Shown piece by piece: positions 1 to 64,000 of a stretch of DNA of 64,000 nt. Origin of the DNA: Candidatus Nomurabacteria bacterium (GTDB taxonomy: Bacteria > Patescibacteriota > WWE3 > UBA101185 > UBA10185); assembly GCA_020631855.1 (NCBI GenBank), contig JACKGU010000002.1, forward strand, positions 89,188 to 153,187. The letters run 5' to 3'. Made by a program: the position numbers and the translations under genes. Each line of letters opens with the position of its first letter. Positions within the stretch are counted from its first letter, which is position 1. Under the pieces are notes generated by a model. It did not search any database and was not told where the DNA came from. It saw only the letters and a list, made by a program, of their open reading frames with translations.

Positions 1-2
1 GA

Positions 3-221
3 ACGCAGTTATTCAAGGATTTCTTTAAAGGAAGGCTCTATAGCTTTTCTATCCTACTCTTAGGCTTAGTTGGAGCTTTTGTTGAAGTTTATCTACTTTT
101 TATTCAGCACGTAATCCTTAAGGAATATTGTTCGTGGTGCTTGTTGTTGGGTATAGTCGCTCTCGTTGTATTTGTTCTTTCGAATTTTTACTTTTTTTCT
201 AGAAATTATTTTGATAAATAG
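3..221 (+). CDS. 3' end of a membrane protein (VKOR/DsbB-like?, partial at window edge)
   Basis: Frame 3 is open from the window start to TAG at 219-221. Hydrophobic TM segments with a CSWC (CxxC) motif inside the TM region. Not in the ORF track because it is short and partial. Confidence 0.35.
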   Translation, partial: TQLFKDFFKGRLYSFSILLLGLVGAFVEVYLLFIQHVILKEYCSWCLLLGIVALVVFVLSNFYFFSRNYFDK

Positions 222-288
222 CCGCATACATCTTTAATTGCGTCTTTTTACAGTTATTTTGACTCTTAGGCTTTATTTTTTCTGTTTT

Positions 289-410
289 TATAATTTCGTT
301 ACTTAAAACTACTTGCGTGAGCTAGTAGGTATAGTTTACCCAACATGTTGGGCTTTGCGGTGCAAGGAATTACAGCAAACCATCTGTGTAAGCTGGCGGT
401 GGTAGATTAA
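289..410 (+). repeat. ~120-nt structured intergenic repeat, copy A
   Basis: Starts TAATTTCGTTACTYAAA. Contains the GTAGTTTACCCAACATGTTGGG palindrome and an internal direct duplication ACCTRCGYAAGCTRG. Aligns to copies at 16722, 41255, 42243 and 42359. Confidence 0.7.
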
Positions 411-429
411 AGTATGCGTGTGTGGGTAT

Positions 430-438
430 GGGGGGGGG
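430..438. repeat. G9 homopolymer tract
   Basis: Nine consecutive G in an AT-rich intergenic region just before a 13-bp stem hairpin at 443-470. Confidence 0.8.
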
Positions 439-442
439 CGGT

Positions 443-470
443 TGAGGTTGGGGCCGTGGCCCCAACCTCA
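443..470 (-). terminator. Strong hairpin downstream of the hsp20 3' end (no clear U-tract)
   Basis: TGAGGTTGGGGCC/GGCCCCAACCTCA perfect 13-bp inverted repeat lying 3' of the minus-strand gene that ends at 493. Confidence 0.4.
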
Positions 471-492
471 GAATTCTTGGCTAAACCAAACA

Positions 493-933
493 CTAAGATT
501 TCTTTATAGCAATCTTTTTTGGTTGTTCCTCCTCCTTTTTATTGAATGATACTGTCATTACTCCGTTCTTACATACTGCTTCGGGATCGTTTTTAAGATC
601 TACATTGCTTGGTACCGAAACTCTGTACGAAAAGTTAGAGGTAGCTTTTTTGTAATACTTTTTAGATTTATCTTCTGTCTTCGACTCTCCTCTGATCCAT
701 AGTACGTTTTTGTCCAAAGTAACCTCTACTTCTTCGGGATTTATACCCGGTACCGCGGCTTCTACGTATACTTTTTTATCGTCTTCGTAAATAGATACGC
801 CGGACGCTGCTGTGAAATCTTCATCCCAAATTGAGGGAAACTTTGATGTTGAAAGATCCCAAAATGAGCTGGGAACTAAATTTAAGGTCATATTTGCCTC
901 CTTGGAAAATATATACTTATCACTTTTATACAA
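493..933 (-). CDS. Hsp20/alpha-crystallin family small heat-shock protein
   Basis: 146 aa. C-terminal alpha-crystallin domain pattern (VSVPSNVDLKNDPEAVCKNGVMTVSF). Confidence 0.8.
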   Translation of the reverse strand: MYKSDKYIFSKEANMTLNLVPSSFWDLSTSKFPSIWDEDFTAASGVSIYEDDKKVYVEAAVPGINPEEVEVTLDKNVLWIRGESKTEDKSKKYYKKATSNFSYRVSVPSNVDLKNDPEAVCKNGVMTVSFNKKEEEQPKKIAIKKS

Positions 934-982
934 CGAGTGCTAATTGTCTGTCAAGTTTTGAGTAGGCAAATTTCGGATGTGC

Positions 983-988
983 TATTAT
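983..988 (+). promoter_or_regulatory. -10-like TATTAT 7 nt upstream of the tgt ATG (leaderless-type promoter)
   Basis: TATTAT-caacaac-ATG with no Shine-Dalgarno. The same arrangement recurs at 11 or more other genes. Confidence 0.4.
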
Positions 989-995
989 CAACAAC

Positions 996-2093
996 ATGAA
1001 GGAGCTTGAAATCAAAAGAAAAAGCTATAAAACTCCTATATATTTACCGGACGCTACCCTCGGAGTAGTTAGGGGGCTGGATTCAAAAGATCTTCTTGGT
1101 GCAGGAGTTAAAGGAGTTGTAGTTAATACATATCATCTTCACCATCGCCCTGGGCTAGAACATCTTTCCGAGGCCGGCGGGATTAAAGCATTTATGGGCT
1201 TTGATGGTTTGGTAGCATCAGATTCAGGTGGTTGGCAAATTTTTTCTCTAATACACAGACATGGATTGCCAGGAAAAATTTCAGACGAGGGCGTGAAATT
1301 TGCAGATAAAGACGGTGGCAAGAAAATGAAGTTGTTTACACCAGAGGATTCGATAAAAATGCAGTTTGAATTAAAGTCGGATATTGTGGTGTGTCTTGAT
1401 GATTTCACACCGCCGGATGCTGATCGTGTAACGATAGAAAAGTCTGTAAATAGGACTGTTTTGTGGGCTCAAAGAAGTAAGATCGAATACGAACGGCAGT
1501 TGAATATACGAGGCATAGAGCGTGCAAATGCCCCGGTGTTGATGGCAGTAGTTCAAGGAGGATACGATAAATCTTTAAGATTGCAATGTTGCAATGATCT
1601 TTCATCCATAGGGTTTGATATGTACGGTTTTGGCGGTTACGTAGTGAATGAAGATGGGCTGGACCTCGAAATATCTGAATATTTAGCTTCTATTATACCT
1701 TCAGGCGCGTACAAATTTGCTCTTGGGGTGGGAACGCCCTGGCAAATTGCTATGTGCTATAAATTCGGTTGGGATATATTTGATTGCACTTTGCCAACAA
1801 GAGATGCACGGCATGGAAGGCTCTATGTATATACAGGAGACTATTCAAACCCTTCAGATTTACTGACTAAGGGCTTGCATTCTCACATTTCTATAACTAG
1901 TGGAAAATATTTTAAGGACCATTTTCCTATTAGCGATAGCTGCGATTGTTTAACATGTTCGAATTACACCAGATCTTACCTGCACCACCTTTTTAAGGTT
2001 AAAGATGTGTCCGCTTACAGACTGGCAACAATTCACAATCTTCGTACGTACACTCGGCTGATAGAGGCTTTGGTAGCATCGGATATTAGATAG
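996..2093 (+). CDS. tgt: Queuine/tRNA-guanine transglycosylase
   Basis: 365 aa. TGT-family Zn motif CDCLTCSNYTRSYLHHL (CxCxxC...H) followed by the IHNLRTYTRL region that matches E. coli Tgt. Confidence 0.85.
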   Translation: MKELEIKRKSYKTPIYLPDATLGVVRGLDSKDLLGAGVKGVVVNTYHLHHRPGLEHLSEAGGIKAFMGFDGLVASDSGGWQIFSLIHRHGLPGKISDEGVKFADKDGGKKMKLFTPEDSIKMQFELKSDIVVCLDDFTPPDADRVTIEKSVNRTVLWAQRSKIEYERQLNIRGIERANAPVLMAVVQGGYDKSLRLQCCNDLSSIGFDMYGFGGYVVNEDGLDLEISEYLASIIPSGAYKFALGVGTPWQIAMCYKFGWDIFDCTLPTRDARHGRLYVYTGDYSNPSDLLTKGLHSHISITSGKYFKDHFPISDSCDCLTCSNYTRSYLHHLFKVKDVSAYRLATIHNLRTYTRLIEALVASDIR

Positions 2094-2136
2094 TTTAGTG
2101 ATTTAGTATCTTGTTTTTTATGGTTTATGTCGTTGG

Positions 2137-2160
2137 GGCCCCGCGTAGCGGGGCCTTTAC
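2137..2160 (+). terminator. GC-rich hairpin terminator after tgt
   Basis: GGCCCCGC-GTAG-GCGGGGCC followed by TTTACC. Confidence 0.5.
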
Positions 2161-2288
2161 CTTCAAAAGCGAGCTTTGGGGGCCTCAACCCGAAGCATCC
2201 CCCTCCACCACTCTTTAGTAGGTCGGCTTTGCCAGACTTTTACGCCCAGTGTTTCGCGCCGATCGCCCTAAGAGCAGTAACGGTACAA

Positions 2289-2486
2289 TTAGTAGTCATC
2301 GTCATCGCTGTACAGGCCTTCGTCCATATCATCGTCAGGTTCGTCCAATTCGCCGGATTCTATCATATCGTCGTACACCCTTTGATACAGTTCCCAATCC
2401 ATGTCACTTGCATCTTCAGCGGGAACCCATGATGCGTCTCTTAACAAATTTTTTCTGATTTGTTCAGGAGTTAACACAAGTATCAC
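2289..2486 (-). CDS. Small acidic hypothetical protein (65 aa)
   Basis: ORF with a strongly acidic C-terminus (DEPDDDMDEGLYSDDDDY). Followed by an unusually GC-rich ~160-nt segment at 2127-2288. Confidence 0.3.
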   Translation of the reverse strand: MILVLTPEQIRKNLLRDASWVPAEDASDMDWELYQRVYDDMIESGELDEPDDDMDEGLYSDDDDY

Positions 2487-2648
2487 CCCCTCTGAAAGTC
2501 AGTAATTCTTTTTGATTTATAAAAGTATTACAAAGCATTTATTATTTGATCCTACCGTCTTCCCTGATTCTATATTCAGGCTTGATTGTAGAAAATTGCC
2601 TTAAAAGGCACATTTCTTTGGTAATTTTTGCATTAAAAGTTAACTAAA

Positions 2649-3974
2649 TCAATCCTTTTTAGTGAAGAAGTTTTCACTGAAAGTTAAACCTTTTTCCAAG
2701 AGCTTAATATTAAAGTTTTCGTTTACTCCGTGCATGTTGCAGTCGTCATTCCCAAGAGATACAAGAAGTGTGTCTTTTCCAAGTACACTTTTAAAATCAT
2801 TTACTACAGGAATTCCTCCCCCAACTGGTTTAGATAGCGCAGGTTTTCCAAAAGCAGTCTCTAGAACAGTTCTTACTTTAGAGAAGATTTGGCTTGAAGT
2901 GTCTATTTTTATTGGATTATAGGCATTTGTAAATTCCAGCTCATATTTTATGTAAGCGGGTGTGTTTTGTTTCACAAAATCAGCAAATTTATTTTTTATT
3001 TCTTCCGTATTTTGAAACATTACGGTTCGAAAGTTTAATCTTACCTCCGCTTGTGCCGGGACTATATTTGCGTAGCCTTCTTCTGTGTAGCCTGCTTTAA
3101 AGCCTGTAATTTGAATTGTTGGTCTTAGACCTACCTGTGAAAGCAAATCCAGTTCACTTTCAGTAGTAAGCTTTTTTACGCCTATATTGTCCAAGATGCT
3201 TTCCAGATTCTCAACCGCCTTAGTATTTTGTTCTTGTTGCTGCTGGCTTATCTCGTCAACGTCTTTGTAGAACCAATCAAAAGCCACTTTGCCGCTTGTG
3301 AATACTTTATTTAAAAATGCAGACAATTCTTGAGCCGAATTTGGAACAGCCCCTCCGTATAAACCAGAGTGCAGGTTGTTTTTTGCCGTAGTGTAGGTGA
3401 TTTTACAATTAAACCCGCCTCTTAAAGAATATTCAATTACCGGGTTTGTTCCTATAAGTTCGCCATCAGATACCATTATGTAGTCCGCTGTTAGTTTGTC
3501 TTTGTTTTTCTGTAACTGCGAAGCAAGTTCTGTGTTTGAAGTTTCTTCATTGCCTTCTATCAAAAATTTTACATTGTATTTAAGCCGCTTTGTTTTTATC
3601 AACTCACATACCGTATACATATGAATAAAAAATTGCCCTTTATTATCTACCACTCCCCTTGCAATCAGCCTGTCGCCTTTTTCAAACAATTCAAACGGGT
3701 CTTTTTCCCAACCATCGCTAATATTTGCAGGCTGAACATCGTAGTGTCCGTATACCAGTACAGTTTCAAATGCGGGATCAACTTCAATTGTGCCAAAAAC
3801 CACCGGATTAGATATTTCTCCTTGCCAGAGTTCTGTAGTGAATCCCGAATCATTAAGGTATTTTTCTATCCATTTAACTGCTTTTATGATCTCGCTTTTA
3901 TAGGCGGGATCTGTTGAGATGCTTTTAAATGAAATTAATGGTTCAAGTTGTTTAGTGTAATTTTTGTAGTCCAT
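2649..3974 (-). CDS. M20 family metallopeptidase (dipeptidase/DapE-ArgE-like)
   Basis: 441 aa. VYGHYDVQP...GVVDNKGQ metal-binding motifs typical of M20 peptidases. TATAAT 7 nt upstream of the ATG. Confidence 0.85.
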   Translation of the reverse strand: MDYKNYTKQLEPLISFKSISTDPAYKSEIIKAVKWIEKYLNDSGFTTELWQGEISNPVVFGTIEVDPAFETVLVYGHYDVQPANISDGWEKDPFELFEKGDRLIARGVVDNKGQFFIHMYTVCELIKTKRLKYNVKFLIEGNEETSNTELASQLQKNKDKLTADYIMVSDGELIGTNPVIEYSLRGGFNCKITYTTAKNNLHSGLYGGAVPNSAQELSAFLNKVFTSGKVAFDWFYKDVDEISQQQQEQNTKAVENLESILDNIGVKKLTTESELDLLSQVGLRPTIQITGFKAGYTEEGYANIVPAQAEVRLNFRTVMFQNTEEIKNKFADFVKQNTPAYIKYELEFTNAYNPIKIDTSSQIFSKVRTVLETAFGKPALSKPVGGGIPVVNDFKSVLGKDTLLVSLGNDDCNMHGVNENFNIKLLEKGLTFSENFFTKKD

Positions 3975-4033
3975 GTTTTGGATTATAGCAGTTTTTACTT
4001 TACAGTGTCATTTTTGTACTTTATTATTTATTT

Positions 4034-5083
4034 ATGCCTGAAAATTTAAATACTAATAGAATCGAGTCTGAAGATTTACATTCCGGCCAAGTTACAGATA
4101 CTCTCGGCCAGAACTCAAAGAAGTCCCGTAGCAAAGCTAAGCCAATTCTAATTGTTACTTCTCTGGTCCTATTTTTAGGAATTGTGGCTGCAGTTTTTTT
4201 TGCATATAGCTTTAATAAGTCTTACAGCAAGCATGTGGGCATGTTAAAAGATAAGTCTCAGTCGCAATCAAAGCAGCTGGACAGCCTTTCAACTTCATTT
4301 TCAATAGTTGTTAACACCATGAAAGATTCTAATGAAGACGATCTTCAAAGTAGCATTTCTTTAATACAGAACACGGAGAAAGAAAACTCAGGAGAGGTAT
4401 TGGCACTTGAAGATTCCCCTGAGATGAAAAAACTAAGAAAATTATCGGAAGAGTATAGGTCGATAATCGAGACTCTCGGTAAAATTGAAGCTACTAACAA
4501 AGACATAGAAAATTTGCTGGTTGAAAAACCATACGTGAAGTACCTGAACTATAAGAACCCTCAGCTGGATACTCAAGTAATAAAAGATACAAATGAATTT
4601 ACAAAAAATGCCGGAATAATAATGTCGTATTTTAAAGATCAGACCGTGCTTAGCATAGAGGAATCTACGGTAATTTATGATTTAGTTGCAGATGTAGTAA
4701 GCGCTTTTTATAGCGACTTTGATGAATTTTACGTTTCAAGCATAGAGGCAAAGCTAGATAAGTTGGATTCAACTCAAAACAAGTTAGAAAATTTAAACAC
4801 AGATAATCTTCCCGATTCAATCAAGGAAGGGCACAGAGCACATGTAGAAGAACTTGATGCAGGAGTTAAAGACCTTAGAGTATTAGTACAAGCAATGAGA
4901 GATAAAGATTATTATTTTCTTTTAAGTTTTGCTCAAAGTTTAGACACTGCAACAAGTTCGGTAGTAGCTTCAGAAGAAGTTGCTCTGTCTGAGGCAATAA
5001 CTTTTTGGCAGGAAAACGAGACCATAAGATCGGTTCCTGGCTTAGTAAAATCTTGGGAAAATTTTGGCACTAGCATAAAATAA
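4034..5083 (+). CDS. Hypothetical membrane-anchored coiled-coil protein
   Basis: 349 aa with an N-terminal TM (PILIVTSLVLFLGIVAAVFFAY). Its stop overlaps the start of the downstream pseudopilin gene (TAATAATG). Confidence 0.45.
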   Translation: MPENLNTNRIESEDLHSGQVTDTLGQNSKKSRSKAKPILIVTSLVLFLGIVAAVFFAYSFNKSYSKHVGMLKDKSQSQSKQLDSLSTSFSIVVNTMKDSNEDDLQSSISLIQNTEKENSGEVLALEDSPEMKKLRKLSEEYRSIIETLGKIEATNKDIENLLVEKPYVKYLNYKNPQLDTQVIKDTNEFTKNAGIIMSYFKDQTVLSIEESTVIYDLVADVVSAFYSDFDEFYVSSIEAKLDKLDSTQNKLENLNTDNLPDSIKEGHRAHVEELDAGVKDLRVLVQAMRDKDYYFLLSFAQSLDTATSSVVASEEVALSEAITFWQENETIRSVPGLVKSWENFGTSIK

Positions 5084-5084
5084 T

Positions 5085-5618
5085 GTGTCTTTATTAACTG
5101 CCCGCAAGAGAGTCAGAATGCGCTCTAGTTCAAACCGCGTACTTGGATTCACGTTAGTTGAGTTGCTTATGGTCATTTCGATTATCGGCATCTTAGCCTC
5201 AGTGATACTGGTTGCCTATAATCCCTACAAATTTCTACAAAACTCTTATTACAGGCAATCAAAGGCCGATCTGTTATCTATAAGAAAAGGTCTTATGCTC
5301 TATGCCATTAAGTACGGAGAATACCCTCCGGATGTTTGGCGAGATCTTCCCAGCGGAATCGAGGAGTTTATTCAGCATGGCTCGCAATGGCCCAAGGGTC
5401 CTTATCCAGGCAGTGTTTTTGATTATGATAATTGGTCTGACCAGATATGCTGGAACGGAGAAACCGGTATTATTCAAATTACTTTGAGGCAGGTGCCTGG
5501 TTATAATCCTGATGGGAGTGACAATTGGAACATATATGCAGTTATTAAAGGTAAAGGCATTCCCCACTGTTCTGATTCGGCGGCTGTTGGAGAATGTATA
5601 AATTGTCCTGAAGATTAG
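5085..5618 (+). CDS. Prepilin-type N-terminal cleavage/methylation domain protein (pseudopilin)
   Basis: G|FTLVELLMVISIIGILASV class III signal peptide. Confidence 0.7.
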   Translation: MSLLTARKRVRMRSSSNRVLGFTLVELLMVISIIGILASVILVAYNPYKFLQNSYYRQSKADLLSIRKGLMLYAIKYGEYPPDVWRDLPSGIEEFIQHGSQWPKGPYPGSVFDYDNWSDQICWNGETGIIQITLRQVPGYNPDGSDNWNIYAVIKGKGIPHCSDSAAVGECINCPED

Positions 5619-5687
5619 TTTTTTGAGTTGTGTGTTTTAGCAGATCTACATCCTTCTTAACATAGATCTGTGCCGGCAGTGTAAATT

Positions 5688-6053
5688 TTAGGTTAATTTG
5701 TCAATCGCCTCTTTTATCTCAGTCAATAAAGTGTTGCTTTTTATGAAATAGCCTTCTGCTCCTGCCTCTTTTGCCTTCTGTTTTACTTCTGCGCTGGAAA
5801 CGTTTGACGTCATAAGTACCGGAACTGTTTTTGTTTCCGTATTGCTTTTTAGCTCTTTCAGTATCTCTATTCCATCTTTGTGCGGAAGCAGTACATCGAG
5901 CAAAACTAAATCAGGCCCGAATTTGATTGCTTCTGATACTACGTCGCGACCGTTGTATAGTTGCTTTGTAGTGTAGTTAATGTTTCTAAAAAAGGATCTA
6001 TAAGCAGAATTTAGAAGTTCGTCATCTTCTACAATTAATATTCTTTTACTCAT
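5688..6053 (-). CDS. Single-domain response regulator (CheY-like receiver)
   Basis: 121 aa. ILIVEDD ... LVLLDVLLP.KDG ... K receiver-domain signature. Confidence 0.8.
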   Translation of the reverse strand: MSKRILIVEDDELLNSAYRSFFRNINYTTKQLYNGRDVVSEAIKFGPDLVLLDVLLPHKDGIEILKELKSNTETKTVPVLMTSNVSSAEVKQKAKEAGAEGYFIKSNTLLTEIKEAIDKLT

Positions 6054-6219
6054 TATTTAAATAATACAAGATTTATAGACGGTTGTTAATACATGTTAAT
6101 TTAAGCACGTACGTGGTTTTTATGTTGGAAGTAATCCTCTAAGCAAATCCCCGTCTTGTTTAGAAGGTTTTGTGGCTTTTTACAGCGGAGCGTTAATTTT
6201 TTTGGATCGGTAAAGTTTG

Positions 6220-6244
6220 CGGCGCTTGATATTCAAGCGCCGCT
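6220..6244 (-). terminator. Hairpin terminator-like element 3' of the lysine-rich gene
   Basis: GCGGCGCTTGA-TATT-TCAAGCGCCGC perfect 11-bp stem. Confidence 0.4.
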
Positions 6245-6270
6245 ATAATTCAGATTCTATTAAGTGTAGC

Positions 6271-6438
6271 TTATCTTTTTTTTGTTGCTACTTTTGCTTT
6301 TGCTGTTGTTTTTTTAACAACCTTCTTTACTGCTTTTTTAACAGTCTTTTTTGCAGCTACTTTCTTTACTGCTTTTTTAACAGTCTTTTTTGCAACTGGT
6401 TTTTTTGCTACTTTCTTTACAGTCTTTTTTACTGGCAC
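6271..6438 (-). CDS. Lysine/alanine-rich histone H1-like / HU-tail-like small basic protein (55 aa, absent from the ORF track)
   Basis: Minus-strand frame: GGAGGTGA-ttatt-GTG start. Translation VPVKKTVKKVAKKPVAKKTVKKAVKKVAAKKTVKKAVKKVVKKTTAKAKVATKKR, stop TAA. It is built from 39-nt tandem repeats. The + ORF 6217..6459 is its shadow. Confidence 0.6.
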   Translation of the reverse strand: MPVKKTVKKVAKKPVAKKTVKKAVKKVAAKKTVKKAVKKVVKKTTAKAKVATKKR

Positions 6439-6787
6439 AATAATCACCTCCTGAATTAGTTAAAATAAATACGTTTTGATATTCTGATATGGTTGAAGAT
6501 AGTAAGTACTGCCCACCCTGACCACATTCTAGGTCGGCTAGGTTAATTGAATATTTACCTGTGTTTATGGAAAATAAATTTTGAGCAGTTATATTTTTCA
6601 TCTAGTTAGTTTTAAAACTATATATTAAAATTTTCGTTTGTTTCTATATAAAAGTCAATAGTTTCTTTTTATTTCATGTTTTGATAATACAATTCATGTT
6701 TACATGAAAATTTTTTTATGGTCGATTATTTAAAACCATGCTGAGTATTTTTTAGAACGAAAAAAAAATAAAACCTGGTTAAAGCCC

Positions 6788-7672
6788 TTATTTGGTGCTC
6801 TCTACCGGTGTCCAAAGTTTTAGTAAAGGTTCATTTTTTATTTTTACTTTATAAAAAATTAATCCCCAAACATGTAGTCTCGCCAAGAGTAATAAAGAAG
6901 ACCAAAAAAATTCTTTTGGGTTTGTTGCAAATAAAATTACACTTAAACCTCCTTGTCCTATTTCTCCTAAAAAAGATCTATTGTTTTTTTCTGGTTTATA
7001 GATTTCTGCTTGAGTATGTCCGGCGGTTGATCTTGTTTTTTGCTTTAGCCAGTCATAGTAATTCAGTGGGTATTTTACCTTAACTAAGGCTTCCTCCTCG
7101 TAGGCTATTCGATAGCCTGCCTCGTGCACTTTGTACGATATTACTGCATCATCGGCTAAAGAGTTCTCAGGAATTGAGTCGACTATACCCGCTCTTATGG
7201 CATATAAATATCCTGAGCATTGGATATACCGGTTTTGTTTCGACAGAAGTTTACGATTATTATTTAAGATGTTGGTGAGAGCATGCGACCAGTAACCTAA
7301 AATTGTATTTTTTGAGTTTAGGCTTATCGGATGTCCGCACACAGCTCCAATATTTTTATCAAGATATAGATTTTTAACCAGCATGGGTATGGCGTTACTT
7401 TCCAAAAAAACGTCACCATCTGTTAAAACAATTATCTCTCCCTTTGCATGCCTTAAACCAATGTTTAAAGCTGCAGGCTTGCCTTTTCTCTCGTCCTTAA
7501 AAAGTATTATATTTTTATATTGATTTTTTAATTCCTCTACAGATTTAACTGTTTCCGGATCAGGGCATATGACAAGAACCTCATCTTCATGGGAGATTTG
7601 TTTTTGTATCGAATCTATAGCTACTTTTATTGTTTTAGGTTCTCTATATGCTGTCACTATTATACTTAGCAT
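6788..7672 (-). CDS. Family 2 glycosyltransferase
   Basis: 294 aa with GT2 motifs (IIVTAYRE..., DGD in VLTDGDVFLE). Confidence 0.85.
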   Translation of the reverse strand: MLSIIVTAYREPKTIKVAIDSIQKQISHEDEVLVICPDPETVKSVEELKNQYKNIILFKDERKGKPAALNIGLRHAKGEIIVLTDGDVFLESNAIPMLVKNLYLDKNIGAVCGHPISLNSKNTILGYWSHALTNILNNNRKLLSKQNRYIQCSGYLYAIRAGIVDSIPENSLADDAVISYKVHEAGYRIAYEEEALVKVKYPLNYYDWLKQKTRSTAGHTQAEIYKPEKNNRSFLGEIGQGGLSVILFATNPKEFFWSSLLLLARLHVWGLIFYKVKIKNEPLLKLWTPVESTK

Positions 7673-7721
7673 CGTTTTTGTGTAGTTTTTCTTTCGTGTT
7701 AATAATAAAAAACTCTTTGAT

Positions 7722-8462
7722 CTAGCATTTCATTAGTGTTAAGCACTGTTCTTTTGCGTCCCCCTCTGGAAGCTGATCACAGGCGGAACACCCGCTATCT
7801 TTTAGTGAGTTTTCCAATTCCATCATTTGTTGCGATAGATCAATAAACTCTATACCGCTGGGTAAGTCAAACAGCTCGTTGTCAACATCCCAAGTGTTGC
7901 AGTCAAAAGACATCGAAGCTGAGGGGTCTGTTTGTTCTGTTGCTTCGCCAGTGAGATTATTGTTTTCATCTGCGCCTTCTGTTGCCGGCATTAGGTCTTG
8001 AAGAAAAGAATCATTCTCTGTGTCGAGCTTAGTCAGATAACCTTCGTTACGGCCTTCTTCCCACATGTAATTACCCGTCTCGTTTCTTATCATATTCATT
8101 GTTGTCTTATTGGAGTCTTCGTCGATCATTGTGAAAGTGCCTCGCATCCTCATTCCCTCATCTGCTATGTATAGGTTGCCCGAGGTGTAGGGGGGTTCGG
8201 ATTCGTTTCCGTCGCTATAAGTGCAGAAAAGGTTATCTCCGAGTTGAAAAATGTCTTCTAGAGTTCCAATCATTTTTTCTTCCTCGTTGTTTGATCCAGA
8301 TTCTGTCTCAGCTGTTTCTTCTTGAGCATTCCTGTCTATTCTGTTATCGGCAATTTCCTTATTTCGGTCTAATTTTTTTGGTGCAAAAAATTGCACGTAT
8401 GCCATCAGTGCCACTGCAGCTACAATTATAGTTACGATTGGGATTATAAGTTTGTATTTCAT
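7722..8462 (-). CDS. Hypothetical acidic secreted/membrane-anchored protein
   Basis: 246 aa. N-terminal TM/signal anchor (IIPIVTIIVAAVALMAY), acidic low-complexity region, Cys-rich C-terminus. Confidence 0.4.
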   Translation of the reverse strand: MKYKLIIPIVTIIVAAVALMAYVQFFAPKKLDRNKEIADNRIDRNAQEETAETESGSNNEEEKMIGTLEDIFQLGDNLFCTYSDGNESEPPYTSGNLYIADEGMRMRGTFTMIDEDSNKTTMNMIRNETGNYMWEEGRNEGYLTKLDTENDSFLQDLMPATEGADENNNLTGEATEQTDPSASMSFDCNTWDVDNELFDLPSGIEFIDLSQQMMELENSLKDSGCSACDQLPEGDAKEQCLTLMKC

Positions 8463-8528
8463 ATTTAGATTGTAGCAAATTTGATCAATGTTTGCTCTGT
8501 TTATGCTCGTTGTCGTAAACTATAGAAC

Positions 8529-9086
8529 ATGCACAAATCTATAAACCTAGATGGAATCGAAGTAGTTTATGATTTTAAAAGATATTCCGGTTCGAAAAAT
8601 ATTAAAATAACTGTTTTCTCAACACATAGAGTTCTTGTGACTGCTCCAAAAAGAGTTAGAGAGTCGGATGTAAATGCGTTTATTATATCGAGATCCGGGT
8701 GGATCCTGCCTTTACTGGGAAATGAATCAAATGTTAATCATAAGAAAAATTTATTAGAAAAGAAGATGGAGTATAAAAAACTTAAAAGACGTGCGGAGGA
8801 GATACTGTCTGCCCGACTGCGGCATTTTAACGCGATCTATGGATTTAGATTCAAATCAGTTAAGATCCGGAATCAATCATCAAGGTGGGGTAGTTGTTCT
8901 TCGTCGGGCTCAATAAATTTTAATTACAGGCTCATATTATTAGATCAGGAGTTGATAGATTACGTTGTTGTTCACGAATTATGCCATCTGCGCGAAATGA
9001 ATCACTCCCCTGCTTTTTGGAGATTAGTTGAAAAAAGTATTCCAAATTATAAAGTGCTAAAAAAGAAACTAGCCCGCCTGTCATAA
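8529..9086 (+). CDS. YgjP-like metal-dependent hydrolase (DUF45/M48-like, HExxH)
   Basis: 185 aa with VVVHELCHLREMNHSPAFW (HExxH...H) near the C-terminus. Confidence 0.7.
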   Translation: MHKSINLDGIEVVYDFKRYSGSKNIKITVFSTHRVLVTAPKRVRESDVNAFIISRSGWILPLLGNESNVNHKKNLLEKKMEYKKLKRRAEEILSARLRHFNAIYGFRFKSVKIRNQSSRWGSCSSSGSINFNYRLILLDQELIDYVVVHELCHLREMNHSPAFWRLVEKSIPNYKVLKKKLARLS

Positions 9087-9141
9087 GTAAATTTTTAGTC
9101 TGAGATTTTTTCTGAAGTTTGTTTCTTCTCGTCTGGCAAGT

Positions 9142-9870
9142 TTACTCAACAGCTATTGTTTCGCTTAGAGTTGCTATTACAACAAGTCTTTTTAATGTTG
9201 TTCCGGCCGGCCAGCATGTCATTAGTGTTAAGGTGTTTTTATCCTCGTAGCCTTCTAACGTCTTTAGATATGCTAGTTCTTTTGGGCCAACTATTTTAAC
9301 CTCAGAAACCGAATACTTATTTATAAAGTTTTTTTGTGATTCTGAGAACTTTAGATATATTTCATCAGTCGGTGCAAGCTTGTAGAGCAAATAGAATATT
9401 GCATTGTATTTATTTACATTAATAAGCCCGTCTGTTGAATGCGCAAAAACGAAGGTGTTAGTACCGAGGGACAGCCCCGAGGTTGGATAATCACTGCCTT
9501 TGGCGTGAGCTACTCCGTATTTTAAGGCCGTTCCATATTCCTCAGAATTAAACGGATCAATATTTTTCAATATTTTTGCTTTTGCGCCAATTTTGGGTAT
9601 GTAGATTGAATCTTCGTTGTATGGCTGGAAATTACTTAAAAAATCGTTAATGTTTTTATTTGTTGAGTCTTTAGAGATAGTTTGTATGTTTGCACCGTAA
9701 CCTTTTTTGTTAACAAGGTAGTTAAGCTCCTCGCCAAGAACCGGCAGGAACAATAACGCCAGTCCTATAAGTGAGAGTGAAAAGAGTGCGGCTCCTGTGT
9801 GCAGGAGCCGCCTCGACCCATTACCATTCGATTTATTTTTGACTATTTTTAAGTCGTTTCTTTGCCCCAA
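9142..9870 (-). CDS. Sortase family transpeptidase
   Basis: 242 aa. N-terminal TM and catalytic TLxTC motif (LTLMTCWPAG). Lies immediately downstream of the LPATG protein gene. Confidence 0.8.
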   Translation of the reverse strand: MGQRNDLKIVKNKSNGNGSRRLLHTGAALFSLSLIGLALLFLPVLGEELNYLVNKKGYGANIQTISKDSTNKNINDFLSNFQPYNEDSIYIPKIGAKAKILKNIDPFNSEEYGTALKYGVAHAKGSDYPTSGLSLGTNTFVFAHSTDGLINVNKYNAIFYLLYKLAPTDEIYLKFSESQKNFINKYSVSEVKIVGPKELAYLKTLEGYEDKNTLTLMTCWPAGTTLKRLVVIATLSETIAVE

Positions 9871-12800
9871 GGTATAAGCCTAAAACTGCCAAAATTATTA
9901 CTGGAATATAGATTACCGGAGAAGTAAGAGCATTTACCAGTTTAGCTAAGAGTGTTGAGGAATTTCTTTCTCGATCTGTTCTTATGTTGCCGTTTCCCTC
10001 GTCCTCGTTAGTTCCTAGAACAGCACCGTCTCCTTGATCTTGGTCAGCTCCCGTCTGATTCTGATCTTGTTCACCTGCTGTTCCTGTGAGGCTCTGTAAG
10101 CCCCCTGCAGCCCCGATAAATTGTCCCTCGGTAGTAGTAACCTCGCTATCGCTGTCACTATTAACTGTTTTTTCAATTATGGTCTCTTCGGTTATTTCCT
10201 CCACCCTGACATTAGAAGGATTTCCGGCTTCGTCAAAAGCCCTTACTGCGTAGTAAGGTTTTTTACCGCATTTATCGGAAGGAAGGTTATCGGTAAACTC
10301 ATATGTAGCGTCGTTACCTATTGAGATAGTTTTAATCTTAGAGCTGTCATTAACTGTAAACTCTTTGTTAAAAGATCTATACACCTCTACATAGTTTGTG
10401 TCTCCTTCGCTGCTAGTTTTAAATTTTACCTCATATTCACAGGAATTTTTTTTATCCTTTTTGATGTATCTTGGTTTTCCGGGGCCTTTGCTGTCGTATT
10501 TCACACTGACGCTTTCCGAAGTTATTGAAGTTTCGTCAGAAAACACGGCTTTGACGTTAAAGTAGTATGTTCCGTCTTCCGTAAGTACTGAGTTATTAAC
10601 TAAGCAAGAGTCGGTGTTGCCGCCGTCGGCGAGAGACACCTCTTGATATTTTATGTAGTCTGCCGATGTCGGTTTTTTAACATAGCACTCTACGTTTGTG
10701 TTGGGCCTGCTTTCTGTATCTAACAGAACAAATGTAATCGAAAACTCACTGTTTGCAGGGCTTATTGGATCCTCTACTCTTAGTGCGGCGGCTGCGTCTA
10801 CTTTGTTGAAGTTCATTGCGCCTGCGGCCAGCAGGACCAACAAGGATATGAGCGTGACTCTTGCAGTTCTTGTTAATGACATTTTTTTATTCTTTCTAAG
10901 CAGGCCAAATACTATTAATATTATTCCTGAGGCTAAGGACACTAGTAAGGTTGCTAGTATGGCGGTTATTGTTCCTGTTGCAGGTAGCCCCAAAACTTCC
11001 CCACGTTCTGTAGATGCTCCTAAAACCTCTTCAATTATTTCTTTTTTGTTAACCTTTACTTCAGTTTTCGCTTCGTCCGGCTGAGGCTTTTCTTTTACTC
11101 CCACTTCGGTGCCCGAAAAGTTCTCGTCTACGTAGCCCTCGGTTTCCGCTTGTGCCAAGATCTCGTTTTCGTTACTGTCGGAACCTTGAGTCCATGTGAG
11201 GTCTTTATACAGCCCGGGGTCCACTGAAATTGCTGTTTTAGCCTTTAGCGTAAGAGTTACAACTTCTCCGTCCTCCATGTCTCCTAGTTCCCATGTTCCC
11301 GGAGAGGCATAAGTTGGTTCGGTAGTAATATTTCCGGCTTTAAGATCTCCCCTTAAACTCGAGTCTGCAGTATATGATCCTGCGATGTATGTAAATCCCT
11401 CGGGAAGAAGATCTACGACCCTAACATTGTATAGGTAGCTTAGCTTCGCGGTAACTTTTATGGTATACGTGACGACATTCTCAACTTCATTGTCAAGGTA
11501 ATCTCCTGTCCAGTTATTTGTTTTCATTAGATACAACTCAGGAGTTATCGGGGCATTAAAGAAGTCAAAATTTGTCTTTTCAGCTGCTTTGTCGCTGTCA
11601 ATCGCGACCTCTCCGTCGCTAAGGCGAGCTTGGTAGAAACCTTTTTCAGGAGCAATTATGTCGTAGCCCGGAGTTTCATCCTCCCAAATTTTATAGTGCC
11701 CGTCTCTTAAATCATCAAAGAAATATTCGCCCGACTTGTTTGTAGTAGTATCTATGGTTGTATCTTTCAGGCACTCGTAATTGGGACTAATAAGCCCTTT
11801 TTCTGATAGATTCGTTGTTGTACTTAGTACGCTAACTGTCTGTGAAGGCAATTCGCACAAATGTATTGGCCAGTTGGGTAGTGGGTAGTCTGTTTCATCG
11901 TATATTCCGTTTCTGTTTAGATCAGCATACTTGTGTCCTGTTAAAGAGCCGGTTCGCATATTTCCGAAGATACATTCCGCTTCCTCCCCAGGTTTCAGAT
12001 CAATTGTGCATATATCCGGCGAGGTAGTTTGTTTCCATCCTTTTTGCTGTGTTTCTTTAATAGTATATTTTCCCGGATCGAGTTTAATTAGATAGTTGCC
12101 GTTCTCATTTGTAGTTGTTGTATATATACTTTCTTTAGATCCGTCATCTGTGTAAAGCTCAATTCCCCACCCCTCAAGTTTAGGTTCGTTTTCCTCTTTT
12201 GTCCCGTTCCCGTTAAGATCATTAAATTTATAGCCTGTTATTGCGGCAGTGTCGGTTTTCAGGTCCTCGCACACACCCTCTACGGCTAAAAGTGCGTTTA
12301 CATCAAAACCGTCGGCAGAATTGATGTGTGGTGCAAAGTTTGTAGTGTCTATAAGTTTCACATATTTAAACCAGTTCATTTTTGGAAGCTCGTTGCTAAT
12401 ATCAAGATCGTTCGCACCACCTGAAACGTGGTTGGTAACTTCTCCTGCAAAAAACCAGGACGTTCCATTTTGTGAAACGTAAACATCTGCGGTTTCCTCC
12501 GGGTATCCGAACCTTGACTCATATGTAGTTTCGTAAATAGTTAAGTCGGTCCCGCTTACATTTAGTACCGGATCGTCAAATGAAATTACCAACTCACCCT
12601 CTTTTCCAAGGCTTACAAAATCAGAATCAAGCTCAAATAAAGAATTGGCGGGATCTGACCTTTCAGGCAGAACATTGCCGCCTCCTTTAAGAGTGCCTTG
12701 GTCGAAGCTGACGACTGATTGTGCCCACCTTTTGCCTTCTACGCATTGATTTTCTTCGGGCATGTCTACTATTGAATTTGGACATGAGGCCAAGTCATTT

Positions 12801-14311
12801 ACTTGCAAACCCCTCGTATCAGCTACCTCTTTTGCCTCTTCTCCGTTCAAAACATTTTCGTAGGTAAAAGAATAAGCTCTGGATCTAACCGGAGAATCTT
12901 GTGTTGATGATACGTAAAATTTCCCGTCTTTAATTGCTAGGCCGGTTACATTTTTTACGCCAATATTTCCAATGTATTCAGCTACCTTAGTGGTTGAGCG
13001 TAGGACATAGAAATTGCCATCGTAGTCGACAGCAAAAAGCTTATTTTCTGAGTCAAACGCCATATCTCCGCCGAAAGTTTTGAATCCTGTATAAGTTCCT
13101 TTGTATTCCGAAGAGCCGTTGGTTATATCAATAGTATAAAGTTTAAAGTCTTTATTCATTGTATATAGATTTGCATCTGCATCGAAGGCTAGTTTGGGAT
13201 AGCCTTTGTATTTTTCAAGGCCGCTTGTTTCAAGCTCGGTCTGTGTCCCTGTTGCAATATCATATTTAATTAAGACCGGGTTTATTTTTTGACTATTATA
13301 GATATAGTAAACATCTCCAGTTTTTGGATGAAGTGCGCCCCCTGCCGTTGGTTCAATTTGGTCGACTACCTTTTTATATGTACTTTCTCCTAAGTCTAAA
13401 ACAGTCATTTCGCTCTCTAGTCCTACACCAAAAATGTCTTGGCAAATTTTAAATTCGGGCTGTACTGATTCGCCCGGGCAGAGGCCGTTTTCATCTACTG
13501 GCATGTCTTTTTCGTGGCCGGCTCGGGTTGTTCCGTTCTCGCTAAGGTGCCCGGCATTGCCGTTTCCATATAAAGCGTTGCAGGATATTTCTATTTTTAC
13601 ATATTTGTTAGTTTCTGAACTTGTAGCGTGGCAAAGAGTGTATTTCCCACCATAATCATCTTTGCACTCTGTTTCTGTTGGGAATAAGGGGTCTGCTTCT
13701 TCATTACTATTTTTCGAATTTATCGCAAGCGCAGCTTCTGCAGTATTGGCACCGCTGCCGCTCTCATCCTCCTTTGTAGGAGCTTGAATGCTCTCGCCCT
13801 CAGTAAGAGTTGCCTCGTTTTGTTTCGAGAATTCTGTGTCTTTTTCTCTTTCTTCGTTTATTCCTGTCTCGACTTTTTTACCAGCTGTGTTGTTTGAGCC
13901 GTTGTCGTAAGATATCGCCTCATCGCCACTATTTTGTGAGGTTTCGTCGGTTGTTTCGGTCCTGTCTTTATCTTCTTGTTCTAAAATCTTATCCCCGTCT
14001 GTAGCTGAGTCGTTCGTTTCATTCTCTGCTGAATTGTCGGTCGTGGGTTCTTCTGAATCTTTCCTACTACCCTCGTCCTTATCCGAATCTTGTTGCTCGG
14101 GAGAGTCCGCTTTTTCTTTACCTTCTTTGTTTTCTTCATTCGACTTTGCTTCTTTTTTTTCATCACCGTCTTCAGCCATAATGTTCGGAGTGTTGTTGTT
14201 CGTATTGTCGGTTGCAGCATAGACAAGAGGGCTCAAAATATTTAATAAAAGAGATATAAGAGTCAGGGTAGTTAATAGTTTTTTATAGAAACGTATATTT
14301 TTTGTTTTCAT
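9833..14311 (-). CDS. Giant LPXTG-type surface adhesin (signal peptide, acidic linker, beta-propeller-like region, two Cna-B/SdrD-B-type domains, LPATG sorting signal) fused in frame to a second secreted FN3-like membrane protein
   Basis: 1492 aa. Residues ~1115-1143 are LPATG + hydrophobic TM + RKNKK. They are followed in frame by MSLTRTAR + h-region + AAA (a new signal peptide) and a 349-aa module ending in its own TM + KKRLKNSQK. The junction lies on an A7 tract (plus-strand T7 at 10882-10888). Confidence 0.7.
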   Translation of the reverse strand: MKTKNIRFYKKLLTTLTLISLLLNILSPLVYAATDNTNNNTPNIMAEDGDEKKEAKSNEENKEGKEKADSPEQQDSDKDEGSRKDSEEPTTDNSAENETNDSATDGDKILEQEDKDRTETTDETSQNSGDEAISYDNGSNNTAGKKVETGINEEREKDTEFSKQNEATLTEGESIQAPTKEDESGSGANTAEAALAINSKNSNEEADPLFPTETECKDDYGGKYTLCHATSSETNKYVKIEISCNALYGNGNAGHLSENGTTRAGHEKDMPVDENGLCPGESVQPEFKICQDIFGVGLESEMTVLDLGESTYKKVVDQIEPTAGGALHPKTGDVYYIYNSQKINPVLIKYDIATGTQTELETSGLEKYKGYPKLAFDADANLYTMNKDFKLYTIDITNGSSEYKGTYTGFKTFGGDMAFDSENKLFAVDYDGNFYVLRSTTKVAEYIGNIGVKNVTGLAIKDGKFYVSSTQDSPVRSRAYSFTYENVLNGEEAKEVADTRGLQVNDLASCPNSIVDMPEENQCVEGKRWAQSVVSFDQGTLKGGGNVLPERSDPANSLFELDSDFVSLGKEGELVISFDDPVLNVSGTDLTIYETTYESRFGYPEETADVYVSQNGTSWFFAGEVTNHVSGGANDLDISNELPKMNWFKYVKLIDTTNFAPHINSADGFDVNALLAVEGVCEDLKTDTAAITGYKFNDLNGNGTKEENEPKLEGWGIELYTDDGSKESIYTTTTNENGNYLIKLDPGKYTIKETQQKGWKQTTSPDICTIDLKPGEEAECIFGNMRTGSLTGHKYADLNRNGIYDETDYPLPNWPIHLCELPSQTVSVLSTTTNLSEKGLISPNYECLKDTTIDTTTNKSGEYFFDDLRDGHYKIWEDETPGYDIIAPEKGFYQARLSDGEVAIDSDKAAEKTNFDFFNAPITPELYLMKTNNWTGDYLDNEVENVVTYTIKVTAKLSYLYNVRVVDLLPEGFTYIAGSYTADSSLRGDLKAGNITTEPTYASPGTWELGDMEDGEVVTLTLKAKTAISVDPGLYKDLTWTQGSDSNENEILAQAETEGYVDENFSGTEVGVKEKPQPDEAKTEVKVNKKEIIEEVLGASTERGEVLGLPATGTITAILATLLVSLASGIILIVFGLLRKNKKMSLTRTARVTLISLLVLLAAGAMNFNKVDAAAALRVEDPISPANSEFSITFVLLDTESRPNTNVECYVKKPTSADYIKYQEVSLADGGNTDSCLVNNSVLTEDGTYYFNVKAVFSDETSITSESVSVKYDSKGPGKPRYIKKDKKNSCEYEVKFKTSSEGDTNYVEVYRSFNKEFTVNDSSKIKTISIGNDATYEFTDNLPSDKCGKKPYYAVRAFDEAGNPSNVRVEEITEETIIEKTVNSDSDSEVTTTEGQFIGAAGGLQSLTGTAGEQDQNQTGADQDQGDGAVLGTNEDEGNGNIRTDRERNSSTLLAKLVNALTSPVIYIPVIILAVLGLYLGAKKRLKNSQK

Positions 14312-14504
14312 TGGGATTGCAGGAAATAGTTACTTATCCGCAGTATATAATTTTTAAGGACAAAGAGCAATACTACAGGGCACAGTTGGGGAGCACTATT
14401 ATAGTGTACATCTTGTGCTATTTTGTTTTCTAGAAGGTCAGCAATGTTAATAGTCGCAAAATCTATTGACAAAGATTGTATCAATAATTATGATTATATG
14501 ACAT

Positions 14505-16646
14505 ATGTATCTGCCAACAGAAAAATCCCATAAAAAAGCTAATATGTTTTTCAAAAGTTTTACGACTTTTATATCGGTGTTTTCAGCACTTGCCTTTGCT
14601 CTTGTTGTGAAATCGGCCCATGCTGGTGTCTTAGCAGTTCCTGACGAGGTACTTTCTTGGGGGATAAACGGCCAGAACAATGGTGAATTTACTCACGCCA
14701 ATTCTATTACTGTAGATACTTCTGGTAATGTTTATGTTGTTGATGAGAATAACGATTTAGGGCTAGATAGGGTTCAAAAATTTGATTCAGACGGTAATTT
14801 TGTTGATTCTTGGGGAAACACTTCGGGCAGTGGTGACGGTCAGTTTTCATATCCTGTGGGAATAGCCTATTACGCCGGAAATGTATTTGTGGCCGATTTC
14901 AGCAATGCTCGTATACAGTCTTTGACCACTAATGGCGTATTTGTTACTAAATGGGGTGACTATTGTCCATATTCAGGAGGTTGGGTTGAAGAGGATGGAT
15001 GTTTCAATGGAATAAAAGATATCGCCGCAAATGCAAATGATGGAATAATATATGCTCTGGACGGCTTTAATAGGGTTCAGGCTTTTGACGAAGATGGTAA
15101 CTTCTTATTTTCGTGGGGTAGTACAGGTTCCGGAGACGGTCAGTTTCTTGATACTGAATCTATAACCTCATCCACTGTGGGCGGCAATGAAAGAGTTTAC
15201 GTTTCTGATAATTCCAGAAAAGATATTCAGGTATTTGACTTTGAGGGGAACTTTATAACCAAATGGGGTTCTTATGGAACAGGGGACGGTCAGTTTGAAT
15301 CCTTTAATAAAATAAGCGCATTCCAAAATTACATTTTTGTTTCTGATAACACACGAGTTCAAATCTTTGATTTAGATGGTACATTTCTATATTCTATGCC
15401 AGTTGCCGTAACAGGCGTGGCCGCTGCCGGGAACTATCTTTATACAGCTAACCAGCCTTCCTTTCCAATTGACGCAGTACGAGTATTTAATGTATACGCT
15501 GACATGATTATAGAGGAAACAGACGGGTCTACTGATGTTGTTGAATATGGAGCTACCGACGAATACCACGTTTCCATGACTGCAGAACCTGTGGGGGGAG
15601 TAGATATTAGGATAGATTCCGATTTGGGACAGATTTATTTTCCTGATAATCCTGATAACAATCTTCCTGTTAGCACAAGTGTTCAAATGACATTCGGAGC
15701 TGATTATGCTGATGTGAGAACTATAAAAGTAGCAGCTATTGGAGACGCTATAGCAGAAGGCGACCACGAAGACGCTGCAATATTCTCTTTCGTTCCAAGC
15801 AACGATTTTACTGACATTATTACCATGACTGTAAATATCACAGACGGGGAGAACCCTGAAGGTACGGGCTCAGGAGACGAGGACTCCGTCGAGCCTACAT
15901 ACGGAATGGAGATACACTCTATTGACGGTCAAGAAATAGCTTACGTAAAAAGACTAAGAGGGGGATCTGACGATGCCAGACATGAAGTTATTATTAACAC
16001 AGTAAAGCCAGTTATTAAGTTTAAGATGGTTGATGTCGATGGTGTTGAAATAGAAAAATATCAACTAAGGCTAACTAAAACCGACGAGTTTCACAATAAA
16101 ATTAACCCCTCGTTTAATTGGTCTGAGGATATAAAACCCAGAAGCGAAGGTACTTATAAAGAAGATGGTTTCAGGGTTAAGTACAAAAACGGATACATTT
16201 ACGCATACCCGACTTCTAAGAAAACTCAACTTAAAGAGGGGGTTTATTACGTTAATGTAAGGGCCTATGATTCCAACGGTGAGAAAGTTAGTGGAGAAGA
16301 GATCAAGGTAAGGGTCGAGTTAGGTTCTGAAGATGCTGTTTTCACAGTACAGAATATAGGCAGTATTGCATACGAAACAAAGTATACTGAATATCACTAC
16401 ACAGCCCCCTATGTCACATTTATAGGCACAGCTTCTAGCGATACAGAGGTTCAGTTGTTTGTAGATGGTGCCGCTGTCGATACCTTTGTATCTAAAGACG
16501 GGAGTTACTCTTTGAGTACAGTCTTAAGCTCAGGGGTTCACTCTGTAGAGATTCGTTCCGGGGGCCAGGTAATCGCCTTCTCCTTAAATATAGATGAGAC
16601 GGGACAATCTTTTCCGGAAACGCTAAGAAGATTGATTGGTTTATAA
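14505..16646 (+). CDS. Secreted NHL-repeat beta-propeller protein with C-terminal Ig-like domains
   Basis: 713 aa. The likely true start is the Met of the signal peptide MFFKSFTTFISVFSALAFALVVKSAHA (14544). Repeated GDGQF...P.GIA...G.VFVAD..N.RIQ NHL repeats. Upstream TTGACA-17-TATGAT promoter at 14466-14494. Confidence 0.7.
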   Translation: MYLPTEKSHKKANMFFKSFTTFISVFSALAFALVVKSAHAGVLAVPDEVLSWGINGQNNGEFTHANSITVDTSGNVYVVDENNDLGLDRVQKFDSDGNFVDSWGNTSGSGDGQFSYPVGIAYYAGNVFVADFSNARIQSLTTNGVFVTKWGDYCPYSGGWVEEDGCFNGIKDIAANANDGIIYALDGFNRVQAFDEDGNFLFSWGSTGSGDGQFLDTESITSSTVGGNERVYVSDNSRKDIQVFDFEGNFITKWGSYGTGDGQFESFNKISAFQNYIFVSDNTRVQIFDLDGTFLYSMPVAVTGVAAAGNYLYTANQPSFPIDAVRVFNVYADMIIEETDGSTDVVEYGATDEYHVSMTAEPVGGVDIRIDSDLGQIYFPDNPDNNLPVSTSVQMTFGADYADVRTIKVAAIGDAIAEGDHEDAAIFSFVPSNDFTDIITMTVNITDGENPEGTGSGDEDSVEPTYGMEIHSIDGQEIAYVKRLRGGSDDARHEVIINTVKPVIKFKMVDVDGVEIEKYQLRLTKTDEFHNKINPSFNWSEDIKPRSEGTYKEDGFRVKYKNGYIYAYPTSKKTQLKEGVYYVNVRAYDSNGEKVSGEEIKVRVELGSEDAVFTVQNIGSIAYETKYTEYHYTAPYVTFIGTASSDTEVQLFVDGAAVDTFVSKDGSYSLSTVLSSGVHSVEIRSGGQVIAFSLNIDETGQSFPETLRRLIGL

Positions 16647-16721
16647 TCTTAGGGCTTGCAGACTGTTAAACACCGCCCTGTTCGGGCACTTTTAAGGATA
16701 AACCTGTTTTGTACCTGTAAC

Positions 16722-16840
16722 TTCTTTACTTAAAACTTACGTGTGTAAGCTAGTAAATGTAGTTTTCCCAACATGTTAGACTCCGCAACGTAAAATAATT
16801 ACAGCAAACCACCTGCGTAAGCTAGCGGTGGTTGATATTC
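16722..16840 (+). repeat. ~120-nt structured intergenic repeat, copy B
   Basis: CTTACGTGTGTAAGCTAG...TTCCCAACATGTTAGA...CCACCTGCGTAAGCTAGCGGTGG. Same architecture as copies A, C, D and E. Confidence 0.7.
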
Positions 16841-16935
16841 TAAATGTGTGCTATAATGATTATTGCGCTCGTGCTAAATAGATTTGAGAACTTTAGTATC
16901 TAGACAAGTAAGTTTAGATTTACCTCCGGTCCGTT

Positions 16936-18345
16936 TTGGACAAGCCAGATTGGAAAAAAATAATGAATACACAAAAACAGTCTAAAAATAGACGCTATTC
17001 AAGTGCGCCAAGCGGAGCTAGGCCCGGAGGGTTCGGTCGTCGTAATGGTGGTTATAAAGGTAAGAGTAAGTTTTCAACAAGCTCTGGATCTGATGGAGAG
17101 TCAAGGGGCGGCCAAAGGTCAGGAAACTCGTTCGGTTATATAAATAGATCAGGAGAGCAGCAATTTAGCAAGCAAGGTCGTTCAAGGGATAATTGGAAAA
17201 GAAAAAACAGAAGAAAATCAAGCGAGGTTATTGATCATTCCAGATACATATCTAAACCCGTGCAGGCTCAATTAGTTGAGGCCTGTGTAATTGAGAATTC
17301 ATTTAGAGATTTTAATTTGCACCCTACATTATTGAAAAATATCTCTGACCGAGGATACATTCAACCAACAAAAATACAGGATATGTCTATTCCCCACATT
17401 CTAAAAGGAAGAGACGTTTTGGGAACAGGCAATACAGGAACCGGAAAGACTGGTGCATTTTTAATTCCTATGTGCCAGAAAGTATTAAAGAACCCCGAAA
17501 ATAGGGTTCTAATAATAACTCCCACAAGAGAGCTCGCAAGTCAAATTCAGGTAGAGTTTAGAAAATTTACACGTGATACAAAATTAAGGATGGTCCTTGT
17601 TATAGGCGGCGAGAGCATGCACTTTCAAATGCGCGCTCTTCGTGAGAAGCCACAGTTTGTAGTTGCAACTCCCGGAAGGCTTATGGATCTTGAAAAAAGA
17701 AATCAGCTAAGTTTAAAAGGTTTTACAAATATAATATTAGACGAAGTTGATCAAATGTTAGACATGGGATTTGTAGAAGATATTAAAATAGTTTGCGGTA
17801 AATTGCCGGAAAATAGGCAATCTTTGTTCTTTTCCGCAACAATGGCAGGAAAAGAAGAAGCCCTTGCAAATACATTGTTGAGAGATCCCGTAAAAGTTGA
17901 GGCCGACAAACAGTCTCCCCTTAATAGTATCCACCAGGATATTGTGAAGGTTGCTTCTAAAGAGCATAAAATTCAAATATTACACGACCTTCTCAAAAAA
18001 ACAGAGTTCACTAAAGTATTGGTATTTTCCGGAACAAGAATAGGTGCAGATAGGATAACCCAAGAACTAAGAAGCAGGGGCGTTATGGTAGATTCCCTTC
18101 ACGGCAATAAGTCCCAAAGAGTCAGAACAAAAGTACTCACAAATTTTAGAACCGATAAAATAGATGTTCTCGTAGCAACTGATGTCGCCGCCAGAGGAAT
18201 TGATGTTCCCGATATAAGCCACGTCATAAACTTTGATGAGCCGGTAAACTACAATGACTATATTCATAGAATAGGGCGTACCGGAAGAGTTGGTAAAAAA
18301 GGAACAGCACTTACGTTTGTTGTTAGTAAAAGTTTTTCTAAATAG
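16936..18345 (+). CDS. DEAD-box ATP-dependent RNA helicase with an N-terminal RGG/basic tail
   Basis: Motifs GTGKTGAF (I), PTRELA (Ia), DEVD (II), SAT (III), HRIGRTGR (VI). The track start is TTG; the probable ATG is at 16963 (MNTQKQSK). The first ~100 aa are RG/RGG-rich. Confidence 0.9.
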   Translation: MDKPDWKKIMNTQKQSKNRRYSSAPSGARPGGFGRRNGGYKGKSKFSTSSGSDGESRGGQRSGNSFGYINRSGEQQFSKQGRSRDNWKRKNRRKSSEVIDHSRYISKPVQAQLVEACVIENSFRDFNLHPTLLKNISDRGYIQPTKIQDMSIPHILKGRDVLGTGNTGTGKTGAFLIPMCQKVLKNPENRVLIITPTRELASQIQVEFRKFTRDTKLRMVLVIGGESMHFQMRALREKPQFVVATPGRLMDLEKRNQLSLKGFTNIILDEVDQMLDMGFVEDIKIVCGKLPENRQSLFFSATMAGKEEALANTLLRDPVKVEADKQSPLNSIHQDIVKVASKEHKIQILHDLLKKTEFTKVLVFSGTRIGADRITQELRSRGVMVDSLHGNKSQRVRTKVLTNFRTDKIDVLVATDVAARGIDVPDISHVINFDEPVNYNDYIHRIGRTGRVGKKGTALTFVVSKSFSK

Positions 18346-18350
18346 TCTTT

Positions 18351-19166
18351 CTATTTGTGGTTAGTCGCCATAAGCCTTTTGTTGTAATATTGGCAAATAT
18401 CGCAATCTTGCGAACTTTCAGGTATCGATGTTTTGTCTATGCACGCCCTAATATTCTCTAGTTCTTTTTCAACCCAAAAGCAGTCCCCTCTTACCTCTTC
18501 TATAGATAGCAGAAATTCAAGTTTGTTATCAAAATAGTCCGGATCTGTCTGAGCGTTTACAAAAACTATATATCCGGTGTCAGAGACATTAAAGCCGTTT
18601 TGTCTGAATATCCATTGATAAACTTCTATTTGCCTTTTATAGCCTTGGTTATACTTGTATTCCATAGTAAGTTTATAGCTGTCAGAAGTTGCTACAGCTT
18701 TATAGTCCACAATGTAGAGAGTTCCGTTGTCGTCTCTCCATACATCATCGATTTTTCCGCACAGCTCTATTCTAGTCGGGGCGTGCTCGAAACCAAAACC
18801 ATAATAGTTCCCTTCTTCGTCTCCTCGCCAATCAAAAAAATCTTTGTGCTTATAAGGGATAAATTCCAAACCCATCTTCTTTATAGAGGGATGTGTTTGT
18901 TGAAGATTTCTATAATAATCAAATTCTTTTTTCATTAAGGTATCGACCGCAATATTAAGGTTAAAAGGTATGTGTGGGGCTTTTACTCCCAATACTTTCT
19001 GAAGGTAAAAGCACCTAGGGCACTTTAAGAAAGTATCGAGCATCCCTCTGCTAATACGCGTGAATTCCCCGCTTCTCGGTTTATATGTGTACCATCTGTT
19101 TTTGTTTTTATCTATATACATGTATTTTCGACTCTTCTTTATATTTTTCCACGGCCTAGAATGCAT
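18351..19166 (-). CDS. Cas4/RecB-like PD-(D/E)xK nuclease with Fe-S cluster cysteines (stand-alone)
   Basis: 271 aa. N-terminal CPRC, the LYIVDYKA (D..EYK-type) nuclease motif, and C-terminal CxxCx(n)C (CIDK...CDIC). No CRISPR array nearby. Confidence 0.6.
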   Translation of the reverse strand: MHSRPWKNIKKSRKYMYIDKNKNRWYTYKPRSGEFTRISRGMLDTFLKCPRCFYLQKVLGVKAPHIPFNLNIAVDTLMKKEFDYYRNLQQTHPSIKKMGLEFIPYKHKDFFDWRGDEEGNYYGFGFEHAPTRIELCGKIDDVWRDDNGTLYIVDYKAVATSDSYKLTMEYKYNQGYKRQIEVYQWIFRQNGFNVSDTGYIVFVNAQTDPDYFDNKLEFLLSIEEVRGDCFWVEKELENIRACIDKTSIPESSQDCDICQYYNKRLMATNHK

Positions 19167-19321
19167 TGCTGCTTCTTGAGATTTAGATAAGTAGGATGAC
19201 GCATGTTTATTGTATCAAGCATATATTCGGCCTTCAATGTTTTGAGTTGGTCCATTGAGTTTTATACCCTATGTTGCATGCTGAACCTAGTTCAGTCCTT
19301 ATGAAAAACGGTGGTTAGATT

Positions 19322-20110
19322 TTAAATCTCTCCCATAACAATCTTTAGCGGAACGTGGTCTGATCCAGAAATATTTTTTAAATGCGTGAGTTCTTGAACT
19401 GAGCCTTTAAACCTGATGTCTAAAAAGAAGTAGTCTATTCTCCACCCTTTATTTTTTTCTCTTGCGATGTTGTTGATTGAGTATGGAAACCAGCTGTAAG
19501 ATTCTTTTTCCGGGTATAAATATCTGAAAACGTCAAAGAAATTGTTTTCAATTACTTTGTCGACCCATGCTCTTTCTATCAAGGAGAACATGGGAGAGCC
19601 TTTATTCATTTTTGGATTTTGAAGATCAAGGTTTGTATGCGCCACATTGAAGTCCCCAGCTAACACCACTTTCTTTTTTTGCTTTAGTTCGGACGCAAGC
19701 TTTAATAAAGATTCGCAAAAACTCATCTTATACTCTAGCCTTGAGAAGTCTGCTCGGGGGTGAGGTACATACGTATTGATCAAGAAAAAAGACGGGTATT
19801 CAGCAATTTGAACCCTTGCTTCTTCGTCGAACCCTTTTATTCCCAGCCCATTTGTTACTTTTATTGGAGTGTTTTTAGATAGTATAACTAGACCTGAGTA
19901 TCCTTTTCGCGTCGAAGCCGCAAAATTATAGGCGTTATAACCATAAAATACAGGGAACAAGCAGTTTTGCAGTTGGTCGAAGTTTTCTTCAGATATTTTG
20001 CTTTCTTGAAAGCAATATATATCTGATTTGTCGGTTTTTATAAAGTCAGCAAGTCCCTTATTTAAGCAAGACTTTAATCCGTTGATGTTCCACGATACTA
20101 TGTTCATCAT
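19322..20110 (-). CDS. xth: Exodeoxyribonuclease III (AP endonuclease, ExoIII/APE1 family)
   Basis: 262 aa. MNIVSWNINGL ... QESK ... GDFNVAH ... SDHVP signature. Confidence 0.9.
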   Translation of the reverse strand: MMNIVSWNINGLKSCLNKGLADFIKTDKSDIYCFQESKISEENFDQLQNCLFPVFYGYNAYNFAASTRKGYSGLVILSKNTPIKVTNGLGIKGFDEEARVQIAEYPSFFLINTYVPHPRADFSRLEYKMSFCESLLKLASELKQKKKVVLAGDFNVAHTNLDLQNPKMNKGSPMFSLIERAWVDKVIENNFFDVFRYLYPEKESYSWFPYSINNIAREKNKGWRIDYFFLDIRFKGSVQELTHLKNISGSDHVPLKIVMGEI

Positions 20111-20482
20111 TTAAATCAGATACTACTCCAGGCTTGCTGCTCTTACAACAATTTTCCCATTACTTAAAGTCCTGCTATTACTGCCCTCTCCACGCTGTAG
20201 GTTGAATAGGGTACACATTTAGTGCTTGCATAAGAAAAAGGCCTAAGAGAGATCTAGAAAGACTACCCGGTTTGCTATAACCCAAGCAGCGCCTTTAGTT
20301 TATCCGGGAAAGATTGCCCTGTTGTATCGACATTCAAAAGAAATTCTATTGAATCCTGGCCGGATTTAATCTCAATCTTATGTTTATTGCCCTCTAAATT
20401 AAAAGACAGAACATATTCGTTTTGATCCGCTGTTGTGCTATATCTGTCTCTCAGATGTTTACTTGACTGGCAGTACTGTGCG

Positions 20483-21028
20483 CTATCTGAGCCTATTTCC
20501 AGATACTTTCTTTACTAAAACTAAGAACGGGAATCCGATAATATTACCTACAAAACTAGAGATTACCGACAAGAATAACGGAAAAATATTGTAAATAATA
20601 CTAAATCGAGAAAAGGCACTGGTTAAAAGACTCTGCCTCCCTTCTTGAAAATGAGTATAAAGAACCGGTATCGCAAAAAGCTTTATTATTAACTCAGTTA
20701 ATACTAAATACACAATTGCGCTTATGAAAGAAACTACTGTACTGAACAATAAACTTTTATCTGATATAGTGTTTGTAGCTCCAACTACAAATGAAAACAA
20801 CAGAAGACTAAAATACAGATAGTAAATATCAAATCCTGATTTCGAATCACACGCAGGCTCATTACAAGATTCACAACTACCACACATCCCACCTCTAAAT
20901 TGATGTTCATGAGCATCAATAATCTTGTTAGTTCCAAAAATATAATTAACAAAAAGTATCAAAATGTAAACTGGGATCATTACTAGAAGGAAGTGTGAAA
21001 CCGATCTATTTATGTTTTGTATTTTCAT
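20483..21028 (-). CDS. Hypothetical multi-TM membrane protein with a Cys-rich loop
   Basis: 181 aa, 4-5 hydrophobic helices, CGSCESCNEPAC cluster. Confidence 0.4.
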   Translation of the reverse strand: MKIQNINRSVSHFLLVMIPVYILILFVNYIFGTNKIIDAHEHQFRGGMCGSCESCNEPACDSKSGFDIYYLYFSLLLFSFVVGATNTISDKSLLFSTVVSFISAIVYLVLTELIIKLFAIPVLYTHFQEGRQSLLTSAFSRFSIIYNIFPLFLSVISSFVGNIIGFPFLVLVKKVSGNRLR

Positions 21029-21101
21029 ATCTTACCACGGCTGCGAACTGTTGACGAAGTTTGAAACTATTATATAAATAATTGTGTTGAAAATCTAATA
21101 T

Positions 21102-21677
21102 TTATGCCTGTTGTTTTTTTGATTCTATATAGTTTTTTCTGAATTCCAGAAATTGTTTTTTCATGGAATCATACCCAAATATTCCCAGGTCATTACAATC
21201 TAGCCCTTTACCAAAGATTTTGAAATGTCTATAAGCTTTGTAAACATTTATAGACCCGTTTGTAGCGTCAACTGAGAACCATTTACCATTCAAATAGCAC
21301 TCACCAAAGGAATGTCCTTTAATTTTGTTCTCCGAGTCACTATTTTTTGTATCCAACCACTCCTCTGCAATTACTTCCACATACTTTGTAGGTATCTTTT
21401 TACTTCGCATAATTGTTACAAATAGTAAAGTGTAATCTGTGCAACCAGCATGATAGTTACTTTTATAAATATCATCTGCAGTTCTATTCATCAAAACTTC
21501 TTTTAAATCAACTCCCATGTTTGTTGCGTGATTCTCCCCATTGTTAAAATATCCTCTTAGCCATACTAAGCTATTAAATATATAGTCTAAACCTTCTCCT
21601 TCTATTGAACGGGCAAGTTCCGCTATTTCCACGGATATGGCGGTCTGCTTACCTTCCTGTAAATATTTTTCTTTCAT
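21102..21677 (-). CDS. Transglutaminase-like cysteine protease domain protein
   Basis: 191 aa. Cys (HAGCTDYT), His (GHSFGECY), Asp (VDATNG) catalytic triad spacing. TATAAT 6 nt upstream of the ATG. Confidence 0.55.
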   Translation of the reverse strand: MKEKYLQEGKQTAISVEIAELARSIEGEGLDYIFNSLVWLRGYFNNGENHATNMGVDLKEVLMNRTADDIYKSNYHAGCTDYTLLFVTIMRSKKIPTKYVEVIAEEWLDTKNSDSENKIKGHSFGECYLNGKWFSVDATNGSINVYKAYRHFKIFGKGLDCNDLGIFGYDSMKKQFLEFRKNYIESKKQQA

Positions 21678-21876
21678 ATTTGAATTATACCTTAGTTATT
21701 TTTTTTAAGGTTCAAACCTAATATTTCAATTTGATTTTATTGTTATGACAACATCTCGTTACATGTCCTATATACACATTGACCCGATTTGGCTATGTAA
21801 AAAAACACAAGAGTTCGAACTCTAATAAAAGCTTGTATTGCTTGGGTTAGACTTTGTTCCTGGTATTTTATCTCTT

Positions 21877-21909
21877 ACTGGCTGCGCAGAGCGGACGAAG
21901 TTAGAACCC
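21877..21909 (+). repeat. Degenerate tRNA-Gln 3'-end-like att repeat (a)
   Basis: ACTGGCTGCGCAGAGCGGACGAAGTTAGAACC. Compare the antisense of tRNA-Gln, TGGCTGGGGGACAGGGATTCGAACC. Confidence 0.45.
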
Positions 21910-21947
21910 ATATTATTGAAGAAAATATGTCTGTGGGCATACCAATA

Positions 21948-22466
21948 CTAGTGAGTGTTCAGTAGACTGCATACGACTTTGATTGCAGATTCCAAATCTT
22001 TATACGTACTTACCTTGAAGTTATTGTATTCTTTTGGAACGCCCCTTAGCATCCAGGAAAGTTTATCTAGGTTATCTTCATGTACTAAGCAGAGGATAGT
22101 GGTTTTATTTAAACCTCTTTCCTCTTTTAACAATGCTCTCATGATTTCCATACCAACTCCATGACTTGCCCCATCAACTACAGCAATTAGGTAATCAGCT
22201 TCATCGACCCAGTCCATATCTATTTTATATGCGCTTATCCAGGGGTCATTTGTACTAGGATTCCTTCTATCAATCCCAGTTTTTTCAAGAAAGATATCAT
22301 CTTGCTCATCATGGGTTCTTGCGGCTACATGTTCACTAAGTACATCGTAACCATTGCTCTTCATATACTGCACAAGCCCATAACTGAAATTTGGGTCTTT
22401 GTGCTTTATACCTTGAAGAGAACCAGAGAAGTATATTTTGCCTTTAGGGCTTGTATGTTTTGTCAT
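21948..22466 (-). CDS. Nucleoside 2-deoxyribosyltransferase-like protein
   Basis: 172 aa. KIYFSGSL ... AVVDGASHGVGMEIMRAL resembles the NDT/Rcl fold. Low certainty. Confidence 0.4.
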   Translation of the reverse strand: MTKHTSPKGKIYFSGSLQGIKHKDPNFSYGLVQYMKSNGYDVLSEHVAARTHDEQDDIFLEKTGIDRRNPSTNDPWISAYKIDMDWVDEADYLIAVVDGASHGVGMEIMRALLKEERGLNKTTILCLVHEDNLDKLSWMLRGVPKEYNNFKVSTYKDLESAIKVVCSLLNTH

Positions 22467-22794
22467 ATTTTTTGGTCTTTATCTTTGGGAGCTTTTTGTA
22501 GAAGTATTTCTCAATGTCAATGTTGGACTTATGCGCAAGCCTTAAAAGATAGAATAATACATCAACAAATTCATAACCAAGTTCTTCTTTATCACTTTTA
22601 CTTAATTTATCTATTTTGGAAAAATCATTTTGCCACTGATAATGTTCTGCTAGCTCTGCTAATTCAATCATTATTGAAGATATAAGCTGGTTGGGGTCGG
22701 TGTTGTTCCAATTTCTTTCATTGCATACTCTTATTACATCCTTCTCAATATCTTTTAGTGATTTTGACATGAGTTGATTATACACCAGGTTCAA
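22444..22794 (-). CDS. MazG-like nucleotide pyrophosphohydrolase
   Basis: ELAELAEHYQW ... EELGYEFVDVLFYLLRLA MazG motif. The track start is TTG; the probable ATG is at 22770 (MSKSLKD), with TATAAT 6 nt upstream. Confidence 0.65.
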   Translation of the reverse strand: MNLVYNQLMSKSLKDIEKDVIRVCNERNWNNTDPNQLISSIMIELAELAEHYQWQNDFSKIDKLSKSDKEELGYEFVDVLFYLLRLAHKSNIDIEKYFYKKLPKIKTKKYDKTYKP

Positions 22795-22985
22795 ACTTTT
22801 TTTGGGTCGAACTTTTGTAGGTGTAACAAAAGGACAAATCTTGACTGGGGAACAGGGAGTCGGTCACGAGTTCTCGCCTGCTGGCGATCCTCTCGACCCC
22901 AGCTCGATGCCGTCGCATCTGCGCTATTCTCCTCCAATTTCCTGTCAAGAAACTGCTCACCAGAACTTGTGCTGATGACCACTTC

Positions 22986-23016
22986 CCTGGCCGGGCGTTA
23001 GGGTCCAAGTTCGAGC
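22986..23016 (+). repeat. Degenerate tRNA-Gln 3'-end-like att repeat (b), inside a GC-rich ~220-nt noncoding island
   Basis: CCTGGCCGGGCGTTAGGGTCCAAGTTCGAGC. The surrounding 22800-23040 region is about 55% GC and has overlapping spurious ORFs on both strands. Confidence 0.45.
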
Positions 23017-23049
23017 AGCTTACTGTTGTTTCAATTTATAGACCTGGCT

Positions 23050-23415
23050 CTAGTAATATCCCCCGCCTGATATACTTGATACATGCATAAATATGTAATT
23101 GCCCACTTTATAAATGAAAAAACGTACAGCCCGAATTCCAAGTGAATAAGTGGCCTTTACACGTAACTTTATTAGGAATAAGTCCATCATAGATACACCG
23201 TCTATTTTTTGGAAGACGATACCAACTCTATCGTTTAGGGTTACAAGTTCTAGGGGTTCAGGTATTTGAACATTTTTACACTTATATATTGTTTTTGTTT
23301 TGAAGTACTCGTTTTGTATTTTTTCTTTTGGAAAGTCCTTATCATAAAGTTTCAAAATTGTATCTTTGGAATAGTCGTATATCTCAGATCTTCTGCCATG
23401 TGAAAGGATTTTCAT
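23050..23415 (-). pseudogene. Truncated phosphotransferase (APH/choline-kinase-like) N-lobe fragment
   Basis: RRSEIYDYSKDTILKLYDK ... VFQKIDGVSMMD resembles a kinase N-lobe, then degenerates. A 40-aa HAD-hydrolase N-terminal fragment (MIKAICFDLDGVYF) lies just upstream at ~23416-23540. Confidence 0.35.
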
Positions 23416-23501
23416 ATGAAATACCTAAATTTACTAACTCTTTTATAAAATTGGATTTACCGTTAACAAAGTAAACTCCATCTAGGTCGAAACATATTGC
23501 T

Positions 23502-24027
23502 TTAATCATTTTTATCCCTCAAAACTTTATATCTTAACTGCACTAGTTCATTGTCAATTTTTTTTGTACCAAGTAGCTGAAGTGATACATCAAAATCTGA
23601 TTTTCCAAACAGTGTTAAACCATTACCTATGACCAACGGGTGTACACTTAGTACAATTTCATCTATTAGGCCTGCTTTTAGAAACTGGCCGTTTGTATTT
23701 TCACCACCTATAATCAATAGGTTTTTAAAGCCTTTTTCTTTTGCGAAATCAACTATTTCATCTGTAGTGCCGTCTCTAATTGAAAGATTTTCTGTCTCTT
23801 TGTGTAAATCCTCGTTTGAGCTTAAAACAATATTAAACAAACCTTCTATTGGAAAATCATCAGAACCAAATTGTTCCATGGGTTTTTCTACCCATAATTA
23901 CTGCATCATTAGCTTTTATATAGGAGTAAAATTGATCCCAATCTAATTCTGAAACCCAATCACTATTGTTTTGACCTCTTGTTATATAACCATCTATTGA
24001 AGTAGCCATGTATAAAGTGATTTTCAT
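23502..24027 (-). pseudogene. RibD-C/DHFR-like reductase gene interrupted by a frameshift near 23880
   Basis: N-terminal MKITLYMATSIDGYITRGQNNSDW...VIMGRKT is in one frame (24027 to ~23885). The 125-aa ORF MEQFGSDD...LLIIGGENTNGQFLKAGLIDEI continues in another frame. Confidence 0.5.
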
Positions 24028-24030
24028 AAG

Positions 24031-25077
24031 TTATGCCTCCACGTAATTAGAACTTTCTAACCAAGGGTCTAAGCCACCATAAAAATTTCTTTCCCAAGTA
24101 TGCTCTTTCAATTTTTCCAAAAGCTCAGAGGACAAACCACCTTCGTCCGAAAACGCAGTGTTTTGTTCTACATACTTAGTTACTCTCATGCCTGGAATGA
24201 CTGTAGAAACCTCGTCAAAAGAAAGGATGTACCTTAAGGCTAGTTCTACCATTGAATCTACTTCATCAGTTTCATCAACAAGTTTTTGTAACTTTTCGAC
24301 TCTATCTACAAGTTTCTTTTTTCTATCGCCAGAAAAATAGTGGGTTCTAAAGTCCCCTTCTTCAAACTCCCTGCCCATTGTTATTTTTCCTGACAAACCA
24401 CCCTCGTCTAATGGAACACGAGCAATAAGTCCAATATTGTTTTCTTTAGCATAAGGAAGAAGTTTCTCTGTTGGTTTTTGATGAAAAATGTTAAATATAA
24501 ATTGTATTGTTGATATTAATCCTGTGTCTAAAGTTTTCAGACAGTTACCCGGTTGGTAATCGTTAGTAGATATACCCCAATACTTAATCTTTCCTTCTTT
24601 TGTTAGTTTTTCAGTAGCTTCTTTCCATTCATCTATGTCTGCCCAATCATCTTGCCACACATGAAACTGCATTAAATCTATAGTTTCAACTCCTAATCTT
24701 GTTAAAGACTCGTGTACTAGTTTTTCAACATGTTCTGTAGGGAATACCTCAGTAAATGGAATATCTTTGAATGCAGGCCATTTCCAGTTCTTTGGGGCTA
24801 CTTTTGAGGCAATGATTAAGTCATCTCTTTTACCTGATTCCTTTAGGTATTTGCCAATAAGTTCTTCTGAAGTAGGGGTTACCTGTTCATCTGCTACGCC
24901 ATAAACCCATGCAGTATCTATAAAATTTCCGCCTAACTCAACATACTTTGCTAGTGCCTTTAAACTTTCGTTTAGATCTCCTCCTACCCACATCTCTGGG
25001 TCATTAGCTAGTTGCCAAGTTCCTATTCCAACATCTGCGATTTTAAAATTAGTTTTACCTAGTGTTCTGTATTTCAT
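24031..25077 (-). CDS. Aldo/keto reductase
   Basis: 348 aa. GTWQ...D...FIDTAWVYG AKR signature. TATAAT 6 nt upstream of the ATG. Confidence 0.9.
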   Translation of the reverse strand: MKYRTLGKTNFKIADVGIGTWQLANDPEMWVGGDLNESLKALAKYVELGGNFIDTAWVYGVADEQVTPTSEELIGKYLKESGKRDDLIIASKVAPKNWKWPAFKDIPFTEVFPTEHVEKLVHESLTRLGVETIDLMQFHVWQDDWADIDEWKEATEKLTKEGKIKYWGISTNDYQPGNCLKTLDTGLISTIQFIFNIFHQKPTEKLLPYAKENNIGLIARVPLDEGGLSGKITMGREFEEGDFRTHYFSGDRKKKLVDRVEKLQKLVDETDEVDSMVELALRYILSFDEVSTVIPGMRVTKYVEQNTAFSDEGGLSSELLEKLKEHTWERNFYGGLDPWLESSNYVEA

Positions 25078-25170
25078 AAGAACATTATATCATTCCTCAG
25101 TCCGCACTATTCTCGTCCCTGCCCAATAAAGCAAAACATCTTTGTATCTTACGACACAGGGATATTTTCC

Positions 25171-25200
25171 GTGGCTGGGCATTAGAGAACAAGTTCGAAC
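25171..25200 (+). repeat. tRNA-Gln 3'-end-like att repeat (c)
   Basis: GTGGCTGGGCATTAGAGAACAAGTTCGAAC. 29/30 identical to copy d. Shares TGGCTGGG and TTCGAAC with the tRNA-Gln antisense. Confidence 0.55.
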
Positions 25201-25212
25201 TTAAGTTTTGTT

Positions 25213-25884
25213 TTAGTGTTTCTGCTTTTCAAGTAGATATTTGGCTCCGGCGGCAACTGCTTCGTCCAAAGAACTCCAGATTTTCGACCCAAATAACTCT
25301 CTCAAAGGTTTCTCGTTAGGTTTTCCTCCTTGCTCGGGATTTGAGAAAAATGTTAAGGACTCTTTCAATAATTCATATCTTTCTTTTCCGAGAGTTTCTA
25401 AAAGTTCAGGATAGTAATAGTAAAACATAAAATGGTTTAGTTCGTGTTTTGCAGTACCAAGTTGTGGCATCAGAAATTTATAATTTGCAAAAAAATACCT
25501 ATTCTCATAACTGTATGGAAATATGTTATTGGTCGTCAGATATGCTGTAATAGTTTCAAATGGAAATGGTTTTTTGTACAGGAACTCCAGAGAATATATT
25601 ATGGAGTCTCCTACATTTTCCCACGAATCCTGTAGCCTTTTTATGCCTTTTTCTATATTATCCGGATCATTTTCATAGATATTTTTTAAATGATTGTACA
25701 CTTGTTCATAAACAGCTTCCGCGTTTTCTGCATTTATTAAAATTTCTTGAAGCTTAAGATCGAGTTTTTCAAGCAATTTGCTTTTCGGGCCATCTCTTCC
25801 ATGTTTAAACGCCTTGAAGGTATATACAAAATCAACATAAGTTCGAGCATCCTTTTCTAGTGAGTACTTTACTAATAGTTTCAT
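25213..25884 (-). CDS. Hypothetical protein
   Basis: 223-aa ORF. -10 TATAAT 12 nt upstream. A C15 tract abuts its -35 region. Confidence 0.4.
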   Translation of the reverse strand: MKLLVKYSLEKDARTYVDFVYTFKAFKHGRDGPKSKLLEKLDLKLQEILINAENAEAVYEQVYNHLKNIYENDPDNIEKGIKRLQDSWENVGDSIIYSLEFLYKKPFPFETITAYLTTNNIFPYSYENRYFFANYKFLMPQLGTAKHELNHFMFYYYYPELLETLGKERYELLKESLTFFSNPEQGGKPNEKPLRELFGSKIWSSLDEAVAAGAKYLLEKQKH

Positions 25885-25924
25885 AGTTGTGAAGGTATTA
25901 TATCAATTTTTATGCAAAAGACCT

Positions 25925-25939
25925 CCCCCCCCCCCCCCC
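25925..25939. repeat. C15 homopolymer tract (G15 on the coding strand of the gene at 25884)
   Basis: 15 consecutive C. Lies 22 nt upstream of the -10 hexamer of the minus-strand gene. Confidence 0.85.
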
Positions 25940-26014
25940 TAGCGAGGCGGGAAACGCAAACCTTACAAATTGGCTGGCCGTAGCGTGCGACGTTAGAACT
26001 GTTTTTAGGAGTAA

Positions 26015-26458
26015 TTAATCTGTGTCTAATACTAAATAGGCGTAAACAGGTAATTCAAAAGTAGATAGTTCAATCATCTCGTAACCTTTCCTTAGTATAA
26101 TATCCCAACCTTTTTCAAGTGCTTGTTTTCGAATATCCTTGTATATTTCTTCTGTGTGAGAAAAGTCACAACAACCTATTTCTGATCTATGAATGTCTGG
26201 TTTTCTTACCCTGATTAGTGTTATGTTTTCATTATCAATAGCTAAAGGCTCTGATAAGGTATACTTTTTCCCATTGTTAGCGTCCTGTTCATTCCCAAGT
26301 TGTTTTAATTCATTCTGTAAATATTCATAGTCGGCATCATTTTTTGAAAATAATGTTAGATAATCAATTTTCAAATCATGGTTAGGTATACATGTATTTC
26401 CTAATTTATGTATGTTATCTATTAATACTTCAATACGATTAATAATTTCTTTTGTCAT
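26015..26458 (-). CDS. Hypothetical protein
   Basis: 147-aa ORF immediately downstream of the SDR gene (1-nt gap). Confidence 0.4.
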   Translation of the reverse strand: MTKEIINRIEVLIDNIHKLGNTCIPNHDLKIDYLTLFSKNDADYEYLQNELKQLGNEQDANNGKKYTLSEPLAIDNENITLIRVRKPDIHRSEIGCCDFSHTEEIYKDIRKQALEKGWDIILRKGYEMIELSTFELPVYAYLVLDTD

Positions 26459-26459
26459 T

Positions 26460-27158
26460 TCATTTTTTCATTTCAATAATTTGACCATTTAGTCGATTGT
26501 CTAAGGCAATTTCAACAAATTTTTTGGCTACACTCATCGGTTCTAATGCTTCAGTAGGTTCTACATCTGGGAAAAACTTTTTAACATTTTCGGTATAAAC
26601 AAAACCAGGTCTTAAAGCATTAACTCTAATACCTTTGTCCTTTAACTCAATGGGTAATTGCTTTGTAAAGATTTCAATACCGTGCTTTGTAATAAAGTCA
26701 GAAATAACACCAGTTTCACCTTCATCAAACGAACCTGACATATTAACTATGCTGGAATCTTTATCCATAAACTGTACTAAATACTTTGTAAGTAAAATAT
26801 GACCAACTAAAATGGCATTAATATTTTTTATAATCGCGTCATCAGGATATTGTTCAAAAGGTATTCCAAAAAAATGTTTTTCATCATCATGATACATACC
26901 CGCAATATTAGCTAATATATCCAAATGGTCTGTTTTTTCTTTAATCAGGTTGGGTACTGTTTTAATACTTTCTAAAGATAGCAAATCAAGTGCAACTATT
27001 TCTGCATTTCCACCGTTAATACTTATTTCTAATTTAACTTGCTCCAGTGCTCCCAAATCTCTTCCTGCTATAAACACGAAATAATCTTTGGAAGCTAATT
27101 CTTTAGCCACCTCTTTACCTACCCCCCTACTTGCTCCAGTTGCAAATGCGTATTTCAT
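26460..27158 (-). CDS. Short-chain dehydrogenase/reductase (SDR) family oxidoreductase
   Basis: TGASRGVGKEVA Rossmann motif, NIAG, YxxxK. TATAAT 8 nt upstream of the ATG. Confidence 0.85.
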   Translation of the reverse strand: MKYAFATGASRGVGKEVAKELASKDYFVFIAGRDLGALEQVKLEISINGGNAEIVALDLLSLESIKTVPNLIKEKTDHLDILANIAGMYHDDEKHFFGIPFEQYPDDAIIKNINAILVGHILLTKYLVQFMDKDSSIVNMSGSFDEGETGVISDFITKHGIEIFTKQLPIELKDKGIRVNALRPGFVYTENVKKFFPDVEPTEALEPMSVAKKFVEIALDNRLNGQIIEMKK

Positions 27159-27233
27159 ATTAAGTAATTATACCTTAGTTCGAATCCCTATTGGGTAGGG
27201 TCTGTTTTATGTTGTTTTGACAAGGAGATTTTA

Positions 27234-27263
27234 CTGGCTGGGCATTATAGAACAAGTTCGAAC
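27234..27263 (+). repeat. tRNA-Gln 3'-end-like att repeat (d)
   Basis: CTGGCTGGGCATTATAGAACAAGTTCGAAC. A sense-oriented GTTCGAATCCCT piece lies at 27176-27189. Confidence 0.55.
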
Positions 27264-27313
27264 TGCTGTATTGGTTTAGTTTCATTGTTTTATCCTTTTA
27301 GTATAATGCTTTT

Positions 27314-27820
27314 ATGAGTACCAAAGGCGGTAAATATAAAGGACATAAATTTCATGGTGATCCTCAAAGATTTGAGGTTGTTGCTGATTTTGTATTTGAT
27401 ACCTTTGGAAGAAATATTGAATACATAGCAGATGTTGCAGGAGGACGTGGGATGTTATCTAGGATTTTGAACAAGAAGTATAACTACAAATCAACTGTTT
27501 TTGATCCTAGGGGGTATACATTAGTGGGTGTAGATAGTAGAACTGATGAATTTAAGCCAGAAGACGCTTCATATTATGATTTGGTAATAGGATTACATCC
27601 TGATGAAGCTACTCGCCCTGTTGCAGAATCTGCCCTAGCAACGAATACTCTTGTAATACCCTGTTGTAACTTTTGGGATCAAACTAAGAAACTCGGTAGA
27701 GATGCTCTTATTGAGGAGATCTCAAAGTATTATGATGAGAATGGAATAAGGTATAAGAAGGTTGAGCTTGACTTTGAAGGACCAAAAAATATCGGCTTAG
27801 TTAGTTTTCATCAGAAGTAA
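27314..27820 (+). CDS. Hypothetical protein (possible SAM-MTase-like motif IADVAGGRGMLS)
   Basis: 168-aa ORF with TATAAT 6 nt upstream of the ATG. Confidence 0.4.
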   Translation: MSTKGGKYKGHKFHGDPQRFEVVADFVFDTFGRNIEYIADVAGGRGMLSRILNKKYNYKSTVFDPRGYTLVGVDSRTDEFKPEDASYYDLVIGLHPDEATRPVAESALATNTLVIPCCNFWDQTKKLGRDALIEEISKYYDENGIRYKKVELDFEGPKNIGLVSFHQK

Positions 27821-28316
27821 TATACTTTTTAATCCAAGAATTTAGATCCATTTTGTTGTTATACAATATGGGATCCTCATCCACCTGTGGTTCTTGCCAA
27901 AATCCATATGCTGTATCCAGTCCTTTTCGGCTCAGTTGTCCCCTGGCCTTTGTTGTTTCATTTTCCTCCCACCTTTTTTCAATCTCCTCTTTAGGAGTAT
28001 TTATATAAACAAGTTTATGGTTTACACCACAGTCTTTTGCAATTGCTCTTGCAGTGTTTCTTTCGGATCTTTTTAGATGTCCCATATCAAATATCACGCT
28101 TTTTCCAGCCCTTAGGTCTTTTTTTAAATTCTCATAAGCTTCTGAGTAAACAAGATTCCAATCGTCTTGAGTCATCTCATCCGTATCCATTTTGTATTTG
28201 TCTATTTGGTTATCTACTGAACAAACTTCAAATTTGTGCCGTTTAACAAGTTCCCTTGTTAATGTGGATTTACCACAGTACGGAAGTCCGCAAAGGATAT
28301 ACAGTGTCGGCTTCAT
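27801..28316 (-). CDS. P-loop kinase (AAA_33 / polynucleotide-kinase-like ATP-binding protein)
   Basis: Walker A LCGLPYCGKSTL. Confidence 0.6.
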   Translation of the reverse strand: MKPTLYILCGLPYCGKSTLTRELVKRHKFEVCSVDNQIDKYKMDTDEMTQDDWNLVYSEAYENLKKDLRAGKSVIFDMGHLKRSERNTARAIAKDCGVNHKLVYINTPKEEIEKRWEENETTKARGQLSRKGLDTAYGFWQEPQVDEDPILYNNKMDLNSWIKKYITSDEN

Positions 28317-29167
28317 TTGACTTCTATTCCAAATTCACTAAACACTTTTTGTATGTGTTCATAAAAATCTGGGTAAGCCATATAATCCTTTAGTTCGTTA
28401 AGTTTTACCCATTTGTATTCTTCAAGTTCCTCATCTTGTAGTGCAATATCGTCATCTTTTCCAGTAAAAGCCAATATAATAAAGCTTTGTTCCTGTCCTC
28501 TCATTAATTTCCCTGATTTCTTTATATTCTTTTCAATTTCTTTAAGAGGCCAGTCGTAAGAATATTTGTGTTGACTATTGTGTAAAACCTCAAAGGCGTC
28601 TGTACCTAATTCTTCTAACAATTCTCTTTTTACAGCTTGTTCTGGTGTTTCGTTTTCATCAATTCCGCCACCAGGACAATCCCAAACTCCACTGTTCTTC
28701 TTTAAAACCATTAAAATTGAATCCCTGCCTTCATTTAGAACTAATGCATAAACTCCTTGCCTATATGGTAGTTTTGCTTTGTCATTTGCACTGATGTGAT
28801 CTTCTAAGTCCCATCCTGGTTCTGAATAATACTCAAGCCAAGTTTCCTCGCCTTCTGCCCAATGCGGGTTTCCTGGTTTAATTACATAGCTTTCACCTTC
28901 TTTAAGATCAATCGTTTCTTTTCCTACCTGCAGTGTTAATGTACCTTTCGTAACCTTATAAGTTTCTGTTGTCTTGTAGTGTATATGGGGAATACTTTTA
29001 TCAATTACTGCTACCGCATTACTGTAATCAGGGTGTTCAGATGCAGGATCGATTTCACAAAGTATTTCTGTGGTGTTTTCCTCATCATTTTTGAATATAG
29101 CCTTACCTGGGTATTTTTTATTTAGTTCTGAAACTACTTGTGATACATTCATACGAAAATTATACAA
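28313..29167 (-). CDS. NUDIX hydrolase with an N-terminal cupin-like domain
   Basis: Nudix box GGGIDENETPEQAVKRELLEELG. The track start is TTG at 29167; the probable ATG is at 29152 (MNVSQ), with TATAAT 6 nt upstream. Confidence 0.8.
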   Translation of the reverse strand: MYNFRMNVSQVVSELNKKYPGKAIFKNDEENTTEILCEIDPASEHPDYSNAVAVIDKSIPHIHYKTTETYKVTKGTLTLQVGKETIDLKEGESYVIKPGNPHWAEGEETWLEYYSEPGWDLEDHISANDKAKLPYRQGVYALVLNEGRDSILMVLKKNSGVWDCPGGGIDENETPEQAVKRELLEELGTDAFEVLHNSQHKYSYDWPLKEIEKNIKKSGKLMRGQEQSFIILAFTGKDDDIALQDEELEEYKWVKLNELKDYMAYPDFYEHIQKVFSEFGIEVK

Positions 29168-29224
29168 TAGTTCGAATTCCCTGATGGCCCATACTCGGAA
29201 ATGCTGTTGTTAACGGAAGAAAAT

Positions 29225-29245
29225 CCTGGCTGGAAGCCTGGCACA
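29225..29245 (+). repeat. Degenerate tRNA-Gln 3'-end-like att repeat (e), left boundary of the integrated element
   Basis: TCCTGGCTGGAAGCCTGGCAC, with AGTTCGAATTCCCTGATGGCCC at 29169-29190 (compare tRNA-Gln GGTTCGAATCCCTGTCCCCC). Confidence 0.4.
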
Positions 29246-29313
29246 CATACAGAATGGCTAATTGGCTTGATTTAATAAATGCCCCAGAGCTAGTTTATGC
29301 TTATGCCGAAAGC

Positions 29314-31026
29314 CTACTTGTTAAATAGTATCTTCTTTGAAAGAATAAAAACTTCGTCAAACCTCTTTTTAAGGAAATCATTACGAGGCTCTACTTCCCC
29401 AAATTTCAATGCAAGTAAAAAATGCTTCATAGGTTTATATTTGAATTCATTTCTCATAAGGCGATTAACAATTAAATCTCCAAACGAATACTCTGTATTA
29501 GTATAGGCTTCCATCATTTCAGTCTCTTCTGCGCTTAATATCGTTAATGATTCAACGTTTTTACCATTAAGATATTTATTATTTTCAATTAGTGGCAATA
29601 TCTCTTCAATCCAAATTAAGTCTGCTTGTGGGAAAGGGTTTATAGTTACTATTATTGGAACAAATGCCTTTATGTCTTTAGATTCAACTCCCTCTAATCT
29701 AAACTCTTTTCTTTTAAAGTCTTTTATACTTCTATCAATTTGCTTAACACTATTTAATACAATTTTCTCTAAATCTTTTCTGTAGCCTTCCAGGTCTCCG
29801 TTTATTGCGGTGTCTACCATTTTTAATTTTGAAGTGTTTATTTCAGCAAAAAAAGCAACATTTTTATATACAATTATAATATCTGATGTTTTTTTATGAC
29901 TTTTTCCATATGTTAATTCATTAAAAACCTTATATTCGTTATCATTACCCAACATCCTTTGGAACAAATTCTGTTCATACTCTTCGAAAAGTTCTCCATA
30001 GAATCGTGCAAGTCTATATCTTTCACTTTTTTCTAAAGAATCCCAAATGTCCCAAAATATCCCAGAAGAAATTCTTTCTTTTACAAAGCGAACACTTGTT
30101 GGCATATATACATCTTTACTTATCTTTATTAAAGGTTTTTGCCTAAGAGTTATGAAGTCATAAATCTTATTAGATGAGTCTAAAGAGTTGGATAATGTCA
30201 GTTTGTTAAGATATTTTATAGCCTTATATTTTGAATATTTGAGCTCGTTAAAATATACATTTTTGTTTATCTCAAAGTTATTCAAATCAATTTTGTCCTT
30301 ATAAATATTTACGTTTGCATAGTGGGCCAATAATGAAAAACCTAAAACATAGGCTTCTTCTAAGGTGTGATTCTTTGCTTTCTTGTATAGGGATTCTAAA
30401 TCTATATAATTTTCAGACTTTATAGCTCTGTCGCTTTTCGCAATATTAAAAAGTATTTCATAGTTTCTTGTAAATAAATATCTAAACTGCTCTGTAGAAT
30501 TAAAATATGCATTCCGAATAACTTCTTTTAATAGTGCATCTAATTGCAAGCGCCTATTGGGATTATCCATGTTTTTGTCGCTTTCATATTCTCTATTTAG
30601 CAGGTCACCGCAAGGGATGACACATTTTTTAAGGTATAAATCAAAGTTAGCTGTGTCGTTTAATTTCTTCTTAGCATATGGATTGCCGTGTTCCAATGTA
30701 AGTTTAATTAGGTGAAGTAATTGCTGTTCGAAGAAGAGAAATCTATCTGGGCTTGATTTGAAAACCTTTAATATTTTGCTTTTATCCTGTTCATTGTGAA
30801 ATAGTTCGTTTATTAAACCGTGTTGTAGCTCTCTATTCATATGTCCATGATTTTCCAACACATTTCCTAATTTACATGTTGCAGCTAATACTTCTCGTTT
30901 ATTAAGAGATTTAATTGTTTTTATAACCTCTTGCTCTGTGATTTCCTCGTTAAATATATCTCTATATGGCATCATAATCGCAAAGCCGTCACTGAGTGTA
31001 TAGTTTTTGTTGTTACTTAGAGGCAT
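29314..31026 (-). CDS. Large hypothetical protein (570 aa) co-transcribed downstream of the LexA-like gene
   Basis: Overlaps the lexA-like stop by 14 nt. No recognisable catalytic motif. Confidence 0.5.
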   Translation of the reverse strand: MPLSNNKNYTLSDGFAIMMPYRDIFNEEITEQEVIKTIKSLNKREVLAATCKLGNVLENHGHMNRELQHGLINELFHNEQDKSKILKVFKSSPDRFLFFEQQLLHLIKLTLEHGNPYAKKKLNDTANFDLYLKKCVIPCGDLLNREYESDKNMDNPNRRLQLDALLKEVIRNAYFNSTEQFRYLFTRNYEILFNIAKSDRAIKSENYIDLESLYKKAKNHTLEEAYVLGFSLLAHYANVNIYKDKIDLNNFEINKNVYFNELKYSKYKAIKYLNKLTLSNSLDSSNKIYDFITLRQKPLIKISKDVYMPTSVRFVKERISSGIFWDIWDSLEKSERYRLARFYGELFEEYEQNLFQRMLGNDNEYKVFNELTYGKSHKKTSDIIIVYKNVAFFAEINTSKLKMVDTAINGDLEGYRKDLEKIVLNSVKQIDRSIKDFKRKEFRLEGVESKDIKAFVPIIVTINPFPQADLIWIEEILPLIENNKYLNGKNVESLTILSAEETEMMEAYTNTEYSFGDLIVNRLMRNEFKYKPMKHFLLALKFGEVEPRNDFLKKRFDEVFILSKKILFNK

Positions 31027-31633
31027 GCCTTAGAAGTCCCAGAAATTTTCCTCTAATTTCTAGTTCCTTGGGATAAATATTGTTTAGTTCTGGATTTCTT
31101 GGTTCCAGTCTTATCTCACCCCTTTGTTTGTAAAATCTCTTAAGTGTTGCCCCGTTTTCTGTAATGGCTACAACGGTTTCCCCATTTTCTGCTGTATTTT
31201 GATGTTTTACTAACACAATATCTCCATCAGCAATACCATCATCAATCATACTGTTTCCAGATACTTTTAAGGCATAACACATCTCCGGTCTTCTAGGTAA
31301 CATAGTGGAAGGAACATCTATCGGCTCTGGAATCTCAACTGGTTCAATACCTGGACCCGCAGAGATAGTTCCTAGTAATGGTATTTTTATGAGTTCACTA
31401 CCTGTATTAAGCAATTTAATGCCTCTATTCAATGTAGTTTTTTTTATGTAACCTTTTTCTTCCAAAGCATCTAAATATTGAGCCACAGAGGAATCTGATT
31501 TGTAACCAAATTGTTCCGCTATTTCCTTATATGTGGGGCAAAATCCATGTTTAACAAAATGTTTTTCGAGGAAATCTAAAATATCTTTTTGCTTTGGAGT
31601 TAGAGGCAATTTTTCTTGACCTTTGTAATCCAT
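31013..31633 (-). CDS. lexA: LexA-type repressor (N-terminal winged-HTH plus C-terminal S24 peptidase Ser-Lys dyad)
   Basis: 206 aa. GNSMIDDGIADGDIVLV (catalytic Ser) and ATLKRFYKQRGEIRLEPRNPE (Lys), collinear with E. coli LexA. A TACTCGTA-TAA-TACTCGTA direct repeat and TATTAT lie 6 nt upstream of the ATG. Confidence 0.7.
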   Translation of the reverse strand: MDYKGQEKLPLTPKQKDILDFLEKHFVKHGFCPTYKEIAEQFGYKSDSSVAQYLDALEEKGYIKKTTLNRGIKLLNTGSELIKIPLLGTISAGPGIEPVEIPEPIDVPSTMLPRRPEMCYALKVSGNSMIDDGIADGDIVLVKHQNTAENGETVVAITENGATLKRFYKQRGEIRLEPRNPELNNIYPKELEIRGKFLGLLRHASK

Positions 31634-31744
31634 ACTCGTATAATACTCGTAATTAGTCCAACAGTCAAATGGACAAAAAAGGCAACAGACTTTCTTGCCC
31701 GTTGCCCTTCTTACGTACTTTAAGTTTATTAGTTAAGCAGATAT

Positions 31745-32011
31745 ATGGCAAGAGTATATGCGGAAAGGCATGTTATGGCAAAACAAATACACGTTACGCA
31801 TAACAAAGAAACCGGAAGGTGGCAAACCAGAGATGCCGGGTCGAAAGACGTTAATTCATCTCATAGAACAAAGGATTTAGCAGTCGAAAGAGCAGTTCGT
31901 GATGCAAAACAAACTCGCTCTGAGGTATTTATCCATAATAAAGATGGAAAGATATCTGATAGGGATAGTTATGGTAATGACCCTAGAAGTGTCAAAGACA
32001 GGGTTCATTAA
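31745..32011 (+). CDS. DUF2188-like small protein
   Basis: GRWQ ... IHNKDGKISDRDSYGNDP matches the DUF2188 pattern. Divergent from lexA. Confidence 0.5.
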   Translation: MARVYAERHVMAKQIHVTHNKETGRWQTRDAGSKDVNSSHRTKDLAVERAVRDAKQTRSEVFIHNKDGKISDRDSYGNDPRSVKDRVH

Positions 32012-32098
32012 TTAGTTTCTTTTGACTGTTGGCTAATTTCTATTCAGAATAGAGTTCATATGCTTATTTATAAAATTATATGATGTATTATAAAAACT

Positions 32099-33031
32099 AT
32101 GCGAGAAAATATTAAACTCATATCCCTTTTTAGTGGGTGTGGGGGCACAGATTTAGGATTTGAAGGTGGTTTTACTTTTAATTCAAAAAAATATGAAAAA
32201 TTACCTTACGATTTAGTTTGGGCAAATGAGATAAATAGTAAAGCCTGTATTACTTTTAAGGAAAACCTTAAAAAGGATATAGTCTGTGATGATATATGGA
32301 ATGTTGATTTAGATACACTACCCGATGCAGATATAGTTACTGGTGGTTTTCCATGCCAAGACTTTAGTGTTGCCGGATTACGTAAAGGATTTAACTCTAA
32401 AAGAGGCCTTTTATATTTGGCAATGCTTAATGTTGTAAATAAAGTTAAGCCAAGAGTTTTTGTTGCTGAGAATGTTAAGGGTTTGTTATCCATGGACAAA
32501 GGATGTGCTATTCAGAAGATAGTTTCAGATTTTTCACAAGCTGGTTCTGGCTATAAAGTCACAACACACCTATTAAAAGCCCCTGATTATGGGATTTCTC
32601 AAACAAGAGAGCGTGTTTTAATCGTAGGGGTAAGGTCTGATATTAATATGAATTTTGAACCTCCAGTACCAACTACATTAGATACACCTGTTCCTGTTTC
32701 AGATATATTAAGAGATTTGGAAGACCTAGCTGAGGGAGACATACCTAATCATTATTGGTCAAAAGCGAAACTATATCCAGGTAGACAAGGAAACATTACA
32801 ATAGACCCGAGTAAACCGGGCCCAACGATGAGAGCCGAACATCATGGGAACATAGAATTCCACTATAATAAGGGTAGAAGGTTAAGTGCACGTGAAGCTG
32901 CTAGGATACAGTCTTTTCCCGATGAATTTATATTCTATAATTCAACTTCTGATGCCTATCGCCAGATAGGTAATGCAGTACCCCCTGTATTAGCCTGGCA
33001 TATTGCAAAAACATTACTCCCATTTTTTTAA
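32099..33031 (+). CDS. DNA (cytosine-5)-methyltransferase
   Basis: 310 aa. Motif I FSGCGG, motif IV GFPCQDFS, ENV, C-terminal QIGNAVPP. Confidence 0.9.
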   Translation: MRENIKLISLFSGCGGTDLGFEGGFTFNSKKYEKLPYDLVWANEINSKACITFKENLKKDIVCDDIWNVDLDTLPDADIVTGGFPCQDFSVAGLRKGFNSKRGLLYLAMLNVVNKVKPRVFVAENVKGLLSMDKGCAIQKIVSDFSQAGSGYKVTTHLLKAPDYGISQTRERVLIVGVRSDINMNFEPPVPTTLDTPVPVSDILRDLEDLAEGDIPNHYWSKAKLYPGRQGNITIDPSKPGPTMRAEHHGNIEFHYNKGRRLSAREAARIQSFPDEFIFYNSTSDAYRQIGNAVPPVLAWHIAKTLLPFF

Positions 33032-33088
33032 GAATAGTGCTTAGATTCTTTTGATGTTAGACTTGTAACAGTAGGACATTTTACTGTT

Positions 33089-34201
33089 ATGGCTAATTTA
33101 AGAACATCTTTAAGAGAATTAAGCTTCATCTATGGGCTAATTGCCCATGATTTTTCTGTGCCCAAATTTAAGGACTTCTGTAGTACCCTAGCTGATAATG
33201 GTATTGAACATGGCTTAGAATCTAAAGATTCAGTTTTTTATAGCAAAGTTGTTTTTGACCAAATTGTAAAAAATGGTATACGACTAGGAATATTTGTAAG
33301 AGATAATTTGAAAATAACTAAAATAGATACTCTTAACTGGACTGGAAATGATACTCAATCAGATACTCCTTACGATGTAATCGTTAACAATATTCCAATT
33401 TCACTTAAAGAGGACAGTTTTATCTTAGAAAATATGGGCTTATATAAATTACTTTCTCTATTAACTGAAAACACTTATAAAAGAGGCGAGGTACACATTT
33501 TCAAGAAATTTGCCCCAAGAGAGTATGAAGAATGGTTTGATGTTGCTTGGCACAGTATGTTCTATAAAATAAGGAGACATGGTCCTTGGGTATATAAAGG
33601 TAAAGGATACACATCTACAATAAAAGAACAGGATAATAAAATAGTATTTATCTATAAATCACCCGAAAAGACACTGAGTTGCAGTCTTCCCTTCAAGTCG
33701 TACGTCTCTTTAGATGAGTTTGAAAAAGAAACAAATTCAATTCTTAGAGAAAAAGTTTTTTCAAAATGGATTTCTAGTATTGGGGCATATGTAGGGGAAT
33801 ATAAGGTTTATAAGAATATTTGTTCTACGAAGGCGGGTGAGGAATTGACCAAATTTATACATAAAAACATTAAGGTTGAATCCTTTTCTAGAATTTTTAG
33901 AATTTTGGAAACACCTTATTATTATGCAAAAGTTACAAATAATAGTATGGAATTATATAAAGTTCCAGGGAAACAAGATTTTAAGAATAACTTTGAAATT
34001 ATGGCATTTGAATATTCAGTGCCCTCATCACAATTAAACCTATTAACTACGATAAAAAACATTAAACTAGGCACCGAAATAACTTTTAGAAATGAATTAC
34101 GTTTTTCACATGGTCAGTTTAATGGTACTCCAGAAGCAAAATTATACTACACAAAAGACTCAAGCTTAGAAGCAATATACGAATTAGTCGCTACTCAATA
34201 A
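33089..34201 (+). CDS. Hypothetical protein, candidate cognate restriction endonuclease
   Basis: 370-aa ORF 57 nt downstream of the MTase on the same strand. No detectable motif. Called by position only. Confidence 0.3.
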   Translation: MANLRTSLRELSFIYGLIAHDFSVPKFKDFCSTLADNGIEHGLESKDSVFYSKVVFDQIVKNGIRLGIFVRDNLKITKIDTLNWTGNDTQSDTPYDVIVNNIPISLKEDSFILENMGLYKLLSLLTENTYKRGEVHIFKKFAPREYEEWFDVAWHSMFYKIRRHGPWVYKGKGYTSTIKEQDNKIVFIYKSPEKTLSCSLPFKSYVSLDEFEKETNSILREKVFSKWISSIGAYVGEYKVYKNICSTKAGEELTKFIHKNIKVESFSRIFRILETPYYYAKVTNNSMELYKVPGKQDFKNNFEIMAFEYSVPSSQLNLLTTIKNIKLGTEITFRNELRFSHGQFNGTPEAKLYYTKDSSLEAIYELVATQ

Positions 34202-34236
34202 TATTTCCTGATATAATCAAATAGTAATTAAACACA

Positions 34237-34322
34237 GCTTGGCAGCTTTACTTAAACATGCTTAAAAAAGCAATGGACCCATGAAGGGGCAACCTTTCCA
34301 TAGGGTCTATTGCTGCCAAGCT
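34237..34322. repeat. Nested inverted repeat (multi-layer hairpin)
   Basis: Outer CAGCTTGGCAGC/GCTGCCAAGCTG, inner CAATGGACCC/GGGTCTATTG, innermost GAAGG/CCTTT. Lies 3' of the putative REase gene. Confidence 0.6.
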
Positions 34323-34546
34323 GTGGATACCGGAAGGTTGTCCCTTTATGTTTGGAATAAAAAGCATTAAAACGAAATATTTTGACTTCATTTTCTATTG
34401 GCTATATCAAATGCCACTTTATACTCCAAAACTCAATATAACGTGTTCTGGGACTTCTGGTAGCTATATTTTTTCTACTCTGTCTCAGATATTTAGCGTG
34501 GTTGAGCCAATAAGTATAAATTTCTATAAATTAAGGAATAAAGAAA

Positions 34547-34867
34547 ATGAATAAAAAAGAACAAATTGCATGCCCTAAGTGTGGTCAGTTTAGAGTTGTG
34601 ACTAAAGATACTGCTTCTGCAGCGTTGTTCGGCATTGGTTGTATGTACTTAACGCTTGTCCCAATTATAGGGATAGTTTTAAGTTTGATTGGTTTAGGTA
34701 TTTTTGGTTTGGTTATTGGTTTTGCATTAGGTATTGGTTTATTAATCTCTGCATTAGTTAAGAAAACAAAAGGAAAAGCCACATTTACCTGTCTTAATTG
34801 TGGTTATAAGTGGGAACCTGTACTAGATAAAGCAAATAATTCCAAGGGGAATAAAAATAAACAATAA
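34547..34867 (+). CDS. Zinc-ribbon membrane protein
   Basis: CPKCG ... two TM helices ... CLNCG. Confidence 0.45.
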   Translation: MNKKEQIACPKCGQFRVVTKDTASAALFGIGCMYLTLVPIIGIVLSLIGLGIFGLVIGFALGIGLLISALVKKTKGKATFTCLNCGYKWEPVLDKANNSKGNKNKQ

Positions 34868-35210
34868 TAAAGTTAGGCAACCTGAATTTTTAGCTAACTT
34901 ATCTGCACTGATAGTGGTTCTATTGTAAACTTTGTTATAGATAGCTTTTTTTGGATTGGTAACAATCCCCATTCCTCTTGGGACTCTAACTTTGGAACGA
35001 ACCATTCTTTTTACAGATGTTCTTGCTGATAGTCTTCTTTTTAATGAGGGTGTTCTAACGCCAAATTTCATATCTAAATTATATACATATATGTTTGAAA
35101 TGTCAGAAAAATTGTGTGTGAAATGAGAGAAAATGAAGGGGTTATTTTTTGTATAAAGTGGCAGAAATGACAAAAAAACAGGGGGTACAAATTAATAAAA
35201 CCTTAGAGAA

Positions 35211-35882
35211 ATGAGAGAAAGTAAGTGGTTTGTTTTCATCATATCCTTGTACCTAAATATTGTAGTAACAATAAATACCTTAATGTCACAGCACATTTTT
35301 AAGATATCGTACTTTAATTACATGAAACATGTAAATGAAGATACAAAACATAATATATTAGATGAAGTTTTTTCCTTTGAAGATAAAACAAAGAACGATA
35401 TATATTTCGCAGATGACCGAAGATTTAAAATATATTCTGGTTTTACTAAGCTTTATCATGCTTTAGCTCATGCCATTTTGGCTGATAATACTCTTACTGC
35501 CAGAGAGATTAAGGTATTACTTCTATATATTAGGGTCGGATATGGTTGCCAAGTTAGGGATGAGTACGGTGTGAAGAAACACGCTAGAAGCGTATATTTT
35601 TGTCCAAAAGAAGTATCAAAAATTTTAAATTATAGAACAAATGATGTTTCAAAAGTTTTTAAGTCTTTGTTTGATAAAGGTTGGTTTGATTTTTTGTATT
35701 ACAAAGAAACAGGCAGAACAAAAATTCACCCACAAATAGTTGATAATGTACTAGATGTAAAAACAGGTGCAGGTTGGGATGAAACGTTTAATATTGAACT
35801 TAGAAATGTAATTTCTAGAAATCTAGGGTTCAATCTGGTACCTGTTATCTATTCAAAAGACCCTTTCAAGTTACTCAAATAG
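35211..35882 (+). CDS. Hypothetical protein (possible winged-helix/replication-like, weak)
   Basis: 223-aa ORF in the integrated element. The probable start is an internal Met (MKHVNEDTK). Confidence 0.35.
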   Translation: MRESKWFVFIISLYLNIVVTINTLMSQHIFKISYFNYMKHVNEDTKHNILDEVFSFEDKTKNDIYFADDRRFKIYSGFTKLYHALAHAILADNTLTAREIKVLLLYIRVGYGCQVRDEYGVKKHARSVYFCPKEVSKILNYRTNDVSKVFKSLFDKGWFDFLYYKETGRTKIHPQIVDNVLDVKTGAGWDETFNIELRNVISRNLGFNLVPVIYSKDPFKLLK

Positions 35883-36150
35883 TTTTAATACATATACCAT
35901 TAAAAAATATGATATTCCCTAATACATGATTTATGCAGGTTTTGCAGACATATTTACATTTATTAAGTATCAGTTAACGAGAATTACGCAATATTTTACT
36001 TGAAACGTGTAATTTTTAAGATTTATTTGCTTTAAAAACAGCCAAAAAGCATGGTTAGTATATAAAAAAGATAAGTAAAATAGTTTATGTATAGATAGTA
36101 AGATGAAGAGTTGTAAAAATGTAAAAACATGGAAGGTATAATGTGTTTAG

Positions 36151-37098
36151 ATGAAAAATGTAGATGAAATTAAATCAAGGAAACCAACATGGTCACTTTC
36201 TGAGGTAATGATAAAGTCTGGATTGTTTAGTGAAAAAGGTGTTACTTGGTATAAGGATAAACCAGAAACTGATAGAGATGTATTAATTAGAAGCTATTGG
36301 GATTTAGTATACAAATCTGGCATGTTAGATTTCCTTATAAAACGTGAGAGAGAAGTTTTAGGTATACCAAACAATCTACGTGCTTTAAGAAGAAAGTTTC
36401 CTTTAGTGGCTTATAGAACTGATATAGGTGACCCAAACGAAGTAAATCTTGAACAAGGTATTGATAACTATCATGGTTATTATGGAAGAGACCCTAAGCT
36501 AGTAGCATCAATTGATGATAGTGTTAATAGAATTTTGGATGATTCAAAACTTCCGCCAATGTATTTCAAGGTAGTGCTATTTTTATTACTACGGGGGCAA
36601 CTAATTAAAGATGGTGAACTTTTTTTCTATACACGGTTAATGGACTCTATAGCTTTAAAAGAGGACTATGATAAACGTATCTATAACCATTTTACTCAAA
36701 ATGAATTTATTCAATATGCCGGATTTTACTTAATGGCTATTTCAACAAAACTTACAAAACAAGATTTTAGAGAAAGAATGTCCAATTTGGAAAAAGTAAT
36801 ACCTAATTTTAATAGAAAATATCGTCCAATTAGAAAATGGAATACTTACTACAAAATAATTAAGGTTATATTGAAAAGTTATAATATTGAACAAAAAACA
36901 AATCATGGGGAATCGGATAGCATGAGTGAAGGTTTAATGCATACGAGTAAATCTTTGATTTATGATTTATGTAATAAAGATTTAACTAAAGAACAGGAAC
37001 AAAGAGAAGCCTATAAATTGCGAAAAGACATTGAACGCCTCAAAAAAGAATACCCATTCCTAGTCGAAATGTTCCCTCACCTACAACAAAAAGCTTAA
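36151..37098 (+). CDS. Hypothetical protein
   Basis: 315-aa ORF, no recognisable motif. Confidence 0.4.
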   Translation: MKNVDEIKSRKPTWSLSEVMIKSGLFSEKGVTWYKDKPETDRDVLIRSYWDLVYKSGMLDFLIKREREVLGIPNNLRALRRKFPLVAYRTDIGDPNEVNLEQGIDNYHGYYGRDPKLVASIDDSVNRILDDSKLPPMYFKVVLFLLLRGQLIKDGELFFYTRLMDSIALKEDYDKRIYNHFTQNEFIQYAGFYLMAISTKLTKQDFRERMSNLEKVIPNFNRKYRPIRKWNTYYKIIKVILKSYNIEQKTNHGESDSMSEGLMHTSKSLIYDLCNKDLTKEQEQREAYKLRKDIERLKKEYPFLVEMFPHLQQKA

Positions 37099-37136
37099 TG
37101 TCACAACCCTAAATTTTTAAGCTGTAAGCTGATGGC

Positions 37137-37400
37137 ATGAATATGAAATCATGCCTAACAAATGAAGACCCTAATATCTTTTCAACAAGTGATTTGCATT
37201 TAGCAATTTCCTTATCTTTTTTTCACAATATTGTTGGATTAGATAATTCATCACCAAACAGAATCAAATTTCTTTTTGATTACTCTGCATCTCTAGAAAA
37301 AACAATTGAAGATTATTGGAATGGAAAACTCCTAGTAGACCCAAAAGGTTTTAGTAATAAATTATCCGAGTTCAAAACTCGTATTCGAACAGGTCTTTGA
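37137..37400 (+). CDS. Hypothetical small protein
   Basis: 87-aa ORF. Confidence 0.3.
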   Translation: MNMKSCLTNEDPNIFSTSDLHLAISLSFFHNIVGLDNSSPNRIKFLFDYSASLEKTIEDYWNGKLLVDPKGFSNKLSEFKTRIRTGL

Positions 37401-37401
37401 A

Positions 37402-37569
37402 ATGGAGCTAAGTAGTAATTTAGTTAACGAATTGAAACAGATTCTCAAAGAAGAGTTTGGATTGGACTTAACATCCGAGCAAATTTTGGCTCTTGGTTCA
37501 AACCTAACCCAACTTTTTGAGGCTTTGTTAGAGATTGTTACTAAGAAAGGAAGTGATTCAAACATGTGA
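37402..37569 (+). CDS. Small helical protein (55 aa) immediately upstream of the integrase; candidate recombination directionality factor
   Basis: ATG at 37402; MELSSNLVNELKQILKEEFGLDLTSEQILALGSNLTQLFEALLEIVTKKGSDSNM. Not in the track (<60 aa). Confidence 0.3.
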   Translation: MELSSNLVNELKQILKEEFGLDLTSEQILALGSNLTQLFEALLEIVTKKGSDSNM

Positions 37570-37646
37570 AACCCAAGTCAAATGCTACTTACAAAGTAGC
37601 CCATGCGTTGCATTATGTAATAAATTGATATGAAAGTAATATTGAA

Positions 37647-39308
37647 ATGAAAAAATACGAAAATAAAACAGCTGTTATCCTCTGCCGAGTAAGTTCAAAA
37701 GAACAAGAAAAAGAGGGTTATTCTCTACCTTCCCAAGAAAAATTGTTAAAAAGTTATAGCGATAAAGAGAAGCTAAATGTTGTTAAGACTTATACGTTCT
37801 CTGAATCTGCTAGAGCCTCTTCTGAAAGGGTGTATTTTAAGCAAATGATGGAGTATGTAAAAAAGCAAAACATACACGTTATTGTTTGTGAAAAAGTAGA
37901 CCGCGCAACTAGAAATTTAAAAGATACTCAGGTTTTATACGATTGGCTAGAGGGCAACCCAGATAGACAAATACACTCTGTAAAAGATTCAATTGTTCTA
38001 CATAAAAACTCTAAATCTCAGGAAAAGCTAAATTGGGATATTAGAGTAATTTTTGCAAAGAACTATGTAGATAACCTATCTGAGGAAGTTAAAAAAGGTC
38101 AAATTGAAAAGCTAGAGAAAGGTTGGTTACCTACAAGTCCTCCTTTAGGTTATAAGACAATTGGTGAGGAAGGTAAAAGAATTCATATTCCAGATGAAGC
38201 CACAAAGCACTTTGCTAAAAGTCTTTTCGAACTATATGGAAGTGGTACCTATACATTATCTCAATTAGTGGATTTATTGTTTGAAGAGGGCCTTAGAACA
38301 CCGACTGGTAAAAAATACTCAAAGAGTATGCTTTATAGATGTTTACAGAATCCTTTTTATATTGGTTACAACAGATGGAATGGAAATGATTTTCCAGGTA
38401 ATCAAGAAACATTTATTAGCCCATCTTTATATGAAACTGTTCAATCAAGACTAAAAAGAAATGGTTCTCAAAAATTCATTAAACATAACCACTTATTGCG
38501 TAGCATGGCTGTCTGTAAAGAATGTGGAGGAACAATTACATGGGAACTAAAGAAAGGAACTGTCTACGGCCATTGTGGTCGTAGGCAGGGCTGTTCCCAA
38601 ACAAAATGTGGTAAAGAACATGAATTTGAAGAAAAGATTATAAATGAGATGGAAAATCTAGTAATCAAGAATAAACGTGTCTTAGATTGGGTAAGCAAAG
38701 CTCTTAAAGAGAATCACAAAGATGAAATTAATGCCTACAACTACTCGGTTGAAGAATTAACTAAACAAGAAGAAAAAATAACAGAAAGACTTAGCCAAAT
38801 TTACGATGATAAGTTAGATGGCAAGATAGATGAGTCTTTTTATAACTTAAAAATGGAACAATACACCACTGAAAGAACTGAAATTCAAAAACAAAGGACA
38901 AGATTAGCAGATAGAAACACAAAGTATTATGAGATAGGTTCCCTAATATATGATATCGCTCAAAATGCGCCAAAGATTTATAAAGAGTGTAAAGATGTTG
39001 ATAAAAAGAGAAAAATTTTAGGAATAATCTTCAGAACTTTTCAACAAGAAAATGGCGAACTTGTAGAATTGCAGTTATCAAAGCCTTTTGAAACGCTCAA
39101 AAAAGCAGTAAGTATTACTAACAGTTCGAACTTGGTTAAAAATGAGGAGTTGCAAAAAGAGATTTTAGAACTCGGGGATTTTGTTGCTGTGGAAGCAAAT
39201 AAAGAGTCTTTTTCTGATGATTGTTCTCCATGGCTGGGGGACAGGGATTCGAACCCCAATTTTCGGGACCAAAACCCGACGTGCTACCCTTACACCATCC
39301 CCCAATGA
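37647..39308 (+). CDS. Large serine recombinase (integrase)
   Basis: 553 aa. N-terminal resolvase catalytic domain (AVILCRVSSKEQ), recombinase domain, zinc ribbon CKECGG...CGRRQGCSQTKCG, coiled coil. The last ~25 codons are antisense to tRNA-Gln. Confidence 0.85.
   Translation: MKKYENKTAVILCRVSSKEQEKEGYSLPSQEKLLKSYSDKEKLNVVKTYTFSESARASSERVYFKQMMEYVKKQNIHVIVCEKVDRATRNLKDTQVLYDWLEGNPDRQIHSVKDSIVLHKNSKSQEKLNWDIRVIFAKNYVDNLSEEVKKGQIEKLEKGWLPTSPPLGYKTIGEEGKRIHIPDEATKHFAKSLFELYGSGTYTLSQLVDLLFEEGLRTPTGKKYSKSMLYRCLQNPFYIGYNRWNGNDFPGNQETFISPSLYETVQSRLKRNGSQKFIKHNHLLRSMAVCKECGGTITWELKKGTVYGHCGRRQGCSQTKCGKEHEFEEKIINEMENLVIKNKRVLDWVSKALKENHKDEINAYNYSVEELTKQEEKITERLSQIYDDKLDGKIDESFYNLKMEQYTTERTEIQKQRTRLADRNTKYYEIGSLIYDIAQNAPKIYKECKDVDKKRKILGIIFRTFQQENGELVELQLSKPFETLKKAVSITNSSNLVKNEELQKEILELGDFVAVEANKESFSDDCSPWLGDRDSNPNFRDQNPTCYPYTIPQ
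39231..39304 (-). tRNA. tRNA-Gln (anticodon UUG)
   Basis: Sense: TGGGGGA-TG-GTG-TAAGGGTAG-CAC-G-TCGGG-TTTTGGT-CCCGA-AAAT-TGGGG-TTCGAAT-CCCTG-TCCCCCA-G-CCA. U1-A72 is typical of Gln. CCA is encoded. Confidence 0.85.
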
Positions 39309-39462
39309 ATACATAAATACCCGAATATTATAACATCAAGTTATTGTTTTTAGCTATAACAGTCATCTTTCGCCAGCCTCAAGTACTTTAAATGCAAATA
39401 TAGCCTCTTGGTAGTGCTTTCAGTACGGTGTAATTTCTCTCTGATCTGTGTAGAATATTTGT

Positions 39463-40449
39463 ATGGGGACGGATATTGCCACAAGAATTAAAAGTGCTTC
39501 AAATACTGCAGTTATAAATAAGGTGCGATATTTAACAGCTACTGTTCTTGAAATAACACTCTCCCCTGCTCCGGTATTTATTCCGGGGCAATTTATAAAT
39601 GTGCTCATACCAAATAACGAAGTCCCTAAAGCACTTGTTCCGGGCAATTTAGTAGGAAAGCTGGGTATTGAAAATATTTTAGTTTCAAAAGCTGGTTTGC
39701 AAAACGGCTTCTCCGGCCCTGATTTTACAAGAAATCCAAAATTTCGTTCGTACTCTATCTGTACCACGAACTACAGTTCAAACACATTTAGGCTCATAAT
39801 TTCAGTTGGGCATATCGGTTTAGGCTCTTTGTATTTTAAGAGTTTAAAGCAGGGAGATTCTATTTCGTATATCGGGCCAACAGGAAAATTTAGTTTTCAT
39901 ACATCCGCTATCTCTGTCGACGTAAGTTTAGCCGATGCACAGAAAAATCGTCCGCGTTCTGCAAGCGTATCGGCGTCTTACCCGTCTCCTGTTTTGGATT
40001 CTGCTTCTAGCGAATCCTCTGTTGGCGATAGAGCAGTTTTTATAGTAACGGGCACCGGCATTTCGCCCATTATATCTATGCTGGCTTATTCTAAAGAGCA
40101 CGACATTAGTGGAGATTTTAAGCTATATTGGGGCTTGAGATCAGAGAAAGACATTTTTTATCTTAGTGAGCTTGAATATTTTTCTCGGGAATTAGGCTTA
40201 ACTTACAAAATTTGCCTCTCAAAGCCTTTAGGGTCCCCGGCGGGCCGAATCCTCGGCGAATCGAATTTTGCTGATGGCAGGGTAACAGAAAATATCTTAG
40301 GGCTTTTTAATTGCGATAAGTATTTAAATTACACATATTATGTTTGTGGCAACCCCTCGGCTGTGTTGGACGTTATTGAACTGCTGAGAAAAAAAGGCAT
40401 ATGCGCTTCTAACATCTATAGCGAGGGCTTTACTCAAGCAAGTAGTTAA
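39463..40449 (+). CDS. Ferredoxin-NADP reductase-like oxidoreductase (FAD-binding FR-type plus NAD-binding domain)
   Basis: RSYSI ... GPTGKF FAD-binding motifs and IVTGTGISP NAD-binding motif. Contains a Ser-rich low-complexity insert. Confidence 0.65.
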   Translation: MGTDIATRIKSASNTAVINKVRYLTATVLEITLSPAPVFIPGQFINVLIPNNEVPKALVPGNLVGKLGIENILVSKAGLQNGFSGPDFTRNPKFRSYSICTTNYSSNTFRLIISVGHIGLGSLYFKSLKQGDSISYIGPTGKFSFHTSAISVDVSLADAQKNRPRSASVSASYPSPVLDSASSESSVGDRAVFIVTGTGISPIISMLAYSKEHDISGDFKLYWGLRSEKDIFYLSELEYFSRELGLTYKICLSKPLGSPAGRILGESNFADGRVTENILGLFNCDKYLNYTYYVCGNPSAVLDVIELLRKKGICASNIYSEGFTQASS

Positions 40450-40491
40450 AATTTACTGCGTAATTTTTTTATTTAATGGTTGCGCAAAATT

Positions 40492-40568
40492 TGGTGGGCT
40501 CACCAGGGCTCGAACCTGGGACCTCTCGGATGTAAACCGAACGCTCTAACCAACTGAGCTATGAGCCC
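40492..40568 (-). tRNA. tRNA-Val (anticodon UAC)
   Basis: Sense: GGGCTCA-TA-GCTCAGTTGGTTAGAGC-G-TTCGG-TTTACAT-CCGAG-AGGTC-CCAGG-TTCGAGC-CCTGG-TGAGCCC-A-CCA. Confidence 0.9.
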
Positions 40569-40576
40569 GAACAATT

Positions 40577-40612
40577 AAAAAGGGCAGTTGGATGGGTTTG
40601 TATTTCGCCCTT
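40577..40612 (-). terminator. Rho-independent terminator of the gene ending at 40629
   Basis: On the minus strand: AAGGGC-(22-nt loop)-GCCCTT followed by TTTTTTAATT. Confidence 0.55.
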
Positions 40613-40628
40613 AAGCAACCAAATAGTA

Positions 40629-41240
40629 TCATATTTTTATATCTTCACAAACAATATTTTCCAGCCTATTACTAATAATATTGTCGCCGCCAATTTCTGC
40701 GAATCTTCTTGCAAGATAGTCACAATCAATTTTAACCTTTTTCATAATTTGAAGTATATCTTCACGGTCACGTTTGTATTTCTCTTTACCCCTAAATAAA
40801 ATTGCTTTAAACAAGATTAGATCCGCAGGATTAAGTATCGTAATTTCCAATTCCCCTAGCTGCGCTTTTAAGGCATGCTCTTGTGAAAGTTTTGTAAATT
40901 CAAAATTATAGCTTCTTCCAACTGAGTACACCTCCCCTCCTTCCACTACCTCAATATCTTTGTGAGCAAAAGGGAAAATTGAAGCCCCCTCAAAATTTTC
41001 TTTATCGTATGTAATTATGCTCCTGGGAAATAGTTCCAAGAACTTTTTAGTTTGAGTTCTATCTAAAATAAAGTCTCCGTCTGTGGGCTTTCTGTAGCCG
41101 GTAAGCAGTGATACCAGAGAGCCCGATGTAAGTGCATATTTTATGTTATTCGTATTCGCGATCTTAATAAAGTTTGCAAAATTATTTAGCTTTAATAGTT
41201 CGTTAATACAAAAAACTTTGAGCACCTTACTTTTTCGCAC
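40629..41240 (-). CDS. Nucleotidyltransferase-fold protein (hG[GS]...DxD)
   Basis: YALTSGSLVSLLTGYRKPTDGDFIL resembles the NTase motif. Low certainty. Confidence 0.4.
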   Translation of the reverse strand: MRKSKVLKVFCINELLKLNNFANFIKIANTNNIKYALTSGSLVSLLTGYRKPTDGDFILDRTQTKKFLELFPRSIITYDKENFEGASIFPFAHKDIEVVEGGEVYSVGRSYNFEFTKLSQEHALKAQLGELEITILNPADLILFKAILFRGKEKYKRDREDILQIMKKVKIDCDYLARRFAEIGGDNIISNRLENIVCEDIKI

Positions 41241-41254
41241 CCCTTTTACATTTA

Positions 41255-41372
41255 TAATTTAGTTACTCAACACTACCTGCATAAGCTAACCGATGTAGTT
41301 TACCCAACATGTTAGTCTTTGCACAGCAAAGATACTACGGCAAACCTCCTCCGTAAGCTGTTGAATGCTGGT
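41255..41372 (+). repeat. ~120-nt structured intergenic repeat, copy C
   Basis: TAATTTAGTTACTCAACACTACCTGCATAAGCTAACCGATGTAGTTTACCCAACATGTTAGT...CCTCCTCCGTAAGCTG. Confidence 0.7.
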
Positions 41373-41585
41373 TTTTGATTCGGGAAGGTCGTTTTAAGTT
41401 TAAGCGATTGAGTAGATATTGTTTTTGTAGAATAATCTGGGCGGACGTTTTCTGTCATTGTAAAAAGTATAGCAACTTTATCTTTAAGGGTATATGCCTA
41501 TTAAAGCACCCGACTCGAGCTTTTCTTAATTGAGGCGTGTTTTTGAAATTCTTGTAAGAATCCATAACTATGTGAGCAACTGTTC

Positions 41586-42218
41586 TTAAAGTGTTATTAC
41601 TAACTCTTGTTCTTCTAGTCTCACCTTACTTCTTTTTGCAGCCTCGTCCTCGCTTGATCTGAAACCGAGCGCGCAGCAAACTGAAGATTTTAAATTGTAG
41701 TCCTTAAGAGATAGTATCTCATCGACAGAATCCTTGTTAAATCCTTCCATGGGGCACGCATCAATCTTATTTTGTGCTGCCGCATCAAGAAGAAATCCTA
41801 GTGCTATATAGACCTGCCTCGAGGCCCAGGTCTGTACTTGTTCTGGGGACATTGATTCAATAGCTTTTAGCATTCCTGTTCTGTATCCTTCCAGGCTCTC
41901 TTCAGAAACTTTTCTAACTTCCGAAATCTTCCTTATGTAGTTGTCTACCATTTTTTCATTAATGTCTGTTCTGTAGCAAAGAACTACAAACATCGATGAC
42001 TCTGTTACCTGGGGCTGGTTATAGCAAGCTTCCCTAAGCTTCTCGAGAAGTTGAGCATCTTCAACTAAAATAAACTTGTAGGGCTGTAGACCGAACGAAG
42101 ATGGGGCAAGAATGAGAGTATTAATTAAAAGTTGCATTTGATCTGCAGTTAATTTTCTTGAAACATCAAATTTTTTTGTTGCGTATCTGTTTTTTAGATT
42201 ATTTATGTATTCTTCCAT
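41586..42218 (-). CDS. Nitroreductase family protein
   Basis: 210 aa. N-terminal RYATKKF ... APSSFGLQPYKFILV nitroreductase signature. Confidence 0.85.
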   Translation of the reverse strand: MEEYINNLKNRYATKKFDVSRKLTADQMQLLINTLILAPSSFGLQPYKFILVEDAQLLEKLREACYNQPQVTESSMFVVLCYRTDINEKMVDNYIRKISEVRKVSEESLEGYRTGMLKAIESMSPEQVQTWASRQVYIALGFLLDAAAQNKIDACPMEGFNKDSVDEILSLKDYNLKSSVCCALGFRSSEDEAAKRSKVRLEEQELVITL

Positions 42219-42242
42219 TACTATATATTATCTTATTTTTTA

Positions 42243-42358
42243 TAATTTCGTTACTCAAACCTACCTACGCAAACTGGCAGATGTAGTTTACCCAACATGT
42301 TGAGCTTTGCAGCGCAAAGAAATTACAGTAAGCCACCTGCGTAAGCTGGTGGTAGTTG
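42243..42358 (+). repeat. ~120-nt structured intergenic repeat, copy D (complete)
   Basis: TAATTTCGTTACTCAAACCTACCTACGCAAACTGGCAGATGTAGTTTACCCAACATGTTGAGCTTTGCAGCGCAAAGAAATTACAGTAAGCCACCTGCGTAAGCTGGTGGTAGTTGA. Confidence 0.75.
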
Positions 42359-42448
42359 ATAATTTCGTTACTCAAACCTACCTACGCAAGCTAGCAGATG
42401 TAGTTTACCCAACATGTTGGGTTTTGCAGCGTAAAGAAATTACAGCAG
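42359..42448 (+). repeat. ~120-nt repeat, copy E (tandem to D, 3'-truncated)
   Basis: Same 5' 90 nt as copy D. Lacks the terminal CCACCTGCGTAAGCTGG arm. Confidence 0.7.
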
Positions 42449-42526
42449 GAAATTAGGGATTTTCGTAGATATCGGTTGGTTGTTTTAAAGGTTAAATAGT
42501 TGTAATCTAATAATCGCAGATAACTT

Positions 42527-43270
42527 ATGTTTACTACTTTTATATATATATTCTCATCTACCATTTTACTTAGCGCTCTTTCCTTTTTTGGTGCGGTTAT
42601 CTTGGCAGTAAACCGTAAAAGCTTAACTAGAATACTTTTTGGGTTTGTGGCTTTATCGGCAGGCACCCTACTGGGAGGGGCTTTTTTACATCTTATGCCG
42701 GAGGGAGTTAGATCGCTGGATCCTGTACTTTTTTTTAGAATCACTCTAGTTTCTTTTGTCGCATTTTTTGTTGTTGAGAAAATAATACATTGGCACCACT
42801 GCCATGACAGCGACTGCGACGTGCACTCTTTTGGGTACATGAACTTATTTGGAGACGCAGTGCATAATTTTATGGACGGGCTCATTATTGCCTTGGCATT
42901 TTTAACAAGTCCTGTTATTGGAGTAACTACTACCCTTGCCTTGGCTTTACATGAGTTACCTCAAGAAATAGGAGATTTTGGAGTATTGTTGCATGCCGGA
43001 TTTAGTGCTCAGAAGGCGTTATTCTATAACTTTATGGTGGGTCTTTTCTCTTTGTTGGGGGGTGTGCTTGGTTTTTTTCTACTTAGCAGAACGCCTTCTA
43101 TAATTTCTTATCTATTACCCGTTGCTACGGCGTCTTTATTATATGTTGCCACTTCTGATCTTCTGCCTGAACTAAAAAATGAAACCGGCCTAAAAAACAC
43201 TTTTATTTTAACCTCAATTATCTTTTTCGGTATCTGTCTAATGTATGTGCTGTCACTTTACTCTGGTTAA
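42527..43270 (+). CDS. zupT: ZIP family zinc transporter
   Basis: 247 aa, 8 TM. HHCHDSDCDVH and ALHELPQEIGDFGVL ZIP signature. Confidence 0.85.
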   Translation: MFTTFIYIFSSTILLSALSFFGAVILAVNRKSLTRILFGFVALSAGTLLGGAFLHLMPEGVRSLDPVLFFRITLVSFVAFFVVEKIIHWHHCHDSDCDVHSFGYMNLFGDAVHNFMDGLIIALAFLTSPVIGVTTTLALALHELPQEIGDFGVLLHAGFSAQKALFYNFMVGLFSLLGGVLGFFLLSRTPSIISYLLPVATASLLYVATSDLLPELKNETGLKNTFILTSIIFFGICLMYVLSLYSG

Positions 43271-43390
43271 GGTTTGTTAAATAAGAACATGCAAAAAGCT
43301 AATAAGACATGAAGCTTTCTTATTACGTGCTTTGGCGCCATTGCTATAATAACTAATTTGCACTTGTTGCATAATTCAAATATATGCTAT

Positions 43391-43423
43391 ATTCTAGAAT
43401 TTTAGAATGCAAAATTCTAAAAT
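43391..43423. promoter_or_regulatory. Operator-like palindromes
   Basis: ATTCTAGAAT is self-complementary. TTTTAGAAT-gcaaa-ATTCTAAAA is a 9-bp inverted repeat. AAATTCTAAAAG recurs at 43547. Confidence 0.4.
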
Positions 43424-43558
43424 TAAGACCTTATTTAATCAAAACGCTACAAACATTCGTCAACTAAAACTTATAATTACGGAACTCTCCTCTAAAATAC
43501 ACGAAAAGTTGCGTATTTTGTTTTTATATGGCCGTTTTTCTACGGACAAAAATTCTAA

Positions 43559-43584
43559 AAGAACCTTCGGGTTCTTTTTTTTAT
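43559..43584 (+). terminator. Rho-independent terminator
   Basis: GAACCTTCGGGTTC hairpin followed by T8. Lies within the dubious ORF 43407..43682. Confidence 0.6.
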
Positions 43585-43641
43585 TTTATATAGCTTTGAT
43601 CTTTTCTTCACTATCAAACAAATTAGGTAATAATTTCGCGC

Positions 43642-44751
43642 TTGTGCGCACTAAGAACGGAGAATTGTATGCAGGATATTAACATGACAGTTCAAGGAAG
43701 CCCGGTATCTATTTCTTATAAGGAGCACTTTTCAAACCTCGTAAAGGTTGCTGAGGCTCTTTCTTTTGGTTTTTCGGAACACTACAGAAGTTCAGGGCTT
43801 ACTTATGTAGACGCCCCGGAAATCGTTGGAATTACCGGTGCTTGCGAAAATGTAGATACTTTATTTAGAGTCAAGGGTAAAAAGGACATTCCGCTATTTT
43901 TTACACAGACCGGTCAGTTATCTCTTGAACAAGCGTTACAAAGTTTTAGTGGTGTATTTACTGTTATTCATTCCGGCAGAGACGAGGATAAAGAAGACTC
44001 CCGTCACTTAAGGCAGTTTAGATTGACTGAAGAGGAGTTTGATTGCACGATGATAGGAATGACCAGGGATAGCTACGACGAAGACGCAATGTATGAGGCG
44101 CTGCTTAGTCACATTGAAGCAGCCATAAAATCCGGTATTTCTTCAGTTTTGAAGTGTACCCCGGAGATACTTGAGCGTTATGGAAGAGATATTTCTACGC
44201 TTGAGAACGCGATTATCCAAGATTTTCATAGAATTAGTTATGAAGATTCAATTAAGCTTCTGAATGATAATGGTTACCCTGAGTTAGTTTTTGGAGACGA
44301 TCTTAAAGAGCACCACGAGGCTGAAATAATAAAACTTATGAACTCGTCAGAGCCTCGTTTGCCCGTATTTATCATGAAATACCCCGAAGAGATTAAATTT
44401 TTTAACATGAAGGAGTATACAAAAGATCCAAAAGTCGTGCTGTCAGCAGATTTAATACTTCCATATTCCGGTGAATCTGTTGGTTCAGCTGTCAGAGAAC
44501 ATGACTATGAGAAGCTGAATGATAGGCTGTTAAGGTCCACAATGTATTCCTTACACGTAAAAAGAGGCGGCTCTTACAAGGACTATGAATGGTACCTAGA
44601 TATTATGAAGAATAAAAAAACAAATCCTCACGCCGGCTATGGCATTGGTAATGAAAGAGTTTTGCAATACATCTTTGGTGAGATAGATATCCGAAACGTG
44701 TCGGTATTCTCCCTACTGAATATTCAAAACAGAGACTGGGAAAAGAAATAA
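43642..44751 (+). CDS. Class-II aminoacyl-tRNA-synthetase-like catalytic-core protein (AsnA / aspartate-ammonia ligase-like)
   Basis: Motif-2-like QFRLTEEEF and motif-3-like GYGIGNERVLQYIFG, with no anticodon-binding domain. The probable start is MTVQGSP rather than 43642. Confidence 0.45.
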   Translation: MCALRTENCMQDINMTVQGSPVSISYKEHFSNLVKVAEALSFGFSEHYRSSGLTYVDAPEIVGITGACENVDTLFRVKGKKDIPLFFTQTGQLSLEQALQSFSGVFTVIHSGRDEDKEDSRHLRQFRLTEEEFDCTMIGMTRDSYDEDAMYEALLSHIEAAIKSGISSVLKCTPEILERYGRDISTLENAIIQDFHRISYEDSIKLLNDNGYPELVFGDDLKEHHEAEIIKLMNSSEPRLPVFIMKYPEEIKFFNMKEYTKDPKVVLSADLILPYSGESVGSAVREHDYEKLNDRLLRSTMYSLHVKRGGSYKDYEWYLDIMKNKKTNPHAGYGIGNERVLQYIFGEIDIRNVSVFSLLNIQNRDWEKK

Positions 44752-44790
44752 TATCTAAAGCGCTTTGTTTTAAACCTCCATTTTTATGGT

Positions 44791-46491
44791 ATGATTTTTT
44801 TACGCATGAAACGTGAATCAGGCATTATTCATATAATTTTTATACTTTTGTTCGTTACTTCTATTATATGTGTTATTGCTCTGGGCATTATCTTTTACCG
44901 TGACTACGCCCGCAACGAACTAATCTCCACGCCCCTAGCTCAAAATTCTGTATCTAAGCCTTGGGTTCGTTCCTTTAGCCCTTTGAGAACTTTTTATGTT
45001 TCTCCCTCCGGCACAGGGGCTGGACACACCATGGCCGATCCTATGAGTTTAAGATCCGCTGTAGTAAATTCTATGCCCGGAGACTTGTACTATCTTCTTG
45101 AAGGAGAGTACGTTCCTGATGTCGCTGGTGAGAGCATGCGAGGCACACTGCTTTTATCCGGAGTAGGTACTGAAGAGAATCCTATTGTCTATAGAGCATT
45201 CCCCGGACACCGGGCGGTTATAATGGGTAATGTTTCAATTGGAAGCTCTGCCCTTAGTGAGGAAAGCGGTAAATATAATTGGGTTTGGGGCCTAGAGATT
45301 ACGGATCCCCAGAACTCGGTCGATGTTGGCCGAGAGCAGGGCTCGGGACTTGTAATGTTTTCCGAAGGATCGACAGCCATAAATAATATTATTCATGATC
45401 AAGCGCTTAAGAACGGTATAGGGGCCTGGGGAAACCCCTTAGGAAACGGCTACGATACAGGCACCTTACGAAATCACGTAGTATACGGCAACATCGTATA
45501 CCGTAATGGTTTGGGCACTAATACTTCTCAGTGTAATAGTGCTCCTAACCATAATGTTTATGGGCACCATAGCTACGCTGACGACAACGGCATTACATAT
45601 GGTTATAGATATTTCGTAGATAATATAATTTTTGATGCCGCAGAAGACTGCGGCAAAAGCAAAAACATTCTAATGAGAAGTAGTGCGGGCGAAGTAAGCG
45701 GGTTCTATCTAGACGGCAACGTTATCTTTAATGGTGGGGTGGCCGCCAATCCTGAGGGCCGCCCTTCATATAACATGAAGTTTCAAAGTAATTGGCTTGT
45801 TGATTCCCATTTCTTGATTGGCGGCAGACCTTTTCAGGGCGAGATTATTGGTAACACTTTGATTAACACTGTCCTGGAGATTCAGTCTTTATGGGGCAAC
45901 GAGCCGAGCATACCCAGAACAGTTGGTAATACAGTAGTAAGAAACAATAAAATTTATTCAGACACATACACATATCAAATTATTACCGCAATTAAATCCG
46001 ATGCTTCTTCTAGCGGTCAAGCGCCGATTCGTAGCTCTGACGTATGGGATTACAACGTTTACGGACCTTTTGCTCTAAATGAACCTCACTTTAGAGCTGG
46101 AGTTATTGCAAACGGCCGTACTCTGAACTCAGGACACACCCAGAGCCTAGAAGCTTTTAGACAAGCAACTAGGGGGATAAGGTTTTCTTCTCCTGAAGGT
46201 TTAGACGCTTCTTCCTCTGTTGTCGGCAAGCCCGCATCCGTAGATTATAAGCTTATTAGGAACGTTTACGATCAGGATTTAAGTTACCTAGTGGTGTACA
46301 ATTGGAGTTCTCAAGCCTCTGTTACGCTCAATTTACAGCGTGAGTTGCCCAGTGCTCGAAGGGTTGGTGTTTATTCAGTGCACGATATGTTCGGTTCGCC
46401 TGTTGTTGCAGCGTCTCCTAGAAATATTACAATTCCGCTAGAGGGAGATAGCGCTTATTCCATATACGTTGTTCGTAGCATTAGTAAATAG
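44791..46491 (+). CDS. Membrane-anchored right-handed parallel beta-helix repeat protein
   Basis: 566 aa. N-terminal TM, then repeated Gly/Asn-rich beta-helix rungs (NNIIHD, GNIVYRNG, GNVIFNGG). Confidence 0.5.
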   Translation: MIFLRMKRESGIIHIIFILLFVTSIICVIALGIIFYRDYARNELISTPLAQNSVSKPWVRSFSPLRTFYVSPSGTGAGHTMADPMSLRSAVVNSMPGDLYYLLEGEYVPDVAGESMRGTLLLSGVGTEENPIVYRAFPGHRAVIMGNVSIGSSALSEESGKYNWVWGLEITDPQNSVDVGREQGSGLVMFSEGSTAINNIIHDQALKNGIGAWGNPLGNGYDTGTLRNHVVYGNIVYRNGLGTNTSQCNSAPNHNVYGHHSYADDNGITYGYRYFVDNIIFDAAEDCGKSKNILMRSSAGEVSGFYLDGNVIFNGGVAANPEGRPSYNMKFQSNWLVDSHFLIGGRPFQGEIIGNTLINTVLEIQSLWGNEPSIPRTVGNTVVRNNKIYSDTYTYQIITAIKSDASSSGQAPIRSSDVWDYNVYGPFALNEPHFRAGVIANGRTLNSGHTQSLEAFRQATRGIRFSSPEGLDASSSVVGKPASVDYKLIRNVYDQDLSYLVVYNWSSQASVTLNLQRELPSARRVGVYSVHDMFGSPVVAASPRNITIPLEGDSAYSIYVVRSISK

Positions 46492-46510
46492 CAGTTTCAG
46501 TAAAATTGTC

Positions 46511-46963
46511 CTATCTGGTTACTGATATTGTTTCAGAAAGCTCTGCGCTGGGTGCTGAAACAGTGATTCGATTGTCAGTTGAGCTTTTTGATATTTCATA
46601 TCCCGAATCATAAGATGCACAGCTTGTATAACTGCCGTCTATTGGATCGAAGGGCATTTCAGCTATGTATGTCGGAACAAGGTCATCGCAAAGATCTATA
46701 TCAGTATTCCCGCTTCCTATGTTAGTTGCTGTGTTGGTTATTGCTGAGGGAGGGGTGCCATTGTTGTCTGCCATGTATTGATGGGTTGCATTTAGTATAG
46801 CGCTAACGTCGCTTCTTCTTTGGGTGTTATTGGCCTGCTGGAACTGTCTGGAAGGATTTATAGCTATCAAAACTATAGATAGAAGAATTGTAAGTATTCC
46901 GATTACAACCAAAAGTTCAATTAATGTAAAACCTTTATTATTTCTGGACAGATTATTTTTCAT
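46511..46963 (-). CDS. Type IV pilin (prepilin N-terminal methylation domain)
   Basis: KGFTLIELLVVIGILTILLSIV class III signal peptide. 150 aa. Confidence 0.8.
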   Translation of the reverse strand: MKNNLSRNNKGFTLIELLVVIGILTILLSIVLIAINPSRQFQQANNTQRRSDVSAILNATHQYMADNNGTPPSAITNTATNIGSGNTDIDLCDDLVPTYIAEMPFDPIDGSYTSCASYDSGYEISKSSTDNRITVSAPSAELSETISVTR

Positions 46964-46983
46964 AGATTAATTGTTTCAAATTG

Positions 46984-47979
46984 CTAATATGAAGTCAACA
47001 GGCCTCTTGGGCTTATAACTATAGAGTATTCTTGCATGTTGATATCTTGAATTGTTCTAATGTTCTCAAACATAGGGCTGTAAAATTTTTTAAGCTCGTC
47101 CACACTAGCAACTAGTTTCTCAGAAGAGTAGTAGATGATAAGTTCCGACGGGCTCTGTGGGTTTTCTTCAGAATTTGCATCACGAAGCACTTCTGTTTGA
47201 ATTTTAGAATATCCCATTTCGTTCAAGTTTCGGATCTCATTCTCGTAGTCTATTTCTTCGTTGTCGCTTTGTATAAGAACTATATTTATGTCACTTTTAG
47301 CTATAGTGTCAGCTAGTATTGGATCTGTGGGTACTAAACCCCCTAATTCTCTATTCTCTATGGGGGCCGATTCCGATTCTCGTGAGTTTATGGTCATTGT
47401 GATCAAGGCAACGCCTATTAAAACGAAAAGAAGGGCCGTAATAAGTACAAGCCCGTTTCTCTCTTTAGATTTTTCTGGGACCCTTTGTATAGACAATTTT
47501 TTCAACTCACTGCTTTTTTTTAATATTTTTAGCAACGGCGCTTTATTTTTTGGCAAGAGCATGTCTGGAACAACACTTGTTATAGCAATGTTGTAAAGTT
47601 CTAGTTCTTTTTGAATCTGAGTACAGAGATTGTTGTTTATTGCTATTATTATATTTTCATTCTGGTTGTAGACTTTGTAGGATATTTTATTTTTTTCGAA
47701 GGGGACCTCGTTTATAAATTCTTCGATCTGTTTCTCAAGATTATCGCCTGTCAGTGTTTTGCTGAACGAACATTCCTCTCCTACTATCAGTGGCCCTTGT
47801 AGGTTGTGTAGATTATTGTCGGATAGAAACTTATTTATTTCCGACTTGAATTTTTCAGCATCAACGAGCTCTTCGTTTTTCACAGCTTCTTCGGAGAACA
47901 CCAGAGATTTTATCTCCCCGTTTTCAGAAGAAAAAGCTAGCTTATTTCTTAGAAGATAGATAAATATTTTCTTTTTCAT
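46984..47979 (-). CDS. Hypothetical pilus-assembly-associated bitopic protein (PilM/N-like?)
   Basis: 331 aa with one central TM. Position within the pilus operon. Confidence 0.3.
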   Translation of the reverse strand: MKKKIFIYLLRNKLAFSSENGEIKSLVFSEEAVKNEELVDAEKFKSEINKFLSDNNLHNLQGPLIVGEECSFSKTLTGDNLEKQIEEFINEVPFEKNKISYKVYNQNENIIIAINNNLCTQIQKELELYNIAITSVVPDMLLPKNKAPLLKILKKSSELKKLSIQRVPEKSKERNGLVLITALLFVLIGVALITMTINSRESESAPIENRELGGLVPTDPILADTIAKSDINIVLIQSDNEEIDYENEIRNLNEMGYSKIQTEVLRDANSEENPQSPSELIIYYSSEKLVASVDELKKFYSPMFENIRTIQDINMQEYSIVISPRGLLTSY

Positions 47980-47980
47980 T

Positions 47981-48349
47981 TTATAACTCGTCCCAGGAAG
48001 TGACGTTTAAAACCCCTCCTACCCTTTCCATGACAGACTGTATTCTTCTCGTAAAATCTGTGTTTTGTACTACTGATTCTATGGTGAGAGGATTTGTTCC
48101 CGATACACTAATTGTAACAGTGTCATTTCCAACACTCAAATTATTCCCTGAATATGAGGGGTCCCTCAGCATTAGCAATGCGGCATTTTCTACCCCCGCC
48201 TCGCTGATAGCTAGAAGCCTTTCAGCTTGAGAATAGTCGCTTGTTCCTTGGGTATTTATTACGGATACAACAACTGCCCCCGACAGAACTGTAATTGCAA
48301 CAACAGAAAATACTAATACTGTTATCATGATCGAGCCTGCTTGTTTCAT
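47981..48349 (-). CDS. Minor pilin-like protein (PilX-like?)
   Basis: 122 aa. N-terminal hydrophobic helix without a canonical GFxxxE. Operon context. Confidence 0.4.
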   Translation of the reverse strand: MKQAGSIMITVLVFSVVAITVLSGAVVVSVINTQGTSDYSQAERLLAISEAGVENAALLMLRDPSYSGNNLSVGNDTVTISVSGTNPLTIESVVQNTDFTRRIQSVMERVGGVLNVTSWDEL

Positions 48350-48864
48350 CTTAGTCCTAATGTTGTTACAAAATTTCTACTTTCTTTTCCGCTATTTTTC
48401 TCTGCTATGCTTGTTACTGTAAACATAATTTTTATTGTTTCTTGGCCTCCCGGAACGCCGTATTTAGTAAATGAAACGTTGGAAATGGTAGTTCTGTTGC
48501 TGTTTAGGTTATATGCTCCGTCAGAAGTTGCCAAAAGAAGATTATCCATGCTTGTGCTGTAGGTGTATTTATTTATTCCTATATCGAGTTCTAGCGTTCC
48601 GCTGGAAGAGCCGACTACTTCGGGCATCGCTATGGCTTCGGCTCTGTATACGTCATATGAGATCCTGTTTAGTATGTATGTTCCATCCTGTTCGACTGAT
48701 GATACCGAATCGGATTCCAGCTTTATATTCGCTATTCCAACAAGCATGTCTGTTACAACGACAAGCAATATACTCATTAAGCCCATGTATAAAAGTAATT
48801 CCACCAAAGTCATTCCTTTCTGGTTGTGTCCTTTTTTGATGTGTAATCTGTTTTTAATAATCAT
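48346..48864 (-). CDS. Minor pilin (prepilin-type N-terminal domain)
   Basis: KGMTLVELLLYMGLMSILLVVV. Confidence 0.7.
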   Translation of the reverse strand: MIIKNRLHIKKGHNQKGMTLVELLLYMGLMSILLVVVTDMLVGIANIKLESDSVSSVEQDGTYILNRISYDVYRAEAIAMPEVVGSSSGTLELDIGINKYTYSTSMDNLLLATSDGAYNLNSNRTTISNVSFTKYGVPGGQETIKIMFTVTSIAEKNSGKESRNFVTTLGLR

Positions 48865-50714
48865 GGTGAGTAATTTATCCTTGCCTCGTATAAAATTGGC
48901 GTGTTGCTGCCGTCGCTACTTAAGTAGGTTTTAAATCTAAAGTATCTGCCTTCCACCGAGTTAAGCGGAATAGCTCCCGAAGCGGAGTAAAGTGTATTGT
49001 TTGTACCATCGGGCCCCACATAGTTCCAGGTAGAATTATCTGTGTTGGTAGCGATTTGAACAGAGACGCCAGTATTTGTAGGCAAACTAGAAATAAAATC
49101 AAAATAGTTAAAACCAACTGACCCCCCTGCATCAAATGTTTGGGAAGTGTATTGTCCGTTGTTTGCGTAGGCGCTACCCCCGAGATCCGCACATAATACA
49201 ATAAACTCTTTTGAATTGTCGTCGGTTGCGCCGAAAGCGCAGCCCTCTTTAACAAAAAGCGAATTAATACCTCCGGCTCCGGTATCGTAAGAACTCAGTT
49301 CTACAGGATTTGATTTATCCGATATGTCTACAACAAGAAATTCTTTAGTAACCGAATCAGTTCCAAGAAAAGCCAGATCTCCAACAACAAACACTGTATC
49401 CGAATAGGCTCCTATGTTCATAGATCCTACAAGAGAAGTGTTGTTGGGAGAAGACACATCTACTATATAAAATTCTGCCCCCGAGCCATTATTGGATGTA
49501 GTTATATATGCGTAATTCCCATCGAAATATACTCCAGACCCATCTGAATTTGAAGGTGTGTCGAAGATGCCCGCAGATGTTGGAGAGTTAACGTTTGAAA
49601 TGTCAATAATTCTAAGCTCGGCAGAATCTTCTATTGTTGACAAATATACATAGTTTCCTTGTGGATAAACATCCAAAACGTCGTTGTTTACTTCGTAGCT
49701 TCCTACAAGAGAAAGAGATGGTGCGTTTGAAGAATCAAATATTAAAAGTTCCGGTTCAGCGGGAGTTGCGTCTCGACCTGCGACTATGTAATTTCCGAAC
49801 TTCCCGATAGAATAAAGGTCGTTATTTCTGTTTAAATTTATGCTCGACGCTTGCACCGGATTCGCTTTGTTTGATATGTCAACCACAACAATCTCGCTGG
49901 AGTTTATGCCGGTCGCCAGGTACGCATAGTTATTGGAAACAACAATTGCGTATATTGTTCCCCCAGGAGAATAACTTCCTACTAGAGTAGTATTGTATGG
50001 ATCTGAAATATCAAATATATACAACGTGCTAGTGCCCATGTACGCAAAATCTCCTTCAACAAAAATTGCCAGGGAGTTTGTGTTGCCCGGAGAGTTGTAC
50101 GAATATGCTAAATTAGGTGTGCTCCAGTCTGCGCTTGGAAGCTGCTCCAGCTCAATCTCTCCGCCCGCATTATTTTTAGATACTGTATTGTCGAAAGTTC
50201 CTTGAATGAATTGCTCTTGTGTAGTTTGCTCCCACAGCGTATTTCCAAGGTATCTAGTTAGGTATGTGCTAGTAAAAACTTCGGATGCTATTGGTGTTTG
50301 CCAACTCACGGATATTTCGGCATATTTGGTTGAAGGGTCTAGTGTGCCTCCTGCAGATACTATAGTACCCGTATTGTCTCTGTAAACGTCTGAAATAACT
50401 ATGCTTCGTGTGAAAATGCCCAGATTTTCGGGGCCGCTTTCTAGGTTCCAAGAACTGCCGTCAGTTGAAGGATGAAAAATTCCCGGAGACGCTATCTTAT
50501 ACCAGTTTTCTTCGCGGGCACTGCGCAAAGCTTCGTAGGTCTCGCGTACAAGTGCTGTAGCAGCAACTCTATTTTCCTTTTGCGGCCTTCCTTCCCTACT
50601 TGCTACGAAGCCGGTAAGTAGTGCAGGAAGTAAGATTGCTAGAATCCCAAAAGACACCAACACCTCTATTAAGGATTGGCCAAACTCTATAGAAGTGTTA
50701 GTTTTTAATGACAT
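48861..50714 (-). CDS. Pilin-like N-terminus fused to an LVIVD-repeat beta-propeller (candidate pilus tip adhesin)
   Basis: N-terminal GQSLIEVLVSFGILAILL prepilin-like helix. At least 6 repeats of the form YIFDISDP..LVGSY...NYAYLA / IVVVDISNKANP (LVIVD family). Confidence 0.65.
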   Translation of the reverse strand: MSLKTNTSIEFGQSLIEVLVSFGILAILLPALLTGFVASREGRPQKENRVAATALVRETYEALRSAREENWYKIASPGIFHPSTDGSSWNLESGPENLGIFTRSIVISDVYRDNTGTIVSAGGTLDPSTKYAEISVSWQTPIASEVFTSTYLTRYLGNTLWEQTTQEQFIQGTFDNTVSKNNAGGEIELEQLPSADWSTPNLAYSYNSPGNTNSLAIFVEGDFAYMGTSTLYIFDISDPYNTTLVGSYSPGGTIYAIVVSNNYAYLATGINSSEIVVVDISNKANPVQASSINLNRNNDLYSIGKFGNYIVAGRDATPAEPELLIFDSSNAPSLSLVGSYEVNNDVLDVYPQGNYVYLSTIEDSAELRIIDISNVNSPTSAGIFDTPSNSDGSGVYFDGNYAYITTSNNGSGAEFYIVDVSSPNNTSLVGSMNIGAYSDTVFVVGDLAFLGTDSVTKEFLVVDISDKSNPVELSSYDTGAGGINSLFVKEGCAFGATDDNSKEFIVLCADLGGSAYANNGQYTSQTFDAGGSVGFNYFDFISSLPTNTGVSVQIATNTDNSTWNYVGPDGTNNTLYSASGAIPLNSVEGRYFRFKTYLSSDGSNTPILYEARINYSP

Positions 50715-51195
50715 TTGTGCCTCCCATTTTATTTAACGAAATGGTTATAGATTGCCCTCCGCTGTGCGAAATTGTGATAGAGCTGTTGCCACTGATGTAC
50801 CCGCTTATCTCGCCGCTAAGATGCTCAAACACTAATTGATTTGAAGGGAGGTTAATGCTTGTAAGTGTTGTTCCTTCCTCTACATTAATAGTAAAGTTGT
50901 TCGGATCCTCGGCATTATATGAGTTTCCAGAAAATAATGTATAAGAGTTTGTTTCAAAGTATATTCCTTTGTTCTCTGTTGAATCTGAGGTGTATTTCCC
51001 TACCATGGCGTCAAGTTGTTGCTTTTTAATATCTGCTATTATCGTGTTGGCGTTTTTGTCAACAGAAGATGTCACTTGCGGGCGTGCTAGGTTTACAGCT
51101 ACAAAAGAAGATAGTACAGCAAAAAGTCCTATGACTAGCATGAGCTCTATTAGCGTAAATCCGGAGTCAGGAGAAAAAATAAATTTATGATTCAT
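50698..51195 (-). CDS. Pseudopilin (GspH/FimT-like)
   Basis: SGFTLIELMLVIGLFAVLSSF. Confidence 0.7.
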   Translation of the reverse strand: MNHKFIFSPDSGFTLIELMLVIGLFAVLSSFVAVNLARPQVTSSVDKNANTIIADIKKQQLDAMVGKYTSDSTENKGIYFETNSYTLFSGNSYNAEDPNNFTINVEEGTTLTSINLPSNQLVFEHLSGEISGYISGNSSITISHSGGQSITISLNKMGGTNVIKN

Positions 51196-51196
51196 A

Positions 51197-51631
51197 TCAT
51201 CTAGGCGTTATCTCCCCTATCAGCTTGTATATTGGGGCTATTATCGATAGCATAATACTTCCTACAAATATTCCGATAATAATTAATAACACTGGTTCAA
51301 GAACCACTGTAATGGTTTTGAGATTCTCGTCTATGTCCTTGTTGAATTTTTCTGCTAAAGTTGACATGCTTTGCTCTAGTGAACCACTTTTCTCGCCGAC
51401 CTCAGTGATTCGTATCATTGACGTTGGAAATACGTTTTTACTTTTTCTCAGGCCGTCGGCCAAGCTCGCCCCTTCCCCTACTGCCTCGGCCGATTTTTTA
51501 ATAGCATTTGCAGTCTTTTTTTGCAAAACCACATCCCCGGAATAATCGAGCGCTTGATTTATAGGCATTCCTGATCGTAACAGCACCTCAAAGTCCCCTG
51601 TGAATCTTGCAAGATCAAGTTTTTTTGCCAA
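51197..51631 (-). CDS. pilC: PilC/GspF C-terminal T2SS-F domain (second half of a split pilC)
   Basis: T2SSF domain (GMPINQALDYS...) and terminal TM ...PIYKLIGE. TTG start inside an A7 tract. Overlaps the upstream half by 73 nt in another frame. Confidence 0.7.
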   Translation of the reverse strand: MAKKLDLARFTGDFEVLLRSGMPINQALDYSGDVVLQKKTANAIKKSAEAVGEGASLADGLRKSKNVFPTSMIRITEVGEKSGSLEQSMSTLAEKFNKDIDENLKTITVVLEPVLLIIIGIFVGSIMLSIIAPIYKLIGEITPR

Positions 51632-52245
51632 ATTTCCATTAATGGTAACGAAAAGGTAAGTGTCTGTAATGATCTTTTTTTAAAGTGGTACAGAACCGAA
51701 ACCATTACAGATATGAAAAGTAAGCCAGAAAGTATTGCAACTGTATTTTCTACGAAGAAGTTTGAGACTATTATTAAAACCCTTGTTGTGATAGGAATAT
51801 CAACCTTTAATTTATAGAATACACTGCTAATTCTGGGAATTACGTAGTATAAAATGATCAGCAGTATTCCTAAAAACAAAGCTACTACCATGGTTGGGTA
51901 AAGAAGGGCGGCCTTGATTTTAGAAGAGAACTCCTCTGATCTTTTTAAAAATATAATAATGTCTTTCAATGTTTCTTCCAAACTTCCTGACTGCTCTGCC
52001 GATTTTATAAGGTTGAGAGTTACCTTATCCATTGTATTTTCAAGAGCATCTAGAGATGAAAAAAGGCTTTTCCCTTCACTCACATCGTGGCGAACACTAA
52101 GCAAAACTTTGTGAACAGGACCTTTAGATTCTTCAATTAACTCATCTAGCGCAGTAATAATAGGAATTCCTGCCACTAGCAGTGTGCGAAGATTGTCTAG
52201 CATTTCAATTTTCTCTTTTGTTCTTAAATTAATTGTTTTTCTCAT
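51559..52245 (-). CDS. pilC: PilC/GspF N-terminal T2SS-F domain (first half of a split pilC)
   Basis: T2SSF domain (GIPIITALDEL ... SLDALENTMDKV ... IKSAEQSGSLEETL) plus TMs. An A8 instead of A7 at plus 51620-51626 would read ...EIWQKKLDLARFTGDFEVLL... and give one ~350-aa PilC. Confidence 0.7.
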   Translation of the reverse strand: MRKTINLRTKEKIEMLDNLRTLLVAGIPIITALDELIEESKGPVHKVLLSVRHDVSEGKSLFSSLDALENTMDKVTLNLIKSAEQSGSLEETLKDIIIFLKRSEEFSSKIKAALLYPTMVVALFLGILLIILYYVIPRISSVFYKLKVDIPITTRVLIIVSNFFVENTVAILSGLLFISVMVSVLYHFKKRSLQTLTFSLPLMEIWQKNLILQDSQGTLRCCYDQECL

Positions 52246-53924
52246 TTATCAACCTCTGTTACTCTGTAAAGCTCTTCGAGGGTCGTAAGTCCTTGAGCCA
52301 CTTTCCTTAATCCATTTTCGAACATGGTTTCCATGCCCAACGTTATTGCTACTGATTTCAGTTCCCCAGAACTGGACTTTTGCGCGATAAGTTTTTTTAA
52401 TTCGTCTGTTATCTCCAGTACTTCAAATATTCCAACCCTTCCCACGTAACCAGAGTTATGGCAATATTCGCAGCCTTTACCCTCATATACTCTTATTTGG
52501 GCATTCTCCCCAAAATATTTTTTAATTTTTTCTTCCGAAATCATGTCTATTAATTGCTCACGTTTTATTTCTTCCGAAACTCTACAGTCTGAGCATATTT
52601 TTCGCACAAGCCTTTGAGCAATTATTACATTAACAGTTGACGCCACTAAAAAAGGCTCTATGCCCATATCTGTAAGTCTGGGAAGCGTGGTGACCGCGTC
52701 ATTCGTGTGTAATGTTGAAAGAACTAAATGTCCTGTCATGGCTGAATTTACAGCTATGCCGGCGGTGTCCTGGTCTCTTATTTCTCCAACAAAGATAACA
52801 TCAGGGTCTTGCCTTAGTATCGCTCTAAGTCCTGATGAAAAAGTTAGGTTAGTTTTGGGGTTCACTTGAATTTGGTTAATTCCCTCTATGTCGTACTCTA
52901 CCGGATCTTCTATTGTAGCAATATTTACTTCCTTTGAGTTAATTATTTTTAGAATAGAATAAATGGTTGTAGTTTTTCCAGAACCTGTGGGACCTGTTGC
53001 AAGTACCATCCCATTCGGTCTTTTATATGCTTTTTGAACCTTTTGTAGATCTTCTTCATCCATGCCCAGATCTTGAAGTGAGAATTGCCTAGAGTTTGAT
53101 GAGAGTAATCTAAGAACTATCTTCTCCCCTTTTACAATTGGGACTATGGATACTCTAATATCTAGGTTCTCCATTTGCAGGGCTACGTTTAGTTTGCCGT
53201 CTTGAGCGCTCATGTGTTCGTCGGTGCGTAATTTTGACATCACCTTGATTCTGGATGTTATTTTTTCATGCAGCTCCAGAGGTATTGAAAGAACTTCATG
53301 CAAAACCCCATCAATTCTAAATCTTATTGTAGACGCATTGTCTTTCGGTTCGATGTGAATGTCTGATGCTTTATTCTGATATGCGTACTGGACCAATGTA
53401 TCTACTATCTTAGACACAGGAACCTCTGTGTTTTTGTCTTTCTCTGAATTTTTAATATGTGTTATCAGCAAGCTCTCATAAGCTTTTTGTAGGGGCTCGT
53501 TGTATAAGGACAGTGCTTCTTGAATATTTTTCTCTGTAGTGTAGTAAATAGATAAAAATTCGCCGGTTTTTTTCCTAATCATGTCAAAGAACTCATTATT
53601 TAAAGGATTTGTTGTCGCAAGCTTTAGTCCCTCTTTATTTTTATCGAAAAGCACGGCGCTTTGTTTTTTTGCTACTATCTCGGGGATTATATTGAGAATA
53701 TCTTTTGGTATTGACTCGTCCTTTATTGTTACATATGGAAACGAAATCAACTCTGATATCAATCTTCCCACATCGTTATCTTTAATGAGATCTTTCTTTG
53801 TTAGAATAACATCCAGAGGTAAGTTTTGAGATTCCGCCTCTTTTAAGCAACTTTCCAGTGACTTGGAATCGATCACATTTAACTCTTTGATCTTGTTGTA
53901 GAGGGCAGTGTTCTGGTAAAGCAT
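52242..53924 (-). CDS. pilB: Type IV pilus assembly ATPase PilB (GspE family)
   Basis: 560 aa. Walker A GPTGSGKTTT, T2SS-E signature, tetracysteine CSDC...CEYC. Confidence 0.9.
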   Translation of the reverse strand: MLYQNTALYNKIKELNVIDSKSLESCLKEAESQNLPLDVILTKKDLIKDNDVGRLISELISFPYVTIKDESIPKDILNIIPEIVAKKQSAVLFDKNKEGLKLATTNPLNNEFFDMIRKKTGEFLSIYYTTEKNIQEALSLYNEPLQKAYESLLITHIKNSEKDKNTEVPVSKIVDTLVQYAYQNKASDIHIEPKDNASTIRFRIDGVLHEVLSIPLELHEKITSRIKVMSKLRTDEHMSAQDGKLNVALQMENLDIRVSIVPIVKGEKIVLRLLSSNSRQFSLQDLGMDEEDLQKVQKAYKRPNGMVLATGPTGSGKTTTIYSILKIINSKEVNIATIEDPVEYDIEGINQIQVNPKTNLTFSSGLRAILRQDPDVIFVGEIRDQDTAGIAVNSAMTGHLVLSTLHTNDAVTTLPRLTDMGIEPFLVASTVNVIIAQRLVRKICSDCRVSEEIKREQLIDMISEEKIKKYFGENAQIRVYEGKGCEYCHNSGYVGRVGIFEVLEITDELKKLIAQKSSSGELKSVAITLGMETMFENGLRKVAQGLTTLEELYRVTEVDK

Positions 53925-53926
53925 TT

Positions 53927-54409
53927 TTATTCAGTTAGCTTTCTAATTTTGTCCAATATTTCTCCCATCGAGTAGTCGCTTTTTATAATGTAGTCGTTAG
54001 CACCAAGTTTTATACCTCTATCAATATCTTCTTTTTGTCCAAGATTTGAAGCTATTAAAATTGGAATGTCTTTGAGGCTAGGTTGCTGTTTTATTTCTTC
54101 CAGGGTAGCGAAGCCGTCCTTTTTTGGCATTATAAGGTCTAAAATGATCAGACAAAAATCTGAACCTTTTGATAATTCTTCCATCGCTTCTACCCCATCC
54201 CTTGCTAGCGTTACTTGATAGCCGCTTTTCTCCAACTTTACCCTATACGCGTTTCCTAAGAATTTATCATCCTCTGCAATCAGCACATGTTTATTATTTG
54301 AGGCGCCTTTAGTATCTTTGTTTGTAGGTACACTCTGGTCAGGTCGCTGGTTTAATGAGGGGCTGCCCTTATTTATAAAACTGCTGTCTGTTATGTTATT
54401 CATTTTCAA
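53927..54409 (-). CDS. Single-domain response regulator (receiver)
   Basis: VLIAEDD ... LIILDLIMPKKDG ... K. Confidence 0.8.
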   Translation of the reverse strand: MKMNNITDSSFINKGSPSLNQRPDQSVPTNKDTKGASNNKHVLIAEDDKFLGNAYRVKLEKSGYQVTLARDGVEAMEELSKGSDFCLIILDLIMPKKDGFATLEEIKQQPSLKDIPILIASNLGQKEDIDRGIKLGANDYIIKSDYSMGEILDKIRKLTE

Positions 54410-54815
54410 CTAGTTCTCCAAAAATATTTACTATCTCGTCTAGCCTGTGCTCAGCTTTTAAAAGGTATTTTTTTGCTCCTAAGGCAAGCATACTCTCAAC
54501 TTTGTCGTTGGACGCGCTGTTACTTACTATTATTACCGGTATTTTAGAAAGCTCGGGGTTTTTTCTTATAGCGCTCATAAACTGAAGACCGTCCATGTCT
54601 TTGAGATGATAGTCAAGCCAAATTGCATCCGGCAGGGCGGAGTATTGCTGTAGGTTTTCGAGGTAGTCTAGGGCCTGAGCTCCGCTTGTTACTGTGACGG
54701 CTTCAATGCCAAGTTTATTTAGTTTTGCTGAGATTGCTGTCAATAGTAACGCTTCGTCTTCTACAACTAGAATTGTGCTAAGGTTTTTTGGTTTTTGTTT
54801 AGAGCTTGTGTTCAT
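54396..54815 (-). CDS. Single-domain response regulator (receiver)
   Basis: ILVVEDE ... IWLDYHLKDMDG ... K. Confidence 0.8.
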   Translation of the reverse strand: MNTSSKQKPKNLSTILVVEDEALLLTAISAKLNKLGIEAVTVTSGAQALDYLENLQQYSALPDAIWLDYHLKDMDGLQFMSAIRKNPELSKIPVIIVSNSASNDKVESMLALGAKKYLLKAEHRLDEIVNIFGELVENE

Positions 54816-54827
54816 AAAAATATATTA

Positions 54828-57800
54828 TCAAGAATCTATTGATACTTCACCTTTCTTTTTCATGGAACCTTTCTTAGGCAAACTAAACCAAAAAGTAGTT
54901 CCTTCACCTTCAGTACTGGAAAACCACACTTTTCCTCCGGAAGACTCTACAATTGCTTTAACTAAGTATAAGCCCAATCCATTGCCTTCTGTTTCAACCT
55001 TTATGACATTGTCTGCCCTAAAGAACTTCTGGAAAATTCTATCTTGCTGTTCTTTAGGTATGCCTATGCCGTCGTCGCTAATCGCAGATATTACCTCGGT
55101 ATCGTTATGTGAGACAAAAATCTGTATCTCGCCGTTTTTTGAGGTGTATTTTACGGCGTTTGAAATCAAATTAAGATAAACATTTCTTATTAGTTTTGGA
55201 TCTATTGAAATTTTTTCCATGTTGTCGCCGATGCTTACAATTGTAGATATTTCTTTCTCTTTTATCTGAGGAGTTAGCTCCATAAGTACTCCGTCAATTA
55301 AGTCTTTCAACTCAGTGGGTTCGGGGTCAATTATTATTCTTCCCGATTCTATTCTTGATACATTTAATAACGAGTTTACTAAGGATATCATTCTCTCGTT
55401 TGAGGTATTTACGTCCAGTAAAGTTTTTTGCTGTTCCTCATTCAATGTACCAAGATCGCCGTCTATAAGCATCTCCAAAAACCACTTAATTGCAGAAAGG
55501 GGAGTTCTAAGTTGATGAGATGCTAATGAAATAAATTCGGTTTTCATCTTGTCAACCTCTGCCTCTTTGGTAATGTCCCTTTCGACCCCAAGGAAGAATA
55601 TTGTTTCTCCCTTATCGTTTAGTATCGGTACTATAGTGACGGAGGCTGTGTACTCTTCGCCAGACTTTTTCCTATTTTTTATTTGTCCTTTGAATAGCAC
55701 TTTTTCTTTTTTTATTTTAGTCCACATAACTTCGTAGAATTCAGGCTCCATTATTCCTCCCCACAGTTCGCGCGAGCCTGCTTTTTTTCCAACACTTTCT
55801 TCTACCGAAAAGCCTGTTATTTTTTCCAGTATTGGATTTGCATACAATATATAACCCTCCGGGTCCGTAATGACTATTTGGTCTGAAGAGTTTTCGACCG
55901 CAAGTTTGAACTTTATAAGTTCTGTCGAATGCTGTTCGGCCTTTTGTTTCTCCTCTTGAACGTCTTCAAGTACATTCATTAGTGCTTTTTGTTGTTCTTT
56001 GAGCTTATCCTCATTGTTTTTTATTTGACGAACTTGGTTATCTACTGTTTTTTGTATTTCATTATTCGTAAGATTTATTTTTCTTGCCCATTCGTTAAGT
56101 AATATTGAAATTTCTCCTATTTCGTCGTGGGAATTTATTGTGAGATATTCTATTTCTTTTGTTTTATTTATTCTTTCTACTGTTTTTCTGATTTCAATTA
56201 AATTTTTAACAACAAAACCAGAAGCAATTTCAGCAAAAACAAGAGAAAGTATCGAGTACAGTGCTCCTAAAGATAGCAGAGAGATTTGGAGGTTATTAAT
56301 GTCCTGCAATATTACGCTGTAATCAAGTGCTGTATATACAAAAAAAGTATTGTTATATAGCGTGAGTTTATTAGCATAAACCAGTCCTTGCTGTCCTTTA
56401 CTATAATATGTTTGTTCTGATCTCATTCCTTCTATATCTTGACTGCTAAGCTCCAGCGAGAAATTATAGCCGGTATCGAAGTCTGCAGGACTTCCCCACT
56501 CAAGCTCACTATTAGGGTGCGCAATAAAATAACCGGATTCGTCCGTAAACCTCACGTCATTGTTGTGGTTAAGGCTCTCTAGCAACTTATTAGCATGGAC
56601 ATTTAGAATCACAATGCCTAGCTTTTCACCATCGGGGCTATAAAAAGGGGTTGCAAATCGCACTGTAGGATTAATTGGAATTTCTATTTGTGGAGGACTG
56701 CCTTCCCTGTTTAAATCAATTTTCGACATATATACCTCTTTTTGATTCAAAACGATGCTGTCAGTGAAGTAATACCTATCTACTTTATTCTGAAGCTTGT
56801 CCTCATCTATGATTCGAGTACTTTTTTCGTCCGAGTCCACCCGCACAATTTCTTGGTCATTAATGTCTATGAGCCTCACTTGCATATAGTCCGAGTTTGA
56901 TTCTGCAAGAGAGAAAAATTCGTTTTGAATTTGATCAATCTCTAGTCTTCGCACTGTGCCGAGATTAGAAAGAAATAAAGCATCCGATGCGTACTCGTCT
57001 AAAAAAGTATTGATGTCTTTTGAAGCGTTTTCGACTTGTATTGAAATGTTTTTTGCCTGAGTTCTCTCGCTTAGATTTTTAAGTAAAGTGGAGGTTGGTA
57101 TAGCGGTCAAGATCACAGCGCCGAGCGAGATTAGCGCGAAAACAAAAATAAACTTTGTTTTAATAGAAATATACTGCTTTGATAGAATGATTGAGCTTTT
57201 TTCACTGACGGCTTTGTAGAAGAAAAAAACAACGAATATTATACTTATTTGTCCAATTCTTACTGTAGGTAGATTAAATATTGGAAAAATAACTCCAAAA
57301 AGAATCTGCGGTAAGATAACCGAAATTACTCCAAACATAAGAAAACGAATCGAGGCTCTTTTAACTGAATTTATCTTTAAGGCATTGACTATAAAGCCTA
57401 AGGAGAGAAGAAGCAGGGCGACCAGCAAGATGTTATGCCCAATCCCGGCCGAAATGCTTCCTTTTTCAAAAAGAGTCTGTCCGTTGCTTGTTTTGTATGT
57501 TGCTGATATCACATTTTGTGTAAATAGGACATTTATAGTTTCTATGAAGACAAGTAATGTTGAGATGTAGAGTATGCGTCTATTTTTAATCTGTAGAAAA
57601 TTGACTATAAAATATAGAGTTGAGAGTGCAGCTGTTATAGATAATGACAGTGTAATTTTCCATAATATCGCGCTTTGTTCTTGCTGCAGGCTTAGGTTTA
57701 CTGCCATAAATTCGCTTGTTTGCCAGGAAAAAACGAAGAATATGAGATACACCAAATGTTTGTAATTTTTAATGTTTTTTTCCGCAACATTCTCCTTATT

Positions 57801-57878
57801 TCTCAGCAAATATATCGCGAAGGCTAGCGTGGTGTATATGCAAAGTATTGAAATATAAGGAGGCAGTAAAATATTCAT
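54828..57878 (-). CDS. Sensor histidine kinase (N-terminal 7TM, periplasmic Cache-like domain, coiled coil, PAS, HisKA, HATPase_c)
   Basis: 1016 aa. H-box SHQLRTPLSAI, G-boxes GNGLGLYLVKAIVESSGGKV. Confidence 0.9.
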   Translation of the reverse strand: MNILLPPYISILCIYTTLAFAIYLLRNKENVAEKNIKNYKHLVYLIFFVFSWQTSEFMAVNLSLQQEQSAILWKITLSLSITAALSTLYFIVNFLQIKNRRILYISTLLVFIETINVLFTQNVISATYKTSNGQTLFEKGSISAGIGHNILLVALLLLSLGFIVNALKINSVKRASIRFLMFGVISVILPQILFGVIFPIFNLPTVRIGQISIIFVVFFFYKAVSEKSSIILSKQYISIKTKFIFVFALISLGAVILTAIPTSTLLKNLSERTQAKNISIQVENASKDINTFLDEYASDALFLSNLGTVRRLEIDQIQNEFFSLAESNSDYMQVRLIDINDQEIVRVDSDEKSTRIIDEDKLQNKVDRYYFTDSIVLNQKEVYMSKIDLNREGSPPQIEIPINPTVRFATPFYSPDGEKLGIVILNVHANKLLESLNHNNDVRFTDESGYFIAHPNSELEWGSPADFDTGYNFSLELSSQDIEGMRSEQTYYSKGQQGLVYANKLTLYNNTFFVYTALDYSVILQDINNLQISLLSLGALYSILSLVFAEIASGFVVKNLIEIRKTVERINKTKEIEYLTINSHDEIGEISILLNEWARKINLTNNEIQKTVDNQVRQIKNNEDKLKEQQKALMNVLEDVQEEKQKAEQHSTELIKFKLAVENSSDQIVITDPEGYILYANPILEKITGFSVEESVGKKAGSRELWGGIMEPEFYEVMWTKIKKEKVLFKGQIKNRKKSGEEYTASVTIVPILNDKGETIFFLGVERDITKEAEVDKMKTEFISLASHQLRTPLSAIKWFLEMLIDGDLGTLNEEQQKTLLDVNTSNERMISLVNSLLNVSRIESGRIIIDPEPTELKDLIDGVLMELTPQIKEKEISTIVSIGDNMEKISIDPKLIRNVYLNLISNAVKYTSKNGEIQIFVSHNDTEVISAISDDGIGIPKEQQDRIFQKFFRADNVIKVETEGNGLGLYLVKAIVESSGGKVWFSSTEGEGTTFWFSLPKKGSMKKKGEVSIDS

Positions 57879-58834
57879 GCTTTCCTTTCTTCAATTTCTT
57901 TAAGTTGTTTTTTTAGTTCCATCATCTTTAATTCTCTGGAAATAAGTTTCGAGTTAATCTTTTCAAGCATCTGTGTTCTTTCCTGTATAGTGTTTTCTAG
58001 AATATCTCTCTTTTCATCCAGTGTTTTAGATAGGGCAGTCATACTTTTTGCTATGCTGTAAAGCTCGTCATTTGAAGCCTCCAGTTCTATATTACACTCT
58101 TTTCCTTCTGCCATGTCTTTTGCTGCATTTGTGATTTTTTTAATCGGCGCCGATATGGAGTCAGAAAATACAACCGCTATATAAAATGTGGACATCATGA
58201 TCATAGTCGCCATAAAAATGTTTGTAATTAAAAAATCACTAATAAGTTTATTTGATGTCTCAATCTTCTCCTTTAAGGAGTTTTTGGTAGATTCTGTTAT
58301 TGTTTTGTAATCCTTCGATTTACTTGCTTGTAATGTATTCAAAGCCTCTGAGTATTCGTTCTTATAGAAAAAGTATTCCTCGCTATCGATGGTTTGCTGT
58401 GCCATGTAGTAATTTCCTTCATCTGCGTAGGCTATTGCTTTAAGCTCCAGTTCAACAAGCTTAGCATTTGAGGCCGAAATTTTGTTTATAAAATCATTTA
58501 CGCTGGCATCTTGTAAATTTTGGGCCTCCTCAAAAATTCTTTCGAGGGATGCAGCATGTTCTTGGTAATTATCCTTCCACGTCGTATTCTGTGTAAATAT
58601 ATAATTGCGCGCCGATTGAGTTAGAACCTCGTCGTGATATTTAATCTCCTCTATAACAAAGTCAAGCTTTCCGGCGCGCTCTAGTTGATTTATAATGTTT
58701 TCAGATTCAGCCTGAGTTGCTGTGTTTATTACTTTCCACTGATTTTGAATTAAAAAAGATACGAGCATTACAGGAAACATAACTGCAAGCGCCGCCGCAG
58801 CCACCTTTTGTTTTATGTTTAAATACCTAAACAT
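57875..58834 (-). CDS. Membrane signalling protein with a periplasmic sensor domain and HAMP-like linker
   Basis: Two TMs flanking a ~170-aa domain, then an amphipathic HAMP-like segment and a coiled coil. Its stop overlaps the kinase start. Confidence 0.45.
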   Translation of the reverse strand: MFRYLNIKQKVAAAALAVMFPVMLVSFLIQNQWKVINTATQAESENIINQLERAGKLDFVIEEIKYHDEVLTQSARNYIFTQNTTWKDNYQEHAASLERIFEEAQNLQDASVNDFINKISASNAKLVELELKAIAYADEGNYYMAQQTIDSEEYFFYKNEYSEALNTLQASKSKDYKTITESTKNSLKEKIETSNKLISDFLITNIFMATMIMMSTFYIAVVFSDSISAPIKKITNAAKDMAEGKECNIELEASNDELYSIAKSMTALSKTLDEKRDILENTIQERTQMLEKINSKLISRELKMMELKKQLKEIEERKA

Positions 58835-58861
58835 GATAAAAGTTATCCTTGTAAATAAACA

Positions 58862-59560
58862 TTAATGATCGCCTATTCTTCCCGAGGCAAGCATTGCTGC
58901 TCCGGAAACAATTAAAGAAACACCGGTATATATTGACATTGGGGAGCTGACACCTTGAATATCGAAATACAGCACCGGTACACCTATTATGTAACCTGTT
59001 ACTGCCGTTAGCCCTATTAGGCAAAGTATGTTACCAACTATTAACATGCTAAATTTATAGTTCGATTTTCCGCTTATAGCTTGTATAGCTATTGCACAAA
59101 TCAGTGAAAAAGAAAAAGCAGTTCCAATAGACTGTTTTTGAACAAGAATGTCCGAGAACGACGTGTTACTGCTGTTTTTTGTGAATATAAATTCTGCGCC
59201 GGTATTAATTTGAGTCACAAAACCAAAGATTATAATTGCCAGTATGTGGATGAATAGCATCGTAACGGCGATATGTATAAGTGTTAAAAGAGGCGGGCGA
59301 GCGTTGTTATCATAAGAAAGAGACAATATTATAATGCTCACGCACACAAAAGATATCGCTGCAATTAGTTTAGTAGGAGACTCGCTGGTAAAAGGGTCTA
59401 TGAGCCATTTGATGTCTAAAATCCATCCCAAAACAAAGATAGAGTTGATAATACCAAGCGATGCGGAAAGCGCTAAGGAAAAACCCAGAGGCGTTTTTTT
59501 CTTATATAATAGAGAAGTTACGTATTCGTGGTGGGGCATTATTAAAATTATAGACAACAA
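58862..59560 (-). CDS. Hypothetical polytopic membrane protein
   Basis: 232 aa, 6-7 TMs. First gene of the minus-strand pilus/two-component operon. Confidence 0.4.
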   Translation of the reverse strand: MLSIILIMPHHEYVTSLLYKKKTPLGFSLALSASLGIINSIFVLGWILDIKWLIDPFTSESPTKLIAAISFVCVSIIILSLSYDNNARPPLLTLIHIAVTMLFIHILAIIIFGFVTQINTGAEFIFTKNSSNTSFSDILVQKQSIGTAFSFSLICAIAIQAISGKSNYKFSMLIVGNILCLIGLTAVTGYIIGVPVLYFDIQGVSSPMSIYTGVSLIVSGAAMLASGRIGDH

Positions 59561-59589
59561 GTGTTACAAAATAAAGCAATTGGGAAACG

Positions 59590-59612
59590 AAAAAACCACC
59601 TTGCGGTGGTTT
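59590..59612 (-). terminator. Rho-independent terminator of the dockerin-protein gene
   Basis: Minus strand: AAACCACC-GCAA-GGTGGTTT followed by a T-run. Confidence 0.6.
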
Positions 59613-59764
59613 CTTCGGCGCCCCTGCGAGAGGAACTCTCACTGGGACAATGTTTAATATACAACACTTATACTACTCTGTCAACATTTTTGTAGTCTAT
59701 TTTTTTAAGTTGCCGAACCTTCTGTTTAGGTCCTCATGAAAGGCTTTTCTCTCTATTACCTACT

Positions 59765-61078
59765 TTACTTCTTTTCTTTAGTCGTGTTTTTTGAAGCTTT
59801 TTTTGATTTTTTTACAACCGTTTCTTCAATTTTTGTGGCCATCTCTTTTGTCCCATTCTGTACTTCCGGGGCGTTACCAGTATTCTGATTCGAGAGGATA
59901 AGTAGGTGCTTTTTGTTTATTCTATGAAGAACCAGAATTAGCATTGTTGCTAGAGCAAGCAGCAGAAGTTTTAATACGCCCATTTGAGCATTAGTGCTCT
60001 CATTTAATTCCGAAAGCTGTCTTTGAGCTTCTGCTATTTTTGTATTTATCGCGCTGTCATTATTAACAACTTCAATCTTTGCGATTTCGGTTTCCTCAGA
60101 CATGCTGTCGTCCCAATTAAAGTATGCTACGGTAATCCTGTGTTCCCCCGCCGGAAGTGTGTCAGGGGCCAATTCATATTCCCAGTTTCCGTTTTCGTCA
60201 CTGGTTAGCTCGTTTCGTATTGGATCGCTGTATATTGTCAACATAAAACGAGTGTTTGGAACAATTGTTTTACCAAAGAGTTTTATTGTTTTTGCTTTAT
60301 CTTGAGGGTTTACAATTAAGCTTTCATCTAAGGTTACTGTTTGTGCAACACTAGGGCTTGCTTGAGTGTTTAAGTTTTGACTCCCCTCGTTGTTGGTAGA
60401 AGCCTCATTTTTATCGGAATCTTTTTCATCTTTGTTATCTTTGTTGTCATTATCCTTGTCTTTATCTTTATCTTTTGATGTTGGGCTAGAGGTATTAGTA
60501 GTTGTTTGCGTGTCTTCCGGGGCAGTACTTGATGAAGAGTCCTCGTCGCAATCCGGCATTACCGGAAAGCAGCTTATTAATCCTACTTCTTCCTGAAGAA
60601 TAAGGTTTGCATCTTCCGTATTCACCGAGTCTGATGCGTTGACATCTGAAATGTACAGCTGTAAAAGATTTAGAGAAATCATATTCTGCGCATATTGCTC
60701 AATTTTTAATGCGTCAACAGAATTTACATCTCCGTTACCGTCGGTGTCACCAAATAAAACGTTGTTGTAGGCAAAATCATCTTCTTCGTATGGCAATGTG
60801 GTTATTATTCCAATGTCGCGCTGCATTATCATGTCGGCATCATTTGTTGAAAGCTCACCATTACCGTCAACATCTCCGGCCCATTTTTGAGCCAGTGAGA
60901 TATTTTTTATTCCGTCCAAATACTGCCTAATTAAGAGAGCGTCTAGAACATTAGTTGTTCCGTCTTTGTTTACGTCTCCGTTTCCCGGTTCAACCTCTCT
61001 CGCATAAGTTGAACTAGTTAGTATCGTGGAAGACAGTACGAGCGAGGCGGCTATGAGAAGATATTTTTTAGTATTCAT
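59765..61078 (-). CDS. Surface protein with dockerin-type repeats, Asp/Lys-rich linker, Ig-like domain and C-terminal TM anchor
   Basis: Signal peptide, then four GDVNKDGTTNVLDAL / GDVDGNGELSTNDAD / GDTDGNGDVNSVDAL-type EF-hand-like dockerin repeats, then KDKDKDKDNDNKDNKDEKD, then a C-terminal hydrophobic anchor. Confidence 0.65.
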   Translation of the reverse strand: MNTKKYLLIAASLVLSSTILTSSTYAREVEPGNGDVNKDGTTNVLDALLIRQYLDGIKNISLAQKWAGDVDGNGELSTNDADMIMQRDIGIITTLPYEEDDFAYNNVLFGDTDGNGDVNSVDALKIEQYAQNMISLNLLQLYISDVNASDSVNTEDANLILQEEVGLISCFPVMPDCDEDSSSSTAPEDTQTTTNTSSPTSKDKDKDKDNDNKDNKDEKDSDKNEASTNNEGSQNLNTQASPSVAQTVTLDESLIVNPQDKAKTIKLFGKTIVPNTRFMLTIYSDPIRNELTSDENGNWEYELAPDTLPAGEHRITVAYFNWDDSMSEETEIAKIEVVNNDSAINTKIAEAQRQLSELNESTNAQMGVLKLLLLALATMLILVLHRINKKHLLILSNQNTGNAPEVQNGTKEMATKIEETVVKKSKKASKNTTKEKK

Positions 61079-61257
61079 GTGTAGATTATAGCAAAAGTGT
61101 CAACCCAAAGCCTTGTTGCAGTATTACTGGTTCCGATTCAGCATATCGCGCCATTTCACCTATTCTGTTACAGAGTTTCTGTTTCTTTGATCTACTAAAA
61201 CAATCTGTGCTAAATTAACCACCACCACCTTTTACAGGCGGCTTGCTATACTTTCTT

Positions 61258-61305
61258 TACGTGCAAAGCGCAAAATGCTAAGTAAACTACACCTGCTAGC
61301 CCATG
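61258..61305 (+). repeat. Possible partial, degenerate copy of the 3' half of the 120-nt repeat
   Basis: GTGCAAAGCGCAAAATGCTAAGTAAACTACACCTGCTAGCCC, versus TGCAGCGCAAAGAAATTACAGTAAGCCACCTGCGTAAGCTGG. Confidence 0.3.
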
Positions 61306-61314
61306 TAATACGAC

Positions 61315-61941
61315 TTATTCTAGATTGTGTGCGGGCGTTACTTTTTGCTTTATATGTAAATCGTAAATGTCGCTAAGTCCGAATATTACTGAAATTAAAT
61401 ATAGTATTGGAATGCCCCCGATGTAGTTTATAATCTGCGGATTACTTTCAAAAAAGAGGTTCATTTCATGTGTATATTGTTGTAGAGCGACAAAAAGTAT
61501 GGTAAGTATAAAGAGCATTATATGTTTAAACCTGTAATATAACTTTGAAGATCCTATCACGGATAAAATAATAATACCTATGAAAGCTGCTGCCGACTGA
61601 ATAAATAAACTTTTTGGCAGTAAATTTATTATTTTTGCGTCAATGCCTAAAACATATAAAAAATACGCCAGGCACAGATATGAAAATAATAGAATTGCAA
61701 ACTCTCCGATATATTTTCTTTGAATTGTTCTGCTTGCATATTTTTTTCTAATTAATTTGCCGGAAAAATAAATTAACAACGGAGAAAGTAAATAATATAC
61801 TTTTGCTTCAGAAAGAGAATAATATATAAAGTACATGGCCCCTATAAAAAGAAAGGAAGTTAAAGCAAAGTTGTAGGCTCCGCCTAATAGGTTTCCATTT
61901 TCGTATTTTTTGCGCTCTTCTCTTTTAGTGAGATCTTTCAT
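61315..61941 (-). CDS. Hypothetical polytopic membrane protein
   Basis: 208 aa, 5-6 TMs. Confidence 0.4.
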   Translation of the reverse strand: MKDLTKREERKKYENGNLLGGAYNFALTSFLFIGAMYFIYYSLSEAKVYYLLSPLLIYFSGKLIRKKYASRTIQRKYIGEFAILLFSYLCLAYFLYVLGIDAKIINLLPKSLFIQSAAAFIGIIILSVIGSSKLYYRFKHIMLFILTILFVALQQYTHEMNLFFESNPQIINYIGGIPILYLISVIFGLSDIYDLHIKQKVTPAHNLE

Positions 61942-62305
61942 AAAGATCGGCCTCTTCTTTATTTTTATGTATGGTTCCTTCAGGATGATTTGGCGGAGAG
62001 TAGAGTGTGTACATTTTCAATACTTCCGTCTCGGATGCATTGATAACATTATGCTCTGTTCCTGCAGTTATTATTATGGCGTAGTCATCTTCTGCGAAGA
62101 ATTCTTGCCCATCCATAATAATTTTAGCTTGGCCTTGTTCAATTCTGAAAAACTGATCTGTATCCGGATGTATCTCTAGTCCAATTTCCTCACCTGGCAA
62201 AAGAGACATTATTACAAGCTGCGTGTGTTTTCCAGTGAAAAGGACCTTTCTAAAGTTTTTGTTCTCTAAGGTTAGTTTTTGGATATTGTCTAAATAATTA
62301 TTCAT
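61925..62305 (-). CDS. Cupin domain protein
   Basis: 126 aa. Cupin-2 motif G.EIGLEIHPDTDQFFRIEQGQAKI ... H. Confidence 0.7.
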   Translation of the reverse strand: MNNYLDNIQKLTLENKNFRKVLFTGKHTQLVIMSLLPGEEIGLEIHPDTDQFFRIEQGQAKIIMDGQEFFAEDDYAIIITAGTEHNVINASETEVLKMYTLYSPPNHPEGTIHKNKEEADLYERSH

Positions 62306-62355
62306 ACACTAAGTATAGCATCGTATAGGATTTTTTGTGAAAGTTCTCTTAGCAT

Positions 62356-62751
62356 TTATCTATTAAGATAGGTTATCGAAATCTGTAGAGCTGTTGCAAA
62401 TAAAACCCAAAGCAGATAAGGAATTTGTGCTAAAAAAACAATCTGAGAATGCTTGTAGATAGAAAACATCCCCCATATTAATGTTATCAGCACAAGAATA
62501 ATATCCACTAAAGCCAGATAATTATTTTTTAAACCAAACTGCAGCGGCGTAAAGGCTATATTAAATGCCAAGTTAAGCAAAAACGGAGCTACTTCGGCAA
62601 CAGTTAAAGATTTTTTAAAGAAAAGATAGAAAACATAACTATAACTTACGAATATAATAAGATATAGAAAGCCCCAGACTGGCCCAAAAACGTTGCTGGG
62701 TGGGGCGAAAAAAGGCTTTTTTAAAGTAGAGTACCACTCATAGGACGTCAC
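62356..62751 (-). CDS. tspO: TspO/MBR family tryptophan-rich sensory protein
   Basis: 131 aa, 4-5 TMs. WYSTLKKPFFAPPSNVFGPVWGFLY matches the TspO N-terminal signature. Confidence 0.65.
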   Translation of the reverse strand: MTSYEWYSTLKKPFFAPPSNVFGPVWGFLYLIIFVSYSYVFYLFFKKSLTVAEVAPFLLNLAFNIAFTPLQFGLKNNYLALVDIILVLITLIWGMFSIYKHSQIVFLAQIPYLLWVLFATALQISITYLNR

Positions 62752-62915
62752 GAATTAATTATATCAGTTTCTTTGGCGTAAGGTACGAGTAAAAATCTGC
62801 CAATTTGCATTTTGCTTTATTGAGTCGGTAAAGTTTTGTATACTACAGGTGCGCGTATAGTTTTCTTTCTGCAGCGGGAAGACCCCGTGCTTCAGTCGGA
62901 GTTCAAGGCGAAATT

Positions 62916-63536
62916 ATGAATCTAAAATATCCTGTTGATCACACAAAATACATTATTTTTCAAGAATTTGGCAATGACAATACAAATAACCAAACAAGAA
63001 AAGAATTCTACACCGTTTTTGATAATAAACATCCTGGCGTGGATTTCTTAACACCTGTAGGTGTGACAGTGCGGGCTTCATTTGAAGGTATTGTTGTAAG
63101 AAAAGAATTTCATAAGGGAATGGGGAATGTTATTGGAATAAGAAATGGCAATATTGTGGCTCTGTATGCTCATTTAAAGGATTTTTCAGTTGAACTTGGA
63201 GATATTGTTAAACAAAAACAAGATGTTGGGCATTCAGGAGAAACCGGATCGGCTTGTATACTTCCCCATTTACACTTTGAGCTAAGAGATATATCAAAAA
63301 ATTCCTTGAAGGAGATGGTTTTTAAGCCGGAATTTCTTTCGGAAGTCTCGTTATATAGTGAGCACTTTTATTATACTGTTAACAATACAAATACCCAAAA
63401 AACCTTAGCCAAGCTGTCAGTGCTTTACTTTGGGACTACGAAGTACTGGATGAATATTGCTCAGTTTAATAAGCTAAGTCAGTCTCAAGACGAAGACCTT
63501 CAGAATGGTAAAAAGCTTCTAATACCTAACTACTGA
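62916..63536 (+). CDS. M23 family (LytM-like) metallopeptidase
   Basis: HPGVDF ... D ... and GHSGETG...HLHFE M23 motifs. Confidence 0.85.
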   Translation: MNLKYPVDHTKYIIFQEFGNDNTNNQTRKEFYTVFDNKHPGVDFLTPVGVTVRASFEGIVVRKEFHKGMGNVIGIRNGNIVALYAHLKDFSVELGDIVKQKQDVGHSGETGSACILPHLHFELRDISKNSLKEMVFKPEFLSEVSLYSEHFYYTVNNTNTQKTLAKLSVLYFGTTKYWMNIAQFNKLSQSQDEDLQNGKKLLIPNY

Positions 63537-63632
63537 AATTTTTGTGAATCTTATTTGTATTTTCATAGGCCTTTGTTTTTAATGCCGGAAGACTTGCTAA
63601 GACGCGTTTTTATTTCAAGCTAAATGTTTAAA

Positions 63633-63977
63633 CTAACATTCTTGTGAATAATCAAAACATAGTTTTGCACATCGAGATAGTACCTCGGATGTTGCACGTT
63701 TGTCGTTTTGATCATCTGAATAGAAACAAAATATAAAAGGATTTTTTGAACGAATTAAACCAATTTCGTGCACCGCTTGCTCCAAAGACCCGTTTTTATA
63801 AGAAATATCTATATTGTTAGGTAAATAAAGAGGTATTCTAGTCCTATCAAGCTGTTCTTGCATAATCTTTAAAATTTGCTCAGAGCCGAATAACTCATTT
63901 TTATACATCTTTTCTAATAAAATCCCCATGTCGTTGGGGGTGGTCAAGTTTGGGCCTTTTCCTGCTTTTATCATCAT
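63633..63977 (-). CDS. Serine-hydrolase/beta-lactamase-like C-terminal region (gene may continue past the window end)
   Basis: 114 aa. YKNGS...HEIGLI resembles the KTG-box region. Lies within 23 nt of the window edge. Confidence 0.3.
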   Translation of the reverse strand: MMIKAGKGPNLTTPNDMGILLEKMYKNELFGSEQILKIMQEQLDRTRIPLYLPNNIDISYKNGSLEQAVHEIGLIRSKNPFIFCFYSDDQNDKRATSEVLSRCAKLCFDYSQEC

Positions 63978-64000
63978 CTTGTGCCTAACCGTTGTATTTT

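Follow-up and report, generated by a model that had tools for sequence, protein, structure and literature searches.

The locus analysed here raises the question of how a cell-wall sorting signal comes to stand inside a protein instead of at its end. In the 64,000-nucleotide stretch of Candidatus Nomurabacteria DNA under study (hereafter, the window), the minus-strand ORF at 9833..14311 (1492 aa; stop codon at 9833-9835) carries its LPATG at residue 1109 of 1492, with 349 in-frame residues coming after it. The initial annotation left three readings of this arrangement: two genes joined by a homopolymer slip that might be phase-variable, a sequencing indel, or a genuine polyprotein processed by sortase. 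It is the last of these that comparative data strongly support, the fused arrangement being the majority architecture of its family. Judging from sequence comparisons, we consider it likely that the ORF encodes a genuine conserved polyprotein, with sortase as the predicted enzyme for a cut at LPAT|G and signal peptidase as the probable one for a second cut after VDA.

Organization of the reading frame and its junction

All features described below lie on the minus strand. The polyprotein begins with a predicted N-terminal signal peptide (aa 1-32, 14216..14311), assigned by hydropathy and the small-x-small rule and composed of MKTKNIRFYKK, an h-region and VYA|A. It is followed by the adhesin ectodomain (aa 33-1108, 10988..14215), part of which is acidic and of low complexity; Pfam and NCBIfam searches add prealbumin folds of the SdrD-B/SpaA type, at aa 691-764 and in one further stretch, and a DUF11-type repeat at aa 943-984. 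The ectodomain closes on a pre-anchor segment ending VLGAS...EVLG that is conserved across loci. The LPATG motif (aa 1109-1113, 10973..10987) is the only LPxTG sorting signal within the 64-kb window. Directly after it comes a 25-aa hydrophobic segment, TITAILATLLVSLASGIILIVFGLL, which hydropathy assigns as an out-to-in helix (TM1, aa 1114-1138, 10898..10972), then RKNKK (aa 1139-1143) and, in the same frame, MSLTRTAR, a hydrophobic stretch and VDAAAA; the sequence thus bears out the original description of a complete sorting signal running in frame into a signal-peptide-like segment. The cytoplasmic basic loop RKNKKMSLTRTAR (aa 1139-1151, 10859..10897) contains six K/R and no D/E, and it has two roles at once, charged tail for the sorting signal and n-region for the second signal peptide. 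The second hydrophobic segment with its c-region, VTLISLLVLLAAGAM NFNKVDA (aa 1152-1173, 10793..10858), lines up in alignment with stand-alone homologues at their N-terminal signal peptides. It is a predicted internal signal peptide, with a signal peptidase I site at VDA|AAAL predicted from the motif only.

The 349-aa module that follows was originally credited with one FN3/Ig-like domain, but it has two in tandem. Domain 1 (module aa 31-130, 10493..10792) has the conserved cysteines C66 and C93, while domain 2 (module aa 137-228, 10199..10474), marked by the motifs NSCEY and YYAVRAFD, carries the pair C148/C205 as well as K142. Beyond these lie an acidic/Gly-rich disordered linker (module aa 232-309, 9956..10189; pLDDT <50), which holds the short conserved motif AVLGT (nt 10010-10024), and a C-terminal TM helix (aa 1461-1482) with the basic tail AKKRLKNSQK (together 9836..9931). 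Taken as a whole, the module consists of a signal peptide, two FN3-like domains, the disordered linker and the C-terminal TM helix, the last of these being supported by both hydropathy and the structure model. In the model, both beta-sandwiches match FN3 structures, and these folds, together with a conserved Cys pair in each, are in line with an extracytoplasmic module. No Pfam family exists for the module, and within this ORF there is no LPxTG ahead of its C-terminal TM helix. Kyte-Doolittle analysis finds exactly four hydrophobic segments in the entire ORF (aa 12-30, about 1106-1138, 1150-1168 and 1461-1479), and the positive charges beside them fit an out-in-out-in topology, so that the out-TM-in-TM-out-TM-in arrangement first suggested for the polyprotein case holds.

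Immediately downstream lies a cognate sortase gene (9142..9870; 242 aa, TTG start; Pfam Sortase, 1.3e-16), the start of which overlaps the 3' end of the polyprotein ORF by 38 nt. The enzyme possesses an N-terminal TM anchor and a TLMTC catalytic motif, and it falls below the curated NCBIfam cutoff of every sortase class, the best being class C (NF033745, 62.5 bits versus a cutoff of 160). The linkage extends well beyond the window, as the sortase gene is directly downstream of the module in 52 of 54 loci and the remaining two run off their contigs. Adhesin, FN3 module and sortase constitute a three-part surface cassette of CPR/Patescibacteria; the organism here carries the label candidate division WWE3.

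At the junction between the two halves the minus strand reads AAT AAA AAA ATG. As annotated, KNKK|M is encoded across an A7 tract (plus-strand T7, 10882..10888), which supplies the Lys-Lys codons and whose last base is the A of ATG. Deletion of one A would yield ...AAA AAA TGT CAT TAA; a TAA stop does therefore arise as claimed, whereas the "clean" separation of two genes is not beyond chance, since at 19% of the codon positions in this ORF the loss of 1 nt would bring a stop within two codons. Homopolymer runs (A/T ≥7 or G/C ≥6) number 75 in the window, which has 37% GC, and three of them lie inside the ORF. The A7 tract is simply the Lys-Lys codons of an AT-rich genome. A programmed ribosomal frameshift site was also considered and rejected, because both parts are already in frame and no stable RNA structure follows the tract (112 nt downstream fold less stably than shuffled sequence, z = +1.89). 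The purine-rich AGAAAG precedes the junction ATG, from which some independent initiation of the module may occur in the window.

The A7 tract and the identical fused protein recur in at least five assemblies made with three assemblers (a MAG from NCBI, two ENA entries, of which one is a MEGAHIT assembly and the other a SPAdes contig, and Logan assemblies built from separate runs), and the exact 1492-aa protein is present in eight contigs from independent assemblies and under four NCBI protein accessions. These assemblies come essentially from a single strain (99.9-100% identity), and neither an A6 nor an A8 allele was found among them. A metagenome pattern scan tolerating A5-A9 at the junction returned one contig, with A7 and 100% identical to the window, and no independent strain; an exact lookup of the stand-alone 349-aa module, the expected A6 product, found none on record. 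One truncated cluster member, P0174 (295 aa), was set aside as an N-terminal fragment created by an A4-to-A3 deletion near window 13489-13492. Its Logan contig stops before the junction and is probably a low-quality assembly, because the neighbouring gene is frameshifted too.

Fused and split forms across the family

The comparison of orthologous loci for a stop at the junction, which the initial annotation had proposed, was made among 51 CPR loci from GTDB species-level genomes. In 36 of these the module lies in frame behind the LPxTG, the TM helix and a short basic loop, with no intervening stop, or in 37 if L023 is counted, where the frame is interrupted by masked Ns only; the rest encode two overlapping genes. 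In the fused loci a long ORF leads into the LPxTG, which is followed by a helix of 19-26 aa, a K/R loop of 3-17 aa, a second hydrophobic segment and then a small-x-small site; family-wide the loop has a median length of 7 aa and is always basic. An exhaustive profile search, counted as representatives at 50% identity, recovered 1277 matches at E ≤1e-3, a number that falls to 537 when the threshold is tightened to E ≤1e-30. The 172 family proteins that we examined, comprising 150 among the matches listed plus earlier matches, divide into 75 stand-alone ones (≤350 aa) and 97 longer ones. An internal sorting signal with LP.TG is present in 95 of these 97 (95 of the 172 examined), and in the longer proteins the module is always located at the extreme C-terminus. 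Fusion is the prevailing state in this large undescribed family, which has hundreds of members. A first word-indexed protein search had returned almost only stand-alone homologues, as if two genes were the norm, but the scan of genome contigs and the exhaustive profile search overturned this view.

The two states differ in their start signals. A junction Met is found in just 45 of 95 fused proteins, seven of 37 fused loci have no in-frame ATG, GTG or TTG at the junction, and an SD-like 4-mer precedes a junction start in only three of 37; internal start signals have been lost in the fused forms. The split loci, in contrast, consist of two genes with an exact 8-nt ATGnnTAA overlap, the stop falling after the charged tail and the Shine-Dalgarno site lying inside the Arg-Arg codons of the sorting-signal tail, with GGAGG or GGAG present in 11 of 14. 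The second signal peptide itself is alike in both states: 70 of 76 fused and 67 of 68 split members have a small-x-small site, a median of 23 aa separates the last K/R from the mature domain in either state, and the combined length of the h- and c-regions is the same. The six nearest module relatives of the window are all fused, five of them without a junction Met. Fitch parsimony on a quick NJ tree (171 members, 199 columns) requires at least 22 switches between fused and split states versus 56 for shuffled states, a count in which some "stand-alone" proteins could be gene-calling products. Lys-rich loops written in A-runs are common in the family (e.g. KINKK as ...AATAAAAA...), so indels at such sites are a plausible evolutionary route for these switches.

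Proposed processing and its precedents

The architecture with its conservation, the linked sortase and the loss of internal starts from the fused forms are observed directly. Based upon these features, a processing pathway can be proposed, in which we infer the two cleavages, the identity of the acceptor and what the module does. The N-terminal signal peptide would initiate Sec export of the adhesin, roughly 1080 aa in length, until TM1 stops transfer and leaves the basic loop in the cytoplasm. The second hydrophobic segment would then restart export as an internal signal peptide, the tandem FN3-like module would be translocated, and the last helix would serve as its membrane anchor. The downstream sortase would cut LPAT|G within GEVLGLPATGTIT, the peptide expected to be cleaved by the cognate enzyme, and hand the adhesin to an envelope acceptor, presumably a peptidoglycan precursor by analogy with canonical sortases. 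The sortase product would accordingly end at T1112 and not at residue 1143, as the 1143-aa product of the initial annotation implied. Signal peptidase I would probably cut after VDA, turning the module into a type I membrane protein and leaving a 61-aa two-helix hairpin as waste. The two-TM remnant envisaged earlier agrees with the topology, but given this likely second cut it should not persist as a stable two-TM membrane protein, the more probable outcome being a type I protein and a discarded hairpin. Both predicted cleavage sites are already present in the two-gene version, so fused and split genes should yield the same mature products at 1:1 stoichiometry, which would account for the family having switched states many times.

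The canonical cell-wall sorting signal shares with this system the LPxTG, the helix, the basic tail, an N-terminal signal peptide on the substrate and an adjacent sortase with a TLxTC motif, and the split members fit its definition exactly. The canonical signal is C-terminal, however, whereas in the window and most family members it is internal, with about 350 residues beyond it, and the window's sortase reaches no class-specific cutoff. Cleavage of a membrane polyprotein at an internal signal peptide is familiar from Bradyrhizobium FbcH, the cytochrome b-c1 precursor. In both cases one ORF gives, or here would give, two membrane or extracytoplasmic proteins by means of such a cut; FbcH has no sortase step, the proteins are unrelated, and we know of no alternation of FbcH with a coupled two-gene form. 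Our literature searches retrieved no paper on bacterial internal-signal-peptide polyproteins and none on internal LPXTG polyproteins in CPR; on sortase, Méheust et al. 2019 note only its near-ubiquity in Microgenomates.

By analogy of layout, the closest precedent is the N-terminal LPXTG arrangement of the streptococcal Zmp/IgA1 proteases, in which, according to PMC3518915, a signal peptide and LPXTG are accompanied by two hydrophobic segments and by a further signal-peptidase site. The atypical N-terminal anchor of IgA1 protease/ZmpA, ZmpB, ZmpC and ZmpD is credited to Bender & Weiser 2006 in PMC3518915 and PMC2225412. The Zmp layout resembles the polyprotein in having a non-C-terminal sorting signal followed by an internal "second signal peptide", and TM1, the basic loop, the second segment and the predicted VDA|A site all fit that description. 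In Zmps the LPXTG lies near the N-terminus after a short leader and the C-terminal part is functional, whereas here an adhesin of 1080 aa precedes the motif and the C-terminal part is a small FN3 module anchored by a TM helix of its own. Neither Pfam nor NCBIfam identifies in the polyprotein an M26/peptidase domain such as Zmp has. Unlike Zmp, the CPR architecture has a two-gene form as its alternative and goes together with an adjacent dedicated sortase; the lineages differ as well, Zmp being from Firmicutes.

Competing explanations and implications

Homopolymers are error-prone, and one Logan contig of the same strain, L059, has frameshifts elsewhere in the ORF and in the neighbouring gene, so it is conceivable that a spurious extra A merged two real genes during assembly. 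We judge this exceedingly improbable: A7 is identical across three assemblers and several runs and studies, and fusion predominates in unrelated genomes without any junction homopolymer. The indel reading of the initial annotation is accordingly rejected. A biological slip from A6 to A7, joining two ancestrally separate genes in a tract that toggles as a contingency switch, draws on the location of A7 exactly at the junction, where A6 would give RKNKKCH and a stop with an overlapping ATG, on the existence of split relatives with overlapping stop and start codons, and on the A-run Lys loops that make such indels plausible. Against this, no length variant has been encountered in the one strain sampled or in the A5-A9 scan, no stand-alone product is on record, and the nearest relatives are all fused, mostly without Met. 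The A6 form would, moreover, have a 10-nt overlap without GGAGG, unlike the canonical split form, A7 runs and nearby off-frame stops are commonplace at this base composition, and no RNA structure lies downstream. Since the majority of the family is fused, a one-off homopolymer slip does not account for the architecture, and a recent or phase-variable event at this tract appears decidedly improbable.

Two further alternatives accept the fused protein and differ over its fate. It could persist uncleaved, as a three-TM protein with two ectodomains in which TM1 holds the adhesin and LPATG goes unused. Sortases normally act on C-terminal signals and this sortase fits no known class, but retention of LP.TG in nearly all long proteins, with a helix and basic flank as in the C-terminal signal of the split forms, would be difficult to reconcile with an unused motif, as would the adjoining dedicated sortase. 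Free interchange of split and fused states further implies equivalent products, which speaks against an uncleaved one, and the Zmp proteins demonstrate that non-C-terminal LPXTG signals are functional; we therefore find this reading unlikely. The other alternative is a cut-and-paste reaction, in which the sortase would join the adhesin to the FN3 module, via a lysine or its new N-terminus, and the hairpin would be excised to leave an adhesin on a stalk. The cassette would then be a self-contained anchoring device, with ligation in cis in the polyprotein or in trans in the split form and VLG docking both partners, a proposal to which we also assign a low probability. It draws on the strict conservation of the cassette with its 1:1 coupling or fusion and on the VLG motif, which is common to the adhesin, beside LPxTG, and the module linker, being present in the latter in 158 of 171 family members. 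Clustered LPXTG substrate(s), a dedicated sortase and SpaA/SdrD-B-type folds in the adhesin are shared with class C pilus clusters, whose pilus-polymerising enzymes are nearest to this sortase, albeit at a score far below cutoff. The cassette, however, has a single LPXTG substrate, its second protein lacks LPXTG (an LPxTG-like motif precedes the module's TM in just 4 of 171 members), and no pilin motif or E-box was identified. The candidate acceptor K142 lies where FN3 domain 2 begins and shows 97% conservation in a Y-x-K context, but a few members have Arg in its place, a YPKN motif was not seen and the mature N-terminus is not conserved; a pilin-like acceptor lysine is kept as a low-probability rival only. 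By description, the CPR Pam pilus operon offers a parallel in PamR, a protein that combines tandem FnIII domains with a C-terminal TM helix and for which a role as filament anchor has been proposed (bioRxiv 10.64898/2026.03.03.709456); the Pam system uses donor-strand exchange with no sortase or LPXTG. If such ligation did take place, and signal peptidase took out the two-helix hairpin, the three-TM precursor would become, by sortase-driven "protein splicing", a branched adhesin on a stalk with one C-terminal TM helix as its only hold. Overall, the sortase- and signal peptidase-processed polyprotein remains the reading we favour.

A C-terminal sorting signal is the mark by which sortase substrates are defined and also recognized computationally, whereas the signal of this family lies about 350 residues from the end. 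With hundreds of such CPR proteins, the combination of an internal LPXTG and a second signal peptide is widespread and not a streptococcal curiosity, and such proteins either escape annotation pipelines and LPXTG predictors or are mislabelled by them. The family also provides an unusually clean case of gene fusion and fission, in which the fused gene and the split pair would become equivalent through the action of sortase and signal peptidase, and the device employed by the split form, with its Shine-Dalgarno site in the Arg-Arg codons and its ATGnnTAA overlap, is striking in its own right. What emerges is an unannotated family, 1277 representatives strong at 50% identity and without a Pfam model, which is always accompanied by a giant adhesin and a sortase. 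The family probably plays a central part in the display of attachment proteins by Microgenomates-type CPR cells, and thus bears on their episymbiotic lifestyle.

The fused reading frame and its junction

The polyprotein ORF (9833-14311, minus strand, 1492 aa) reads without interruption through an adhesin, a sorting signal and the 349-aa C-terminal module. Its translation bears out the initial annotation, which had placed a complete sorting signal in mid-frame and directly ahead of a signal-peptide-like segment. The LPATG motif (aa 1109-1113; 10973-10987, minus strand, within the predicted sortase substrate peptide GEVLGLPATGTIT) is the only sorting signal across the 64-kb window. It is followed by a 25-residue hydrophobic stretch and RKNKK, after which the frame continues with MSLTRTAR, a second hydrophobic stretch, VDAAAA and ~320 further residues, the last of which form a third helix and a basic tail. 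Cleavage at LPAT|G would give the adhesin the predicted C-terminus ...GEVLGLPAT, and the predicted cut after VDA would give the module the putative mature N-terminus AAALRVEDPISPANSEF....

At the junction, the minus strand reads AAT AAA AAA ATG (plus-strand T7, 10882-10888), and the junction DNA agrees with the earlier observation that losing one A creates a TAA (...AAA AAA TGT CAT TAA). However, A/T runs of at least 7 are frequent at the window's GC content of 37% (75 runs of A/T ≥7 or G/C ≥6, three of them within the polyprotein ORF), and at 19% of this ORF's positions the deletion of one nucleotide would bring a stop within two codons. Neither the A7 tract nor the "clean" alternative stop is therefore remarkable alone. 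A separate homopolymer, C15 at 25925-25939 (minus-strand G15), stands out strongly in a genome of 37% GC; it is intergenic, ~40 nt upstream of the ATG of ORF 25213-25884(-), and could reflect either phase variation of a promoter or an error of assembly.

Eight contigs encode an identical 1492-aa protein; their sources are an NCBI MAG (GCA_020631795.1, 630-kb contig), an ENA assembly built with MEGAHIT, and separate runs assembled by Logan. When JGI/ENA metagenome contigs were scanned with a junction pattern allowing A5-A9, one SPAdes contig was added, and it too has A7. Four NCBI protein accessions carry the polyprotein, labeled as candidate division WWE3 or Ca. Nomurabacteria. All copies found are 99.9-100% identical to the window and thus represent one strain sampled repeatedly rather than independent lineages. 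An exact lookup of a stand-alone 349-aa module product gave no record. Because the A7 tract and the fused protein are identical across MEGAHIT, SPAdes and Logan assemblies, an assembler-specific indel was excluded, and with it the sequencing error that had been offered as one explanation of the fusion.

Outside the junction, assemblies of this strain do differ. In locus L059 (Logan SRR17907852), an A4-to-A3 deletion at window position ~13489-13492 truncates the adhesin to 295 aa (P0174). The contig stops short of the junction and is also frameshifted in the neighboring PDDEXK gene, so the truncation probably reflects a low-quality assembly rather than biology. A 39-bp tandem repeat in a small Lys/Ala-rich ORF region (6309-6430; 3.2 copies, 84% matches) also differs in array length, with the NCBI MAG copy exceeding the window by 51 bp here. 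Divergent from the polyprotein, and adjoining it in all assemblies of the strain, is a gene (14505-16646, plus strand) whose 713-aa product is a secreted NHL/beta-propeller protein that has Ig-like domains at its C-terminus and lacks a sorting signal. Elsewhere, a tRNA-Gln gene (39231-39304, minus strand) covers the terminal ~75 nt of ORF 37647-39308(+), a mechanical call whose 3' end probably extends too far.

Fused and split forms across the family

The first homologues encountered were stand-alone proteins of 323-326 aa, each with its own signal peptide aligning with MSLTRTAR... from residue 1 and each located between a large LPATG protein and a sortase. This gave the impression that two genes are the norm, which was overturned by a scan of species genomes and a profile search. 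Using one genome per GTDB species, we identified 51 loci, about half of them labeled as CPR/Patescibacteria MAGs and the others, mostly TPA assemblies, recorded as Gammaproteobacteria, Bdellovibrionales, Pseudomonadales or Zixiibacteriota. The check proposed by the initial annotation, a search for stops at orthologous junctions, instead revealed that in 36 of the 51 loci the module continues the frame of an upstream ORF that is hundreds to >2300 codons long. The count is 37 with L023, in which a masked N run inside the module gene (locus ~7000-7050) mimics the split state in mechanical ORF analysis, although the upstream ORF already includes the sorting-signal helix, the loop, the second hydrophobic segment and the module start. 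Every fused junction shares a common anatomy: LPxTG, a 19-26-aa helix, a loop of 3-17 aa that contains 2-8 K/R but hardly any D/E, a second hydrophobic segment and a small-x-small site, after which the module begins with the conserved L-S-V-R-I-E-x-P-K-S-P-T-N.

An exhaustive profile search of 1.84 billion representative proteins yielded 1277 members of the module family at E≤1e-3, of which 537 reached E≤1e-30. Among the 172 sequences examined (the 150 matches listed plus the earlier homologues), 75 are stand-alone and 97 are longer. The module is C-terminal in all of the longer proteins and 95 of them contain an internal sorting signal, with LPATG (52), LPSTG (22) and LPGTG (12) as motif variants. 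The six nearest module relatives of the window are all fused and five lack the junction Met, which argues that the fused state was inherited in this lineage and speaks against a recent slip.

Split loci have a characteristic arrangement of their own (L008, L009, L013, L016, L017, L025-L027, L031 and L037; locus positions ~6900-7005). Twelve of the 14 scorable cases have an ATGnnTAA overlap of exactly 8 nt between module ATG and adhesin stop, and 11/14 have a GGAGG or GGAG Shine-Dalgarno 5-10 nt upstream of the module start, where CGG AGG encodes Arg-Arg in the charged tail of the sorting signal. By comparison, only 3/37 fused loci have a Shine-Dalgarno-like 4-mer upstream of an in-frame junction start, and 7/37 have no start codon there at all. 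The loss of these signals suggests that the module of fused members would be made only within the polyprotein. At the window's own junction, the ATG is preceded by purine-rich AGAAAG without GGAGG, and some independent initiation may occur; a hypothetical A6 allele would create a 10-nt overlap versus the canonical 8 nt. Both states can occur in a single MAG, CAZQBH01, which holds one split (L022) and one fused (L039) cassette. At least 22 fused/split switches were counted among 171 members, versus ~56 with shuffled states (quick NJ tree with Fitch parsimony). Fusion carries to its extreme the 1:1 translational coupling of split loci.

Domains, predicted processing sites and the linked sortase

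The adhesin contains SdrD-B/SpaA-type prealbumin folds and a DUF11-type repeat, and its pre-anchor segment is conserved family-wide, ending in VLGAS-T-x-LPxTG. The module matched no Pfam or NCBIfam family. The initial annotation was correct regarding its C-terminal TM and basic tail, whereas its single FN3/Ig-like domain became two: AlphaFold2 (28 sequences) confidently predicts one beta-sandwich domain at module aa 30-130 and another at 137-228; a disordered linker (232-309) and a TM helix follow. Four cysteines, one pair per domain, are ~100% conserved, which fits an extracytoplasmic location. Since an LPxTG-like motif precedes the module's own TM helix in just 4/171 members, the module is presumably a plain membrane-anchored protein. 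Our best guess is that it works close to the membrane, as a partner of the adhesin and sortase or as a scaffold for them.

Both partners also contain a VLG motif, which recurs in loci L005-L057. In the window it is found as VLGAS (11012-11026), as EVLG before LPATG (10988-10999) and as AVLGT in the module linker (10010-10024). VLGAS is exactly 7 aa ahead of LPxTG in 54/92 fused proteins. Of 171 modules, 158 have [VIL]LG, mostly as xVLGE.T, in the juxtamembrane linker, which is otherwise disordered; the background rate is 0.09 per 95 aa. The shared motif may have a docking role, or may be left over from the duplication of a sorting signal.

Both predicted processing sites seem to remain under selection. 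LP.TG is kept in nearly all fused proteins, and 70/76 fused members, like 67/68 split ones, have a small-x-small site just ahead of the mature module. Among random 15-aa adhesin windows, only 3.4% contain the strict A-x-A form, a figure that does not apply to the looser small-x-small. The median distance from the last K/R to the mature domain is 23 aa in both states, and thus the geometry of a signal peptide is preserved in the second hydrophobic segment. In 52/54 loci, the start of a sortase gene is no more than a few dozen nt from the module stop, which the gene often overlaps; the remaining two loci run to a contig edge. The window's sortase has an N-terminal TM segment and a TLMTC motif and is closest to class C, far under the cutoff.

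Proposed processing, alternatives and related systems

Family-wide internal sorting signals and sortase linkage support a genuine polyprotein, the third option of the initial annotation, and we regard this as the probable explanation. The out-TM-in-TM-out-TM-in topology predicted earlier is consistent with the fused-junction anatomy. Export would begin at the N-terminal signal peptide, leaving the adhesin outside; the sorting-signal helix would span out-to-in, the basic loop would remain inside, and the second hydrophobic segment would return in-to-out, placing the FN3 tandem outside ahead of the third helix and an internal tail. Sortase would then cut LPAT|G and pass the adhesin to an acceptor, and signal peptidase I would cut after VDA, leaving a 61-aa hairpin (G1113-A1173). 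The mature products would be the same as in the split form, which could explain the repeated switching.

An assembly artefact is exceedingly improbable given the agreement of independent assemblies. Phase-variable fusion through A6/A7 slippage is also very unlikely, as neither the assemblies nor the A5-A9-tolerant scan revealed tract variation, the nearest relatives are fused, and the junction has no stimulatory RNA structure (z = +1.9). Two further possibilities accept the fusion, but differ in its fate, and each seems unlikely. An uncleaved three-TM protein would be difficult to reconcile with LPxTG conservation, a dedicated sortase and interchangeability with split forms. Alternatively, sortase could ligate the adhesin onto the module. 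The 97% conservation of K142, the class C-like sortase and the VLG motif common to adhesin and module would all suit such a cut-and-paste reaction, but K142 is Arg in some members and no YPKN-type pilin motif was seen.

Compared with described systems, the proposed polyprotein most closely resembles the streptococcal IgA1 protease/ZmpB/C/D proteins, whose N-terminal region is described as comprising a signal peptide, LPXTG, two hydrophobic segments and a second signal-peptidase site (PMC3518915; PMC7939560; Bender & Weiser 2006, as cited in PMC3518915). The junction logic appears to be the same. However, what precedes the sorting signal is a giant adhesin, not a short leader, and, unlike in Zmp as described there, the downstream part is a small FN3 membrane protein and the cassette alternates with a coupled two-gene form, has a dedicated sortase and occurs across CPR. 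PamR (WP_260763282.1), described in a paper on the CPR Pam pilus as a predicted membrane tether, combines tandem FnIII domains with a TM helix at its C-terminus and would be an architectural analogue of the module. Sortase is reported as near-ubiquitous in Microgenomates (PMC6744442); in the literature, we found neither this cassette nor internal CPR sorting signals described. The fused architecture extends well beyond the window locus.

What the first reader, a model, noticed from the sequence alone, without database searches (positions are those of the whole stretch)
21800..39310. Five tRNA-Gln 3'-end-like direct repeats partition 17.5 kb into modules ending at an intact tRNA-Gln: serial integration at one tRNA
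The plus strand at the tRNA-Gln gene reads CCATGGCTGGGGGACAGGGATTCGAACC, the antisense of the CCA and acceptor plus T-arm. Related direct repeats occur at about 21877 (ACTGGCTGCGCAGAGCGGACGAAGTTAGAACC), 22986 (CCTGGCCGGGCGTTAGGGTCCAAGTTCGAGC), 25171 (GTGGCTGGGCATTAGAGAACAAGTTCGAAC), 27234 (CTGGCTGGGCATTATAGAACAAGTTCGAAC, 29/30 identical to the previous copy) and 29225 (TCCTGGCTGG...). A weaker echo, TCCTGGCCGG, sits at 20354. Each lies at a boundary between small gene modules of 2 to 3 genes, mostly on the minus strand: nucleotide-sanitising genes (MazG-like, NDT-like, Nudix, kinase), SDR, AKR and so on. The last repeat borders the 10-kb element carrying the integrase. Sense-oriented T-arm fragments (GTTCGAATCCCT at 27176, AGTTCGAATTCCCTG at 29169) accompany them. 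Module b-c contains decayed genes, namely APH-like and HAD fragments and a frameshifted RibD-C. This is the signature of repeated site-specific insertions at the tRNA 3' end, with the older modules eroding.
Basis: seen in the sequence. Interest (0 to 1): 0.75.

Follow-up and report, generated by a model that had tools for sequence, protein, structure and literature searches.

The report
Serine-integrase cassette stack at tRNA-Gln
Next to a glutamine tRNA gene, seven blocks of foreign genes have piled up one after another, each marked by the orphaned tail end of a serine-integrase gene that imitates the tRNA's 3' end; the newest block is a complete 10-kb element that is still moving between hosts.

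Summary
The repeats are real: six same-strand copies of a 29-nt unit, found only between 21,038 and 27,263. Shuffles predict 0.22 copies. Its fifth copy (29,225) is only a 7-nt core, and its echo at 20,354 is unsupported.

They are not decayed copies of the local tRNA. Read from TGG on the + strand, they encode the C-terminal tail of large serine recombinases (LSRs). In this LSR clade attP lies inside the integrase gene's 3' end. Integration therefore leaves the tail (the P' arm) at attL, and the gene body then reads into the antisense tRNA.

The T-loop-like heptamer sits 22 nt from TGG in every intact tail-type P' copy scored, and 17 nt from TGG in every CCA-encoding tRNA-Gln or tRNA-Asn target. 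This is the published 5-bp attP/attB shift.

The tRNA-proximal unit (29,227-39,230; 10,004 bp) is an intact LSR element. It is absent from a sister genome, and it is joined to a different tRNA-Gln elsewhere.

The six older units (0.8-2.2 kb) carry cargo but no integrase, and how they lost or lacked it is unresolved. The same motif forms similar arrays in many candidate phyla.

Serial integration at one tRNA is supported in substance. It is a new variant of a known kind.

The parts
39231..39304 (-). Intact tRNA-Gln(UUG). Its 3' end (CCA, acceptor and T arm) is the B' half of the attachment site.
   Evidence: ARAGORN. Rfam tRNA, 59 bits. The T-loop heptamer TTCGAAC starts 17 nt from TGG.
39231..39237 (+). 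attR core TGGCTGG of the 10-kb element. The crossover lies within these 7 nt.
   Evidence: Three-way alignment of the window, the L001 empty site and L108. Identity switches exactly at this core.
29227..29233 (+). attL core TGGCTGG of the 10-kb element.
   Evidence: The empty site in L001 reads ...GAAAATCC TGGCTGG GGGACAGGG. The window reads ...GAAAATCC TGGCTGG AAGCCTGG.
29227..39230 (+). Unit 7: an intact 10,004-bp LSR integrative element. Genes: a 570-aa unknown protein, a LexA/S24 repressor, DUF2188, a C5 DNA methylase, a 370-aa unknown protein, a RepO-like protein, a 315-aa unknown protein, DUF5659 and the LSR. GC is 0.323.
   Evidence: Absent from L001. Pfam and PHROGs annotations. GC.
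37647..39308 (+). Large serine recombinase gene in its integrated form (553 aa). The last 25 codons read through the antisense tRNA-Gln (WLGDRDSNPNF...).
   Evidence: Pfam Resolvase plus Recombinase domains. Translation. Fifty-two of 120 homologues end the same way.
29227..29328 (+). P' arm of unit 7. It holds the 33 tail codons (WLEAWHTYRMANWLDLINAPELVYAYAESLLVK*) that would complete the LSR in the excised circle.
   Evidence: Joining 39230 to 29227 gives an open 561-aa ORF. The tail matches the 'W-x-x-W-D-D-F-R-T...PEL' tails of homologues P0010 and P0045 (E about 0.02) and P0002 (E 0.15), each weak on its own.
27235..27263 (+). P' copy c6 (WLGIIEQVRTAVLV*). It is the left end of unit 6 (27235-29226), which carries a 168-aa ORF, an AAA_33 kinase and a cupin-Nudix protein.
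   Evidence: 29.0 bits. Heptamer at offset 22. Pfam.
25971..25999 (+). It is the left end of unit 5 (25971-27234), which carries a 147-aa ORF and an SDR.
   Evidence: 26.4 bits. 61.5% identity over 13 aa to the tail of LSR P0117 (E 1.9, not significant on its own). Pfam.
25172..25200 (+). P' copy c4 (WLGIREQVRT*). It is the left end of unit 4 (25172-25970), which carries a 223-aa ORF of unknown function.
   Evidence: 27.7 bits. Identical over 29 nt to copies in L074 and L105.
22988..23016 (+). P' copy c3 (TGGCCGG...GTTCGAGC; WPGVRVQVRA), degenerate. It is the left end of unit 3 (22988-25171), which carries a truncated kinase-like ORF, a HAD fragment, a frameshifted RibD_C and an intact aldo/keto reductase.
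   Evidence: 17.2 bits. Pfam. Reading of the intergenic sequence.
21879..21907 (+). P' copy c2 (WLRRADEVRTHIIEENM...; 28 open codons). It is the left end of unit 2 (21879-22987), which carries an NDT-like and a MazG-like gene.
   Evidence: 27.2 bits. The tail resembles P0087 LLRAIDAIRTCIMQEDV (E 6.5, not significant on its own). Pfam.
21038..21066 (+). It is the left end of unit 1 (21038-21878), which carries a transglutaminase-like gene.
   Evidence: Only 8.5 bits, E 0.47. Heptamer at offset 22.
29169..29226 (+). Right end of unit 6. It starts with AGTTCGAATTCCCTG and ends ...GTTGTTAACGGAAGAAAATCC. The same about 60-nt end occurs before cores in L074/L105 and L009. It may be a P-arm or LSR 3'-end relic.
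   Evidence..NAVVNGRKS|WL versus ..NVVVIGRKP|WL. Calling it a relic is inference only.
27177..27234 (+). Right end of unit 5. It starts with AGTTCGAATCCCT and has the same 58-nt geometry. It is homologous to an end in L104.
   Evidence: TLVRIPIG*GLFYVVLTRRFY|WL versus TSVRIPTG*HWFYVVVTMIYY|WL.
39121..39136 (+). AACAGTTCGAACTTGG inside the LSR gene (codons TNSSNLV). Read on the minus strand it matches the distal part of the P' motif.
   Evidence: nhmmer 13.1 bits, E 0.016 on the minus strand. The peptide TN(S/G)SK is conserved in homologues. Its function is unknown.
37137..37400 (+). DUF5659 gene just upstream of the LSR. The same pairing is seen in related elements.
   Evidence: Pfam 1.4e-06. 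DUF5659 occurs next to LSRs in L086 and L106.

Best explanation
The stretch 21,038-39,304 is a stack of units inserted at the 3' end of tRNA-Gln by elements that use large serine recombinases (LSRs).

In this LSR clade the crossover site of attP lies inside the recombinase gene, about 25-35 codons before its stop. The P' arm of attP therefore doubles as the gene's C-terminal tail. P' imitates the target: it begins with TGGCTG (the antisense of the tRNA's ...CAGCCA end) and carries a T-loop-like TT(C/A)GAAC.

That heptamer lies 22 nt from TGG in P' and 17 nt from TGG in the tRNA. This is the 5-bp outward shift of the zinc-ribbon-domain motif that distinguishes attP from attB half-sites.

Integration (attP x attB) places the recombinase body against the tRNA, where its ORF runs on into the antisense tRNA. 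The orphaned tail (P') ends up at the far end of the element, at attL. Each new arrival at the tRNA pushes older units outward, so every unit begins, on the + strand, with TGGCTG plus an orphan tail.

What is shown:
- The repeat family is real.
- It is homologous to LSR tails.
- The +5 geometry holds.
- The unit next to the tRNA is an intact 10,004-bp element, polymorphic between genomes and present in a second host.
- Tandem LSR elements exist in other genomes in which the next element's P' completes the upstream recombinase.

What is inferred:
- The six recombinase-less units (0.8-2.2 kb) are what remains when a recombinase-bearing element leaves or loses its recombinase-proximal part. For example, excision might pair attR with a different upstream X-core-P' junction, dropping or picking up cargo.
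- The central dinucleotide is the TG of TGGC-TG-G.
For: Repeat family:
- Six copies, one strand, one 6.3-kb stretch, against 0.22 expected.
- A pattern scan of 185,579 species genomes gave 77 loci, against about 17 expected by my own estimate. Hits are mostly Saccharibacteria and other Patescibacteria, low-GC 'Actinomycetota' MAGs, Atribacterota, WWE3 and WOR-1. Copies are often several per contig on one strand.
- Conservation stops abruptly at TGG and decays over about 80 nt on the other side.

Tail homology:
- Copies translate to WLAIANEVRTRII.SD.DIFIPELSF*, WLGIVDDVRTIIQRQQEYIYIPDL and WLGIREQVRTAVLV*.
- LSR homologues end in ...WLRIVDDVRTIIRRQNEYVYIPDLSRIS (P0082) and ...LLRVADDVRTYFKTTKDYFYIPKLVSP (P0117).
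- Of the 120 best homologues, 21 have such tails and 52 read into antisense tRNA (..DSN..).
- The motif profile hits the 3' end of the P0082 gene at 22.3 bits, E 1.9e-05.

Geometry:
- The heptamer is at offset 22 in every intact tail-type P' scored: five of the six window copies (c3 carries a mutated TTCGAGC at that position) plus L086 and L107. It is at offset 17 in all seven CCA-encoding tRNA-Gln and tRNA-Asn targets.
- Rutherford et al. 2013 describe the ZD motif at positions 16-24 in attP and 11-19 in attB (PMC3783163).

Activity:
- Empty site in L001.
- The identical LSR is joined at TGGCTGG to another tRNA-Gln and flank in L108.
- The ORF stays open across the rebuilt attP.

Tandem stacking elsewhere:
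- L086 and L107.
- In L099 a P' copy lies 7 kb upstream of an LSR.

Link to tRNA-Gln:
- tRNA-Gln lies upstream on the same strand in L033, L066, L070, L080, L093 and L105. That is 6 of the 13 tRNAs found near copies.
Against: - The P' arm of the window's own 10-kb element matches the TT(C/A)GAAC motif poorly (ACAGAAT at offset 22). The resident recombinase may therefore not be the one that served the older units.
- No LSR with the exact WLGIREQVRT.VLV tail was recovered.
- The older units hold no detectable recombinase remnant.
- Sequences to the left of the cores are not conserved across 104 junctions, and there is no extended dyad symmetry. The way recombinase-less units arise is therefore not established.
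- L095 has four copies in 2.9 kb. That is hard to explain by random decay of four 10-kb elements.
- No DNA binding or recombination was tested.
Confidence: 0.75

Rival explanations
1. The recombinase-less units are autonomous cassettes in the integron sense. Each would be a small circle carrying one recombination site (core plus P'), captured at the tRNA-Gln end by a recombinase supplied in trans. The tRNA end would play the part of attI.
For: - Units are small, one to three genes each, and lie in one orientation. Each has its own TATAAT-like box.
- L095 has four copies in 2.9 kb.
- Many arrays in the 77 loci have no LSR within 4 kb.
- The 29-nt unit is identical between window c4 and L074/L105 although the cargo differs.
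- Some right ends of about 60 nt are conserved between genomes.
Against: - Known LSRs need two half-sites on each partner and do not recombine attL-type sites without a directionality factor (PMC3783163).
- Left arms are unconserved overall.
- No circular junction was observed.
- The loci examined are only 8 kb, so a recombinase could lie just outside them.
Confidence: 0.2
2. The repeats are decayed duplicates of the local tRNA-Gln 3' end, left as target-site repeats by classical tRNA-targeting integrases.
For: They share TGGCTGG(G) and TTCGAAC with the tRNA, and they have the same orientation as the tRNA gene.
Against: - All copies share the same 5-nt extra spacing.
- Copies match those of other phyla better than they match the adjacent tRNA.
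- They encode LSR tails.
- The only demonstrable event shares just 7 nt with the target.
- A tblastn probe with IntI1 found no tyrosine recombinase in the window.
Confidence: 0.03
3. The array is an integron cassette array without an integrase (a CALIN), and the 29-nt unit is the R''-L'' half of attC sites.
For: - The layout is ORF followed by repeat.
- GTTCTAAC resembles RYYYAAC.
- Three window junctions fold into imperfect hairpins (z -2.1 to -3.2).
- IntI-like fragments lie near copies in L073, L019 and L018.
Against: - There is no excess of an R' complement downstream in 88 copies (6.48 versus 6.52 and 6.59 of 10 in controls).
- RNAalifold finds no pairs in 42 aligned copies.
- There is no IntI in the window.
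- The conserved block is fully accounted for by LSR tail codons.
Confidence: 0.03
4. The motif is a chance or regulatory intergenic signal (a terminator or promoter element) unrelated to mobility.
For: It lies in intergenic DNA just 3' of minus-strand genes, and TATAAT boxes lie nearby.
Against: - 0 of 100 shuffles reach the observed count.
- It is absent from the other 57 kb of the window.
- It is present inside LSR genes elsewhere.
- There is no Rfam match.
Confidence: 0.01

Closest known systems
Large serine integrase systems (LI/A118, Bxb1, phiC31): attP/attB half-site architecture
   Same: - The recombinase has Resolvase plus Recombinase domains.
- The shared core is short.
- A distal motif lies 5 bp closer to the crossover in attB than in attP (PMC3783163). 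This is exactly the 22 versus 17 offsets seen here.
   Different: - The target is the 3' end of a tRNA gene.
- attP lies inside the integrase ORF, so the enzyme's C-terminal 25-35 residues are exchanged on integration.
- Only the tRNA-side half-sites (B' and P') are visibly conserved.
- No directionality factor was identified.
Tycheposons and tRNA-anchored genomic islands of Prochlorococcus (Hackl et al., bioRxiv 10.1101/2020.12.28.424599)
   Same: - Elements integrate at tRNA genes.
- New arrivals push older ones into the island.
- Remnants and repeat fragments are scattered through the island, and cargo is left behind.
- A minority of these elements use large serine recombinases.
   Different: - There the markers are partial tRNAs and mostly tyrosine recombinases. 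Here the markers are element-derived integrase tails with a fixed +5 spacing.
- The host lineage is different.
- No homology between the elements was tested.
SCCmec composite islands and pseudo-SCC elements; CIME accretion in streptococcal ICEs (from my own knowledge, not checked in the library)
   Same: - Serine recombinases (CcrAB) insert elements at the 3' end of one conserved gene.
- Tandem stacks are delimited by direct repeats of the integration site.
- Some units lack recombinase genes and are thought to be moved in trans.
   Different: - The target is rlmH rather than a tRNA.
- The repeats are copies of the target's 3' end, not of the recombinase gene's tail.
- The recombinase family branch and the hosts are different.
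Integrons (IntI, attI, attC cassettes)
   Same: A one-directional array of small promoter-poor or single-gene units, each ending in a related recombination sequence, growing at one fixed end.
   Different: - There is no tyrosine integron integrase.
- There is no attC hairpin.
- The repeat is conserved in sequence rather than in structure, and it is derived from a serine recombinase gene.

Membership tests
Large serine recombinase integrative element (unit 7, 29227-39230) | Encodes a recombinase with an N-terminal Resolvase catalytic domain and a Recombinase domain (and usually a zinc ribbon) | tested here: met
   Resolvase 1.3e-17 and Recombinase 5.3e-14. Zn_ribbon_recom was not detected in this protein but is recorded for many homologues at 45-50% identity.
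Large serine recombinase integrative element (unit 7, 29227-39230) | Discrete insertion with an unoccupied site in a relative and only a short shared core | tested here: met
   L001 lacks the 10,004 bp and reads straight across TGGCTGG. L108 has the same end joined to another host's tRNA-Gln.
Large serine recombinase integrative element (unit 7, 29227-39230) | attP and attB half-sites carry the same distal motif, 5 bp closer to the centre in attB | tested here: inconclusive
   For the family the feature is met: offset 22 in every intact tail-type P' scored against 17 in all CCA-encoding tRNA targets. Unit 7's own P' has only ACAGAAT at that position. Protein binding cannot be tested here.
Large serine recombinase integrative element (unit 7, 29227-39230) | Recombination directionality factor for excision | not tested
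   No candidate was identified. DUF5659 lies next to the LSR in three elements, but its function is unknown.
LSR attP P' arm / orphan integrase tail (the six repeats) | Sequence homologous to the 3' end of intact LSR genes, in frame from the TGG core | tested here: met
   The motif profile hits the P0082 gene's 3' end at 22.3 bits. Peptide matches to the tails of P0082, P0117 and P0087.
LSR attP P' arm / orphan integrase tail (the six repeats) | Found at the recombinase-distal end of elements whose LSR abuts the target tRNA | tested here: met
   Window unit 7. L099 has P' at 6288 and an LSR at 13315-14844. L086 and L107 are tandems. For the six window units themselves no LSR is present.
Integron / CALIN | attC: R'' and R' inverted boxes and a conserved imperfect hairpin | tested here: not met
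   No enrichment of an R' complement. No consensus pairs in 42 copies. IntegronFinder's own attC model was not available.
Integron / CALIN | Integron integrase (IntI) adjacent to the array | tested here: not met
There are fragments only in L073, L019 and L018.
Classical tRNA-fragment direct repeats of tyrosine-integrase islands | Repeat is a colinear copy (typically 15 nt or more) of the target tRNA's 3' end | tested here: not met
   Only 8 plus 7 nt are shared, and they are separated by 5 extra nt in every copy.
Tycheposon | Homologous integration and replication modules shared with the Prochlorococcus elements | not tested
   Only the organisational resemblance was compared.

The most novel reading that the evidence does not exclude
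The orphan-tail arrays are a serine-recombinase counterpart of the integron. It would be a cross-phylum system (Patescibacteria, Atribacterota, low-GC actinobacterial MAGs and others) in which one- to three-gene cassettes, each tagged by a tRNA-mimicking P' half-site, are captured, stacked and redistributed at tRNA-Gln or tRNA-Asn. The LSR elements would act as shuttles. The integrase's own C-terminus would switch with integration state as a built-in sensor of that state.
Probability: 0.2. Interest if true: 0.85.

Novelty: new variant of a known kind. Interest (0 to 1): 0.6.

Why it matters
Stacking of mobile DNA at tRNA genes is well known. Three points go beyond that.

1. The markers of the stack are pieces of the integrase gene itself. 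attP sits inside the gene, so integration swaps the enzyme's C-terminus for antisense-tRNA codons, and excision or a neighbouring element restores it.

2. The element's site imitates the tRNA's 3' end with exactly the 5-bp offset that structural work on LI integrase predicted for attP versus attB. This gives a natural, sequence-only confirmation of that model across hundreds of sites. It also offers a simple rule for predicting att sites of uncultivated LSRs, which is of practical interest for genome engineering.

3. The same 29-nt tag delimits short recombinase-less gene units in many candidate phyla with tiny genomes. In those organisms the routes of gene gain are poorly understood. The tag therefore offers a way to find and count recently acquired genes in such genomes.

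Tried and rejected
- attC/integron reading. I tested for a downstream R' complement and for a consensus structure. Both were negative. Single-sequence folds gave hairpins for three of eight junction stretches only.
- Known RNA families. Rfam scans of the window region and of nine array loci found nothing except the tRNAs.
- Coding test by entropy. Three-base periodicity in the conserved block was weak. The coding origin became clear only from the LSR C-termini.
- A 26-aa tail could not be searched because the minimum query is 40 aa.
- The viral-contig scan gave four hits, all one unrelated phage sequence without an LSR.
- Synteny through the flanking ExoIII failed. The nearest relative outside the species is 55% identical and sits on a 2.6-kb contig.
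- The search for recombinase remnants inside the six older units found tails only.
- Tests for dyad symmetry and for a conserved left (P) arm showed only the internal TGGC|TG|GCCA dyad.
- Shared cargo between arrays is weak. Only a transglutaminase-like gene (36%), a kinase-like fragment (51%) and a Nudix gene (33%) matched.
- My first shuffle pattern had the wrong spacing and was redone.

Full report
**What is in the window.** ARAGORN finds tRNA-Gln(UUG) at 39231-39304 and tRNA-Val at 40492-40568, both on the minus strand.

Repeat finding and a loose pattern show one family of 29-nt units at 21038, 21879, 22988, 25172, 25971 and 27235. All six are on the + strand, and there are none elsewhere in the 64 kb. 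The pattern GGCYGSN12AMGTTMGAAC with up to two mismatches gives these 6 sites. Dinucleotide shuffles expect 0.22, and none of 100 shuffles has more than one (an earlier attempt had the wrong spacing).

It also added two sites that are not family members. One is 29225, which shares only TCC-TGGCTGG. The other is 20354, which scores nothing with a family profile.

The units sit just 3' of minus-strand genes. They divide 21.0-29.2 kb into six blocks of 0.8-2.2 kb:
- a transglutaminase-like gene;
- NDT-like plus MazG-like genes;
- a truncated kinase-like ORF, a HAD fragment, a frameshifted RibD_C and an aldo/keto reductase;
- a 223-aa unknown ORF;
- a 147-aa ORF plus an SDR;
- a 168-aa ORF, an AAA_33 kinase and a cupin-Nudix protein.

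**The block next to the tRNA is a live element.** The aldo/keto reductase was looked up by exact sequence. That returned a 629-kb contig (L001, GCA_020631795.1) with the same six blocks in the same order, but with the Nudix gene directly beside tRNA-Gln.

The three junction sequences are:
- L001 empty site: ...GAAGAAAATCC TGGCTGG GGGACAGGGATTCGAACC
- window, 29227: ...GAAGAAAATCC TGGCTGG AAGCCTGGCAC
- window, 39231: ...GATTGTTCTCCA TGGCTGG GGGACAGGG

So 10,004 bp (29227-39230) were inserted at the CCA/acceptor end of the tRNA, with only a 7-nt shared core.

The element encodes a 553-aa large serine recombinase (Resolvase plus Recombinase domains), a LexA/S24 repressor, a C5 methylase, a RepO-like protein, DUF2188 and DUF5659. 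A 2.2-kb contig from another assembly (L108) carries a recombinase 100% identical over the gene body. It is joined at the same TGGCTGG to a tRNA-Gln with five substitutions and an unrelated flank. The element has therefore entered at least two hosts.

**What the repeats are.** I first considered integron attC sites, because the layout is cassette-like and three junctions fold into imperfect hairpins.

A scan of one genome per species with GTTCKAACKTSKN8GSSCAGCCA returned 77 loci. By my own estimate about 17 would arise by chance. The hits are dominated by Saccharibacteria and other Patescibacteria, low-GC 'Actinomycetota' MAGs, Atribacterota, WWE3, WOR-1 and Dehalococcoidales. Copies are often several per contig, on one strand, 0.6-3.8 kb apart and downstream of same-strand ORFs.

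The attC features fail, however:
- In 88 copies the best complement to the putative R'' box downstream is no better than in controls (6.48 versus 6.52 and 6.59 of 10).
- RNAalifold predicts no pair in 42 aligned copies.
- Rfam finds nothing.

Conservation has a knife-edge at TGG and fades over about 80 nt on the other side. Read from TGG on the window's + strand, the copies translate to related peptides with no ORF upstream of the W:
- WLAIANEVRTRII.SD.DIFIPELSF*
- WLGIVDDVRTIIQRQQEYIYIPDL...
- WLGIREQVRTAVLV*

**The recombinase supplies the explanation.** The window recombinase ORF runs through the antisense tRNA (...DDCSP WLGDRDSNPNF...). Joining 39230 to 29227, as in the excised circle, keeps the frame open. 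It gives a 561-aa protein ending WLEAWHTYRMANWLDLINAPELVYAYAESLLVK*.

Among the 120 best homologues (45-50% identity, largely Patescibacteria), two groups stand out:
- 52 end in W/L-L-x-x-x-D-S-N, which is antisense T-loop.
- 21 have an uninterrupted tail with [VFY]-R-T at the same distance from the W/L-L codons.

The uninterrupted tails include P0082 (...WLRIVDDVRTIIRRQNEYVYIPDLSRIS) and P0117 (...LLRVADDVRTYFKTTKDYFYIPKLVSP). These are the peptides encoded by the repeat family.

At the DNA level, the 3' end of the P0082 gene reads TGGCTCCGAATTGTGGACGATGTTAGAACC. A profile of the repeats finds it at 22.3 bits, E 1.9e-05.

The repeats are therefore the P' arms of LSR attP sites. They are the orphaned last codons of integrase genes, left at attL when the gene body is carried to the tRNA side.

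**Geometry.** In the six intact tail-type P' copies that pass the test (five of the six window units, plus L086 and L107), the heptamer TT(C/A/T)G(A/T)A(C/A) starts 22 nt from the T of TGG. Window copy c3 carries a mutated TTCGAGC at that position and fails the pattern. Unit 7's own P' arm has only ACAGAAT there. In all seven tRNA targets with an encoded CCA (five tRNA-Gln and two tRNA-Asn) the heptamer starts at 17 nt.

Rutherford et al. (PMC3783163) showed for LI integrase that the zinc-ribbon-domain motif occupies half-site positions 16-24 in attP and 11-19 in attB. That is a 5-bp shift toward the centre. If the central dinucleotide is the TG of TGGC-TG-G, the numbering fits exactly. This TG lies within the 7-nt core defined by the empty site. 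It is also the axis of a short TGGC|TG|GCCA dyad in the family.

That the heptamer is the ZD motif, and that TG is the crossover, are inferences.

**Stacking elsewhere, and the link to tRNA-Gln.** In L086 and L107 two LSR elements lie in tandem. The upstream recombinase is completed by the next element's P', and the downstream one reads into the tRNA, which in L106 and L107 is tRNA-Asn. In L099 a P' copy lies 7 kb upstream of an LSR, the same layout as unit 7.

Of the 13 tRNA genes found near copies in 54 loci, six are tRNA-Gln. All six are upstream of the copy and on the same strand (L033, L066, L070, L080, L093, L105).

**What remains open.**
- The six older window units contain no recombinase remnant beyond the tails.
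- Across 104 junctions the DNA left of the core is unconserved (about 0.1 bit per position).
- Subsets do share about 60-nt right ends. Window 29169-29226 matches ends in L074/L105 and L009, and window 27177-27234 matches an end in L104.
- L095 has four copies in 2.9 kb. Units this small are unlikely to be random wrecks of 10-kb elements.

Two mechanisms fit. In the first, excision pairs attR with a different upstream X-core-P' junction, so that elements drop or pick up cargo blocks. In the second, true recombinase-less cassettes are moved in trans. I could not distinguish them.

Unit 7's own P' matches the heptamer poorly. It may therefore not be the enzyme that served the older units.

**Erosion and composition.**
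- RibD_C is split over two frames here and in all related contigs.
- A FDLDGV HAD fragment is visible at 23416-23501.
- The kinase-like ORF is about half the length of its L025 homologue and has no Pfam hit.
- Profile scores of the P' copies are lowest for c1, the copy furthest from the tRNA, but they are not monotonic.
- GC is 0.32-0.39 in the units against 0.38-0.39 in the flanks.

**Comparison with known systems.** Serial integration at tRNAs, with remnants scattered through an island, is described for tycheposons. From my own knowledge it is also known for classical genomic islands, SCCmec composite islands and CIME accretion.

The variant here has four features:
- an LSR clade whose attP lies inside its own gene;
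- a tRNA-mimicking P' arm with the canonical +5 shift;
- orphan integrase tails as array markers;
- wide occurrence of short recombinase-less units in candidate phyla.

Six literature searches did not turn up a description of this. The library is incomplete, and absence of a hit is weak evidence.

Noticed in passing
window 25925-25939: A homopolymer C15 tract lies between units 4 and 5. The same tract is 10-12 nt in the otherwise near-identical contigs L001, L002, L005 and L007. It is either a length-variable tract or an assembly or sequencing artefact.
   Followed up: partly
L073 1257-1418; L019 1479-1820; L018 1300-1410: IntI-like or tyrosine-recombinase fragments lie within 1-2 kb of orphan-tail copies. 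The L073 fragment is 55% identical to IntI1 over 54 aa. LSR-tail arrays and integron remnants may share the same hypervariable regions.
   Followed up: partly
alignment A1 columns about 1-35 (e.g. L024:6097-6216:-, L045:3607-3726:+): About a third of the 'Actino-type' copies carry a second conserved block, TAAATAGTGAGTAGCA(C/T)GGT(A/G)GGGTAA. It has stop codons in all three frames and lies about 10-30 nt beyond the tail's stop codon. Its function is unknown.
   Followed up: no
L071, L075, L079, L084 (about 60-100 nt 3' of the main copy, motif orientation): A second, variant copy (GGTTCGAAATTTCG(C/T)AACCCGGGCCAGCCA) follows the first in direct orientation. Some junctions therefore carry two tandem sites.
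   Followed up: no
window 21678-21700, 25078-25100, 25885-25910, 27159-27180, 29140-29168 (minus strand): Each unit has a (G)GTATAAT or GATATAAT box 10-25 nt upstream of its first minus-strand gene. The units appear to bring their own promoters.
   Followed up: no
window 39121-39136, and LSR homologues P0004-P0120: The conserved LSR peptide TN(S/G)SK/N is encoded by AACAGTTCGAAC. This is an inverted copy of the distal P' motif, about 95-110 nt before the crossover. Similar AGTTCGAAT strings lie 58 nt before the cores at 27235 and 29227. It could be an accessory binding site or a coincidence of coding.
   Followed up: partly
L106 and L107 (tRNA-Asn at 11621-11695 and 11564-11638): Sister LSRs (46-48% identical) target tRNA-Asn(GUU) with the core TGGCTC. 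Their tails are of the WLARWDDFRT type. Target switching between tRNAs ending ...AGCCA seems to track the first 6-7 nt of P'.
   Followed up: partly
window 19322-20110: The flanking exonuclease III has no close relative in 5.8 billion proteins outside this species cluster (next best 55%, then 46%). The left 'flank' of the array may itself be acquired DNA.
   Followed up: no

Follow-up and report, generated by a model that had tools for sequence, protein, structure and literature searches.

Insertion site and gene content of the element

The window analysed here is a stretch of 64,000 nt from Candidatus Nomurabacteria bacterium (GCA_020631855.1, contig JACKGU010000002.1, positions 89,188-153,187, forward strand). 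By comparison with empty sites, it carries a 10,004-bp non-viral integrative element of Candidatus Nomurabacteria (Patescibacteria), located at the 3' terminus of a tRNA-Gln(UUG) gene. Empty sites with identical flanks, which the original prediction had suggested looking for in relatives, are present in loci L099 (GCA_020631795.1), L100 and L101. Positions 9601-9775 of L099 correspond to 29059-29233 of the window and positions 9769-10050 to 39231-39512, overlapping by 7 bp, which gives the length of the insert. The 7-bp core TGGCTGG borders the insert as the attL copy at 29227-29233 and the attR copy at 39231-39237, the latter being the antisense of tRNA positions 76-70. No long direct repeat was found at the element ends, which share the 7-bp core alone. 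An element had been predicted at 29246-39308; it is indeed there, but its left end had been placed about 19 nt too far in, and the proposed right end is an ORF stop and not the end of the element.

L093, L096 and L105 carry the insert between the same flanks that adjoin each other in L099-L101; judged from these contigs, occupied and empty alleles coexist in one population, which upholds the proposal of an integrated element. The alternative of a conserved core locus fails, since a relative whose flanks are identical lacks the insert. Two occupied MAGs and one empty MAG would fit the spacing of NCBI protein accessions, and Logan contigs stop precisely at the core, at 29233 for the end of L090 and at 39232 for the start of L102. 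A copy of the element with 99% identity resides in a different tRNA-Gln gene with a different flank (L111). No contig with the attP junction of this element was found in JGI metagenomes or IMG/VR, and the small attP-state contigs that were checked all lacked overlapping ends; the polymorphism could come from integration events only.

On the minus strand, ARAGORN called the target gene as tRNA-Gln(ttg) (39231-39304). The Rfam tRNA body begins at 39234 (39234-39304, 59.2 bits), and 39231-39233 are therefore the encoded CCA. The core is the antisense of the 3' end of this tRNA, comprising CCA, the discriminator base and three acceptor-stem bases. Since the same sequence is present in the empty site, where it forms the B' arm of attB, the alignment indicates that tRNA-Gln(UUG) is restored exactly after insertion and stays intact.

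At the left end of the element, a gene for a 570-aa protein (29314-31026, minus strand) forms an operon, with a 14-nt overlap, with a gene for a 206-aa LexA-type autocleavable repressor (31013-31633, minus strand). The repressor, proposed earlier as LexA-like, is assigned by the equivalog model TIGR00498 (165 bits, cutoff 110.95), by Pfam (Peptidase_S24 3.7e-27, LexA_DNA_bind 1.7e-16) and by PHROG (transcriptional repressor); an Ala-Gly site, the Ser in SGNSM and the Lys in LKRF are evident by inspection. The 570-aa protein had no match in Pfam, PHROG, PADLOC or NCBIfam, and a full HMMER search returned 1091 relatives. For its AlphaFold2 (AF2) model (pLDDT 91.7, pTM 0.91), the top Foldseek PDB matches are weak (E >= 2e-3), each of them a nuclease with the restriction fold (Nt.BspD6I, R.BspD6I small subunit, Can2 and BstEII); in a profile comparison, the Can2 nuclease domain was matched with E = 0.005. 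The protein is predicted to be nuclease-like, with a PD-(D/E)xK-type domain in the C-terminal half. A divergent control region (31634-31744) separates lexA from the genes that run to the right and is associated with the best promoter-like sites of the element, at 31616-31644 on the plus strand (11/12) and 31668-31640 on the minus strand (10/12), both being consensus matches only. The sequence ATACTCGTA is present twice in the lexA control region and overlaps the -10 hexamer.

All further genes are on the plus strand. An 88-aa DUF2188 protein (31745-32011; Pfam 3.5e-16) also matches the PADLOC candidate defence family PDC-S16 (1.7e-22). It is followed by a Type II C5 cytosine DNA methyltransferase (32099-33031; Pfam DNA_methylase 1.3e-75, PADLOC MTase_II 1.2e-93) and a 370-aa Type II restriction endonuclease (33089-34201). 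The latter, previously a candidate, matches PADLOC REase_II over its full length (3.9e-65; residues 1-365 versus profile positions 1-380 of 387), which bears out the restriction-modification pair. A 106-aa small membrane protein (34547-34867) has two CxxC pairs, a hydrophobic core visible in the translation and weak zinc-ribbon matches, all under cutoffs. A 223-aa protein (35211-35882) is weakly similar to the N-terminal winged-helix domain of phage replication protein O (Pfam Phage_rep_O 3.4e-5, 24.7 bits, under cutoff; TIGR01610 5.4e-4; PHROG replication initiation 0.0065), and the attP-state relative L109 carries a clear Phage_rep_O gene. A 315-aa protein (36151-37098) had no match in Pfam, PHROG, PADLOC or NCBIfam and no relative upstream in 82 related loci. 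The 87-aa DUF5659 protein (37137-37400; Pfam 1.4e-6) is a backbone gene, with relatives upstream of the integrase in 38/83 loci. In 70/83 loci, the integrase is preceded on its own strand, at no more than 2.5 kb, by a gene for a relative of the 55-aa acidic helical protein (37402-37569); the 55-aa protein has no Pfam or PDB relative and, given its co-conservation, is a credible candidate recombination directionality factor (RDF) or partner of the integrase. No PHROG structural or packaging family was matched in the element, which therefore qualifies as an integrative island, not as a prophage, in line with the original prediction.

Position of attP within the integrase gene

In the integrated state, the integrase ORF (37647-39308, plus strand) encodes 553 aa. 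As anticipated, this is a large serine recombinase, with Pfam matches to Resolvase (1.3e-17) and Recombinase (5.3e-14), a catalytic RVSS motif and four invariant Cys. The ORF crosses the core and is element-encoded up to 39230/39237, the remainder being antisense tRNA: its last 26 codons (WLGDRDSNPNFRDQNPTCYPYTIPQ; about 25 had been predicted) are the antisense of the entire tRNA. From the empty-site alignment, the crossover is within the 7-bp identity TGGCTGG at the very 3' terminus of the tRNA, and therefore all 26 of these codons are host DNA.

Joining 37647-39230 to 29227 onward yields an in-frame ORF of 561 aa. The in-frame join shows attP to lie within the integrase ORF, 31 codons ahead of its natural stop, and integration therefore changes the protein. 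The native last 31 codons (EAWHTYRMANWLDLINAPELVYAYAESLLVK, 29233-29325) are found at the other end of the element and, together with the stop codon TAG at 29326-29328, form the detached 3' end of the gene, here termed int-C (29233-29328, plus strand). Compared with an HMM of conserved tails from attP-state homologues, int-C of the window gave E = 8.7e-6. As shown by this reconstruction, on integration the 26 antisense-tRNA codons take the place of the last 31 codons, which end up at the attL end. The predicted excised circle would encode the 561-aa integrase with a conserved helical tail. Because integration itself cuts the gene, the integrase protein differs between the free and the integrated element.

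The tail has the pattern W..(F/Y)R...W......PE....Q...LL and follows a disordered linker, linker and tail making up an extra C-terminal region of about 100 aa. In an AF2 model of an attP-state homologue, a 28-residue disordered linker precedes helices with pLDDT 63-82. The resolvase, recombinase, zinc-ribbon and coiled-coil regions are all upstream of the split and intact in the integrated integrase. The antisense-tRNA addition amounts to 26 unrelated residues in the window and to only 2-4 in many relatives.

The P arm of attP is within the last element-encoded codons of the integrase ORF, and the first ~25 nt of int-C (~8 tail codons) also serve as the P' arm. The P' arm has GGAC at +9 to +12 and the tRNA arm has GGA; a T-loop look-alike, TTCGAAC, is at +17 to +23 in the P' arm and at +12 to +18 in the tRNA. 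By these alignments, the zinc-ribbon motif is displaced by 5 bp between the attP and attB arms, a shift that is expected for large serine recombinases and that tells attP from attB, as described for the LI integrase (PMC3783163). The P' arm of the window matches the family consensus weakly (TACAGAAT versus TTTCGAAC). In related loci, the junctions at both element ends align immediately after ...GCTC. Arm symmetry predicts TG at 39235-39236 as the central dinucleotide of the crossover.

Distribution in Patescibacteria and comparison with known systems

Of the best 120 homologues, 14 have the conserved tail and 59 have a tail antisense to a tRNA, always in a single frame. Antisense tRNA was found beneath the integrase 3' end in 42 of 80 genome loci; five further loci have group I intron-containing tRNA genes and one has a partial tRNA match, and the integrase reads into a tRNA gene (Asn, Gln, Asp or Leu) in at least 47 of the 80. 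The choice of a tRNA target had been considered notable: the targeting itself is confirmed, but it is no oddity of this copy, since across these loci tRNA targeting is the rule for this clade of Patescibacteria integrases. The tail HMM detected about 30 fragments, and all matches with E < 0.1 are on the integrase strand. They are 3.5-10.8 kb upstream of an integrase, except for the attP-state matches L015 and L039, which are intact-tail integrases within large chromosomal contigs and are explained only partly by tandem arrays. By this survey, the split-integrase architecture is family-wide in Patescibacteria and common to dozens of the related elements examined, which are small (3.5-11 kb) and without virion genes. 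The same design was not found for serine or bacterial integrases in the searchable literature.

In classical serine integrase systems attP is typically beside the integrase gene, and characterised serine integrases typically target protein-coding genes or intergenic sites. By contrast, here attP is inside the ORF and the targets are tRNA gene 3' termini across the whole clade; the extra C-terminal region and the small elements without virion genes are further differences. The large serine integrases of phiC31, Bxb1, A118/LI, SPbeta, CcrAB and XisF share with the present family the order of domains (resolvase with the RVSS serine, recombinase, Cys4 zinc ribbon and long coiled coil), a short core identity, a small partner gene adjoining the integrase gene, and attP and attB sites with a common inner motif and a zinc-ribbon motif shifted by 5 bp (PMC3783163). 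In archaeal integrases of the SSV1/pTN3/pT26-2 type, attP is likewise in the integrase gene of a compact int-att module, and integration into a tRNA gene partitions the integrase gene; self-disrupting recombinases were described in a review as exclusive to Archaea (PMC8371274). Those enzymes are tyrosine recombinases, whereas here a serine recombinase in a bacterial host is split. Moreover, the archaeal split parts Int(N) from the catalytic Int(C) and is inactivating, whereas here only a tail of 31-35 aa after all known domains is detached.

In mycobacteriophages of clusters G, N and P, attP is in the repressor ORF and integration removes a C-terminal tag; the integrase is C-terminally tagged too (PMC3694055). 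BPs, Brujita and Charlie resemble the present case in having attP near the ORF 3' end, C-terminal isoforms and tRNA targets, and in reading out the integration state through a protein isoform, as is proposed here (PMC3694055). In these phages, however, it is the repressor gene that is split, the lost piece is a proteolysis tag and integration is catalysed by a tyrosine recombinase, whereas here the integrase itself is split and the LexA-type repressor is unsplit and encoded about 6 kb away. A C-terminal module on a flexible linker of about 30 residues can reset integrase directionality, and a phiC31 integrase-RDF fusion used a 32-residue linker (bioRxiv 10.1101/2025.05.02.651858). The predicted layout here, a disordered linker of ~28 residues and a helical module, is similar. 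Unlike these artificial fusions with a full RDF, the natural module comprises about 33 aa and would be present in the state in which integration, not excision, is expected.

Possible role of the detached tail

Overall, we consider the best explanation to be a tRNA-Gln element with an attP-split integrase that has two isoforms differing in activity (probability about 0.6). The tailed integrase, made from the free circle only, would be the integration form. Upon cleavage of the element's LexA-type repressor, the tail-less integrase and the 55-aa RDF candidate would be co-expressed and together perform excision. If this is true, the position of attP is a built-in record of the element's own state.

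It is also conceivable, though rather unlikely, that attP merely overlaps the integrase 3' end as a result of neutral compaction in tiny elements, with a dispensable tail and an isoform change that has no regulatory effect. The small size of the elements fits this view, as does the fact that the P' arm alone accounts for the first 8 tail codons; there, information content is 1.08/1.12/0.79 at codon positions 1/2/3, a profile that reflects constraint at the DNA level. There is clearly no selection on the tRNA-derived residues, which number between 2 and more than 26, and one close pair of tails, a single comparison, has 4 synonymous and 4 non-synonymous codon differences. Yet conservation reaches 24-90 nt past any plausible attP arm, and the distal tail codons have a coding signature (0.65/0.94/0.38 at codon positions 1/2/3, with W13, P20, L30 and L31 near-invariant and third positions free) that indicates selection on the protein. 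Furthermore, 22 of 23 tail fragments are open and of uniform length (32-42 codons; the exception, L007a, has a stop at the junction) despite being untranslated while integrated, and structure prediction, at moderate to good confidence, makes the tail helical.

A role of the tail as a degradation or stabilisation signal, by which the free and the integrated state would have different levels of the integrase but the same mechanism, seems improbable to us. The mycobacteriophage precedent of integration-dependent immunity (PMC3694055) and ssrA-like ends of some tails (P0118 ...KLAA, L039 ...KAAA and P0008 ...LRA) speak for it. Most tail ends, however, are not Ala-rich or LAA-like (...LLVK in the window; QAQQ, QAYN and LNLI in others), and the conserved W, PE, Q and LL are internal and helical and not at the extreme C terminus. 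We regard as very improbable that the integrase is "suicidal", that is, that the truncated form is inactive and integrated copies are locked in until a complete integrase for excision is provided by a related element, incoming or neighbouring. The archaeal SSV-type integrases are a precedent (PMC8371274), but their cut falls between essential domains, unlike here, where the catalytic and DNA-binding domains are all upstream of the split. Tandem arrays of related serine-recombinase elements do occur at the same tRNA, and in such arrays the next element restores a tail to internal integrases (L032, L069, L073 and L016). An argument for regular cycling of these elements is nevertheless that fragments equivalent to int-C are intact in about 20 related loci.

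Insertion site and alleles

ARAGORN placed a tRNA-Gln(ttg) gene at 39231-39304 on the minus strand, and the Rfam tRNA body covers 39234-39304 (59.2 bits), so that 39231-39233 is the encoded CCA. As had been noticed from the sequence alone, the integrase ORF (37647-39308, plus strand, 553 aa) overlaps this gene in antisense; its last 26 codons (WLGDRDSNPNFRDQNPTCYPYTIPQ) are antisense to the entire tRNA. The G+C content of the 29-39 kb region is 0.29-0.37, below the 0.37-0.40 of the flanks.

Related flanks were located by the exact protein sequences of the two host genes beside the insert. The search for an empty site advised in the original prediction was successful: L099 (GCA_020631795.1, a 629-kb contig), L100 and L101 (one JGI and one ENA contig) contain an intact tRNA-Gln without the insert, and here the NUDIX gene directly adjoins tRNA-Gln and the gene for a 328-aa oxidoreductase. 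On its left side the empty site aligned to window positions 29059-29233 and on its right side to 39231-39512, with a 7-bp overlap, TGGCTGG, which positions the attL core at 29227-29233 and the attR core at 39231-39237. With a duplicated core at both bounds and a known empty site, the insert measures 10,004 bp. In antisense, the core corresponds to tRNA positions 76-70, comprising CCA, the discriminator and three acceptor-stem bases, and insertion leaves the sequence of tRNA-Gln unchanged. No long direct repeats that could serve as att sites were present in the window, as expected given that the enzyme is a serine integrase. In the empty site, about 62 nt separate tRNA-Gln from the cupin-NUDIX gene (28313-29167, minus strand), which is downstream of it on the same strand; integration places 10 kb of foreign DNA between the two and could alter NUDIX expression.

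Three other loci (L093, L096 and L105) match the window colinearly across one of its junctions, left or right, with 99.5-100% identity. Several Logan contigs terminate precisely at the core, L090 at its end (29233) and L102 at its start (39232), the latter layout being shared by L103, L104, L107 and L108. Such breaks in several runs indicate that occupied and empty alleles are mixed within single samples. Each flanking protein has three NCBI copies, all named Candidatus Nomurabacteria bacterium, and the spacing of their accession numbers would be consistent with an insert in two of the genomes and an empty site in the third. L111 has the same element (99% identity over 2 kb) in a tRNA-Gln that differs slightly and whose downstream flank is unrelated. 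The contig breaks, the accession spacing and the L111 copy are signs of recent mobility. Exact searches of JGI metagenomes and IMG/VR for the attP junction of the element (...GTTCTCCATGGCTGGAAGCCTGGC...) and for its integrase 3' end gave no match, and terminal overlap, as a mark of circularity, was absent from 16 small contigs, including L004, L109 and L110, in which the integrase is in the attP state with its C-terminal tail still joined. Exact-protein look-ups matched the two neighboring host genes but neither the integrase nor the TTG-start NUDIX ORF.

The split integrase gene and its attachment sites

In every feature that could be tested, the integrase conforms to a large serine recombinase, and the predicted architecture of resolvase domain, zinc ribbon and coiled coil was correct. 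Pfam Resolvase (1.3e-17, residues 9-159) and Recombinase (5.3e-14) both match; R14-V15-S16-S17 aligns with the near-invariant RVSS of 24 homologues; the zinc-ribbon residues C290, C293, C310 and C316 are invariant; and an AF2 model of a homologue contains long paired helices at 337-416, an embedded coiled coil. The most similar named NCBI families are CcrB and XisF.

Joining the right end of the element to its left end across the core yields an uninterrupted ORF of 561 aa (37647-39230 joined to 29227-29328) ending in ...CSPWL-EAWHTYRMANWLDLINAPELVYAYAESLLVK and a stop codon. The segment after the junction, here termed the tail, matches the C terminus conserved in 14 of the 120 best homologues, as in P0098, a homologous integrase (...CPVWRRVWNDFRTLKWIEEIDYPEIIIKQVKQLLQAQQ). 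Among the same 120, 59 have tRNA-antisense C termini, all read in the frame W/L-L-x-x-x-D-S-N; in many others the protein ends 2-4 residues past the junction. Run on six-frame translations of the window and 88 related loci, a hidden Markov model of the sequences past the junction gave about 30 tail fragments at E < 0.1, each of them on the integrase strand. Apart from those in the attP-state loci L015 and L039, the fragments are located 3.5-10.8 kb upstream of an integrase, which in many cases reads into a tRNA. The fragment in the window is at 29236-29295 (E = 8.7e-6). Detached tails have no start codon and are not translatable while integrated, yet 22 of 23 are open over 32-42 codons, the exception being L007a with a stop at the junction. 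It follows that the split architecture belongs to the clade as a whole and that detached tails are maintained.

We surveyed 80 genome loci, nearly all from Patescibacteria metagenome-assembled genomes, with integrases 37-49% identical. A tRNA in antisense beneath the integrase 3' end was found in 42 of them and a partial tRNA match in one more; the targets are mostly tRNA-Asn(GUU), but also Gln(CUG/UUG), Asp and Leu. tRNA targeting is thus the rule in this integrase clade. In five loci, a group I intron (RF00028, 69-100 bits, minus strand) lies directly past the integrase stop (L007 11604-11833, L040 11619-11826, L044 11589-11794, L064 11574-11881 and L034 11612-11912), with a tRNA-like tail and no ARAGORN tRNA; intron-containing tRNA genes appear to be the targets in these Patescibacteria. 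Tandem serine-recombinase elements at one tRNA were observed in L032, where recombinases at 1650-3068, 10001-11575 and 18322-19740 are followed by tRNA-Asn at 19774-19848, and also in L069, L073 and L016. In such arrays, the junctions of internal integrases are hybrid, and some of these integrases carry a complete tail from the next element, which suggests repeated integration at the same tRNA end and can explain intact-tail integrases inside chromosomes. Many record titles of integrase contigs name Gammaproteobacteria, Pseudomonadales, Bathyarchaeia or Methanoperedens (L009, L007, L010, L019 and others; for example, 'Pseudomonadales bacterium isolate HK-STAS-PATE-16'). These titles probably reflect mislabelling or mis-binning, and we do not take them as evidence for a broad host range.

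Cores in the relatives were set by anchoring on the tail model and the tRNA T-loop, since a plain longest-common-substring approach gave mostly spurious matches. GCTC or a close variant precedes both junctions at every resolved element, and the cores shared by both junctions are 4-9 bp long (GCTC, TGCTC, TGGCTCG, TGGCTGG, TTGGTGC and ATATGGCGG). Aligned at the junction, 40 B' arms, that is, the tRNA half-sites of attB, read cg..g...GGAtTCGAACC with GGA at +9..11 and the T-loop TTCGAAC at +12..18, and 21 P' arms, the corresponding half-sites of attP, read GC....TGGGACGA.TTTCGAAC with GGAC at +9..12 and TTCGAAC at +17..23. For the LI integrase, Rutherford et al. described a recombinase-domain motif that is fixed and a zinc-ribbon motif 5 bp further out in attP (PMC3783163); in these alignments, the arms show the same shift of about 5 bp, as expected of large serine recombinases. 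The P arm, within the integrase gene, carries GTCC at -14..-11, the mirror of GGAC about the TC of GCTC, and the predicted central dinucleotide is therefore TC, corresponding to TG at 39235-39236 in the window.

In most relatives, a GC-rich hairpin followed by a U-run lies 15-20 nt after the tRNA 3' end on the tRNA-sense strand (minus strand; L051 at about 11500-11550, with GGAGCC-GAAA-GGCUCC-UUUU, L037, L041, L029, L071, L072, L075 and about 20 others). In antisense, it occupies linker codons of the integrase, and compensatory changes are seen among its stems. The hairpin is probably an element-supplied replacement for the tRNA's own terminator after integration; no terminator hairpin antisense to the integrase linker was found in the window.

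The tail and its possible role in the direction of recombination

The integrase would be made in two forms, which we infer to differ in function. On our preferred reading, a tailed integrase, made only by the free circle, would be the integration form. The tail-less form, from the integrated copy, would excise the element together with the 55-aa protein encoded just upstream of the integrase, upon cleavage of the LexA-type repressor. The 55-aa protein is a candidate recombination directionality factor, a role suggested by its co-conservation with the integrase: 70 of 83 related loci encode a family member on the integrase strand, within the 2.5 kb that precede the integrase gene, and the family has no Pfam or PDB relative. 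DUF5659 was found in 38 of the 83, and DUF5659, the 55-aa gene and the integrase, the last genes in the rightward order of the element, thus form the backbone, with the left half as variable cargo. Because the 55-aa gene, being upstream on the same strand, may be co-transcribed with the integrase, a state-dependent input would be needed, and the position of attP could supply the one that sets direction. The tail might thus act as a directionality gate that blocks or replaces the 55-aa factor in the free circle, and whose deletion by integration arms excision. We regard this proposal as tentative, with a probability of roughly three in ten. In engineered integrase-directionality factor fusions, a module on a C-terminal tether of about 30 residues can reset directionality (bioRxiv 10.1101/2025.05.02.651858).

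One alternative is that attP overlaps the integrase gene neutrally. The proximal part of the tail could be read in this way: the residues DDFRT are, by comparison with the aligned arms, largely the P' arm in translation, several third positions in the P' arm are almost fixed, and codons 3-10 have an information content of 1.08/1.12/0.79 at positions 1/2/3. The distal tail (codons 11-32) extends 24-90 nt beyond the expected end of the attP arm and bears a coding signature, with values of 0.65/0.94/0.38 and third positions free; among 21 sequences, 20 keep W13 and P20 and 19 keep L30 and L31. This pattern is the signature of purifying selection on the amino acid sequence. A comparison of the tails of one close pair, L109 and L015, gave 4 synonymous and 4 nonsynonymous differences, numbers too small to be informative. 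For an attP-state homologue, AF2 (42-sequence alignment, mean pLDDT 79) placed the junction within a disordered linker at 488-515, beyond which come three short helices (pLDDT 63-82).

Two further alternatives draw on known systems. In mycobacteriophages, an attP embedded in the repressor ORF changes the C terminus of the protein (PMC3694055), and the tail could similarly be a proteolysis tag, as in integration-dependent immunity (PMC3694055). In that system, however, it is the repressor that is split and loses a degradation tag, whereas here the repressor is intact and the integrase is split. The integrase could also be 'suicidal' in the archaeal style and require a helper (PMC8371274). As in archaeal SSV-type elements, attP lies within the integrase gene, and integration partitions that gene. 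The SSV-type enzyme is a tyrosine recombinase (Phage_integr_3) whose essential domains are separated, whereas the enzyme described here is a serine recombinase split past all recognised domains.

Compared with large serine recombinases, the features here are an attP inside the integrase ORF, clade-wide use of tRNA 3' termini and a tethered tail. Self-partitioning, or self-disrupting, integrases are described for archaeal tyrosine recombinases, and a 2021 review called them exclusive to Archaea (PMC8371274). A self-splitting serine family in Bacteria would contradict that statement and extend the idea beyond tyrosine recombinases. Searches of the literature, with subscription journals thinly covered, gave nothing relevant on serine integrases that have attP within their own gene, on clades of serine integrases that target tRNA genes or on Patescibacteria elements of this type, and an earlier description is possible. 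If the tail is a directionality gate, the state of integration would be stored in the integrase protein, and the family, widespread in Patescibacteria and always at tRNA 3' ends, would be the first case of self-splitting integrases both in Bacteria and among serine recombinases. Integration that edits the C terminus of the enzyme itself would be a new solution to the direction of serine integrases, an active structural question.

The mobilome of Patescibacteria is poorly known, and a large coherent set of small mobile elements is identified here. Their ends can be recognized by a simple rule: an integrase reading into a tRNA 3' end, accompanied on the same strand by a detached tail motif further upstream. 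Natural attP/attB pairs are likewise available by the dozen in this set; they share a highly conserved target, the tRNA T-arm and acceptor end, and are useful for studying or re-engineering site recognition by large serine recombinases.

Cargo of the element

Profile searches supported the LexA and restriction-modification assignments of the original prediction. None of the 10 ORFs matched a structural, packaging or lysis family in PHROG, as anticipated from the lack of visible virion genes. A temperate phage or prophage was rejected on the absence of capsid, terminase, portal, tail and lysis genes in PHROG and on a size of only 10,004 bp. Since small integrated elements with serine recombinases exist (PMC6813254), we also considered an inovirus, which was rejected for want of a Zot/pI-like or rolling-circle Rep match. 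Only one close relative was found among IMG/VR viral contigs, so the family is not phage-associated in IMG/VR.

The suspected LexA-type S24 repressor (31013-31633, minus strand) was confirmed by the TIGR00498 equivalog (165 bits versus a cutoff of 110.95) and by Pfam matches to both domains, the winged-helix DNA-binding domain and S24. It is intact and lies about 1.7 kb from attL, the nearer att site; an Ala-Gly site and a Ser/Lys dyad were seen in the translation of this putatively autocleaving repressor. The gene of its 570-aa partner (29314-31026, minus strand) overlaps lexA by 14 nt, and both are directed leftward. The 570-aa protein has no family assignment in the Pfam, PHROG, PADLOC or NCBIfam libraries and gave no match in a word-indexed homologue search. 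A full HMMER search returned 1091 representatives at E < 1e-3, mostly of 550-630 aa, a large unannotated family. Its AF2 model (pLDDT 91.7, pTM 0.91) has only restriction-fold nucleases as PDB structural neighbors, all weak, and there is a profile match to the Can2 nuclease domain at E = 0.005. The LexA partner is a candidate SOS-controlled nuclease.

The DUF2188 protein proved to be the PADLOC candidate family PDC-S16. The C5-methyltransferase and the 370-aa endonuclease candidate were likewise upheld by PADLOC matches to MTase_II (1.2e-93) and REase_II (3.9e-65, full-length), and these adjacent genes are predicted to encode the activities of a Type II restriction-modification system. Rightward genes also encode a small CxxC membrane protein and a 315-aa orphan, and a 223-aa protein has sub-threshold similarity to the N-terminal domain of phage replication protein O. 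The LOOT RNA motif (RF03000), which was not found in the element in the window, sits inside two related elements about 1.7-2.3 kb upstream of the integrase (L040 8223-8333, 78 bits; L025 7634-7744, 68 bits; both minus strand). Two copies of the 9-mer ATACTCGTA, spaced 11 nt apart at 31631-31650, overlap the best -10 hexamer of the control region between the divergent lexA and DUF2188 genes and may be an operator.
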